Position numbers and translations under genes: made by a program
Part shown: positions 1 to 32,000 of the stretch, piece after piece
Position numbering within the stretch: the first letter of the stretch is position 1
Layout of the letters: each line of letters starts with the position of its first letter
The notes under the pieces: generated by a model
What the model saw: only the letters and a program-made list of their open reading frames with translations
The model's database searches: none
What the model was told of the DNA's origin: nothing
Assembly (NCBI RefSeq): GCF_000299365.1
Contig: NC_018655.1
Coordinates: forward strand, 660,001-692,000
Direction: 5' to 3'
Length of the DNA stretch: 32,000 nucleotides
Origin: Candidatus Nitrosopumilus koreensis AR1
GTDB lineage: Archaea; Thermoproteota; Nitrososphaeria; Nitrososphaerales; Nitrosopumilaceae

Positions 1-2
1 AG

Positions 3-346
3 GTGATAAAACTGAGTGAGACCCTCTATCCTCCATTTTTAAAATGGGGGCAGTACACATCTCAAGACTCTGAGAATCCTGACACCATAGAGCTCAAGGT
101 TGCTGAAACCAATACCTTTGAGACAGAATTCTCAATCAATGTACTAGCATTGATTAAAGAAAAAAGACATGGAAAGAATACAACGTTAAACTGAAAAACC
201 ATGATTCAGCAAATGCTTCTTTCCTAAACCAGTGGAACAGGATTGCAAAGTCACTTCACAAAGGAGACATACTGGTTCTCAAGACGTGGCTTGGAACATC
301 AAAGAATGGAAGAAAAATCAGGAGGTACAGTCTAGAGAAACTCTAG
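3..346 (+). pseudogene. Hypothetical mobile-element ORF whose frame changes (frame 3 to frame 2) at an A6 tract (160-165); 5' end may lie outside the window
   Basis: Track ORF 3..194 stops at 192-194. Frame 2 is stop-free over 158..346 (63 codons), has no ATG/GTG/TTG, and reads protein-like (..TWKEYNVKLKNHDSANASFLNQWNRIAKSLHKGDILVLKTWLGTSKNGRKIRRYSLEKL). One extra A in gaaaaaaga would join the two parts. Confidence 0.45.
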
Positions 347-378
347 ACTCTCCTTTTTTTGACAATAGTGATGGTATT

Positions 379-695
379 ATGGCAGAAGACAAAGATAAAC
401 TTTTGAAACAGTTAGACGCACTCAAGATTTTTCCAAACAACAAACTAGTAAGAGAATTAAAGAATCAAATTAAAACAAAATTAAAAAATTAGAAATTACA
501 AAACCCATTCCACCAAAGAAAAATCCAAACCTTACACGCTCAAACAAACTAAAGCGATATCACAACTACATCAGGCAAATCAGAAACAACTTTCCAAATC
601 TAAAATACAACCAGATAAGAAAACAGTTTGCAAAACGAAAGCGTGGCGATGACGTATCAATTCCTGATGCAGTATGGCAGAATCCGTCCCCGTAA
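379..695 (+). pseudogene. Small basic protein directly upstream of and overlapping the polymerase gene; frame 1 to frame 3 change at A6 tract 483-488
   Basis: ATG 379 opens MAEDKDKLLKQLDALKIFPNNKLVRELKNQIKTKLKN, with a stop at 490-492. Frame 3 is stop-free over 474..695 (73 sense codons, no start codon) and reads ..LEITKPIPPKKNPNLTRSNKLKRYHNYIRQIRNNFPNLKYNQIRKQFAKRKRGDDVSIPDAVWQNPSP. One extra A in ttaaaaaatt joins them. The 3' end overlaps the polB ATG (674) by 22 nt. Confidence 0.45.
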
Positions 696-2458
696 CTGAC
701 TGCAAGAATCTGAGAAGAGTATTTACAAAAAAGCCTCAGAACAGAGATCCTGCAACATCGCACAAGAGAAGAGTCTATGCAATTGATACAGAAACCTATA
801 ACGGCAACATCTTTCTGATTGCCGACTCTGATGGGAGATTCTTGGATAAAATCACGCCAAAATCATGCCTAGACTGGCTGTTTTGCAGAAAATATGAGGG
901 TTCGTGGTGCTTTTTTTATCATCTCGGGTATGATGCAGAAGTAATTCTGAAACTTTTAGGCTCTGAACTATTCAAGTACAAAAATACTGGAAGACTGAAA
1001 TTCTCCTTTGAAAATTACACCATAGAGTATCATCCAAACAAGTGTCTGAAAATATCAAAGGGACATCACTCTGTGATATTTTATGACATTGCGCAATTCT
1101 ATCATGCAAAACTATCTGATGCATATCAAAACAATATCAGAAAACTACCTAAAGAGTATCTTGACATAAAGTCAAAAAGGAGTCAGTTCTCAATTACATT
1201 TTACAAAAGAAACACAAGAAAAATCAGAGATTACTGCATCACAGACTGCAAACTGACAAAAGAGTTGGCAGAGCACTGGATAAAATTATTCCATGATGCA
1301 TTTGGATTCTATCCTGCAAGATGGGTATCCTCTGGATATCTGGCAGAAAAAGTCTTGATCAACAACGGAATCAATTTCCCAAAGTTTGATGATGTTCCAT
1401 ATGATGTTCAGGAGATGGCGTTTTCATGTTACTATGGAGGACGATTTGAAATTACAAAGCGTGGATTTATTGGAACTGCTTACAAGTATGATATCAACTC
1501 TGCATATCCCCATTCCCTGACAAAGATTCCTGACCTGACCAAAGGACGATGGATTAAAAGAAAGTCAATTCACAAAGATGCAAAACTTGGATTCTTTAGG
1601 ATTATTGCAGACATTCCAGACTGCAAGTATATTCCACCGTTTCCGTTTCGTACCAATGGAATTATTATTTTTCCTAGTGGAAAGTTTGAAACGTATGTTA
1701 CATTACATGAACTAAAAGTTGCAGATTCAAAACATTACAAAATTTTGGATTCATATCAGTTCATTCCAAACGGCAAGCCAGTCTATCCTTTTGAGAAATT
1801 TGTTCATTCAATGTATGATAAAAGACTGGAACTAAAGAAAGACGGAAACCCATTGCAGTTGCCAATCAAGATAATTCTCAATTCAATCTATGGAAAGACT
1901 GGTCAGAAAGTCAATAGAATAATGGGAAATCTGTTCAATCCTGTGATTTTTGCAAGTATTACAGGCATGACTCGTGCCTGCCTGTATGACTTTGTGATGC
2001 AAAATGATATTGAAAATGACGTGGTGTCTTTTGCAACTGATTCAGTATGCACTACCATTCCATTAGATATTGATTCAGAAAGATTAGGAGAATTCTCACT
2101 AGAAGAAAAAGCCGATGATGTGTTTGTATTGCAGAACGGATTCTATCGATTTAACGGAAAGTGGAAACAAAGAGGGATTGGAAAACTAGGTTCTAAGGAG
2201 ATTGAGCATCTTGATACTTTTGAGAAAGATGGAAAACTGTACTATCGGTTCAAGGTATTGAGAAGTTCAAGATTAAGATCCTCAATATTGCAGGATTGCA
2301 TTCCACAGATTGGAAAGATTAGAGAGTATGTGAGGGAAGTTAATTTGAATGCAGATAGAAAAAGACTTTGGCTAAATCAAATTCAATCTGTTGATTCTAG
2401 AACAAAAAATGATTCTGTACCTATATCATTAAGTCATTTTTATAAAGAGACAATTTAG
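674..2458 (+). CDS. polB: Family B DNA polymerase of the protein-primed (pPolB, DNA_pol_B_2-like) type
   Basis: 594 aa. The motifs occur in the canonical order: ExoI YAIDTETY, ExoII YHLGYDAEVI, ExoIII YCITDCKL, PolA YDINSAYPHS, PolB KIILNSIYGKTG, PolC SFATDSV. The small size and motif spelling fit viral/plasmid/casposon pPolBs rather than replicative archaeal PolB. Confidence 0.85.
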   Translation: MAESVPVTDCKNLRRVFTKKPQNRDPATSHKRRVYAIDTETYNGNIFLIADSDGRFLDKITPKSCLDWLFCRKYEGSWCFFYHLGYDAEVILKLLGSELFKYKNTGRLKFSFENYTIEYHPNKCLKISKGHHSVIFYDIAQFYHAKLSDAYQNNIRKLPKEYLDIKSKRSQFSITFYKRNTRKIRDYCITDCKLTKELAEHWIKLFHDAFGFYPARWVSSGYLAEKVLINNGINFPKFDDVPYDVQEMAFSCYYGGRFEITKRGFIGTAYKYDINSAYPHSLTKIPDLTKGRWIKRKSIHKDAKLGFFRIIADIPDCKYIPPFPFRTNGIIIFPSGKFETYVTLHELKVADSKHYKILDSYQFIPNGKPVYPFEKFVHSMYDKRLELKKDGNPLQLPIKIILNSIYGKTGQKVNRIMGNLFNPVIFASITGMTRACLYDFVMQNDIENDVVSFATDSVCTTIPLDIDSERLGEFSLEEKADDVFVLQNGFYRFNGKWKQRGIGKLGSKEIEHLDTFEKDGKLYYRFKVLRSSRLRSSILQDCIPQIGKIREYVREVNLNADRKRLWLNQIQSVDSRTKNDSVPISLSHFYKETI

Positions 2459-2474
2459 TAGATCTTCATAACAT

Positions 2475-3419
2475 ATGATTGAAATTCCTGACGATGTTGA
2501 AAAATGGACTAGAGGAAAAGTAATAGATTTAGTTGATGAGGGATACGATGAGAACGACATATTAGAATTTAAAAAAGAAGTAAATTCTGATAGTGAACGA
2601 TTATCAAAAACAGCATGTGCATTTGCAAATACAAATGGTGGTACAATTATTTTTGGAATTGATAATGATCGTGAAAAAGCATTACATGTTGATCAGAGAG
2701 TTGTAGGTTTAGAAGACTCAGATCAATTAAAAAGAAACATAATTGATAAAATAAAAAACATTCAACCCAGTATTCCTATCAAAAATCTTATTTTTAGAAA
2801 AACGAATATCAAATTACCAAATAAAAGAGTAATTGTTGTTTTGAAAATAGCATCATCCAATAACAAACCTCATCAATACAAACACATCTTTTACAAAAGA
2901 TTGTCTGATGGGAATGAACCTATGGATGTTACTGAAGTTAAACAACTAATGCTAGAATCAGTTAAACAAACACATCACGAAGTTCTGATGATCTTGGAAC
3001 TTAGTTATGTAAAAGAAGCACTAGAAAATACAAAAAAATCATTTATGGAAAATAAAAATTCTTTAGGCAGTCTGGATTATCTTGACATTACATCAACAAT
3101 TCATTTCCAACATCATTTGGCATATGGATATCCGACAGACTTGCCTGTGACATTAATTGAATTGATTCATGAAATTACACGACTTTCTAACCTTCCAAAC
3201 TCTTTTGCTTCAACACTAAATGGTAAACCTCCAAAATTCATAATCGATGATGCAAAAAGTGAAAATTTTTCCGACCCTAAAGAATTTGTCAAAGGGTTGA
3301 TTTTAACACGAATTAATACTGCACTTGAGTGTCTTGAAAAAATATCTCTTATTTTAGAACGAGATTATGTAGAAACTGAATTTATTCATCCTATTCAAAA
3401 TATGCAAGACAAATCCTAA
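2475..3419 (+). CDS. AlbA_2 / Schlafen-like (divergent AAA_4) putative DNA-binding domain protein
   Basis: 314 aa. The N-terminal block LEFKKEVNSDSERLSKTACAFANTNGGTIIFGIDND matches the AlbA_2 signature (lEfK..., AfaNt.GG.l.iGv.d). The C-terminal half is unassigned. Starts 17 nt after the polB stop. Confidence 0.6.
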   Translation: MIEIPDDVEKWTRGKVIDLVDEGYDENDILEFKKEVNSDSERLSKTACAFANTNGGTIIFGIDNDREKALHVDQRVVGLEDSDQLKRNIIDKIKNIQPSIPIKNLIFRKTNIKLPNKRVIVVLKIASSNNKPHQYKHIFYKRLSDGNEPMDVTEVKQLMLESVKQTHHEVLMILELSYVKEALENTKKSFMENKNSLGSLDYLDITSTIHFQHHLAYGYPTDLPVTLIELIHEITRLSNLPNSFASTLNGKPPKFIIDDAKSENFSDPKEFVKGLILTRINTALECLEKISLILERDYVETEFIHPIQNMQDKS

Positions 3420-3465
3420 CTTCCATCATTCTCTAGTCATAACGAAAAACAGCAGTGAATTAGGA

Positions 3466-3585
3466 ACGGAATGGGGGGATTCTATTTTTATTGATAAAGA
3501 GTAAAAAGGCAGTCCCCCCTCCTTACGTACGAAAACATGCGTTGTACTATAGCGAAACGACGGTGTGATTTGTTGGGATTTGTTT
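3466..3585 (+). repeat. Intergenic repeat family, copy G (hairpin subtype, loop flipped)
   Basis: GGGGGG(3473-78)...attgataaagagtaaaaaggca...CCCCCC(3514-19) forms a hairpin. Downstream blocks ttacgtacgaaaa and ggtgtgatttgttgg are colinear with copies E and F. Confidence 0.7.
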
Positions 3586-3687
3586 ATTTTAGAATTGTAT
3601 GGAATTTTAAAAGAAAACGAATTCGAATCATAGTGTAGAAAGATATTGAAAATAATTGTTATGCTATTGATCTAAAAGGCTTACTGA

Positions 3688-4164
3688 TCAGAAGTATGGA
3701 TCGAGGTATGTTTTTTTCGTATCTTTATCAATTACCAGTGCTTTTTTATTTTTAGGTATTGGTACAAAATGCCAATTCACAGATACTGTTTTCTCTCCCA
3801 CCAATCCCAATAATTTCCATAGTTTGTTTGATAATTGAATTCCACTTTTGTCTGTAGTTATATTTTTTAGATCTTTTCCACATTCGGCTTGGGGTCTCTG
3901 TTTCTCTCTCCAGTAGGCATCATCAAATTTATCATCCCATCCCCCGCCATTCCAAGGACCAATATGACCGATTGGCACTATTGCACTTGAAGGAAATGAC
4001 AAAGTAGTTAACTGAATCCATTTTCCTTTCATGTTTGCTGCTGGCAATCCTGCAAAAACACTCTCTGCCATACTGTAGCCGTATGCAGATTTTGATAGTT
4101 TTTTTGGAATTATTGATGCAAAAATATTAGCATTCAAATTATATCTCAGGTTTTTGATATTCAT
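3688..4164 (-). CDS. Hypothetical protein; possible RlpA-like double-psi beta-barrel fold (weak)
   Basis: 158-aa ORF with no competing frame. The pattern SAYGY...VPIGHIGPWNGGGWDD...RPQAECG...SGIQLSNKLWKLLGL loosely recalls DPBB/RlpA-like proteins. Fold call is low confidence. Confidence 0.5.
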   Translation of the reverse strand: MNIKNLRYNLNANIFASIIPKKLSKSAYGYSMAESVFAGLPAANMKGKWIQLTTLSFPSSAIVPIGHIGPWNGGGWDDKFDDAYWREKQRPQAECGKDLKNITTDKSGIQLSNKLWKLLGLVGEKTVSVNWHFVPIPKNKKALVIDKDTKKTYLDPYF

Positions 4165-4289
4165 TACACTATTAACATGCGTGCAAAAGATATTAGTGTT
4201 GATTAGAACGTGTAGGATGCAATGTCATGATTTTAACAACGTAGTTTTTGCGCGATTATATCTATAGACAAATACAATAACATCAAAAC

Positions 4290-4372
4290 ATTTGCTAAAT
4301 GTCGACATATTTGTACATTGTATTTACATAATCATCAGTTTCGCTTAATATGATACGGTTCACTATTACATC
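4290..4372 (+). promoter_or_regulatory. Conserved promoter/leader module, copy c4 (upstream of ferredoxin)
   Basis: atttgctaaatgtcgacatatttgtacattgtatttacataatcatcagtttcgcttaa followed by 24 nt (containing ttcactat) and then ATG 4373. About 75% identical to the copies at 16139 and 14340(-). Confidence 0.55.
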
Positions 4373-4909
4373 ATGCCAATAGCAGAAAACTTTCCAGAAG
4401 GTCTGAAACCAATTGGAAAAATAAAACATGCTGACGGTGAAAACTTTCATCATGTTTGGGGCCCTGGCAGATCAAATGCAGAAGCATTCAAAGATGACAA
4501 GGTAAAAGCTGCTTATGCAAAGAGAGATGAAAAACAGGTTCCATTGGGGATAAGTGGCACAATGGTTGCAGTTGACTGGGACTCTTGTGTTGCAGATGGT
4601 GCATGTATAGAGTCATGTCCTGTCCAAGTATTCCAGTGGTATAGGACTGAAAAAGACACTCCTGCAATAGATGCAATCAATGAAACCTTTGAAGGAACTG
4701 GCAGTTCTGAGAAAGATGAAAGAAAGGACTATACCGACAAGGCAGACCCAATTCGAGAACACGATTGTATATGGTGCATGGCATGCGTTTCTGTTTGTCC
4801 TCCACAGGCAATCAAAGTTGAGCAGGGCAATCTGGAGTTTCATGAAAAGGAAGCTGGAACTTTTGTAAAGATGGAATCAGGTTCTGCAAATCCACATGCG
4901 CATGCTTGA
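4373..4909 (+). CDS. zfx: Zinc-containing dicluster (3Fe-4S + 4Fe-4S) ferredoxin, Sulfolobus Zfx type
   Basis: CVADGACIESCP (CxxDxxCxxxCP) and CIWCMACVSVCP (CxxCxxCxxxCP). VFQWY and KADP blocks and a His-containing N-terminal extension match the Sulfolobus zinc ferredoxin. Confidence 0.9.
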   Translation: MPIAENFPEGLKPIGKIKHADGENFHHVWGPGRSNAEAFKDDKVKAAYAKRDEKQVPLGISGTMVAVDWDSCVADGACIESCPVQVFQWYRTEKDTPAIDAINETFEGTGSSEKDERKDYTDKADPIREHDCIWCMACVSVCPPQAIKVEQGNLEFHEKEAGTFVKMESGSANPHAHA

Positions 4910-5038
4910 TTTTATTCTAAATCTTCACTTAAACATAGATTCTCATCCATAACTATGATTCTAAGACTTCTTTTAGTTTAACATATTCTTCAGGAGAAAT
5001 TTTGCCTTTTGCCAATCTTTTCTTTAGGGTTACAAGAA

Positions 5039-5074
5039 GGGCTTTGCCTTTTTATCTGCAAAAATAGAAATTCC
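5039..5074 (+). repeat. Partial copy (K) of the hairpin module
   Basis: gggctttgccttttta is identical to the left arm of copy F (9078-9093). The rest is diverged. Confidence 0.35.
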
Positions 5075-5155
5075 ATAGAATTATGCGTAAAGTTCCGAGT
5101 GTATAGTGCTTAAGATTCTAAATATTACTTCAATTAGATATTGAATAATGCCTTT

Positions 5156-5548
5156 TTATTTTGATGAATGCCCATCAGAGAGAATTATGCATACAAACAT
5201 TCCTTTGCCTGATATTGCCTGAGCGCTGTGAGTTAGGCCTTTTGGGATGAATATGGTACAGGGAGATGTCACAGTGTATGTCTCATCTTCTAGATCTATT
5301 TTGTACTTTAGCTTAGAGTCTTCAGACAAGATCAAGTTAATCTCATCATTGTCATGTTTGTGAGGGATGCTGTATTCTGGTAGTTTTTTTTCAGCATCAA
5401 CAAAATGTACTGCAATATGCGTATCTGATTGCGGAATCATTTTTTTGCTTAGCATTGAGAGTCGTTTTATTGGTGCTTTTTTATGAAAGGGGACTTTATG
5501 TAATGGCTCATTTACTCCTTTTTTAATTAAATTCCGATACTTTCTCAC
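5156..5548 (-). CDS. Cupin domain protein
   Basis: 130 aa. Cupin motif 1-like PHKHDNDEINLIL and motif 2-like FIPKGLTHSAQ. Confidence 0.6.
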   Translation of the reverse strand: MRKYRNLIKKGVNEPLHKVPFHKKAPIKRLSMLSKKMIPQSDTHIAVHFVDAEKKLPEYSIPHKHDNDEINLILSEDSKLKYKIDLEDETYTVTSPCTIFIPKGLTHSAQAISGKGMFVCIILSDGHSSK

Positions 5549-5628
5549 AGTACTACATTGGATTTTCTATTAAATAACTAGACCTGTTTAGATGAATATT
5601 ATATGCTATTACTATACTACTAGTATTA

Positions 5629-6321
5629 TTGCAATCAGATAGAACCTCTGAATGGTTTGTTCCAAAGTTTGGTCCAAAAAACTTTCGCCGCAGTGTTGGA
5701 ATTTTGTTTTTACCATACACTGCAATCGTTACATGTTTTGCAGTACTAGGTGCAACCTCTGGCAGTTTAGATGTTGGACGAATTGTTGCAATTAGCATAA
5801 TCTATTTTCTGGCACTTGGAGTCAGTGCACATCTACTTGATGCAATAGGTGGAAAGACAAAGCCTTGGGGAGATCTTCCAAAGAGGAAATTATGGAGTAT
5901 CTCCATGATTTCATTAGGTGCTGCATTTTCAATTGGGCTGTACTTTGCATTCTTGGATTCACCCTTGCTTTTTCCAATAGGAATTGCAGAGGGATTCTTT
6001 TTGTTTGCATATAATCTAGAATGGTTTGGTGGAAAATTTCACAACAAGATTACAACCATAATTTCATGGGGAATCCTGCCCGTATTTGCAGGCTCTGCCA
6101 TCCAAACAAACTCAATCACGCTTGAGACAGTGGCAATATCAGGCATTACTGCATTAATCACATATGTGCTAATTAGAAACACCAGGCCCTACAAGATACT
6201 AAAGCAAAACAACGGAGACCAGCAAGAGATTAGACGCAGAGAACTATTTTTGAAGATACTGCCACTGGGAGTAATTATTGGAACAATTTTGTTTTTTATT
6301 GTAAAATATTATGTGATTTAA
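5629..6321 (+). CDS. Integral membrane protein (about 6-7 TM segments)
   Basis: 230 aa with a TTG start. Repeated hydrophobic stretches throughout. No catalytic motif recognised. Confidence 0.6.
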   Translation: MQSDRTSEWFVPKFGPKNFRRSVGILFLPYTAIVTCFAVLGATSGSLDVGRIVAISIIYFLALGVSAHLLDAIGGKTKPWGDLPKRKLWSISMISLGAAFSIGLYFAFLDSPLLFPIGIAEGFFLFAYNLEWFGGKFHNKITTIISWGILPVFAGSAIQTNSITLETVAISGITALITYVLIRNTRPYKILKQNNGDQQEIRRRELFLKILPLGVIIGTILFFIVKYYVI

Positions 6322-6325
6322 GATT

Positions 6326-7003
6326 TCAAATCATTTTTGCAAAAATAATTGATGATGTGTGCCAGGTCATATCATGTCTTGATACGATAAAGTTATTTTT
6401 CTCCAGAGTTTCTGTATAGTCATCAACCCATCTGCTTTCTCGGATTAGATTTGGCAGTTCTTTAAAGGCAAACTTCCAAGAGGGAACAAAGTTTCCTGCA
6501 AACAATAAAATCTCAAAGTAGGCATTCCACAAGTTTTGCAATAATCTGTTTTGTGGAAAAATAAAATCATGCAGTATTATGGTGCCCTTTGGATTCAGAT
6601 GTGAAATGCATTTTTGAATTAAGGTTTTGGGATCACAGTATTTTGGAATGTATGATGAACAGATGCAGTCAAACTTTTCTTTTAGGTCCAACTCTTCTGC
6701 ATCTTGATAAACAAATGAGATGTTTTCAAATCCTGTGGAGTTTTGTTTTGCGATTTGCAGATATGTCTGAGATATGTCTACCCCGGTTATTTTTGCGTGT
6801 GGAAATTTTTGGGCAATCATCCTAGTCAGGATTCCCGTACCACATGCAAGATCTAAAACAGAGTCAGCACTTGGAATATTTTGAATTATCTTGTCTTTCC
6901 AGTACTTGTCTTGTCCAAACGTTGCCCAATTTGCTATTTTATCATAGGTTTTTGCAGTGTCATTAAAAAAGCGCGGAACAAGATTTCTTGGATTTTGGTT
7001 CAC
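6326..7003 (-). CDS. Class I SAM-dependent methyltransferase (UbiE/COQ5-like)
   Basis: 225 aa. Motif I VLDLACGTGILT, with post-I and motif II spacing typical of the UbiE/MenG family. Confidence 0.85.
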   Translation of the reverse strand: MNQNPRNLVPRFFNDTAKTYDKIANWATFGQDKYWKDKIIQNIPSADSVLDLACGTGILTRMIAQKFPHAKITGVDISQTYLQIAKQNSTGFENISFVYQDAEELDLKEKFDCICSSYIPKYCDPKTLIQKCISHLNPKGTIILHDFIFPQNRLLQNLWNAYFEILLFAGNFVPSWKFAFKELPNLIRESRWVDDYTETLEKNNFIVSRHDMTWHTSSIIFAKMI

Positions 7004-7037
7004 TATTGGATTAACACTTCAAATAATTTAAAGAAAT

Positions 7038-7247
7038 TTAAGAAAACTCGTACATTCTTAGCATTATTTCAAAGACTACATAGTATGCAGCATAAAACGC
7101 CAAAAGAACCACTCCAATCAGTAGGCAATTTTTTGCCTTTGAAGGGTCATCTTTTCGTAAGATAAAGTAAGCAATCAGTGCACCAGGCATGCTAAAGAAT
7201 AGCGGTAGGACATACCAAAATAAACTGCGTTCTTTTCTCTCAGACAT
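7038..7247 (-). CDS. Small 2-TM membrane protein
   Basis: 69 aa with two hydrophobic helices (WYVLPLFFSMPGALIAYFIL, LLIGVVLLAFYAAYYVVF). Confidence 0.6.
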   Translation of the reverse strand: MSERKERSLFWYVLPLFFSMPGALIAYFILRKDDPSKAKNCLLIGVVLLAFYAAYYVVFEIMLRMYEFS

Positions 7248-7304
7248 GTCTTAAGAATATCTTTTGTAGCATTTAATCTAAAAATCAAAAATTAGTAATA
7301 GGTG

Positions 7305-7410
7305 AGCTTTGCCTTTTACTCTTTGTCGATAAAAAGGCAATCCCCCCTTTTAGGTTCAAGAATCTGCGGCCTACTAAAACAAGACGAAAGTATGATTTGT
7401 TGGAAAGGGC
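7305..7410 (+). repeat. Intergenic repeat family, copy E (hairpin subtype)
   Basis: gctttgccttttactctttgtcgataaaaaggcaatcccccc, then ggttcaagaatctgcgg, then gtatgatttgttgg. Confidence 0.7.
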
Positions 7411-7547
7411 TTATTTTCTAGAATCTTAGTGTTAAATCATGAAAGATTCTGAAAAACATCATTGCTATTCCATCCATATTATTATGTTCAACCACAATTA
7501 GATTTTGAGGGATATGAATTTGTGCATGGTTTTATATCAGAATTTGA

Positions 7548-8702
7548 CTATTTTGACTTTGTTTTTACTGATTTTTTGTTATCCGACTTTGAATTGTTTG
7601 TATTTTTTTCGTTATTTGATGGTCCAGTTCTATCTGGTTTGCCAGGATCGTCTGGCTTTCCTACTTTGATGTCTGGCTTTCCAAGAGTTTCTGGCATTCC
7701 CCTTGTGTATTCACTTGCATGAGGCGAATCTCCATCATCTGGCTGTATCTGTGTTTCTTCACTTTTTTCTACGATTGATTCTGAGTCTTCTAGTGGGGCT
7801 CCCAATGCTTCTTCAAGTGTATATCCTTTCATTTCTTTGAGAATATCATCTACAAGAACTTTGATTATTGGATCATCTAATAATGCTCCAAATCCGCCCT
7901 CGTTTCCTTCTTGCATAGCAGATATCTTTCTTAATTCTAACATTCTTTGCATTTTTTCTTTGAGTTTCACAAGTTTTTCTTTTAATTTTTCATCATGTAC
8001 CTGATTTAATGAACGCTCAATTGCAGGAATTACAAGATTCCATTCTTTTGACTTTGCAATTTCTTGTAGTGCTTCTTTGTGAAGGTCTTTGTCTAGTCTG
8101 TTTTGTCCTTGTTGCGCATTTCTTATTGCAATCTCATTAATCAGTTTCTGATATTTCTCTTCAGGTCCTTTTCTATCTAAATAATCTTGGATTTTCAACT
8201 TTTTGTTTTTAACTTCTTCTTGTTTTGATTCATTTATCTCAAAGTTCATTTTTTGCTTAGTTATTTTTGCTACTAGTTTTTTTTCTTGAATTAAAAGTCC
8301 AGACTCTCTTTCATGTTCTCGAATAGAATCAATATGGGTTTCTAGCGTTTTGATATATTCTTTTTTTAATGTATCAATATTTGTTTTGAATGGAAATAAT
8401 GAAATATCTTCCATTTTATTTAATTCTAATAGAGAATCCTTGATTTGCATAAATTGAAATACATTGCCTGATAAAGTTATTTCATTGATATTTTCTGGTA
8501 AATTCTGCAAATGAGTTATTTGTAATTCTATGTTTTGTATCTTTTTTCCAATTTTTTCATGTGATTCACCATATGTTTCAGGTATGGCAGCAATTCCTAT
8601 CAAAATTACTCCTAATGCACTCAATAAGAATAACTCTTTTTTATGTAAACAATGAGGGTCTGATTCTATCGAATTCACTTCAAATATGTTATTACATGTC
8701 AA
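7548..8702 (-). CDS. Membrane-anchored coiled-coil protein with Lys/Pro-rich tail
   Basis: 384 aa. N-terminal hydrophobic anchor LFLLSALGVILIGIAAIP, a long heptad-like E/K/L-rich body, and a KPD/K-rich C-terminus. The TTG start is uncertain. Confidence 0.6.
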   Translation of the reverse strand: MTCNNIFEVNSIESDPHCLHKKELFLLSALGVILIGIAAIPETYGESHEKIGKKIQNIELQITHLQNLPENINEITLSGNVFQFMQIKDSLLELNKMEDISLFPFKTNIDTLKKEYIKTLETHIDSIREHERESGLLIQEKKLVAKITKQKMNFEINESKQEEVKNKKLKIQDYLDRKGPEEKYQKLINEIAIRNAQQGQNRLDKDLHKEALQEIAKSKEWNLVIPAIERSLNQVHDEKLKEKLVKLKEKMQRMLELRKISAMQEGNEGGFGALLDDPIIKVLVDDILKEMKGYTLEEALGAPLEDSESIVEKSEETQIQPDDGDSPHASEYTRGMPETLGKPDIKVGKPDDPGKPDRTGPSNNEKNTNNSKSDNKKSVKTKSK

Positions 8703-8920
8703 GTAATTGGAGAGCCTCCATCATATGGGGCAGACCGTGAAAGATCAATTTGATCATCTGTAACTACTTTGATAGAAAAGTTGCTAAGTGTATTTGGAGC
8801 AGTTACTGCACTTGCTTCTGAAGACATTGAAAAAACATTAGCTATTGAAATAATAGATGATGCCAAAAATTTTGTTTGTAAGATGTTCCATATACTTTTA
8901 CAATTATAAATTTGAGTCAA
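8699..8920 (-). pseudogene. N-terminal remnant of a secreted fibronectin-type-III-like protein
   Basis: 73 aa. A signal-like segment (FLASSIISIANVFSMSSEASA) is followed by NFSIKVVTDDQIDLSRSAPYDGGSPIT, the first two strands of an FN3 domain (..W..P.ddGGspIt). It then hits a TGA and the sequence continues as unrelated coding. Confidence 0.45.
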
Positions 8921-9075
8921 CTTGTTTTAATTCGGAAAAATAGTAATTAAGAAAGGCTGACATGTTAGTTAGTATAGCATACATGTTTGTTAGCGTAATT
9001 TACAAATTTTGGAATATTGTATCTAGAGGGCTATTGACAACTATTATTTATAAAATAAAATTTTGCAATTAAGGA

Positions 9076-9180
9076 AGGGGGCTTTGCCTTTTTACTCTTT
9101 ATCAATAAAAGGCACTATTCTCTTTTTACGAAAAGTTAGCAATAGCCTAAATCATAATGGGTGTGCGGTTTGTTGGAAAA
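9076..9180 (+). repeat. Intergenic repeat family, copy F (hairpin subtype)
   Basis: gggggctttgcctttttactctttatcaataaaaggcactattc, then tttttacgaaaag, then gggtgtgcggtttgttgg. Ends about 33 nt before the TTG start at 9213. Confidence 0.7.
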
Positions 9181-9212
9181 TCGTTATAATGATAGTATGA
9201 ATTTGTGAAATA

Positions 9213-9524
9213 TTGGGTTCAAAAACAACAATTGGAATTAGTTTGGCAACTGTATTTTTTGGCGTAATTGCATTAATCTGGTTTACTGGATACAGTTCTG
9301 ACCATATTGAAAATGCAAATAGAAACTTGATGACAGCTCATGAAGAATTGAATAGAATTGTTGATGAGGCAATCATTCATTGTCAAACTGACGGTACTGG
9401 ATGTGATACAATAATGCCTCAGTGGTTAGAAGAATGCAAAAAACCTGAGATGGAAAAAATTGCATCTTGTCATGATGGCCGAATCGAGCAACTAGTTCAA
9501 CAACCCATTACCATGACAAAATAA
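9213..9524 (+). CDS. Small N-terminally anchored Cys-containing protein
   Basis: 103 aa with a TTG start, one TM segment (ISLATVFFGVIALIWF) and 4 Cys in the soluble part. Confidence 0.5.
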   Translation: MGSKTTIGISLATVFFGVIALIWFTGYSSDHIENANRNLMTAHEELNRIVDEAIIHCQTDGTGCDTIMPQWLEECKKPEMEKIASCHDGRIEQLVQQPITMTK

Positions 9525-9559
9525 TGCTCTTTGATTTAACCTTGATCGTATTTACCAAA

Positions 9560-9970
9560 TTACAAAACGGCAGAGCCCTTTCCAAAATACGCCTTGACAT
9601 GCGGCCTGAACAAATAGTACAGGATTACAATGTCAATTATCAGGCCAATCACATTCATTGATGGCAGGTCCACAATCAAAGAAATTATGGTCAGAATCAG
9701 CGTTATGGTCCAGGCCCACGACTTTCCGCGGAGCAGCCCCCAGGCCATTACAAAAGAGGCAACACCAAGTACAATCATTGCGGCACTACCTGCACCCATT
9801 GCACCGCCGCCAAGATTCATTCCCATCGAACCCATCATTGTTCCAAAGAATGCTCCGACTGCTATTGCTATGGCACCGGAGACTATCTCAAGTATTGCAA
9901 TGATTGTCACCCCGACTGGTCTTGTTCTGGCAGACAACTCTTTTGGTGGGGGATGGATTGTAATAAGCAT
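9560..9970 (-). CDS. Gly/Ala/Met-rich integral membrane protein
   Basis: 136 aa with 4 hydrophobic segments and an LLRGKSWAW motif. Both opposite-strand ORFs have low-complexity composition. Confidence 0.7.
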   Translation of the reverse strand: MLITIHPPPKELSARTRPVGVTIIAILEIVSGAIAIAVGAFFGTMMGSMGMNLGGGAMGAGSAAMIVLGVASFVMAWGLLRGKSWAWTITLILTIISLIVDLPSMNVIGLIIDIVILYYLFRPHVKAYFGKGSAVL

Positions 9971-10095
9971 TCATAACATCATATGGGATGAATTATTTTT
10001 TCATATGGTATGTTCTTGACAGATTGGAATAATTAATTTTATCACTTTATCAGCAATTATACAACACAGTAACTGAATTTAGAATCATTAAATAC

Positions 10096-10554
10096 ATGTC
10101 CATATACAAACATGATAAAAACATGGCAGTAATTAAGAAGCAAAATTCAAAGGTAAGAAAAGATAAAAATTCTAAAAATATTAAAAAAACACTAAAAACA
10201 AAAACCAACCCCAACACAAAGAAACTTACAAAACATGTTATCTGGATGGAGAAAAAAGGCAGGGTTAAAAAAAATAATGACTTGGATCTTAAAGAAAAAT
10301 TTAGGAAGGAATTAGAAAAAAAGCAATTTGAACCAAGCATGAAGATGTTAATTCGCATAACAGAATCCATAAAACAAAAAGGTTCTAGAAACAAGACAAC
10401 GCTATCGCGCGACACCAAGACAAACTATACAAGACTTACAAAACATGTTGTCTGGATGGAGAAAAAAGGCCTTGTGGAATCAGAAATAAAAAATCATAGT
10501 ATTGCTATTGCTTTAACTAGTAAAGGCAGATTCTTTGTAGATACAATTTTGTAA
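10096..10554 (+). CDS. Lys-rich winged-helix DNA-binding protein with internal partial duplication
   Basis: 152 aa. The C-terminal ~70 aa (MLIRITESIKQKGSRNKTTLSRDTKTNYTRLTKHVVWMEKKGLVESEIKNHSIAIALTSKGRFFVDTIL) looks like a wHTH domain. The recognition-helix segment LTKHVIWMEKKG is duplicated 70 codons upstream. Confidence 0.6.
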   Translation: MSIYKHDKNMAVIKKQNSKVRKDKNSKNIKKTLKTKTNPNTKKLTKHVIWMEKKGRVKKNNDLDLKEKFRKELEKKQFEPSMKMLIRITESIKQKGSRNKTTLSRDTKTNYTRLTKHVVWMEKKGLVESEIKNHSIAIALTSKGRFFVDTIL

Positions 10555-10636
10555 TGAATAATTAGTAAGTTAAACTTACATATGTGTAAGCTATACTTAA
10601 CTATTTTACAGATTATAACTAAATGATCAACAATTT

Positions 10637-11194
10637 ATGAAAAAACTAGTATGTGATACAGATGTACAACGAGAACCTCAAGTGATCATTTGGAACAACA
10701 CTCAAATCTTAAAATGGAGTGATTTTAAAAAAAAATCCGATCCTGACTCAGAGGCATCAGCTAATGCAGCAATAGGGTTTGAGTCAAAACCCATAATTGA
10801 ATATCTCAAAGTGGGAAAGCAACTCAAATATAAAATCAAAGATTTGCAATTAAATGCAATTTTCATTCCTAATTTATCTTGGGTAACAAAAAATATCAAT
10901 CTAAAAGAAGGGAATTTACTTTTAAAACATGAACAGGGTCATTTTGATCTAGCAGAAGAAGTCATTAGAAAAATTAAAAATAAATCAACAGGCATTTACA
11001 AAGTATTTACGATCAAAGAAAAAAATAAGAATAATATGAAAGAAGCAACATTGCAAGTAAATAAAATAAGAGATGACATCGAATCAGAACTACAAAATGA
11101 GTTTAATATCCAAGAATCAAAATATGATAATAAAACTAATCATGGATTGATCAAAATACATCAAAAAAATATAATAAAAGATTCAAAAAACTAA
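10637..11194 (+). CDS. DUF922-like putative Zn-dependent metalloprotease
   Basis: 185 aa. The HExxH motif sits in LLLKHEQGHFDLAEE, the context I associate with DUF922. Confidence 0.55.
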   Translation: MKKLVCDTDVQREPQVIIWNNTQILKWSDFKKKSDPDSEASANAAIGFESKPIIEYLKVGKQLKYKIKDLQLNAIFIPNLSWVTKNINLKEGNLLLKHEQGHFDLAEEVIRKIKNKSTGIYKVFTIKEKNKNNMKEATLQVNKIRDDIESELQNEFNIQESKYDNKTNHGLIKIHQKNIIKDSKN

Positions 11195-11415
11195 GACTAA
11201 ATTAATCAAGATCAAAGAATATTTGCACATCAAAGATGGAACCGTACTAATCTGTTTTAAGAATAATTTATACTCAATACTAAAAAATGAACTAATTCCA
11301 CAGTTTTAGAATATTGTTAGTGGGCTAGAATCTATGTTTAAGTGGAGATTTAGAATAAAATCAAGCATGTGCATTGTTGGAAATTAGTTATTAATGGATT
11401 ATTCAAATTCGATTT

Positions 11416-11799
11416 ATGGCAAATGTTGAATTGATAAAACAGTTCTATCATGCTTTTAAAAACAAAGACAAGGAAACGTACCTTGGACTGTGTGATGAAA
11501 ATATCACATGGCAGCTATCTGAAGGAATGCCAAATGGCGGAGTATACGTAGGAAAAGATGCAGTTTTCAAAGAATACTTTCCAAAAATGCTATCAAACTT
11601 TAAAGAATTTCATGCCATTCCTGAACAGTTCACAGACATGAAAGACCATGTAATGGTAAATGGAATGTATTCTGGAATCTCAAATACGGGAAAATCATTT
11701 GAGGTTGCTTTTTCTCATGTTTATCACATTCAAGATGACAAAATAATTCAGTTTAGACAGTTTACTGACACTCAAAAAATCCAAGAATCATTAAAGTAA
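11416..11799 (+). CDS. SnoaL-like / NTF2-superfamily protein
   Basis: 127 aa. The N-terminus ELIKQFYHAFKNKDKETYLGLCDENITW..G..YVGKDAVFKEYF is typical of SnoaL-like domains. Confidence 0.75.
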   Translation: MANVELIKQFYHAFKNKDKETYLGLCDENITWQLSEGMPNGGVYVGKDAVFKEYFPKMLSNFKEFHAIPEQFTDMKDHVMVNGMYSGISNTGKSFEVAFSHVYHIQDDKIIQFRQFTDTQKIQESLK

Positions 11800-12228
11800 T
11801 TTTTTTGTCTATGGGATTAGAGAATTTCTTCCACTTACCATTCTTGGTCTGGATTCTCTAGCTGACTCCATTTGCTTTCAATTCTTTTGAATATCTTTTT
11901 TTGTTTACTTAATAATTGGAACATGACTCCATTATGCAAAATTTGTATTTAACCGCCACGTAGGAATTATCCTGTTGCATTCTGAACATCTTGTTTTTCT
12001 TAGATTGTCTTGTGATCTCTTGTATTCTCTTAAACGAGTCTTAATTCCTCTTATTTTCTCTTAGAAAATGCTTGAATCTGCTGTATTGTGATAGTTTTTG
12101 CTTAAACTGTGCCTAATTTCAGTCACAAACAAACCTGATTTTAGTAAAATCAAGTGAAATTAAGATATTTTAAGAAATTAAGAGATTACACAAACTTAAG
12201 TATCTTTTATTATAGAAATCGATTAAAA

Positions 12229-12408
12229 ATGGCTGCCAAAACAAAACCAAAAACTCCAAAAAAAGTTACCAAAGTCAAATCTATGCAAGATGCAAAAAAT
12301 AAAATTTATTCAAGAATTAAAAAAGGTGAAAATTTCAGTGAGATTGTCAAGACCAAATTTGACATTAATGGCAGTACAGTCAAAAATGGCCTGAATCTTA
12401 AATTCTAG
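12229..12408 (+). CDS. Small Lys-rich protein (59 aa)
   Basis: ATG 12229 lies within track ORF 12154..12408 and opens MAAKTKPKTPKKVTKVK. The upstream GTG-initiated part looks non-coding. Confidence 0.5.
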   Translation: MAAKTKPKTPKKVTKVKSMQDAKNKIYSRIKKGENFSEIVKTKFDINGSTVKNGLNLKF

Positions 12409-12534
12409 AATTATTCTTCAACAAATATCCAAGATAATCCTCTAACTTCTTCCCAAGATTGATTTGAATTATTATCTTTCATGATGTTTGTTGTGCATAA
12501 ATTGTTTATAATACTCATGAATGATTTGTTCAGA

Positions 12535-12655
12535 TCATTGATCCATGTTGAATTCAAATTGCTCCCAATAATGGTTCGGGCCTCTAAGGATTCACATTTT
12601 GTAGAATTGAACTGAAATACTAGACTCTTTGATTGCCTGATGATTAAATAGAATT
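12535..12655 (+). repeat. Intergenic repeat family, copy D
   Basis: gatccatgttgaattcaaattgctcccaataatggttcgggcctctaaggattcaca...agactctttgattgcctgatgatt. Ends about 17 nt before the pirin GTG. Confidence 0.6.
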
Positions 12656-12671
12656 ATTTTGTATAACAACT

Positions 12672-13553
12672 GTGTCATCATCTAAAAAAGAAAGAATCAT
12701 CTCTGAAATTATAACAGCTAAAACCACGACTGAGGGTGATGGCTTTCAAGTCAATAGACCATTTCCAAATTATGCAGTAAGAGATTTTGATCCTTTTTTA
12801 CTTCTTGATGAAATGGGTCCTGTAAATTATGCTCCAGATGAAGCAAAGGGTGCATCCCCTCATCCTCATAGGGGATTTGAGACAGTAACATACATGATTG
12901 ATGGTGCATTTGAACACAAAGACTCGCAAGGAAATTCTGGAAAACTATTTCCAGGAGATGTGCAATGGATGACTGCAGGCTCTGGAGTAATTCATTCTGA
13001 ACTACCTGAAAAAGAATTTGCAAAAAAAGGTGGAAGGTTTCATGGATTGCAACTATGGGTAAATCTGCCGAAAAAAGAAAAGATGATTCCTCCAAGATAC
13101 CAGGAAATTTCTTCAAATGACATTCCTGTTGTAAAAACAGATGATGGCTCTGTTCAAGTTAAGATAATTGCAGGAGAATCAATGGGGAAAAAAGCAGTAA
13201 TTGATACAAAAATTCCAATAATTTATCTGCATTTCACGCTTCAACCAAATGCAACATTTATTCAAAATGTGCCTCAAAATTACAATGCATTTGCATATGT
13301 GATAAAAGGAGATGCGATGTTTGGAAATGAAAAAATTCTTGCAAAGCAAAATCAAGCCGTATTTTTTGATCAAATAGGAGAAAATATTGCTATTTCAAGT
13401 GATAGTGATCCAACCGAAGTGCTACTAATTGCAGGTGTGCCAATTAATGAGCCTGTAAAACGATATGGTCCGTTTGTAATGAACACTGATGATGAATTAC
13501 AACAAGCCGTAAAAGATTTCCAAAATGGTAAAATGGGAAAAATTGATTTTTAG
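12672..13553 (+). CDS. Pirin family protein
   Basis: 293 aa. DPFLLLDEMGP, HPHRGFETVTYMIDGAFEHKDSQGN and VQWMTAGSGVIHSE are the canonical pirin N-terminal cupin blocks. Confidence 0.9.
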   Translation: MSSSKKERIISEIITAKTTTEGDGFQVNRPFPNYAVRDFDPFLLLDEMGPVNYAPDEAKGASPHPHRGFETVTYMIDGAFEHKDSQGNSGKLFPGDVQWMTAGSGVIHSELPEKEFAKKGGRFHGLQLWVNLPKKEKMIPPRYQEISSNDIPVVKTDDGSVQVKIIAGESMGKKAVIDTKIPIIYLHFTLQPNATFIQNVPQNYNAFAYVIKGDAMFGNEKILAKQNQAVFFDQIGENIAISSDSDPTEVLLIAGVPINEPVKRYGPFVMNTDDELQQAVKDFQNGKMGKIDF

Positions 13554-13623
13554 AATAATTGAAAAAGTCTTGATACGCAATTAGTAAAAAACTCAGGTAA
13601 TAATGAAGAATTTTTTAAATGAT

Positions 13624-14016
13624 TTATGGATTAATTGTTTTGTGTATATCATTCAAAGATTGAATTATCTCATCAATTATTGGTTCTACCTTCATAGTAG
13701 TTTCTGCAGAAATCAATACAAGATAATTGTTAACAGGAATAGTGATTATCTTTATGTTTTTTCTTTTTGAAACTATGTAATCCAGAGGACCCAAAGTGCC
13801 ATCAAGATCATTTTTCATGAATAATTCTAGTGCGTGCTCCATACAGATCTTGTATTGGTCTAGCTTTGCCATTGGCACCACTCCTTTTTTGTAATCTCCT
13901 ACAACAAGATTACCCATGTTGTCTATGACTCCAACAAATCTAATTTCTGGAAAACTCAGAATATACTTACTTGCAGATTCCCACTGGGAATTATTTTCAA
14001 ATGTTGATTTTAACAC
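13624..14016 (-). CDS. Hypothetical protein (130 aa)
   Basis: Clean ORF with globular composition. IRFVGVIDNMGNLVVG is vaguely Roadblock/LC7-like. No firm assignment. Confidence 0.6.
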   Translation of the reverse strand: MLKSTFENNSQWESASKYILSFPEIRFVGVIDNMGNLVVGDYKKGVVPMAKLDQYKICMEHALELFMKNDLDGTLGPLDYIVSKRKNIKIITIPVNNYLVLISAETTMKVEPIIDEIIQSLNDIHKTINP

Positions 14017-14098
14017 AACATTATATGATTAACATGCGTATTAAGACTTTAAAGGAATGATTTAGAAAAATCTAAAAATTGATTATGTGTGAATATCA

Positions 14099-14248
14099 TT
14101 AATATGCAGTATCATGATTCTCTGACAAGTCATATCCTCCACCCTGTTCCAAATCATTTGATTCTATCTGAGGATCATCGTCTTGCATTTCACCTAGTTC
14201 TAGGTTTTTCCATTCTTTTTCTAATTTCGTTGCTTGTTTCTTTAACAT
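14099..14248 (-). CDS. Small acidic protein (49 aa)
   Basis: MLKKQATKLEKEWKNLELGEMQDDDPQIESNDLEQGGGYDLSENHDTAY. The ATG lies exactly 24 nt downstream of promoter-module copy c3. Confidence 0.4.
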   Translation of the reverse strand: MLKKQATKLEKEWKNLELGEMQDDDPQIESNDLEQGGGYDLSENHDTAY

Positions 14249-14340
14249 AATCTTATGTAGTGAAATACACAATTAAACAGAACTGATATTATTGTACATT
14301 AGATGTACAAAACCATCAGCATTTTCTAAATACATACTTG
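14249..14340 (-). promoter_or_regulatory. Conserved promoter/leader module, copy c3 (inverted orientation)
   Basis: The reverse complement reads gtatttagaaaatgctgatggttttgtacatctaatgtacaataatatcagttctgtttaa, followed by 24 nt (containing tttcacta) and then ATG 14248(-). Confidence 0.55.
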
Positions 14341-14355
14341 TTATTGTAGTGATGA

Positions 14356-14574
14356 TTGAAACCATCAAAATATGAAAAAGATGTGACTGACACCATGACT
14401 GACACCATGACTGACACCATGACTGACACCATGACTGACACCATGACTGACACCATGACTGACACCGTGACTGACACCGTGACTGACACCGTGACTGACA
14501 CTGTGGCTGACAGTAATGCAATACTGCATCATCTCAATATTGATCCTGCCAGTTCAGATGATGATTGGGACTAG
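14356..14574 (+). CDS. Possible repeat protein (TDTM x6, TDTV x3-4) with acidic C-terminus
   Basis: 72 aa with a TTG start. Five track ORFs in different frames span the repeat, so coding status and frame are uncertain. Confidence 0.35.
   Translation: MKPSKYEKDVTDTMTDTMTDTMTDTMTDTMTDTMTDTVTDTVTDTVTDTVADSNAILHHLNIDPASSDDDWD
14385..14516. repeat. 12-bp tandem repeat, about 11 units
   Basis: gactgacaccat x6, gactgacaccgt x3, then gactgacactgt and ggctgacagtaa. Read directly from the sequence. Confidence 0.95.
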
Positions 14575-14807
14575 TCTCTAAACCATTTGGATTTGCATCT
14601 TTGATGGTCTCAAAATCAAAATTATTTGATGTTTTTTCTTAGGGACTCATTAACCACTCTGGAGAAACTTGCTGTCTTCTCGCTGATTACATGAATGCTT
14701 TATTTTTTATTTTAGGGCATATAATGTCAAAGTAAACAAATGACTGAGACTTAAGACCAATACAGGTTGTATACTGGTGAAAGCTTCATCAATCATTACT
14801 ATGGTAT

Positions 14808-14890
14808 GTGAGTATTTGTAGAATGCTGATGGTTTTGTATGTCTTGTTGACACAAACATACGTTTCTCTTAATAGCCTGTTTTATCCATT
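14808..14890 (+). promoter_or_regulatory. Conserved promoter/leader module, copy c1
   Basis: gtgagtatttgtagaatgctgatggttttgtatgtcttgttgacacaaacatacgtttctcttaa matches copy c2 at 59 of 65 positions. It is followed by 18 nt and then ATG 14891. Confidence 0.55.
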
Positions 14891-15031
14891 ATGAACATGT
14901 TAATGAAAAATATCGCAGACTTGGAAAAAACATTAGAAGATAATAATATGGAATTGAATTTAAAATTCCTAAAAACATGCAAGAAGAATACTACACATGC
15001 CATAAAAAAAGAGATAATCCCATATGAATAA
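14891..15031 (+). CDS. Small protein (46 aa)
   Basis: MNMLMKNIADLEKTLEDNNMELNLKFLKTCKKNTTHAIKKEIIPYE. Sits directly behind promoter copy c1 and overlaps the next mini-ORF by 8 nt. Confidence 0.4.
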   Translation: MNMLMKNIADLEKTLEDNNMELNLKFLKTCKKNTTHAIKKEIIPYE

Positions 15032-15143
15032 TTACACATGTACCTGTAATTGTGGGTGTCAAAATTCAACTGGCGAATATCTTTGTCATAATTGTGTAAT
15101 GGGTTTGTGTATTGCAAGCATGAAAAAAGCGGTGATATCTTAA
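15024..15143 (+). CDS. Cys-rich miniprotein (39 aa), CxCxCGC...CxxC type
   Basis: MNNYTCTCNCGCQNSTGEYLCHNCVMGLCIASMKKAVIS. Paralog of 20570..20683 (ICPCKCGCERKISNVYYDTCIFCLLG). Confidence 0.5.
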   Translation: MNNYTCTCNCGCQNSTGEYLCHNCVMGLCIASMKKAVIS

Positions 15144-15247
15144 TTGTTACAATTAAAGCATAAATTAATCAATCATCCATCTTATGTTGTAACAATAATT
15201 ACAATAATAGGGATTTCTATATTGTTTGCTTATTTTGGATGGGAACG

Positions 15248-15337
15248 ATGAATTGTAAGTATTGTAAAAAAGAACTACAAAATAAAATAAAAGAATTTTG
15301 TACACTTGATTGTTTGATTGGATTCCGGAATGTGTAA
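15248..15337 (+). CDS. FCS/MYM-like zinc-finger miniprotein (29 aa)
   Basis: MNCKYCKKELQNKIKEFCTLDCLIGFRNV. Paralog of 25709..25804 (VTCKYCGKDFYHRASTYCSTDCAING). Confidence 0.5.
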   Translation: MNCKYCKKELQNKIKEFCTLDCLIGFRNV

Positions 15338-15426
15338 AACATCATGATTATCAACAAACATGTTCAGACTGTAAGAGAACACATTGCCAAAAAGGATGTA
15401 ACTGTGATTGTCATTGGGAGCAATAA
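15310..15426 (+). CDS. Possible Cys/His-rich mini-ORF (38 aa, TTG start); competes with the alternative frame 15344..15439
   Basis: MFDWIPECVKHHDYQQTCSDCKRTHCQKGCNCDCHWEQ. The other frame gives MIINKHVQTVREHIAKKDVTVIVIGSNKKQF. I cannot choose between them from sequence alone. Confidence 0.25.
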   Translation: MFDWIPECVKHHDYQQTCSDCKRTHCQKGCNCDCHWEQ

Positions 15427-15435
15427 AAAACAATT

Positions 15436-15618
15436 TTGACACACGGTATTTTTACTCAAGAAACATGTACTCATGATGCCAAAGTCAGGATGGCAGGATT
15501 CAAGGACATGTATGAATGCACTAATTGCCATAAATTTATCCCTGGTGTTGAATCAAAAATGATCGATGATAGAGCTCCACAATATTTAGAGAACAATTGG
15601 GAAGATGACTGGAATTAG
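15436..15618 (+). CDS. Zinc-ribbon-like small protein (60 aa)
   Basis: TTG start. Putative metal ligands are C..H...C..C (ETCTHD...ECTNCHKF). Acidic C-terminus NNWEDDWN. Confidence 0.45.
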   Translation: MTHGIFTQETCTHDAKVRMAGFKDMYECTNCHKFIPGVESKMIDDRAPQYLENNWEDDWN

Positions 15619-15707
15619 AAAGTTGTTGTAAATACTCTCTGATTTTGAATAAGTTTGAACCTTCAAAGATTTGAACATTTTTTGGATAAAATTGTTGATT
15701 TGTATTG

Positions 15708-16121
15708 CTATGTTTTGTTTTTCCACGTCTCTTTCCAAGCATCAAAAAATCCTTTCATATAATCAGCATATGCATCTAACAAACTGATGGGTTTTTGGCA
15801 TAGTTTGTGATTTAATGTTGCCTCGAAATTTTTATAATCCGATACAGAGGGTAAAGGACCTTTGAGAAATGTCTCATACTCATCTTTTATTTCTGAAAAT
15901 GAAGAGGTGTTTTCAACATTAATATGTTCAAGCCACAAGGTTGCAAATTCTTTTCTAGTTTTTGTTGAACCATCTTTTGATTTTTCCATTACTTGTGAAT
16001 ATATTTTTTTAATTTCATTTGAAGACTTTTCTAAGGAATTTATAGACTCCTCAAATTTTTCTATGTTTTTATAATATTCATCTTGTAATTTTTTCCAAGA
16101 CATTATTTGAGATGCTTCCAT
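15708..16121 (-). CDS. Hypothetical helical protein (137 aa)
   Basis: Clean ORF with helical E/K-rich composition. Divergent from the gene at 16228. Confidence 0.65.
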   Translation of the reverse strand: MEASQIMSWKKLQDEYYKNIEKFEESINSLEKSSNEIKKIYSQVMEKSKDGSTKTRKEFATLWLEHINVENTSSFSEIKDEYETFLKGPLPSVSDYKNFEATLNHKLCQKPISLLDAYADYMKGFFDAWKETWKNKT

Positions 16122-16138
16122 ACTGTTGTTAGTACAAC

Positions 16139-16227
16139 GTGAGTATTTGTAAAATGCTGATGGTTTTGTATGTCTTGTTTACATAAACATCAGTTTCACT
16201 TAACTGCTGATTTCACTATGTGGTATT
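16139..16227 (+). promoter_or_regulatory. Conserved promoter/leader module, copy c2
   Basis: gtgagtatttgtaaaatgctgatggttttgtatgtcttgtttacataaacatcagtttcacttaa followed by 24 nt (containing tttcactat) and then ATG 16228. ctgatg and catcag form an inverted repeat around the TATA-like tttacataaa. Confidence 0.6.
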
Positions 16228-16515
16228 ATGGAAGAAAAAAAAATTAAGACATATGAAGAATCAGAATGGAATACTGTTGCAAAAAGAACTGTCATAGCAG
16301 CAGAAAACAAACCAATACCAGAAAAAAAAGTTCCAGACAAGAAAGGAAAGGAAGTTTCAGAAAAAGCTTTCAGTGACGCAGCAGAACGAACAGTTACCAT
16401 TAGTGGAAAAGGTCCAAGAACACTATCCAAAAAACCTATTAAAAAAGGAAAGGAAGTTTCAGAAAAAGCTTTCAGTGAAGCCGCAGAAAGAACAGTTAAT
16501 GGAAGAGAAGCTTAA
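16228..16515 (+). CDS. Lys-rich protein with two copies of KKGKEVSEKAFS(D/E)AAERTV
   Basis: 95 aa. A 35-nt perfect direct repeat occurs at 16342-16376 and 16444-16478, with a 102-nt in-frame offset. Confidence 0.6.
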   Translation: MEEKKIKTYEESEWNTVAKRTVIAAENKPIPEKKVPDKKGKEVSEKAFSDAAERTVTISGKGPRTLSKKPIKKGKEVSEKAFSEAAERTVNGREA

Positions 16516-16521
16516 CAATCT

Positions 16522-16734
16522 TTGATCACTTCTGACAAAATCACAATTCTCTCGATTACAAAGGATTTGTATCGATTAAACCATCTTGGTGACATGGTGC
16601 GTCTTGCAATGGATGGCAACCATGACGGTGCAGAATTTTCTGAAAAAATGAAAAAATTTGAACTACGATATGGTTCTGTACCTGATGAATTCTTGGAATT
16701 ATTTGGAGAAATAGACAATGACAGAAATATGTAA
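16522..16734 (+). CDS. Hypothetical small protein (70 aa)
   Basis: TTG start with globular composition. The two opposite-strand ORFs are Cys/Phe-rich low-complexity. Confidence 0.5.
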   Translation: MITSDKITILSITKDLYRLNHLGDMVRLAMDGNHDGAEFSEKMKKFELRYGSVPDEFLELFGEIDNDRNM

Positions 16735-16828
16735 TAAATGTGGAAATGAATACAAGGCAATTTGGCATTATTCGACAGACAGAAAGATGACAAATGGATA
16801 TGCAGAATTATTATGTTGTAAAAAATAA
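16718..16828 (+). CDS. Cys-rich miniprotein (36 aa)
   Basis: MTEICNKCGNEYKAIWHYSTDRKMTNGYAELLCCKK (CxxC ... CC). Overlaps the previous ORF end by 17 nt. Confidence 0.45.
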   Translation: MTEICNKCGNEYKAIWHYSTDRKMTNGYAELLCCKK

Positions 16829-17123
16829 AAAACTTTACATTGAGGATAGATAATCATGCGGGGAAGCGTGTTTTGTTAAATTGGTTAAACGCTCCATACT
16901 TTTGTCTACATGTAAAACTTGATTTTCAGACTTGAGTTGTTTTGTATTTAACATGATGTGACATTTATCTTCAAGAATACTATCGAACGGCAAATAGATG
17001 ATATTGCTTTAAAACAATCTAAAATTGTTTTAAATCTCCAATTGGAATAATTTCACTAACTCTAATCATAAAAAACTCGATATTATTATCAGTTATGATA
17101 AATATGCTTGTATTCAAATAATA

Positions 17124-19259
17124 TTGTACAGTAAACAATTCCTGTCAGAAATTGAACTGAAAATCGAAGAGATGCCACAGGCCTATGTGGGTAAGGGAGT
17201 GGCCATCGTTGATCCAAAAATAATTGAAGAGAATAACTGGAAATCGGGACAGATTCTAGAACTGTCTGCAAATAAAAAAAGTCATGTAAAACTATGGTCT
17301 GGATTTCCAGAAGACTATGACAGCAATGTTATCCGCATAGATGGTTTGACTAGATACAACATCGGCGCAAGTATCGGGGAGAATCTTTCTCTCAAAGCAG
17401 TTGATGGGGAAGAAGCAGAACAAATTGTGTTATCCCCCATTGAAAAGATTCATGCCGAGGGATTGCATGAGTACATGTCTTCACTTTATCAAGGCCATAT
17501 CTTTACCACAGGCGATACAGTGATAGTCAATACCCAGATGGGAAGTAAGATTCAGCTTGTTGTGACCAGCACAAAACCTGCAAAGCCTGTTTTTGTAACC
17601 GAGGATACAATATTCAAGTTAGGAAACATTACAAAATTAGATGATCCTTCCATACCAAGAATTACCTATGACGAGTTGGGCGGACTAAAAAATGAGATTC
17701 TAAAGATACGTGAAATGGTAGAGTTACCGATGAGGCATCCAGAATTGTTTGAGAAAATCGGCATATCCTCACCCAAAGGTGTTTTGTTGTATGGTCCTCC
17801 CGGAACTGGAAAGACGTTACTTGCGAAGGCAGTTGCAGGTGAGACAAATTCCCACTTTACATCACTTAGTGGTCCGGAAATCATGGCAAAGCATTATGGT
17901 GAAAGCGAGGAAAAACTGCGAGAAATTTTTACACAAGCTGAGGAAAATGCCCCTAGCATTATCTTCATTGATGAAATTGATTCAATTGCTCCAAAAAGAG
18001 AGGAGGTTTCAGGAGAATTGGAAAAACGCATTGTATCACAATTACTGACATTGATGGATGGAATGAAATCTCGTGGAAAAGTTGTAGTTATTGCTGCAAC
18101 CAATAGACCAGATAGCATAGATCCTGCACTTCGAAGACCAGGCAGATTTGACAGGGAAATTGAAATCGGAATTCCTGATGAAGATGGAAGATTAGAAGTG
18201 TTAAACATCCACACACGTGGAATGCCTTTGGACAAAAAGGTAGATCTAAAGAAAATTTCTAAAACAACTCACGGATTTGTGGGGGCTGACCTGGAAGTTC
18301 TTTGTAAGGAGGCAGCAATGAGATCCCTTAGAAGAATTTTACCTGAGATTAATTTGGAAGAAGAAAAAGTTTCAAAGGAAGTGCTGCAAAAAATAAAGAT
18401 AACTAGCAAGGATTTTACAGATGCATTAAAAGAAGTCAGGCCTTCTGCACTAAGGGAAGTTCTAGTTCAGATTCCAAATGTAAGTTGGGATGATGTAGGT
18501 GGATTGGACAAACTAAAGGAAGAACTGCGTGAGGCAATAGAGTGGCCATTAAAATACAAAGATGCTTTTGATTATGCACATGTAAAAACGCCAAAAGGGG
18601 TGCTGCTTTACGGTCCTCCGGGAACAGGAAAAACACTAATTGCAAAGGCAGTTGCGACAACAACTGAATCCAATTTTATCAGCATCAAGGGTCCTGAACT
18701 GCTATCCAAATGGGTTGGTGAATCTGAAAAGGGGGTAAGAGAGATTTTCAGAAAAGCACGTATGGCTGCCCCCTGTATAATTTTCTTTGATGAAATAGAT
18801 GCACTTGTTCCAAAAAGAGGAAGTGGTGGTTCAGATTCACATGTCACAGAAAATGTTGTCTCCCAGATTCTAACTGAGATAGATGGGTTGGAGGAACTCA
18901 ATAACGTATTGATAATTGGTGCAACAAACAGGCTGGACATTGTGGATCCAGCACTACTCAGGCCTGGCAGATTTGACAGGGTAATAGAAGTTCCAAACCC
19001 TGATGTTGCAGGAATAGAAATGATTCTCAAGATTCACACCAAAGACAAACCACTTGCTGAAGATGTCAATCTAAAGACCTTAGCAGAAATGTCAAAGGGA
19101 TTCAGTGGAGCAGAAATCGAAGAGGTGTGCAATCGCGGAGCACTCTTGGGAGTTAAGAGATTTGTGGAAAACAAGGACAAAGACGTAAAGTCCATCAAAA
19201 TAACTCAAAAGGATCTAGAATACTCGATAAACGAAATAAATAAGACAAAAAAGATTTGA
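17124..19259 (+). CDS. cdc48: CDC48/VCP-like AAA+ ATPase (N domain plus D1 and D2)
   Basis: 711 aa. Two Walker A motifs (GPPGTGKT) and two Walker B motifs ([18 protein letters not shown]). Second regions of homology [22 protein letters not shown] and [23 protein letters not shown]-terminal double-psi-barrel-like LKIEE...GKGVAIVDP. Confidence 0.95.
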
Positions 19260-19405
19260 GGTGTTTCTTGACTTGCTTTGCAAATATAAAATCACAAGCA
19301 AATGAATTGTGAAATATATGCTGTCCTGGGCATGACGAAATTCTGATATTCAAAACGGTTTTTACAACATCTTAATTAATTAGAAAATGGAGATCAGTGA
19401 CATCT

Positions 19406-19570
19406 ATGAATAAATCACATGTGTGCGAAAAATGTGGGAATAATTTTTCTAAAATAGTAGGGATCATAAACATTTCAAAATGCCCTCAATGCAAAGAAAT
19501 TGGTTTTGACATGACAACCCCTAAAACAGGATTTGAGGATGATGGAGAATTTTTGAATGAAGAAGGATGA
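19406..19570 (+). CDS. Zinc-ribbon miniprotein (54 aa)
   Basis: MNKSHVCEKCGNNFSKIVGIINISKCPQCKEIGF... (CxxC x15 CxxC), with an acidic tail. Confidence 0.55.
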   Translation: MNKSHVCEKCGNNFSKIVGIINISKCPQCKEIGFDMTTPKTGFEDDGEFLNEEG

Positions 19571-19590
19571 TGATTGAAATGAAGGTTTTT

Positions 19591-19690
19591 GCTTCCGTAT
19601 ATGCCTAATTTGGTTTTACCTACAAACCTATTGACGGCACGTTCAGTTCAATTGACATGTATTAAACCAAGATAATGATTGATTTGTGAC
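19591..19690 (+). repeat. Intergenic repeat family, degenerate copy H
   Basis: gcttccgtatatgcctaatttggtttta...cacgttcagttcaattgac...taatgattgatttg aligns with copies A and B. Starts 20 nt after the 19570 stop. Confidence 0.4.
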
Positions 19691-20014
19691 CTTTACTTGG
19701 ATTCTAATCATTCAACTGGATAGTGAAAATGACAACTAGGACATATCCACCATTGAGTATCTGCCTCTCTAATCTTCTCACATAGAACGTGGCAATTCTT
19801 ACAAAAGTGGCAATACAACCTAGTTCCTTACGGACTATCAAGTAAATGAACTAGGTTATTCTAAAAAAAGTACACTTGCCGTAGTAAATGACTTGATAGA
19901 AATTAAGGCCTTTTTTAAAATCTGAGTATTTTCTGGAAATCTATGTATGATCTAAACAATTAATGTAACTTTTATCAAAGTTAAGCATTCAAGTTTTGAA
20001 TCTTTTCAATAATC

Positions 20015-20287
20015 TTAAGTTCCTGACAGTTTAGAACCTTGATTTTTCATTTTACGCCCTAAAAATGCAATAACCCAACCGATACCAATCAGTGCTGAAC
20101 CAAATAGGATGTTCCATTCATAATACTTTACATACTCCTCTTCAAATCTAGGATCTTCTTGGAATTGTTCTTGTGGAATATCTGTTAGAAACAGAGCCCA
20201 TATTGAAAAAACAACTATGAGCACACCCAATGCAAAAAATGCAATCATTACATACTTTGAAGCTCCACGAATCATGCATTCATACAA
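20015..20287 (-). CDS. Small 2-TM membrane protein
   Basis: 90 aa with two hydrophobic helices flanking an acidic loop. Confidence 0.65.
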   Translation of the reverse strand: MYECMIRGASKYVMIAFFALGVLIVVFSIWALFLTDIPQEQFQEDPRFEEEYVKYYEWNILFGSALIGIGWVIAFLGRKMKNQGSKLSGT

Positions 20288-20376
20288 GAATTCCCCTATA
20301 TGGAGTGTGGTGTCAATTCTAAACTCTTTTGAGAATAATCAATACGCTCAAGTTCTTAGAAAATGTAATCAATGTT

Positions 20377-20493
20377 ATGGGATTTCTAGACAAATTCAAA
20401 AAAACTAAAGACACATCAATTGATTCTGAAAATAGGTCATCTGAGCAAGAAGAGATGAGAGACGAACAGTATCAACTTGAAAGAAAATTATGA
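20377..20493 (+). CDS. Possible small acidic protein (38 aa)
   Basis: MGFLDKFKKTKDTSIDSENRSSEQEEMRDEQYQLERKL. No supporting features. Confidence 0.3.
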   Translation: MGFLDKFKKTKDTSIDSENRSSEQEEMRDEQYQLERKL

Positions 20494-20569
20494 AAGTGAC
20501 GAAAATTATGAAGACTCTAAAGACTAGTTAATCATACTTAAGTTCATAAAAAAATACCTTTTAACGACA

Positions 20570-20683
20570 ATGAACAAAATATGCCCTTGCAAGTGTGGAT
20601 GTGAACGAAAAATATCCAATGTCTATTACGATACTTGTATCTTTTGTCTACTTGGAGAACATAAAAATGACTCAAACTCTTAA
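20570..20683 (+). CDS. Cys-rich miniprotein (37 aa), paralog of 15024..15143
   Basis: MNKICPCKCGCERKISNVYYDTCIFCLLGEHKNDSNS. Confidence 0.5.
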   Translation: MNKICPCKCGCERKISNVYYDTCIFCLLGEHKNDSNS

Positions 20684-20983
20684 TTTGTTCATTTCTTGTC
20701 CAATACTAGGTAAACAGTATTTGGTATGCAAGCCAACAATTTATGAAAAATTTAGGACAATATTTTTGAAGTAATTTGCAGAACTTAGGGTATTGATCCA
20801 AAAGTAATAATTCCTTTGATATCATTCGATATGTTCAATTTCAACAAAAAACGTATGTTCAAAATTGTTCGTTTTTTACTTTTACCGTGTCCAGAGTTCA
20901 AATTGTAATGAGAGCATTTTGTTGTGGGGATATAGTTAGATGATTTAAAATCATACCCACGTGGTAGGAGTTTTGAGTTATTT

Positions 20984-21472
20984 ATGCAGATTTATCAACA
21001 GCTTCAGGAAATTTTAGCCAATAACACATTTCAGGATTATGGCATAATTGGATTATTTCTAAATTCTTTTTTGTCAGCTACTGCAATACCTTTACCTACT
21101 GAAATTCTGACTTCAGCTTTACTGATAGGTGGAGAAAATCAAATTCTAATTGGGATAGCATTAGTTTTGGGCTCTACAATCGGTGGAGTGTTGAATTATT
21201 TTATTGGGTTTGGTGGAAACACACTGATTACAAAATTCAAGAAAAAGAAAGATCAAAAGGAGGCTGAGCAGAAAAACAAAGACAATAAACTACTTGAAAA
21301 ATTTGGCTGGAGTGCAGTATTTTTCGCATCTTGGATTCCAATTATTGGAGATTTCATTCTAATATCTGCTGGTGTAAAGAAAATGAACTTCACCAAGTTT
21401 TTCATTTTTATGGTCACAGGCAAGACTTTCAAAACTATTGCAGTGGTATCTGGATTGGGATTGATCTTTTAA
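20984..21472 (+). CDS. YqaA/DedA (SNARE-associated, VTT) family membrane protein
   Basis: 162 aa. YGIIGLFLNSFLSATAIPLPTEILTSALLIGG and LGSTIGGVLNYFIGFGG match the YqaA-type pattern. Confidence 0.7.
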   Translation: MQIYQQLQEILANNTFQDYGIIGLFLNSFLSATAIPLPTEILTSALLIGGENQILIGIALVLGSTIGGVLNYFIGFGGNTLITKFKKKKDQKEAEQKNKDNKLLEKFGWSAVFFASWIPIIGDFILISAGVKKMNFTKFFIFMVTGKTFKTIAVVSGLGLIF

Positions 21473-21529
21473 AAAAGACATGTCAAAATTTCCAATATTT
21501 TTTGCATTTTTCACAAAACAGAATAGGTG

Positions 21530-21958
21530 TTAAGATTGGACTCTATTGGAAGATTCATAGTTTTTATGAATTATCAATGTGTCAAAACCCTCGTCTTTGT
21601 TGGGCGTTTCAAATTCCTTTAGTTGTTTGTTTATTGCAGCCAATGGAAAGGAATCACGTCTCCTTGTTCTTCTTTGTTCAATGATTCCTGACGAGGTATT
21701 CATAAAAACTCCAATCATTTTGGCGTTGTATTTTTTTGCCATATCGATATGCATTTTTCGAATGTCTTTTGTAATATTGGTATCATCAACAACTATGCTT
21801 TTGCCTTGCTTGAGGCATTGTTCAATGTAATTCATCTCTTTTTTTCTGTCGTTGTCAAAATAATAAAGTCGTATTTCCTCATGAGTAAAATTTGCTTTGA
21901 CATAAGTGGTTTTCCCACTCAATGCAATACCTATCATAATGACATATTCCAAGCTCAT
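21530..21958 (-). CDS. P-loop kinase (AAA_33 / polynucleotide-kinase-like)
   Basis: 142 aa. Walker A IGIALSGKTT and a VVDDTN motif typical of PNK-like kinases. Confidence 0.7.
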   Translation of the reverse strand: MSLEYVIMIGIALSGKTTYVKANFTHEEIRLYYFDNDRKKEMNYIEQCLKQGKSIVVDDTNITKDIRKMHIDMAKKYNAKMIGVFMNTSSGIIEQRRTRRRDSFPLAAINKQLKEFETPNKDEGFDTLIIHKNYESSNRVQS

Positions 21959-22060
21959 TTCTTATCTTTTCTGATTTTTAATCAATATGACTGAACCAAT
22001 TATTCTTGACAAATCATTTCTCAAAAGTGTAATTAATAGAATAATCCTTTGACAGGGGTT

Positions 22061-22345
22061 TCAGATGTTCTCCTGAGGGGATCCTATATAGAAGACATAT
22101 ACAAAATCTGCACTCCCATAACTTTCTGAATCTTGCCTCATTCCTTTGTCTAGAAAATATGATTCCACTTTGTCTGCATCATCTTTGGAATTGGCATCCC
22201 AATCCCTCCAACTATTTGGTTCTCCGCGTTTGGTTTTACTGTTTTCAGAATCATTTGTTCTACCTATCATCCATTTTGAGTAATTTCCATCTGATTGAGA
22301 CTTTACAAGTTCTTCTATTTCAGAAATGATTTCTGAGGATTCCAT
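22061..22345 (-). CDS. Hypothetical protein (94 aa)
   Basis: Clean ORF with acidic/Trp-rich composition. No family recognised. Confidence 0.55.
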   Translation of the reverse strand: MESSEIISEIEELVKSQSDGNYSKWMIGRTNDSENSKTKRGEPNSWRDWDANSKDDADKVESYFLDKGMRQDSESYGSADFVYVFYIGSPQENI

Positions 22346-22513
22346 GATTTTCTAGTGTCCCTCATCTTAAAAAAGAATGCCAATAAAACCATTCATGATA
22401 ATTCAAGATGGATGTTTTGTCTTCTTTAATTCATTTATCTGGTATTCCAGATTTTTTTGAGTTATCTTGAGTGACTTTAAACGCTTAAGTTTGAATGACA
22501 TTAGATAAGTAAT

Positions 22514-22660
22514 ATGATAGATGTAAAAGATTTGAGAGTGTGCGTTGATTGTGGAACCGTATACAATGAAAAATTTTCAAGAGGAACGTGCCCAAACTGT
22601 CATACCAATAATTATGAACAGGTATCTGCAGATAGCGGCGTGGGAAATTTAGACAGATAA
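22514..22660 (+). CDS. Zinc-ribbon miniprotein (48 aa)
   Basis: MIDVKDLRVCVDCGTVYNEKFSRGTCPNCHTNNYEQ... Paralog of 23225..23353. Replaces the antisense track ORF 22485..22715. Confidence 0.55.
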   Translation: MIDVKDLRVCVDCGTVYNEKFSRGTCPNCHTNNYEQVSADSGVGNLDR

Positions 22661-23091
22661 ACAGCCTTTGAAAAGATCGAATGGATAAAAAACAGATACG
22701 AGAAAACTTGTTCATCTATCAAAGACTCTGAATGATATTCTACTGACATCTGAAATTGCCCCCAAAAACAAGTCAATACTGCAAAAGCTCTCCCTACTCT
22801 GCATCCTAATTAACCTCAAACAATATGAAACTCTATAAGCAATATTGGCGTAAAGTTAGTAACGTAGTGGTGTGAGTTTGCATATCTGCAAGGAAGGACT
22901 GAATTGACTACTCAGCTACGTGCTGTTGTATTATGATTGGAATTTTATGTCTTTATATGCCAGTAGTGACTAAGTGAATTATATCGGAAAATATTTTTGC
23001 AAAATTCAAAGTAAGAAAAGAAAAGACACCAAAGGACGTTAACGCATTCAAAGAATCTGAAGAAACGAAATTAGTGAGGATAGAAAAATAA

Positions 23092-23220
23092 ATGGCGTAT
23101 CGCTGCAAGCATTGCAATTTTAGATGGGATGCATGGCAAGGCAATTTTCAAAAAGTATTAGATCATGAAAAAACCCATTTGAAAGACAAGAAAGTTCAGA
23201 CGGCGGAGACAACAGGATAA
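23092..23220 (+). CDS. C2H2-type zinc-finger miniprotein (42 aa)
   Basis: MAYRCKHCNFRWDAWQGNFQKVLDHEKTHLKDK (CxxC x12 HxxxH). Confidence 0.55.
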   Translation: MAYRCKHCNFRWDAWQGNFQKVLDHEKTHLKDKKVQTAETTG

Positions 23221-23224
23221 TGCA

Positions 23225-23353
23225 ATGATTGCTATTGATGATTTGAGATCCTGTGAGAATTGTGGTAACGTGTTCTTGAAAAAAATAGGGGGCAAGATGA
23301 CAAACAGATGTCCTGCATGTAATGTGTGGAAGAAGGAAACTATTTCCCAATGA
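23225..23353 (+). CDS. Zinc-ribbon miniprotein (42 aa), paralog of 22514..22660
   Basis: MIAIDDLRSCENCGNVFLKKIGGKMTNRCPACNVWKKETISQ. Shares MI.(V/I).DLR.C..CG.V(Y/F) with its paralog. Confidence 0.55.
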   Translation: MIAIDDLRSCENCGNVFLKKIGGKMTNRCPACNVWKKETISQ

Positions 23354-23526
23354 GACTACACACATATTCATATCTCAAGAAATTACGGATTAGTTTTTAG
23401 TTACAAAATCGGTAGATTTGGAAATTCTGTGATCATAGAAAATATGACAACAAGGATCAATTAAAGAGAAATAAAGCACAACACGTCTAGAGCCGCTTAA
23501 TATGCTTGGTCGGGTCTACAGTACTT

Positions 23527-23622
23527 ATGAAGTACTGCCACAGTTGTTTAACTCCAATTAACAGATATTCAAAAGAAGAGTATTGTTTGATATGTCAAAG
23601 AAACAAAACCATCTCAGGTTAA
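23527..23622 (+). CDS. Zinc-ribbon miniprotein (31 aa)
   Basis: MKYCHSCLTPINRYSKEEYCLICQRNKTISG (CxxC x12 CxxC). Confidence 0.45.
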   Translation: MKYCHSCLTPINRYSKEEYCLICQRNKTISG

Positions 23623-23797
23623 CTTGATTTCTACAATTTTTTCCTAAATGTTAAATCGTTATGATTGCAAATATCCTCAAACAGTATTGTACGACAAATG
23701 AGTTTTCTGATGAATCCTGGGCAAAGGAGTTTGGTTTCCAAGTAATTGTATCTGTATGATTTATGAGTGTGTATACTTGACCTGTTTTTGATTTATC

Positions 23798-24679
23798 ATG
23801 TCTATCCAAAATAAAACACTAGAAAAATTCATGAAAGAGATGGTTGCAGATTTAACTGCAAAATTTCACGATGAGATTGTTTCATTTGTACTGTTTGGCT
23901 CTGCAACAACAGGCGAATGGATTCGTGGAAAATCCGACATTGACTGTATTGTAATTATAAAAAATAAAAAATTATGTAAAGATATTGAAACTTATCTAAG
24001 CAGTCTTTTGCTCACTCTTGATGCAAAATATGATCTAAAACTATCAGACACATGTACATCCTACAAAAAGACTGACAATCCTGCACTTGATCTAATCTTT
24101 AAGACTGAAAACAAGATGATGTTCGGTCAGCCGTTTTATGTGGTAGCAGAGGATCAGCTTGACCTGAAGGGATTTAAGATAAGAAAAAACCTCAAAGTGG
24201 AGATTGGAACCAGAACCATTGCGTCTCTTGGTCTGTTCTTGCAGAGAATAAAAAATACTGGAATTATTTTGTATGGACGTGACATACGAAAAGAAATACC
24301 AAAAACTGTTCCTACTCTTGAGAAGATAAAGGCATCATTTAATGCGATGTTGCTCTTGATGATGAGCTTTGTGATATTTCCATTCAGTTTTAACTCTGCA
24401 TTCTCTCATGCAGTAAAGGCAAATTTCTGGGCATGTGATGACGTATTATTTGCATTAGACAAACCTCTGTCCACTACAAAACAGGAGATACTTGACATCT
24501 GTTCAATTTTTGGCAAGTCTGAGATTGATTCAGAGCATCTGCTAATGTCCTTGGAATACAAAAAAACTAAAGACAATATGAAACTCAGTAAGGGATTTGT
24601 TTTTGGATACATGATAAAGAGCACAAAATTCGTTTATGGGCTGTATGCTGTTGCTCTAAAAAAGATGTTGAGAAAATGA
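23798..24679 (+). CDS. Pol-beta-superfamily nucleotidyltransferase domain protein with helical C-terminal extension
   Basis: 293 aa. The N-terminal FVLFGSATTGEWIRGKSDIDCIVII matches the GS...(D/E)xD NTase signature. The overall size resembles KNTase/ANT-like enzymes. Confidence 0.75.
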   Translation: MSIQNKTLEKFMKEMVADLTAKFHDEIVSFVLFGSATTGEWIRGKSDIDCIVIIKNKKLCKDIETYLSSLLLTLDAKYDLKLSDTCTSYKKTDNPALDLIFKTENKMMFGQPFYVVAEDQLDLKGFKIRKNLKVEIGTRTIASLGLFLQRIKNTGIILYGRDIRKEIPKTVPTLEKIKASFNAMLLLMMSFVIFPFSFNSAFSHAVKANFWACDDVLFALDKPLSTTKQEILDICSIFGKSEIDSEHLLMSLEYKKTKDNMKLSKGFVFGYMIKSTKFVYGLYAVALKKMLRK

Positions 24680-24830
24680 AATACTAGATTTTTTGAATGC
24701 TATGAGGCCCAAAATCTCAACAATCTCAAATGCAATTCCTTGACAAACGGTTCATAATTCTGACATATTTGTCGATAAAAGTAACAGAATAGTCAGCATT
24801 GGTTAATACTCTTAAATTCACATACTGTAC

Positions 24831-25037
24831 ATGGCAACAAAAAATAATCCAGGACGCATTTCAAAGTTTCTTACAAGAGCTGACAAAGCGATTGATGGTG
24901 GCATCAAAAAGGCTGATGAAATGTTAGATGAGGCAGTAGAGTTTGGGCATATGACCTATGATGGCGCAAAAAAGACACGTGATGAATCGAGACGAAGAGT
25001 AGCCAAGAAGGCTGCAAAGAAAACAGATGGAAAATAA
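24831..25037 (+). CDS. Small Lys-rich helical protein (68 aa)
   Basis: Clean ORF reading MATKNNPGRISKFLTRADKAIDGGIKKADEMLDEAVE... Confidence 0.55.
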   Translation: MATKNNPGRISKFLTRADKAIDGGIKKADEMLDEAVEFGHMTYDGAKKTRDESRRRVAKKAAKKTDGK

Positions 25038-25196
25038 ACAATTAGATTTTCAAGTAGAAATTGTGATATTATCATGTTTTCAAGTCGCACTAAAATAATT
25101 GGGCAGAGTGGGGCAATAATTAGAAAAACGTCATAATCTGTTCTTGTTGTTTAATTTCTATTAACTGTGACAAATGTGTAAGTAAAAACAACATTC

Positions 25197-25475
25197 ATGT
25201 CAGCGTGGCTTAATACACTATTTGCAATTATGTTAACAATGACAAAAACAAAACAAATTCCTAATAATCCAGACAGAGAGCCATTTCGTAAAATGCGTAA
25301 CGATCGAGAAATTGGAAATGTTTCTAACCTTCCAAAAGATGCAATTGAAGGTTGTAGAAAAGACATGCAAATCGGAACTCTGTTGGATAAATGGAATGTA
25401 AGAACTGTTGAGGAACTGAAAAAAAAATTCAGAAAACAAAACAGACTCAAAAAATTTAATCAAAGATTAGATTAA
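25197..25475 (+). CDS. Hypothetical basic protein (start 25197 or ATG 25230)
   Basis: The + frame is protein-like (PNNPDREPFRKMRNDREIGNVSNLPKDAIEGCRKDMQIGTLLDKWNVRTVEELKKKF). The two overlapping minus ORFs are Phe/Ser/Ile low-complexity. Confidence 0.5.
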   Translation: MSAWLNTLFAIMLTMTKTKQIPNNPDREPFRKMRNDREIGNVSNLPKDAIEGCRKDMQIGTLLDKWNVRTVEELKKKFRKQNRLKKFNQRLD

Positions 25476-25497
25476 CATATGGAATTTACGCTTATCT

Positions 25498-25635
25498 GCG
25501 TCCATTTCTATCCCCAATTTGGTAGTAGTCCACGTGAAGTTGAATCGAATCATTTTCTTTTCCCATAATCGGTTCAGGCCTTTGCGGATTTCATACAAAA
25601 CACCAGAAGGACTTTTCAATGACTGGGATTGACTT
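25498..25635 (+). repeat. Intergenic repeat family, copy A
   Basis: gcgtccatttctatccccaatttggtag is 28/28 identical to copy C. It is followed by gtccacgtgaagttgaatc, ggttcaggcctttgcgg and tgactgggattgac. Starts 22 nt after the 25475 stop. Confidence 0.75.
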
Positions 25636-25708
25636 TCATAGAGTATGGTGATATTGTATGTACATAATTGTCAGCGTCACTTAATATCTTATTTTATGAA
25701 ATAATGTT

Positions 25709-25804
25709 GTGACCTGCAAATATTGCGGAAAAGATTTTTACCATCGTGCTAGTACTTACTGTTCAACTGATTGCGCAATTAACGGACAAGATGCTGTCCT
25801 TTGA
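25709..25804 (+). CDS. FCS/MYM-like zinc-finger miniprotein (31 aa, GTG start), paralog of 15248..15337
   Basis: VTCKYCGKDFYHRASTYCSTDCAINGQDAVL. Confidence 0.45.
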   Translation: MTCKYCGKDFYHRASTYCSTDCAINGQDAVL

Positions 25805-25983
25805 ATAATTCCAACACCAGATCAAATCTAATTAACAGACAAAAAATTTTATGTATTTCTGTATTGTTTGTTTTCATATTAGGTATTCCTTCCATACCTA
25901 GTTCGTATGCTGATCATGCTAATGTTAATGTGAATATCGCAAAAGGATCTTCAGCATCAGGATGTGAGGAAAAAAATGAGTGA
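25801..25983 (+). pseudogene. N-terminal remnant of a secreted cupredoxin-like protein
   Basis: Signal/anchor ILCISVLFVFILGIPSIPSSYA, then DHANVNVNIAKGSSASGCEEKNE, then TGA where a Cys codon (TGY) would be expected. From memory, thaumarchaeal blue-copper proteins begin ..GSS.PGCE..N.C. Further stops follow immediately. Confidence 0.4.
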
Positions 25984-26137
25984 TAATTTTTGTAGAAGTA
26001 TATGCGGATACTATGATGCAAAGGCAGAATTTCGAAATTCACAAAGCAACATATTCAGAAAGTACTGCCCCACATGTGAACTAGAACTAGTTTCCAGATA
26101 TTCTAACTGTCCTTGTTGTCATCAATCATTTGATTAA
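25976..26137 (+). CDS. Cys-rich miniprotein (53 aa)
   Basis: MSDNFCRSICGYYDAKAEF...KYCPTCELELVSRYSNCPCCHQSFD (CxxxC, CxxC, CxCC). Confidence 0.5.
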   Translation: MSDNFCRSICGYYDAKAEFRNSQSNIFRKYCPTCELELVSRYSNCPCCHQSFD

Positions 26138-26439
26138 TTCTCAGATTCAAAATTCTAGAATTTTCAAAAATAGATACTTTCTAACTATTAGATGACAAAA
26201 TTTGGAACCGAAATAGAACTTCATAGATACGAATCCGGTCGAATCCAATCATCTATGATTCGTAAAATCTAGTTTAATTTTGGTTAATTAGGTTAACCCC
26301 GTTAATTTTCATAAACATAGTTGTTTGGCATCTCTGTAAATATTACATTGACAATTATGTATGTACCATAAACAAATCTGTATTTGAAACATACGCTAGT
26401 GTAAGCGCAGGTTAATACTGATTAGTATACACATTTACT

Positions 26440-28107
26440 ATGATTAAAAATAATGTTTTAAAATATTTTGCAATATCTGTATTACTTCTTTCATCTTTGA
26501 CTATGTTTCAAAACAATAGTAGTTTTGCAGCAACATCTCTGGATCTTGGAACATCTGCCAACTTTGGTGTCTTGGGTTCCTCAACGGTAACCAATGACCC
26601 AACATTAGGCACTGGTACAACCATCACAGGAGATCTTGGATTAAGCCCCGGTACAGCGATTACTGGCTTCTATGGTGCTAATGAAAATGGTGGTCCAGGA
26701 ATTGTAACAGGAACGACACACCAAGCTGATGCAACAGCAGCCAAAGCTCAAGCTGATGCGCTTGACGCATTTAACGAACTTGCAGCCAAGAGTTGTGACA
26801 CCTTTGCTCCTTGGCCTGGTGGAGGCGGAATAGAAATGAATGCATTAACACTTGTACCTGGAGTTTACTGTTCTACTTCATCACTTACTTTAGCAACAGG
26901 TGGAACACTTACTCTTGATGGTCCCGGAGTTTACATCTTCAAGGCTGCCAGTAAACTAACCACTTTTTCAGATTCTAATATAATCTTGACCAACGGCGCA
27001 ACAGCTGATAACGTATTTTGGTATGTAGGTACTTCTGCAACTCTTGCATCCCCAACCACAGGTTCTGGAAATACGTCTGTATTCTCAGGAACTGTAATTT
27101 CTTCAGCAGCAATCTCGCAAACCGGCGGTGACGCTGACACTCTCTTGGATATAGACGGCAGATTAATTTCACTAAACGCAGGAGTTACATTTGCATCTAC
27201 TGCGCATATCACAGTTCCAGCAGATATTACTCCACCAACTGACACCACTGACAATACAACAACTAAAACCACTGACAATACAACAACTACAACCAATGAC
27301 GATACAACAACTAAAACCCCTGACAATACAACAACTAAAACCCCTGACAATACAACAACTAAAACCCCTGACAATACAACAACTAAAACCACTGACAATA
27401 CAACAACTAAAACCACTGACAATACAACAACTAAAACCACTGACAATACAACAACTGATCCTTACAAATCTAAACAACCAGATCTTAAACTGGTATCACC
27501 TTACTTGCAAAGCAATACATTGAAGGATTTTCGTACAACACAACAAACAACTGAAACCATCACATCTTCCAGCGGAAGTTCTGGCTCTGCTGTAGGTTCT
27601 ACAACATTAGATGAAGAGTATGTTTTACCTAAGCCTGGAACTACTCCTGACTCATTTGCATATGGATTCAAAAAAGCATTTGAAGGGTTAGACTTGGCAT
27701 TTACATTTAATCAAAACGATAAAGTTGCAAAACATCTGAAATTTGCAGAACTACGACTGAGTGAAACAAATGCAGTAGTTCAAAAAGGAATGCCTGAACT
27801 AGTTAATGGTCTAACAAATGACTATGAAAAACAAGTATCTGATGCAAACAAAATTGCAGACTCTGCATCAAAAGCTGCAGACAAGGCATCTTTAACTGAA
27901 GATATAATGTCTGCATCATCCAACCATGTAGAAGTTCTAACTGAACTCAAAGATACACTTCCAGAACAAGCACAATTAAGAATCCAAGTGATAATTGATA
28001 ATTCTAAAAAAGACATTGGTATTGCAATGAAAGAACTCTCAAACTATGCTAATGCTATGGAAAAATCAAAAGAAATGAAACAAACAGCTGAAGATCGCAA
28101 ACCATAA
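26440..28107 (+). CDS. Secreted DUF3494 (ice-binding-like) domain protein with Thr-rich repeat linker and DUF5667-like C-terminal helical domain
   Basis: 555 aa with a signal peptide. LGTSANFGVLGSSTVTNDPTLGTGTTITGDLGLSPGTAITGF is the canonical DUF3494 N-terminus. TDNTTTKT/PDNTTTKT occurs x9. The C-terminal PDSFAYGFKKAFEGLDLAFTFNQNDKVAKHLKFAELRLSE resembles DUF5667. Confidence 0.85.
   Translation: MIKNNVLKYFAISVLLLSSLTMFQNNSSFAATSLDLGTSANFGVLGSSTVTNDPTLGTGTTITGDLGLSPGTAITGFYGANENGGPGIVTGTTHQADATAAKAQADALDAFNELAAKSCDTFAPWPGGGGIEMNALTLVPGVYCSTSSLTLATGGTLTLDGPGVYIFKAASKLTTFSDSNIILTNGATADNVFWYVGTSATLASPTTGSGNTSVFSGTVISSAAISQTGGDADTLLDIDGRLISLNAGVTFASTAHITVPADITPPTDTTDNTTTKTTDNTTTTTNDDTTTKTPDNTTTKTPDNTTTKTPDNTTTKTTDNTTTKTTDNTTTKTTDNTTTDPYKSKQPDLKLVSPYLQSNTLKDFRTTQQTTETITSSSGSSGSAVGSTTLDEEYVLPKPGTTPDSFAYGFKKAFEGLDLAFTFNQNDKVAKHLKFAELRLSETNAVVQKGMPELVNGLTNDYEKQVSDANKIADSASKAADKASLTEDIMSASSNHVEVLTELKDTLPEQAQLRIQVIIDNSKKDIGIAMKELSNYANAMEKSKEMKQTAEDRKP
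27247..27456. repeat. 24-bp tandem repeat, about 9 units (coding, Thr-rich linker)
   Basis: The unit actgacaatacaacaactaaaacc has a/c variation at the first base. Read directly from the sequence. Confidence 0.95.
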
Positions 28108-28142
28108 TCTAATTTTTAAAATTAGACTTTTCATGCATACTT

Positions 28143-28273
28143 GCATCCACTTTTAACCCAATAATGGTGGCAGTCCCCGTGGAGTTGAATCAAACAAATT
28201 CTTTTCCCAAGAAAGGTTCAAGCCTCTAAGGATTCGTACATTGGATTAGGACTCTTTATGACTGATTGATTTG
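28143..28273 (+). repeat. Intergenic repeat family, copy B
   Basis: gcatccacttttaacccaataatggtggcagtccccgtggagttgaatc...ggttcaagcctctaaggattcgtaca...ggactctttatgactgattgatttg. Starts 35 nt after the 28107 stop and ends 12 nt before ATG 28286. Confidence 0.75.
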
Positions 28274-28285
28274 AAGAAATAGATA

Positions 28286-29071
28286 ATGAAAACCATTTTC
28301 TTGATAATTATTGTAGGGCTTATCATTTTATCATCTGTTATTTTTGTTGCAATTTGGAATAGTATCCCTAAAGAATGTGATGATAAATGCAAACATGAAC
28401 GGAGAGCAATAGAAGCCGGCAAAATAGTTACTGGCTCATATGAATTAGAAAAGCCATTGTGTTTGGGAGGTAGGGGCATGATATTAAATGAAGATTGTGA
28501 GATAATTGGGAAATATGATGTCTCGACAGGAATGCCAATAGTTGAAAACAAAGAACAGTATTCAATTGAAATAACTGGATTGAATAAGATTTATCGTATA
28601 GGGGAACAATATGATTTCTCATATGTCATAACAGGATATGGATATTCATGCGGTAGTAAAGACGTCACTTTTCCTGATCAAAATGGAGAACTTGTGACAA
28701 TTAGTTCAAGTGGATTATGTGCGGCAGATGTGCCTATGAAGAATTTTGTCTTTGATATTCAAAAAGAGAGAGGTACAACATACGGTCATGTTGGATTAAA
28801 AAATCCTGGAACCTATAATGTCACTGTTACTTTTGATAGACCAAGTCGGGATTCTCCAACAACTGCCATCAAAGAATTCCGTGTACCTCCACCAAATTCT
28901 TGGTATAACAATCAACTCAGAGATGCTGATCTTCAAACCGTTAAAGACAGTTGTGTAAATGACTCTCCAAAAGAAAGAATGACAAATGCATTAAGATATA
29001 CAAATGAAACTCATGTTTTTTTGAATCTAGGGTGTGAGTGGAAAAAAATTGGAAAGTTTATGGGCGAATAG
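28286..29071 (+). CDS. N-terminally membrane-anchored Cys-rich extracellular protein (operon gene 1)
   Basis: 261 aa with TM segment IFLIIIVGLIILSSVIFVAIW. The C-terminal NETHVFLNLGCEW motif is shared with gene 3. Confidence 0.7.
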   Translation: MKTIFLIIIVGLIILSSVIFVAIWNSIPKECDDKCKHERRAIEAGKIVTGSYELEKPLCLGGRGMILNEDCEIIGKYDVSTGMPIVENKEQYSIEITGLNKIYRIGEQYDFSYVITGYGYSCGSKDVTFPDQNGELVTISSSGLCAADVPMKNFVFDIQKERGTTYGHVGLKNPGTYNVTVTFDRPSRDSPTTAIKEFRVPPPNSWYNNQLRDADLQTVKDSCVNDSPKERMTNALRYTNETHVFLNLGCEWKKIGKFMGE

Positions 29072-29074
29072 AAA

Positions 29075-29740
29075 ATGAATACGAATCTTCTTTTGGCATT
29101 ATCTGTGGTAGTGGTTGGAATAATCCTAATTTCGATAAACTATGAATCAATTTCAAATTTCTACACATATTCTGTGCCTCTAAAAGACTATACAGTATCA
29201 AAGTACTCTGATATTTCAAAAACCTTCCAAGGCATGCTTGATGATGATTCTGAATGTTTTACAACGTTAAATGGAAACCTGTTTTGTTATCTTAACCCAG
29301 TCAGATTCAATGATGATGGCTCTTCGGCATCTTTTGTAAAAGGTGAAAATGGAATAGAAGGAGAGATTCATTTTGATCCTGTTGATGTTGGTGCAACGTA
29401 TTTTCTAATGCTTGATATGACTCTGGTTTCCGATAACAAGGCAATGATTACGTTTGCAGACAAGGATTACAGAATCGGCAACAGTCAGGAAACATTCTAT
29501 GAGGTAGATGACAAGTTTGAGTTTTCTGCAACTGTTGAGAAATTTGATACGTTTATCTCGCATTGTAGCAACTATGAAGGGACAAAAATAACCATAGTGC
29601 AATACCTTGGAATCAGAGAGATTAACGGGAATGATTATTTTCTGACATGGCACACATCTGCAGACTCGGAGCAAGGGATTGCATGTGATTACCCTCAAAT
29701 TATTCAACACAGTCTTGATTATAATTTTAGGGAGTTATAG
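29075..29740 (+). CDS. N-terminally membrane-anchored extracellular protein (operon gene 2)
   Basis: 221 aa with TM segment LLLALSVVVVGIILISI. Starts 3 nt after the gene 1 stop. Confidence 0.7.
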   Translation: MNTNLLLALSVVVVGIILISINYESISNFYTYSVPLKDYTVSKYSDISKTFQGMLDDDSECFTTLNGNLFCYLNPVRFNDDGSSASFVKGENGIEGEIHFDPVDVGATYFLMLDMTLVSDNKAMITFADKDYRIGNSQETFYEVDDKFEFSATVEKFDTFISHCSNYEGTKITIVQYLGIREINGNDYFLTWHTSADSEQGIACDYPQIIQHSLDYNFREL

Positions 29741-29743
29741 AAA

Positions 29744-30496
29744 ATGAAAACTAGAAACAAAATATTACTTGGTGTAGGTATCGTTATTGCAATAATTGTA
29801 TTACTCTCTTCATTAATGGCATATTTTAACAAAAATGGAACGATTCTTGAATCCGATTACAATAATGATCCTAGTAGAGTATTAGCTCATTGTGCCCAAC
29901 AAAAATATGGTGAAGAAAATGACTGGAAAACTCCTGATGGAAAGAATTTTGCTGTGACCTCAATTGGATTATTTGCCATGAATGAAACTCATTATATTGA
30001 CAACAATCTTTGCACTTGGATAGAAAGACCTTCTGGATTAAACACTATGTTGTCTGGAGACGAATTAAAATTCTACAAGCAAAAACTAGCAAAGGATAAA
30101 GATGAATCAAAATCTTGTCCTGATGGACAAAATTACAACGAAATCCTGTTCAAATGTGTGGTTTCTTGTGAAGATGATCTAGTTTACAATGGTTATACTG
30201 ATTCATGTACTACTGAATTTGAATTAAAGTATCATGGATTCTGTGATGATGAGTTTACATATGATCCGTTATCTCATATCTGTTATTCTGATGATGGTAC
30301 TTTGCAGACTCCTCTAAAGGATCCGCCAAGAACTGCTCCTCCAGAACCTGAATGTTCAATTCAATGCTTAGTTTATGATCCTGTTTGCGGAGTAGATGGA
30401 ATTACTTATGCTTGTGGGATAGAAGATGCTGCATGTCATGGAGTTAAAGTCAAACATGATGGAGAATGTTCAGATTCAAAATTAGGCACAGAATAA
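29744..30496 (+). CDS. N-terminally membrane-anchored Cys-rich protein with C-terminal Kazal-type inhibitor domain (operon gene 3)
   Basis: 250 aa with TM segment ILLGVGIVIAIIVLLSSLMAYF. The C-terminus CSIQCLVYDPVCGVDGITYACGIEDAACHGVKVKHDGEC fits the Kazal pattern (C..PVCG.DG.TY.N.C....C......G.C), about nt 30351-30472. Confidence 0.75.
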   Translation: MKTRNKILLGVGIVIAIIVLLSSLMAYFNKNGTILESDYNNDPSRVLAHCAQQKYGEENDWKTPDGKNFAVTSIGLFAMNETHYIDNNLCTWIERPSGLNTMLSGDELKFYKQKLAKDKDESKSCPDGQNYNEILFKCVVSCEDDLVYNGYTDSCTTEFELKYHGFCDDEFTYDPLSHICYSDDGTLQTPLKDPPRTAPPEPECSIQCLVYDPVCGVDGITYACGIEDAACHGVKVKHDGECSDSKLGTE

Positions 30497-30513
30497 GTCT
30501 AGTTGTTTAATTT

Positions 30514-30575
30514 GCGTCCATTTCTATCCCCAATTTGGTAGTTAAGTCCCCGTGGGGTTGAATCTCAAATTACTT
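30514..30575 (+). repeat. Intergenic repeat family, copy C (5' half only)
   Basis: gcgtccatttctatccccaatttggtagttaagtccccgtggggttgaatctc. Starts 17 nt after the 30496 stop. The 3' half of the family consensus is absent. Confidence 0.7.
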
Positions 30576-30693
30576 TTACAACATATTGTTAACAAAAAAA
30601 TAATTATTTAAAATGGAATGTCAATAAGCGCATTTGAATTTGCATTGCACTGTATACTGATAGATTAAGTACGAATTCTAAAATCACAAAATC

Positions 30694-30822
30694 ATGGAAC
30701 CTGTAAAAGTAAAGTTTGACTGGGATAAACCATCACTAATTGAAAACAACGGTCACAATCAAGGTGAATGGGGACAAAAACCAAAAACCAGAATAACTGC
30801 ATACAAAATGAGTTGGGAATAG
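30694..30822 (+). CDS. Possible small protein (42 aa)
   Basis: MEPVKVKFDWDKPSLIENNGHNQGEWGQKPKTRITAYKMSWE. No supporting features. Confidence 0.3.
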   Translation: MEPVKVKFDWDKPSLIENNGHNQGEWGQKPKTRITAYKMSWE

Positions 30823-30934
30823 ATATCATTTTAGATGATTCTCTGTTCATGAAATAGAGGGTAACTGGGCAAGTTTTCTAAAAAATGAATGTCTGTGTAA
30901 ACGGATATTAGAAATAAAACAACAATACAAATGC

Positions 30935-31906
30935 GTGAATAAAACATCCTCTATTGCAGTTTTTGCTGCAGTTGTTATCTGCATTGCAGCTATAGTCGCT
31001 GTGACCCTATTTTCTGATACTTTTGTGGCTACAAATGCCGCTGATACCGTATTCTTTACGCTGCAAGGTGATGATTCTATAGGTAACCTTGATGGCAAGA
31101 CATTCCAAGCAGGACCCAAGATGACGTATGTCTCCATTTCACAGGATGGGAATCTAATCCTGGCCACAAGTAGTGGAAGTGACACTGTATTTGCATATGA
31201 TTCAGATGGAAACAAGCTAGCAGAGATTCCGGTTGGAAAAACCCCAAAGGGTGTAAAGATTCATCCAACACAGGACCTTGCCTTTGTCGCAAATGAGAAT
31301 TCTGGCACAATCAGTGTCATTGATCTTCAAACCCTAGAATCAATCAAAGATATACCTGTTGGAAAAATTCCTCACAATATTGTTTTTCATCCAAATGGTA
31401 TAACTGCATATGTTACAATTCAAGGCGGTGATGAAGTTGCAATAATTGACATTTCATCATTGACTAAAACAAATGCCATTCCTGTTGGAGCATTGCCTCA
31501 TAATCTGGACATAACTCTTGATGGCAAATTCCTGTTTGTGACCAATATTGGAACAAACGATGTTGCAGTAATTGATTTGAATAGTAATGAAATCATCAAA
31601 AGAATTCCTGTAAGTACAGGACATCATGGAATTGACATCCCTCCTTTTGGCAACAAAATCTTTGTCTCTGGAATAGGTGATGACAAGGTAAATGTGATTG
31701 ATGCATCTTCTCTTGAGTTAATCAAACAAATTCAAGTGGGAAAAGGCCCTCATGGATTAAGATCTGATCAAAATGCAAATTTTGTTTATGTCAGTGTATC
31801 TCAGACAAATGAAATTGTAGTTATTGATGTGAATAGTCTTGAGATATCAGATAGAATATCTCCTGGCAAGACTCCCTTTTGGGTTGCAATTCCAGGGAAC
31901 CCCTAG
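30935..31906 (+). CDS. YVTN-family beta-propeller repeat protein, N-terminally anchored
   Basis: 323 aa with a GTG start. Repeats of about 40 aa recur through the protein: FVANENSGTISVIDLQT, YVTIQGGDEVAIIDISS, FVTNIGTNDVAVIDLNS, FVSGIGDDKVNVIDASS, YVSVSQTNEIVVIDVNS, each followed by I/PVG..PHG. Confidence 0.85.
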   Translation: MNKTSSIAVFAAVVICIAAIVAVTLFSDTFVATNAADTVFFTLQGDDSIGNLDGKTFQAGPKMTYVSISQDGNLILATSSGSDTVFAYDSDGNKLAEIPVGKTPKGVKIHPTQDLAFVANENSGTISVIDLQTLESIKDIPVGKIPHNIVFHPNGITAYVTIQGGDEVAIIDISSLTKTNAIPVGALPHNLDITLDGKFLFVTNIGTNDVAVIDLNSNEIIKRIPVSTGHHGIDIPPFGNKIFVSGIGDDKVNVIDASSLELIKQIQVGKGPHGLRSDQNANFVYVSVSQTNEIVVIDVNSLEISDRISPGKTPFWVAIPGNP

Positions 31907-32000
31907 TTTACAATCTTTGTAACGAATTTAACCTAGCCACGATTACATTTACTAAAATATGAAATTCATACTATTACTAGTATGATTGTATAGAAAGATC

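Follow-up and report, generated by a model that had tools for sequence, protein, structure and literature searches.

Casposons have been proposed as ancestors of the CRISPR adaptation module. Family 1 of these elements includes NitAR1-C1 and NitSJ-C1, both described by Krupovic et al. (2014; PMC4046053), and the integration biochemistry of the NitAR1-C1 casposase has been studied in detail (Beguin et al., 2019, PMC6614799; Wang et al., 2021, PMC8464041). In vitro, this enzyme recognizes a TTT leader together with the 13-bp sequence ATTGATAAAGAGT and joins the 3' ends of the terminal inverted repeats (TIRs) to both strands, 13 bp apart (PMC6614799, PMC8464041). [quoted passage not shown] Tandem family 1 casposons, NitNF5-C1 and NitNF5-C2, are present in N. 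adriaticus (Krupovic et al., 2019, PMC6563490), and solo TIRs have been noted for family 2 casposons in Methanosarcina mazei (Krupovic et al., 2016, PMC4779613). In the casposon papers searched, we found no mention of solo TIRs, relics and arrays at the aEF-2 gene for family 1, and likewise no report that an element of this family is excised or moves in vivo or that its polymerase is active or uses protein priming.

The window analyzed here is a stretch of 32,000 nucleotides from Candidatus Nitrosopumilus koreensis AR1 (NC_018655.1, positions 660,001 to 692,000). Its left end almost certainly belongs to NitAR1-C1, of which it represents the right part. This family 1 casposon is equivalent to NitSJ-C1 and located at the 3' end of aEF-2 (Table 1). 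NitAR1-C1, the reference element for family 1 and a putatively self-replicating transposon of a marine archaeon, is already published and biochemically studied. The element itself is not new, and finding a family 1 element with a characterized integrase once more adds nothing on the element as such.

Table 1. Features of the casposon-derived region; positions refer to the window unless L001 is stated
Feature	Position	Strand	Remarks
NitAR1-C1, right-hand portion (almost certain)	1..3489	+	3.49 of 8.18 kb = 43%
Small gene 1, conserved in casposons; NitSJ-C1 version of 114 aa	3..346	+	split by 1-nt deletion, A-run 160-165
Small gene 2, conserved in casposons; NitSJ-C1 version of 154 aa, 34 K+R	232..695	+	split, A-run 483-488
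pPolB, protein-primed-type family B DNA polymerase, 594 aa	674..2458	+	Pfam DNA_pol_B_2
AlbA_2/Schlafen-like gene, 314 aa	2475..3419	+	PF04326 (SLFN_AlbA_2), E 1.1e-20, residues 26-151
Right TIR	3426..3489	-	64 nt, 100% complementary to left TIR (L001 4638-4701)
Right TSD copy, ATTGATAAAGAGT	3490..3502	+	direct repeat of left copy; identical to the experimentally defined TSD
Second, divergent TIR end, AAAAAGGCAGTCCCCCC...	3503..3597	+	adjoins TSD; carries C6
TSD/TIR junctions	3503; 7318-7330; 9094-9106		TSD copies and TIR ends

Identity and extent of the element

Over 12,458 nt, the window sequence is identical to AJVJ01000024.1 from Nitrosopumilus sp. AR, and this contig continues for 9.3 kb to the left of the window. 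Locus L001, which is identical to the window from its position 9328 onward, carries the full element, as delimited using the 13-bp TSD, at positions 4638-12816. The left 4.69 kb, which lie beyond the window, comprise the left TIR, a gene for a 166-aa protein, cas1 and further small ORFs. The aEF-2 gene is located upstream on the same contig and is followed by cas1. The latter is an ORF of 347 codons (L001 5270-6313; PF01867, E 8e-43 in Pfam) that resides 3.7 kb upstream of polB, with a start-to-start distance of 4.7 kb. No further Pfam domain is present in the 347-aa Cas1 protein, as is the case for family 1 casposases, which lack a C-terminal HTH.

The published coordinates are NC_018655 655308..663492 for NitAR1-C1, the right end of which (663492) corresponds to window position 3492, and AJVI01000008 52214..60400 for NitSJ-C1. 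With the mapping anchored by the casposase coordinates given in PMC6614799, the ends found here agree with those of both published elements within 3 nt. Host, aEF-2 target and the sequences of TIRs and TSD are likewise the same. The AR1 and SJ copies are exactly two 1-nt deletions apart, which matches the published difference, and the element itself shows no deviation from the one described. What the published maps of NitAR1-C1 and NitSJ-C1 do not contain is the second TIR end at the right TSD and the TSD/TIR junctions further downstream.

The preliminary description of the window had taken the region for the right end of a mobile element cut by the window edge and had named casposons, spindle-shaped viruses and cryptic integrated elements as possible sources. 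The left TIR, cas1 and the left TSD copy upstream bear out the first part, and the casposon is the correct choice among the three. This interpretation is settled because the leftward extension of the contig reveals Cas1, TIRs and TSD. As pPolB genes also occur in integrated spindle-shaped viruses (NSV-like or His1-like) and in cryptic elements with a tyrosine integrase, the end of such a virus or element would likewise account for the polymerase gene and for a window in which no cas1 is visible. Such an origin is nevertheless highly improbable: the 8.2 kb bounded by the TIRs also encode Cas1, both TSD and target correspond to the casposase, and none of the nine ORFs in the left part has a capsid, packaging ATPase or integrase domain according to Pfam.

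The polymerase

As expected from the preliminary description, pPolB matches the DNA_pol_B_2 profile (PF03175, E 6.8e-26); a further match was obtained with phrog_11768 'DNA polymerase' (E 1.7e-62). The best 120 of 656 homologues have a length of about 594 aa (558-596) and include proteins from N. sediminis, N. adriaticus and Nitrosotalea devaniterrae, all of which are published hosts of family 1 elements. Motifs ExoI (D38-x-E40), ExoII (Y82...D87) and ExoIII (Y187...D191) as well as Pol motifs A (D273-INSAYP) and B (K399-IILNSIYG) are invariant in 13 family members. The earlier claim that all Exo and Pol motifs are present in the spelling typical of protein-primed enzymes holds with respect to their presence but is slightly overstated for motif C, which reads F-A454-T-D456-S. 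The first aspartate of the usual DTD is replaced by alanine in 13 of 13 members.

A Foldseek search with the AlphaFold model of pPolB returned phi29 DNA polymerase as all of the top eight matches (E 3e-7), with RNA-primed PolBs about four orders of magnitude worse. The model is built on a shallow alignment and poor (pLDDT 55), and the Foldseek result was therefore used only to rank matches. In this ranking, phi29 DNA polymerase appears as the best structural match of the predicted pPolB fold. The corresponding alignment, inspected for the TPR1/TPR2 region, covers about 500 columns with a TM of only 0.32 at the model pLDDT of 55. Compact size, Exo motifs I-III and Pol motifs A and B are common to pPolB and phi29 DNA polymerase or protein-primed PolBs (PF03175) in general, whereas identity with phi29 DNA polymerase amounts to only ~15% and ATDS takes the place of DTDS in motif C. 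PDB sequence searches with pPolB alone and with the 13-member profile did not give a relevant match; the narrow family profile falls short of phi29 DNA polymerase.

For comparison, we used the aEF-2 loci of 80 related species, a set exclusive of the source genome and of N. maritimus, in which no isogenic empty site was seen. Full-length polB is present at two of these loci and polB is absent from 73, and the block as a whole is missing downstream of aEF-2 in 78 of the 80 species, which contradicts conserved synteny in all relatives. A chromosomal, vertically inherited PolB within an ordinary conserved block would fit the G+C content, which is similar to that of the host, and this is the sole point in its favor. 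We consider it exceedingly improbable in view of the absence of the gene beside aEF-2 in most relatives, the distance from RNA-primed PolBs in Foldseek and a Pfam match to DNA_pol_B_2 and not to a replicative PolB family. A grouping with replicative PolBs is not seen; pPolB groups with casposon pPolBs and phi29 DNA polymerase.

Small genes, cargo and integrity of the AR1 copy

Two small ORFs upstream of and co-directional with polB (3-194 and 232-492) had been noted before. They are present but constitute only the frameshift-truncated 5' parts of the 114-aa and 154-aa genes listed in Table 1. The first gene is split into pieces in one frame (3-194) and in the next (158-346). The second extends 22 nt into polB, and the region 493-673 looks non-coding because of the 1-nt deletion in the preceding A-run. 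Both runs are A6 here and A7 in SJ (L001/L002 alignment). L007, a Nitrosarchaeum MAG, has an intact homologue of small gene 1 (77% identity) at the corresponding site before polB, and intact homologues of small gene 2 are found directly upstream of polB in L007 (79%) and L068 (65%). Both loci retain the order of 67-, 114- and 154-aa genes followed by polB; three or four conserved, uncharacterized small genes directly in front of pPolB are typical of family 1. The basic 154-aa product of the gene preceding polB is, by its position, a candidate terminal protein.

The AlbA_2-like gene that had been reported closely downstream of polB was confirmed. It follows after a gap of 16 nt and is separated by 6 nt from the perfectly repeated stretch of the right TIR. 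The AlbA_2/Schlafen-like domain forms the N-terminal portion of the protein, and the C-terminal half has no domain assignment. Homologues are absent from the 80 related aEF-2 loci, and PADLOC did not match this gene or the other casposon ORFs to any defense system. The gene is cargo specific to NitAR1-C1.

A sequence of events can be envisaged in which joining of the TIR ends by the casposase would be followed by gap repair, leading to duplication of the 13 bp and leaving aEF-2 intact. pPolB may replicate the element in a protein-primed manner, starting at the TIR ends, with the small genes directly upstream of polB as candidates for terminal or DNA-binding proteins, and the AlbA_2 gene would be carried along as cargo.

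As two conserved small genes are frameshifted, activity of the AR1 copy is uncertain. It could be a casposon by descent that has become a dead relic, immobile and non-replicating. In line with such a state, two genes that are conserved across family 1 each carry a -1 frameshift, and decayed casposons are common at aEF-2 in relatives (fragments of polB or cas1 in eight loci, solo TIRs in others). We regard it as unlikely, however: the two TIRs have remained 100% identical across 64 nt, cas1 and polB are full-length, the NitAR1-C1 casposase is active in vitro (PMC6614799, PMC8464041), and the SJ copy, otherwise identical within the element, lacks both frameshifts. As is typical of sequencing errors, these reside in A6/A7 runs, and they could also be explained as homopolymer errors of this kind.

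Termini and target site

The left TSD copy consists of the 13 nt at the end of aEF-2, up to and including the first base of the stop codon, and the left TIR adjoins the aEF-2 stop. At the other end, the right TIR extends imperfectly to about 3375, terminates with ...GGGGGGATTCTATTTTT and is matched by an independent TIR profile (16 other species) at E 9e-10. The second TIR end, on the far side of the right TSD copy, is homologous to a copy at 7331-7425 (z 22.9) and matched by the independent profile at E 0.02. As casposon genes are absent after it, it represents either a solo TIR or what is left of an older insertion. An empty site would be expected to read aEF-2, TSD, AAAAAGGCAGTCCCC.

A hairpin formed by a G6...C6 stretch had been suggested to mark the element boundary. 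The stretch is indeed situated exactly at the boundary, but it is not notable as a hairpin: folded as DNA, it yields an unremarkable -9.2 kcal/mol (z -1.7), and the hairpin reading was rejected on the basis of this ordinary fold energy. G6 (3473-3478) is part of the right TIR and C6 (3514-3519) belongs to the second TIR end. The stretch is the junction of the right TIR end, the TSD and the start of the older TIR, and its symmetry arises because two TIR ends abut. A tRNA as target was excluded because neither tRNA genes nor Rfam families are present in the window.

Junctions downstream of the element

From 3.7 kb on, the window contains mostly ordinary cellular families, among them ferredoxin, a UbiE-type methyltransferase, Cdc48 and pirin, in agreement with the chromosomal genes announced for this part. 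Two further TSD copies, both inverted and with TIR-like ends on both sides, are located at ~7.3 kb and ~9.1 kb. TIR ends T4, T5 and T6 are weak when taken alone and gain their support mainly from the fact that they immediately adjoin TSD copies. In a search of the window, no fourth TSD in forward orientation was found, as would be required to close a simple inversion. The winged-helix gene that is the usual downstream neighbor of aEF-2 in relatives is absent from the whole window, which makes it likely that a rearrangement of more than 28 kb has occurred. The segment 3503-7317 was also considered as a cargo-carrying non-autonomous casposon. This was rejected as a simple reading because its methyltransferase, UbiA-like and cupin genes form a core block that is found elsewhere in relatives.

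The aEF-2 locus in related species

NitAR1-C1 is an accessory element that most related aEF-2 loci lack. A TIR is undetectable in 61 of the 80 loci, while at least 19 of the species have solo TIRs or remnants of casposons after aEF-2; gene-less elements consisting of TIR and TSD are present in L059 and L046. The Nitrosarchaeum locus L007 features a right TIR, the TSD and then a TIR of the AAAAAGGCA type, the same arrangement as encountered here, and its second element still holds a polB fragment. The L007 pair and the NitNF5-C1/C2 tandem of N. adriaticus (PMC6563490) have in common with the AR1 locus that the aEF-2 target has been re-used and that one TSD is shared between elements. Unlike in these tandems, only the aEF-2-proximal element is intact in AR1, and of the distal ones only TIR ends are left; moreover, core genes separate the junctions, and two of the TSD copies have the inverted orientation. 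TIR remnants at a preferred target are also known from the family 2 solo TIRs of M. mazei (PMC4779613), but casposon family and host phylum differ, and the target is intergenic or a tRNA there and the 3' end of a protein gene here.

Implications

The second TIR at the right TSD, the inverted junctions among core genes and the frequent relics and mini-elements suggest that one target has been used repeatedly and in a polar fashion and that rearrangement occurred afterwards. We tentatively propose, at slightly short of even probability, that the aEF-2 site is a decayed, partly inverted multi-insertion array in which the intact NitAR1-C1 occupies the leader side, next to aEF-2, and is followed by at least three older TIR-TSD-TIR junctions (at 3.5, 7.3 and 9.1 kb) and a possible fourth at 5.05 kb, with core host genes in between, and that family 1 solo TIRs and TIR+TSD mini-elements devoid of cas1 and polB are widespread behind aEF-2 in Nitrosopumilaceae (at least 19 of 80 species). 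The added value of our analysis is modest and lies in these surroundings, i.e. in the second TIR, the inverted junctions and the frequent aEF-2 relics in Nitrosopumilaceae. If the proposal is true, the locus would exemplify natural polar 'TSD-insert-TSD' arrays built by a Cas1 enzyme without HTH domain. Such an array would bear on the casposon-to-CRISPR scenario, and casposon ends would have served as breakpoints of genome rearrangement.

Boundaries and identity of the element

An exact-protein look-up with the polymerase led to the contigs AJVJ01000024.1 from Nitrosopumilus sp. AR and AJVI01000008.1 from Nitrosopumilus sp. SJ. The window is identical to the former across the 12,458 nt compared, starting from position 9328 of this left-extended locus (L001). 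To the left of the window reside a VitK2_biosynth gene, a gene for a SIS-domain protein and the gene for elongation factor aEF-2, followed within the next 4.7 kb by a 166-aa ORF, a Cas1 protein of 347 aa (PF01867, E 8e-43) and five small ORFs (including one that weakly matches a winged-helix domain) before the window genes are reached. Besides showing that the 3' end of aEF-2 is directly repeated, a repeat finder detected a single outstanding inverted repeat (L001 4622-4718 versus 12736-12832). Gapped alignment showed that the terminal inverted repeat (TIR) is perfect over 64 nt (L001 4638-4701 versus window 3426-3489) and decays further inwards. The target-site duplication (TSD) has been set experimentally as ATTGATAAAGAGT (Wang et al., 2021, PMC8464041); its left copy reaches as far as the first base of the aEF-2 stop codon, while its right copy occupies window 3490-3502. 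With the 64-nt TIRs and the TSD copies placed, the element therefore covers L001 4638-12816 (8,179 bp), the right 3,489 bp of which lie inside the window.

The element is a known reference family 1 casposon and not a new one. NitAR1-C1 has been described at NC_018655 655308..663492 and NitSJ-C1 at AJVI01000008 52214..60400 (Krupovic et al., 2014, PMC4046053), and the published right end of NitAR1-C1 corresponds to window 3492 when mapped via the casposase coordinates of Beguin et al. (2019, PMC6614799). The window is thereby inferred to cover NC_018655 660001-692000. The preliminary description had recognized the right-hand end of a mobile element with a protein-primed-type family B polymerase. 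This observation is confirmed and its interpretation supported, and the Cas1, TIRs and TSDs found upon leftward extension uphold the casposon reading. It had also placed a G6...C6 hairpin at the boundary. The position is correct, as this stretch consists of the right TIR end GGGGGGATTCTATTTTT, the TSD ATTGATAAAGAGT and a second, oppositely facing TIR-like end AAAAAGGCAGTCCCCCC, but it does not stand out as a secondary structure (z -1.7).

Features of the casposon end and of the downstream junctions in the window
Feature	Position	Strand	Remarks
Small ORF 1	3-194	+	co-directional, ahead of polB
Small ORF 2	232-492	+	co-directional, ahead of polB
polB	674-2458	+	594 aa; Pfam DNA_pol_B_2, E 6.8e-26
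AlbA_2 gene	2475-3419	+	N-terminal SLFN_AlbA_2 domain, E 1.1e-20
Variant TSD ATCGACAAAGAGT	7330-7318	-	region 7300-7425
TSD copy ATTGATAAAGAGT	9106-9094	-	inside 22-mer 9106-9085; region 9074-9201

Polymerase, cargo and small genes

DNA_pol_B_2 is the family of protein-primed and organellar PolB enzymes, and the polB product also matches a phage DNA polymerase PHROG (E 1.7e-62). The initial statement that all Exo and Pol motifs occur in typical spelling holds for ExoI (D38xE40), ExoII (Y82..D87), ExoIII (Y187..D191), motif A (D273INSAYP) and motif B (K399IILNSIYG), all invariant across the 13 family members aligned, but not for motif C. The latter reads F-A-T-D456-S in 13/13 aligned sequences (window 2027-2041, residues 452-456), i.e., a canonical DTD with Ala in place of the first Asp. 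Of the 656 members of the family, the best 120 are about 594 aa long (558-596), stem from Nitrosopumilales and include the polymerases from N. sediminis, N. adriaticus and Nitrosotalea devaniterrae, all hosts of published family 1 casposons. The top eight PDB matches of a low-confidence AlphaFold model (pLDDT 55) are phi29 DNA polymerase (E 3e-7), while with the same model the scores of RNA-primed PolBs are about 10^4 worse. Given family members from casposon hosts and phi29 as best structural match, the enzyme does not group with chromosomal replicative PolB.

The AlbA_2 gene follows polB after 16 nt. As it has neither a homologue in the other 80 aEF-2 loci analyzed nor a match to any defence system, we treat it as element-specific cargo. 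ORF calls reproduce the co-directional block of two small ORFs, polB and AlbA_2-like gene; the small ORFs, though present, are not complete genes. Inside the element, AR and SJ differ in exactly two positions, both already published single-base deletions in AR. They fall into A-runs (160-165 and 483-488; A6 in AR versus A7 in NitSJ-C1) and truncate two genes whose SJ versions encode 114 and 154 aa. Two further casposons (L007, from a Nitrosarchaeum MAG, and L068) carry both genes undamaged and likewise arranged ahead of polB, so that the two small ORFs and the seemingly non-coding stretch 493-673 represent a single frameshifted pair of genes conserved in family 1. Either inactivating mutations or homopolymer sequencing errors may account for the frameshifts. 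The second small gene overlaps the polB start and its product is basic (34 K+R of 154).

The NitAR1-C1 casposase integrates TIR-derived DNA site-specifically and requires a TTT leader plus the 13-bp TSD; its second attack relies on an ATAA ruler (PMC6614799, PMC8464041). aEF-2 is still intact, and the identity of the TIRs suggests that NitAR1-C1 inserted recently. Presumably, the TSD arises by gap repair, protein-primed replication starts at the ends of the TIRs and the conserved small genes supply a terminal or DNA-binding protein.

Occurrence in related Nitrosopumilaceae

With the C-terminal half of aEF-2 as query and one genome per species, 80 Nitrosopumilaceae loci were collected (L003-L082). 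A casposon TIR directly follows aEF-2 in 19 of these 80 species (nhmmer E < 0.01; first 20-90 nt) and is undetectable in 61; about ten further species have shorter look-alikes, and plain non-TIR sequence comes right after the stop codon in several loci. L007 and L068 alone have a full-length polB downstream of aEF-2, and eight further loci have fragments of polB or cas1. Since only two species have the full-length gene, most of the 19 TIRs are relics or solo TIRs; with polB intact in 2/80 loci, the block is not a conserved chromosomal one lacking element boundaries.

A complete family 1 casposon with polB and cas1 at 85% identity is found at aEF-2 in L007 (11200-21197, JAILWJ010000001.1), in the orientation opposite to NitAR1-C1. 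Next to this casposon come a TSD, a further TIR of the AAAAAGGCA type and another polB fragment, which makes L007 the site of a tandem casposon pair. L007 thus shares the junction of right TIR, TSD and AAAAAGGCA-type TIR with the window. Two further loci carry elements at aEF-2 that are bounded by TIRs but lack cas1 and polB: a clean 3.0-kb element with direct 13-bp TSDs and four ORFs of 150-228 aa in L059 (11197-14202) and a 1.15-kb element with an inverted right TSD in L046 (11200-12364). Both are candidate non-autonomous family 1 casposons.

Other features of the window

A 12-nt tandem repeat, TGACTGACACCA, is located at 14384-14512 (10.8 copies, 97% matches) in a stretch without long ORFs; a 72-aa ORF may translate it into a (DTMT/DTVT)n peptide. 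A 555-aa protein with an Ice_binding-like domain and DUF5667 is encoded at 26440-28107, where G+C locally reaches 0.42 and GC skew is strongly negative; its gene contains a 24-nt x 9.2 tandem repeat (27236-27456).

TSD/TIR junctions downstream of NitAR1-C1

The 22-mer comprising the TSD and the TIR start, ATTGATAAAGAGTAAAAAGGCA (3490-3511), recurs exactly at 9106-9085 on the minus strand, with none expected by chance. The variant TSD at 7330-7318 is spelled as in the aEF-2 genes of most other species. Both this variant and the TSD at 9106-9094 are flanked by outward-facing TIR-like ends (AAAAAGGCA...CCCCC). Among the TIR-like ends T2 to T6, T2 (3503-3597) and T3 (7331-7425) are clearly homologous (z 22.9), homology of T6 (9107-) is weaker (z 5.8) and the likeness of T4 and T5 is limited to the terminal 17-20 nt or so. 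An independent TIR profile, built from 16 other species only, yielded E values of 1e-9 to 1e-8 for the casposon TIRs, 3e-5 for T3, 0.02 for T2 and 0.1 for T4. A possible but weak fourth junction without TSD, GGAATTTCTATTTTT/GCAGAT/AAAAAGGCAAAGCCC, is situated between the ferredoxin and cupin genes (5074-5039, minus strand).

Genes for a cupin, a UbiA-like membrane protein and a UbiE-type methyltransferase lie between the junctions (5156-7003). This block is widely conserved (855 methyltransferase homologues, E <= 1e-30) and placed elsewhere in relatives, which rules out that the inter-junction segments are simply mobile elements. The 80 relatives have none of the window genes downstream of aEF-2, an indication that the aEF-2 site has undergone a large rearrangement; the gene that normally comes after aEF-2 in relatives is absent throughout the window. 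With moderate confidence, the best reading is that the site was struck repeatedly, that older elements decayed to solo TIRs, that host DNA was brought in by at least one inversion or rearrangement between TIRs and that NitAR1-C1 was the last to insert, at the aEF-2-proximal TSD. Solo TIRs are also known for family 2 casposons of M. mazei (Krupovic et al., 2016, PMC4779613) and tandem family 1 casposons for N. adriaticus (Krupovic et al., 2019, PMC6563490). In the casposon papers of 2014, 2016 and 2019 that were searched, we found these features nowhere mentioned for NitAR1-C1, and the downstream TIR/TSD junctions constitute a modest lead beyond the known element.

Follow-up and report, generated by a model that had tools for sequence, protein, structure and literature searches.

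Casposons are transposons thought to be ancestral to CRISPR. The casposon described from the ammonia-oxidising archaeon Ca. [quoted passage not shown] The window considered here, i.e. the whole 32,000-nt stretch that was analysed, starts inside NitAR1-C1 (its proteins map to NKOR_03920-03975), and the published TSD, TIR and coordinates agree with it. The gene order in L007 is EF-2, Cas1, pPolB and AlbA_2. The TSD copies the last codons of EF-2 plus the T of its stop codon, and a second copy is found at the EF-2 3′ end, at L007 4625. The repeat arm of NitAR1-C1 is 97 nt long and 87% complementary to L007 4622-4718, a span that also includes the TSD; with the TSD excluded, its ~112-nt ends match at 91% over 99 nt (blastn, E=4e-34), and a direct repeat is also present. 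Copy G corresponds to the right boundary published for NitAR1-C1. The statement in the earlier note that no transposase or integrase accompanies any copy is wrong for G, which has the casposon Cas1 integrase ~6.5 kb upstream, outside the window, and the pPolB gene at 674-2458.

The earlier note had grouped these repeats into a single co-oriented intergenic family of at least nine copies. Repeats are indeed present at most of the places concerned, and in blastn and nhmmer comparisons they stand far above chance within two groups, A/B/C/D and G/K/E/F, with no significant similarity between the groups. The nine copies thus comprise two unrelated repeat systems, a conserved post-gene element (family 1) and what appear to be casposon-end junctions (family 2), plus one non-member, H, which had been taken for a degenerate copy: its best matches extend for only 10-15 nt with E about 0.3 or worse (blastn, nhmmer), and it matched none of the HMMs. 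The “3′ block” said to be shared across copies is, when searched for by itself, no commoner than chance would predict, since TGATTTGTTGG with at most one mismatch occurs 3 times versus 1.8 expected, and TGAYTGATTGATTTG with at most three mismatches 6 times versus 8.5 expected. Uniform orientation, also claimed for all copies, is true of A, B, C and D and fails for G versus E and F, where only the ~95-nt right arm is co-linear and the 13-nt hairpin loop, formed by the TSD, is inverted. We regard as probable, on balance, the joint reading that takes G, K, E and F as casposon-end junctions, and A, B, C and D as a separate family with a putative 3′-end signal.

Table 1. Coordinates of the features in the window (positions are counted from its first nucleotide)
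Feature	Position	Strand	Description or support
NitAR1-C1, right part	674..3419	+	Protein-primed PolB 674-2458 (Pfam DNA_pol_B_2, 6.8e-26) and Schlafen/AlbA_2 gene 2475-3419 (SLFN_AlbA_2, 1.1e-20)
NitAR1-C1, right terminal inverted repeat	3409..3489	-	Ends ...GGGGGGATTCTATTTTT; published TIR, repeat search, blastn
TSD ATTGATAAAGAGT	3490..3502	+	Identical to the 13-bp TSD defined by experiment
Copy G, right arm	3503..3600	+	Putative ~100-nt casposon end of NitNF5-C1 type (AAAAAGGCAGTCCCCCC...GTGTGATTTGTTGG); 28/38 identity to NitNF5-C1 TIR; 95 nt at 73% to E
Copy K	5039..5165	+	Putative degenerate junction: short right-end remnant (GGGCTTTGCCTTTTT), ATCTGC, decayed NitAR1-C1-type left end (AAAAATAGAAATTCC...TAGATATTGAATAAT)
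Copy E	7305..7425	+	Putative hairpin junction: TTGCCTTTT, ACTCTTTGTCGAT (inverted loop matching the TSD at 11/13 positions), AAAAGGCAA, then ~95-nt casposon end
NKOR_03955	7548..8678	-	Main content of the 1.77-kb segment between junctions E and F; strain-restricted
Copy F	9070..9200	+	Putative hairpin junction: GGGGGCTTTGCCTTTTT, ACTCTTTATCAAT (perfect TSD, inverted), AAAAGGCA, then ~95-nt casposon end
Copy D	12554..12658	+	Beta-type unit (TCCCAATAATGGTTCGGGCCTCTAAGGATTC) alone, with shared 3′ module; pirin gene follows immediately
Copy H	19591..19690	.	Member of neither family
Copy A	25480..25640	+	Alpha core 25493-25549, then beta-type unit and shared 3′ module 25550-25640; core HMM E=7.5e-16 (nhmmer)
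Copy B	28126..28285	+	Alpha core 28138-28193 and beta-type unit 28194-28275; core HMM E=5.7e-14
Copy C	30497..30577	+	Alpha core only, 30509-30567; core HMM E=2.7e-17

Family 1 is an element of about 60 nt (~58 nt) conserved in sequence and not in structure, with A, B and C representing the alpha type and D a divergent beta type. Copies A and C match with E=1e-14, in stretches of 33 nt (97%) and 20 nt (90%) and also over 51 nt at 90%, A and B over 93 nt at 74% (E=2e-11), and B and D over 38 nt at 84% (E=5.6e-6). The alpha core HMM used in nhmmer searches was built from metagenome copies and did not match D; the beta HMM recognizes A with E=2.4e-17, copy A itself being within the training set, and beta-type relatives occur in L035, L032, L038, L018, L010 and L012. 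The family was found in 30 thaumarchaeal metagenome contigs, the alignment showing a conserved core, and extra alpha or beta copies within a locus are clustered and always co-oriented. Among ORFs of 100 aa or more that precede the element, 26 of 31 run in its direction and five in the opposite one (two-sided binomial p of ~2e-4); the typical gap between stop codon and element is ~20-30 nt (gap and p value both estimated by reading tables). Placement just after a plus-strand stop codon with uniform polarity, as described in the earlier note, holds for A, B, C and D and generalises to the 30 metagenomic loci. Copy C lies 12 nt past the stop codon of the three-gene operon 28286-30496, after its last gene, copy B ends 10-12 nt ahead of the ATG of the same operon, and convergent gene pairs also carry the element.

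Our best guess from sequence and position is that family 1 is a protein-recognised element for transcript 3′ ends or termination. It would act at the 3′ ends of transcription units as a DNA or RNA signal, recognised by a protein, for termination, 3′-end formation or stabilisation, and in A, B and D the promoter of the next gene would directly follow the element. Against this reading, 12 of 32 copies have a broken T-tract (TTTCT). Neither ~128 kb of DNA from other Nitrosopumilaceae nor the orthologous site upstream of uvrB in four relatives contains family 1, which is therefore not a general terminator; it is widespread in Nitrosopumilaceae, standing just after genes in many marine relatives.

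The main competing explanation, which we consider unlikely, is that family 1 represents a DNA-level recombination or junction site forming the 3′ boundary of mobile accessory modules, integron-like or island-att-like, so that gene and element would move as a unit and co-oriented arrays would build up in flexible islands. It could account for the clustered, co-oriented copies (the window has 3-4, and L010, L035, L032, L021 and L014 have 2-3 each) and for the absences just mentioned. In the one informative comparison, between L003/L051 and the 95%-identical L048, homology starts ~10 nt past the element, which forms the end of a 660-bp unit of gene plus element within an island rich in IS sequences. 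This boundary case is, however, a single one; the second strain difference examined, L018/L023, involves a 1.06-kb HNH-gene element that is unrelated. Sensor kinases and secreted or surface proteins are the products of many upstream genes, although core-like enzymes, e.g. NDH-2 and DUF488, are also among them. The invariant 3′ end, GTTGAAY, fits GTTRRRY, the integron core-site pattern, and 4 of the 30 family 1 loci also hold casposon-related sequences; yet no recombinase gene adjoins any copy, the element is without inverted-repeat or hairpin architecture, and no matches were found on viral or MGE contigs.

Turning to family 2, the sequences of G, K, E and F are best read as casposon-end junctions in the order TIR, 13-bp TSD, TIR. 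Each would consist of a short right-end TIR remnant (13-24 nt) ending ...TGCCTTTTT, the 13-nt TSD sequence, and a ~100-nt left end, AAAAAGGCA..CCCCCC ... TGATTTGTTGG. K, E and F constitute three further junctions without cas1, making up with G a row of four spaced 1.5-2.3 kb apart. The ends flanking each 13-mer are inverted repeats, so that each junction is a hairpin-forming palindrome, which explains why the loop occurs in either orientation; the “hairpin module” described earlier would correspond to TIR-TSD-TIR, and the “3′ block”, in this family, to a subterminal casposon motif. The DNA hairpin of E has a folding energy of -7.0 kcal/mol (z=-2.3) and that of F a z of -3.2; no hairpin formation was found for K. 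In the sequence comparisons, G matches E over 75 nt at 75% (E=4e-8), and its flank or right arm matches E over 95-96 nt at 73% (E=3e-10 and 7e-11). F aligns in antisense with the TSD and flank of G, 41 nt being shared at 90% identity (E=2e-10 and 5e-12), and E and F share 35 nt at 89%. The AAAAGGCA terminus occurs in nine copies versus 1.1 expected, all within 3504-10254; the 16 kb of flanks contain no copy. K, the least well supported junction of the four, resembles the subterminal region of the NitAR1-C1 left end (z=5.5); taken alone it is marginal (E=6e-4 to F), its support coming only within the AAAAGGCA terminus cluster.

Gene content downstream of EF-2 is wholly different in four relatives, in which EF-2 itself is 92-95% identical, and the sole match of NKOR_03955 among 5.8 billion proteins is to itself. 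The ferredoxin and 158-aa genes of the first segment have orthologues in other Nitrosopumilaceae, both together near a casposon end there, and hence not every segment between junctions is obviously foreign. The active-looking NitAR1-C1 is integrated by its own Cas1-type casposase at the EF-2 3′ end, and the DNA beside G, together with K, E and F, probably represents ends of older, cas1-less casposon-like elements with TIRs of the NitNF5-C1 and NitAR1-C1 types. The casposase would have integrated elements several times in or around the EF-2 target, with later decay and rearrangement, within a region that is hypervariable among relatives. The inverted loops of E and F require an extra event, either a loop flip or a 6.3-kb inversion, the latter suggested by a 73-nt inverted repeat at 4896-4968 / 11302-11374.

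It is rather improbable that E, F and K are instead a host intergenic hairpin element, terminator-like or REP-like, used as a casposon target, with the G flank being native post-EF-2 sequence. The hairpin and flank do occur away from intact EF-2 genes in other species (L015, L029, L036, L052), the orthologues of the first-segment ferredoxin and 158-aa genes lie near the casposon end in L052, and the native EF-2 flank in L039 starts with the TIR-like AAAAATAGAAATC. Nevertheless, the same ~100-nt architecture is seen at bona fide casposon ends (left and right of NitAR1-C1, the published NitNF5-C1 TIR and the L052 end), and copies outside EF-2 hold fragments of the EF-2 3′ coding end (VNEFIDNQ*), which points to an integration-site origin. 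Moreover, copies are strongly clustered beside the casposon, and there are none in the 128 kb of other Nitrosopumilaceae DNA.

For family 1, the idea of a multi-copy small-RNA gene or promoter cassette, with TTTTTAT as TATA box, GAATCCCCGTGGAGTTGAA as transcript 5′ tag and subfamily-specific extensions as variable transcript 3′ parts, appears quite doubtful. Subfamilies do share 40-60 nt extensions past the core while their flanks are unrelated, the core is preceded at 12-20 nt by a T-rich box, and in A and B base pairing is possible between the core end and the unit that follows it (GTTGAATC/GGTTCAA), one of the pairs being compensatory. The idea of a structured small RNA found no support: conserved structure is absent across 32 copies (RNAalifold -0.03 kcal/mol, 0 compensatory pairs) and single-sequence fold z-scores range from about -1.7 (L051 copy) to +0.65, none of them significant. 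Furthermore, the element has no Rfam match and no consistent downstream gene, the putative TATA box has GC-rich surroundings unlike archaeal BRE/TATA, and the tight spacing to the upstream stop codon would be left unexplained.

Finally, the view that all the repeats belong to one ordinary MITE family, or resemble each other by chance because intergenic DNA is AT-rich, is highly implausible, and is refuted by the tests for every copy except H. The genome is ~34% GC, and chance does suffice for H, for the “3′ block” across families and for several short matches, but E-values within families run from 1e-14 to 1e-6, family 1 is conserved in 30 independent contigs, has a non-random orientation and lacks TIR and TSD, and the sequences of family 2 agree with casposon TIRs and TSDs in the literature.

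The suggestion in the earlier note that such repeats could be remnants of serial site-specific integration was essentially correct for G, K, E and F, read as casposon TIR/TSD junctions beside NitAR1-C1 at the EF-2 integration hotspot, although the system itself had not been recognised. Identities to the NitNF5-C1 TIR amount to 28/38 for the G flank, 31/42 for E, 17/18 for the left side of F, 15/16 for K and 25/28 for L029, and F matches the L015 end over 44 nt at 82%; in the alignment, one architecture is common to true casposon ends and to G, E, F, L015, L029 and L052. On its minus strand, copy F reads TTTT-ATTGATAAAGAGT-AAAAA, with the published target determinants in place, and so contains without mismatch the casposase target known from experiments, TTT-ATTGATAAAGAGT-AAA.

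The nine intergenic copies (A-H and K) that an earlier note had assembled into one repeat family are genuine repeats, but all-against-all blastn and nhmmer comparisons and a repeat search place them not in a single family but in two groups, each strongly similar internally and with no similarity between them, so that the observation is partly confirmed. Copies A, B, C and D, with a conserved element of ~58 nt, make up what we call repeat family 1 (E=1e-14 for A-C, 2e-11 for A-B and 6e-6 for B-D). In repeat family 2, G and E match over 75 nt at 75% on the same strand, G and F over 41 nt at 90% on opposite strands, and E and F over 35 nt at 89%; K against F is marginal (E=6e-4). Copy H, with a best match of E ~0.3, is dropped. 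The “3′ block” that was to hold the copies together does not tie the two families, both of its consensus motifs being no commoner than in shuffled sequence, and kinship of repeat family 1 with casposon terminal inverted repeats (TIRs) was rejected, the alignment not being significant. The proposed family conflates two systems, and is worth keeping once corrected. Neither repeat family is to be confused with casposon family 1, a class of casposons.

The window is AT-rich (GC ~34%) and contains genes NKOR_03920 to NKOR_03975 and beyond, with exact proteins also present in the near-identical strains SJ and AR. Its start falls within NitAR1-C1, a known casposon of casposon family 1, and to our knowledge N. 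koreensis AR1 is the host of the only casposase (Cas1-type casposon integrase) of that family to have been characterised biochemically. In the 9.3 kb upstream of the window, covered by the overlapping stretch L007 (window position = L007 position - 9327), we found MqnA, SIS, EF-2, a 166-aa ORF and Cas1. NitAR1-C1 is listed at 655308-663492, with a target-site duplication (TSD) of TTTATTGATAAAGAGTAAAAA, a TIR beginning AGTAAAAATAGAATCCCCCCATTCCG... and an annotated TIR length of ~68 nt (PMC6563490 supplementary table). By these coordinates the window starts close to genome position 660001. In the repeat search its inverted arms extend over 97 nt at 87%, running through the TSD as well (L007 4622-4718 and 12736-12832; the second corresponds to window 3409-3505), and the EF-2 stop region in L007 is covered by a direct repeat. 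The true TSD of the casposon is ATTGATAAAGAGT, and its casposase depends on TTT at the leader end, AAA at the start of the spacer, the bases A1, A11 and T13, and an ATAA ruler (PMC8464041). The same casposase integrates TIR-less DNA of up to ~4 kb in vitro.

Casposon genes and repeat copies in the window (window coordinates)
Feature	Position	Description
Protein-primed PolB gene	674-2458	within NitAR1-C1
Schlafen/AlbA_2 gene	2475-3419	within NitAR1-C1
G	3409-3600 (region)	TIR-R ...GGGGGGATTCTATTTTT / TSD 3490-3502 (exact ATTGATAAAGAGT) / AAAAAGGCAGTCCCCCC...
K	5039-5165	left GGGCTTTGCCTTTTT / ATCTGC (6 nt only) / right AAAAATAGAAATTCC
E	7305-7425	left AGCTTTGCCTTTT / 13-mer ACTCTTTGTCGAT / right AAAAAGGCAATCCCCCC
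F	9070-9200	left GGGGGCTTTGCCTTTTT / 13-mer ACTCTTTATCAAT / right AAAAGGCACTATTCTC
D	12554-12658	repeat family 1
A	25480-25640	repeat family 1
B	28126-28285	repeat family 1
C	30497-30577	repeat family 1

Since both the published TSD and the casposase determinants match, G is TIR-R / TSD / flank: its left side is the NitAR1-C1 TIR, and its 13-mer, framed by TTT and AAA, is the exact TSD. E and F carry 13-mers that correspond to the TSD in reverse complement. In F all 13 positions agree, on the minus strand at 9094-9106 (TTTT / ATTGATAAAGAGT / AAAAA), which by the published determinants would make the minus strand of F a complete casposase target; in E 11 of 13 agree (ATCGACAAAGAGT), with A1, A11 and T13 retained. 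K has no such 13-mer, merely ATCTGC between T5 and A5. The flanks resemble the TIR of another Nitrosopumilus casposon, NitNF5-C1 (TIR TAAAAAGGCAGAGCCCCCCGTTTACGAATAAAATTATGACGGT, TSD TGCCCTTTTACTCTTTATCAATAAAAA; PMC6563490 supplementary table), which is matched at 28/38 positions by the G flank, 31/42 by the right side of E, 17/18 by the left side of F and 15/16 by K, and the termini of K, E and F begin with the NitNF5-C1 type AAAAAGGCA..CCCCCC. A multiple alignment of G, E and F with three relics from other contigs (L015, L029 and L036) and with true casposon ends (left and right of NitAR1-C1, and one at the edge of contig L052) reveals a common layout of AAAAA-(GGCA or TAGA)-N-C-rich hexamer, ~60 nt, and then TRTGATTTGTTGG. 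Of the modules that had been proposed, the “hairpin module” is therefore TIR-TSD-TIR, and the “3′ block” is a subterminal casposon motif. E and F each form a DNA hairpin of 8-9 bp, the loop of which is the 13-mer (z=-2.3 for E and -3.2 for F). The motif AAAAGGCA occurs nine times in the window against 1.1 expected, always within 3504-10254, and is absent from the 9.3 kb upstream and from 7 kb downstream. One occurrence falls by coincidence in an arm of a 57-nt direct repeat (82%, 10204-10260 and 10414-10470), an internal domain duplication in the 152-aa gene NKOR_03975 (ArnR1-like wHTH per UniRef).

From their sequence, then, K, E and F are identified as casposon ends. Neither Cas1 nor PolB is encoded in the segments 3503-5057, 5059-7317 and 7331-9093, both being found just for NitAR1-C1 upstream of G; the segments are thus relics or non-autonomous derivatives rather than casposons. 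They encode a ferredoxin, a methyltransferase, a UbiA-like protein and a strain-restricted protein. The 1.77-kb segment between E and F encodes NKOR_03955, which among 5.8 billion proteins matches itself alone, whereas the ferredoxin gene (4373-4909) and a 158-aa gene have orthologues in other Nitrosopumilaceae, which counts against a simple model in which every segment is foreign. On L052, the orthologues of both genes are no more than a few kb from a casposon end abutting a fragment of the EF-2 3′ end.

The 3′ end of EF-2 is the casposon target. The upstream order MqnA-SIS-EF-2 is retained in two of four relatives (L039 and L040), with EF-2 92-95% identical, and downstream of EF-2 the gene content is wholly different in all four (TPR and M48 peptidase genes, Usp proteins, several IS elements), so that the EF-2 downstream locus is a hypervariable hotspot. 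We also observed relics consisting of an EF-2 3′-end fragment, a 13-mer and a casposon end (L015 2228-2333, L029 914-975, L036 6927-7030 and L052 60-215) with no intact EF-2 beside them. Their EF-2 fragments span 14-27 nt and read as mini-frames ...VNEFIDNQ* or ...VNEFIDCQ*, which is explained by the EF-2 C-terminus of relatives, ...GVNEFIDKE*. Such relics away from EF-2 suggest displaced integration sites, or rearrangements that broke at the EF-2 target. E and F might have been the termini of genuine EF-2-like ORFs, but this was rejected: the last 5-7 codons alone are present, with stop codons upstream.

The row of elements may have arisen as the casposase integrated repeatedly at the EF-2 target or beside it, and the older elements would have lost cas1 and polB, or never had them. 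Orientations would later have been scrambled by loop flips or by inversion. The sequences flanking each 13-mer are mutual inverted repeats, so that the inverted 13-mers could plausibly have arisen by a flip of the loop. The alternative is an inversion of the 6.3-kb segment between the arms of a 73-nt inverted repeat (84%; 4896-4968 on the plus strand and 11302-11374 on the minus strand), which bracket K, E and F. The left arm comprises the last ferredoxin codons and ~60 nt downstream, and the right arm is its inverted duplicate; the pair could be the mediator or the record of an inversion. Under repeated integration at the leader-proximal target, the four-junction row G-K-E-F could represent a natural “proto-array”, which, if true, would be an intermediate of the sort that has been proposed on the way to CRISPR arrays.

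We found repeat family 1 on 30 thaumarchaeal contigs by scanning metagenomes with a degenerate pattern of the 5′ module; a scan of a genome collection with the core variant AGTCC gave one Nitrosopumilus match only (L003), because most copies read AATCC. Alignment yields a core of ~58-62 nt, aTCTGCGTCCATTTtTATCCCCAAaatGGTAGgTGAATCCCCGTGGAGTTGAAcCT, in which some invariant positions were forced by the search pattern and many further positions are also conserved. Subfamilies have an additional 40-60 nt in common after the core, with unrelated flanks. Beside the core (alpha) unit, A and B hold a second, divergent unit of beta type, ATCCCCAAGAAAGGTTCAAGCCTCTAAGGATTCA; D is a lone beta unit, beta units occur at other loci too, and the copy on L003 stands between the alpha and beta types. 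All additional alpha or beta copies with E below 1e-3 are oriented as the first copy of their locus (L010, L035, L032, L021, L014, L038, L018 and L012), and one weak alpha match, on L016, lies on the opposite strand (E=0.009). The element was absent from 88 kb around EF-2 of relatives and from 40 kb around uvrB in four species. Carriage by viruses or other mobile elements was rejected, as no viral or MGE contig in IMG/VR matched and the beta-unit pattern gave one chance match. Four of the 30 contigs fetched for the core alone (L015, L029, L036 and L037, the last with an N-terminal Cas1 fragment at 39-233) hold casposon-related sequence within 0.1-5 kb, far above expectation for elements present once or twice per genome, and repeat family 1 and casposon relics may reside in the same flexible islands.

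The position of the element relative to genes is consistent. In 26 of 31 cases the closest ORF upstream (at least 100 aa) has the same orientation as the element (two-sided binomial p ~2e-4 by our own estimate rather than a tool's computation), and in 19 of these 26 the gap is at most 75 nt, typically ~20-30 nt on our reading of the tables. Downstream genes lie on either strand, and the element is also found within several convergent pairs. C lies after the final gene of a three-gene operon, and B after a 555-aa ice-binding-like gene; elsewhere the upstream genes are diverse, including fn3/HYR, RTX and DUF642 surface proteins, PAS histidine kinases, DUF488, NDH-2 and unknowns.

Several known classes can be set aside. 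The view that these are not randomly inserting MITEs holds for repeat family 1, which has no TIRs, has unrelated flanks without duplication, and follows the orientation of the upstream gene. RNAalifold on 32 copies gave -0.03 kcal/mol and seven weak pairs with no compensatory change or covariation, and single-sequence RNA and DNA folds were not significantly better than shuffles (DNA fold z from -1.7 to +0.65). A structured RNA was accordingly rejected: the long hairpin with three compensatory pairs in a two-sequence alifold of A and B was lost with 32 sequences and shuffling controls. Rfam gave no match at gathering thresholds over the whole window, and within 25400-30700 no relevant one even at E up to 10. 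RNAalifold on the 32 copies and DNA folds showed no imperfect inverted repeat or hairpin of attC kind; no recombinase domain was found among the scanned window proteins or, in a non-exhaustive inspection of the listed Pfam annotation, beside the copies. A tRNA or tRNA-derived att site was likewise discarded, ARAGORN being negative, with a T-arm-like resemblance of 12-17 nt remaining as a lead. The core (25527-25546, 28172-28191 and 30545-30564; L003 3181-3200) has AATCCCCGTGG in common with the 3′ end of Nitrosopumilus tRNA-Val(TAC), a 12-nt identity that is not significant, and the L003 copy reads GGTTCGAGTCCCCGTGG, T-arm-like and again not significant. That tRNA 3′ end is the att site of NitNF5-E1 (PMC6563490). 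A tRNA-derived origin is possible, without statistical support. By their defining features, repeat family 1 fits neither attC, MITE or REP sequences nor any Rfam RNA, and may be a new kind of element.

Our tentative preference is for a protein-recognised signal at transcript 3′ ends, acting in termination, 3′-end formation or stabilisation, with the promoter of the next gene perhaps lying in the extensions of A, B and D; the element does lie directly downstream of, and co-oriented with, transcription units. In the main rival, which we regard as rather unlikely, the element is a site at which accessory gene modules are joined or recombined at the DNA level. In its favour, on L003/L051 the element stands between an RTX-repeat gene and uvrB, the 95%-identical L048 has neither the RTX-repeat gene nor the element, and homology with L048 starts ~10 nt past it. 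Strain pairs do not add to this: L011/L026 is uninformative on recombination at the element, and the difference between L018 and L023 was rejected as support, being an unrelated HNH-gene insertion. The specific form of this rival, in which the alpha/beta element is the junction site of a previously undescribed Nitrosopumilaceae gene-cassette system, based on sequence rather than hairpins and stacking co-oriented accessory modules in flexible islands that include the casposon-fed region downstream of EF-2, we consider improbable. A promoter or small-RNA cassette is less probable than the main rival, and a structured small RNA in particular found no support, with no covariation in 32 copies and no Rfam match.

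Some other repeats and mobile DNA were observed along the way. The 1.06-kb insertion at L023 1346-2401, missing from the otherwise 99.9% identical L018, encodes a Cys-rich HNH-like protein; inverted repeats of ~18 nt (AACCTTTCCATTATTGAC) flank it together with a ~27-38 nt direct repeat, and it has the appearance of a small mobile element with no relation to the two repeat families. On L051, a Nitrosopumilus MAG, an IS-rich island (466-9268) upstream of uvrB replaces the conserved PNPOx, luciferase-like and Fe-ADH genes of relatives, and holds three copies of an ~875-bp IS (DUF4096 and DDE_Tnp_1), other DDE transposases and type I R-M S-subunit fragments. In the window, two tandem repeats are presumably coding: 14360-14527 (12-nt unit TGACTGACACCA, ~10 copies, inside the minus-strand ORF 14273-14521) and 27185-27504 (24-nt unit, ~10 copies, inside the ice-binding-like/DUF5667 gene 26440-28107). 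A 65-nt direct repeat (91%; 14808-14872 and 16139-16203, weaker at 4284-4348) is intergenic, lies beside small minus-strand genes and belongs to neither family. The last 65 nt of the Cdc48 gene (19186-19250, plus strand) are 83% complementary to 22415-22479 (minus strand), the 3′ end region of the small minus-strand ORF 22485-22715, and the encoded peptides are similar (a stretch of 23 residues and LKSLKITQKNLEYQINELKKTK), which suggests either a C-terminal module present in paralogous form or a fragment of a gene.

Comparison of repeat family 1 with known elements yields partial likenesses. As with integron cassettes, the element is downstream of and co-oriented with a gene, arrays are co-oriented, and in one case it marks a boundary of variable DNA; its 3′ end, GTTGAAY, fits the integron core-site pattern GTTRRRY. 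However, it has no R″/L″-L′/R′ inverted-repeat hairpin and no IntI-type integrase or attI nearby, and ~58 nt of its primary sequence are conserved, in contrast to attC sites, which preserve structure and not sequence. Like bacterial REP/BIME sequences it is short, multi-copy, extragenic and often at operon 3′ ends, and its alpha unit, beta unit and subfamily-specific extensions recall their modular mosaics. REPs are imperfect palindromes tied to RAYT transposases; repeat family 1 is non-palindromic, we saw no RAYT-like gene, and the lineage is archaeal. Its placement just after stop codons, co-oriented with the upstream gene and with a T5 tract in most copies, is that of archaeal intrinsic oligo-T terminators or a 3′-UTR element. 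Known archaeal terminators, however, are simple T-runs, and repeat family 1 is far more conserved (~58 nt including C- and G-rich blocks) and far patchier rather than general, with the T-run interrupted in ~40% of copies. Nitrosopumilaceae-type archaea are among the most abundant archaeal lineages of the ocean, and a near-invariant ~58-nt motif at their operon 3′ ends, absent from Rfam, would point to a new sequence-specific factor, whether it serves as a 3′-end signal or as a recombination site.

Repeat family 2 is placed among Nitrosopumilus casposons: the right end annotated for NitAR1-C1 is G, with the same TSD and TIR, and K, E and F share the TIR start, the TTT / 13-mer / AAA frame and the subterminal TGATTTGTTGG. 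The tandem arrangement at the EF-2 site resembles NitNF5-C1/C2, tandem casposons of casposon family 1 having been reported for N. adriaticus NF5 alone. Unlike casposons, the K, E and F segments have no conserved casposon genes, their right ends are cut down to 13-24 nt, and E and F have their 13-mer loops inverted; K, E and F are unannotated in the iMGE catalogue, in which NitAR1-C1 is the sole entry at the locus. Solo-TIRs, casposon-derived single TIRs at intergenic or tRNA sites, were described in Methanosarcina mazei, a euryarchaeon with elements of casposon families 2 and 4 (PMC4779613, Krupovic et al. 2016), and for it alone in the literature searchable. They too are casposon-end remnants at an integration locus without casposon genes, discussed as possible steps towards CRISPR repeats, and the “solo-TIR to CRISPR repeat” scenario rests on them alone in the literature checked. 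The ends described here, by comparison, are of thaumarchaeal casposon family 1 and stand four in a row, each joined to a TSD-like 13-mer and a short opposite end. As in a CRISPR array, a Cas1-family integrase, a leader-proximal target duplicated per integration and repeated 13-mers with inserted DNA between them are involved, a parallel already published for this same casposase (PMC8464041); unlike in a CRISPR array, the “spacers” are gene-bearing segments of 1.5-2.3 kb, and the junction repeats are degenerate, two of them inverted. Repeat family 2 is therefore a fresh case and variant of known things, namely TIR/TSD ends of casposon family 1, tandem integration and solo-TIRs. Two points appear to be undescribed. 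One is the succession of four junctions, including an additional perfect target, in the host whose casposase has been studied biochemically. The other is that a casposon end forms the flank of the NitAR1-C1 target that had been taken for its “spacer” side, which corrects the annotation of that flank. Three additional TIR-TSD-TIR junctions beside a casposon, one with a perfect target, provide a natural substrate set bearing on repeated leader-proximal integration, on integration of non-casposon DNA, on hairpin-loop inversion and on the passage from solo-TIR to CRISPR repeat, and through it on the question of CRISPR origins.
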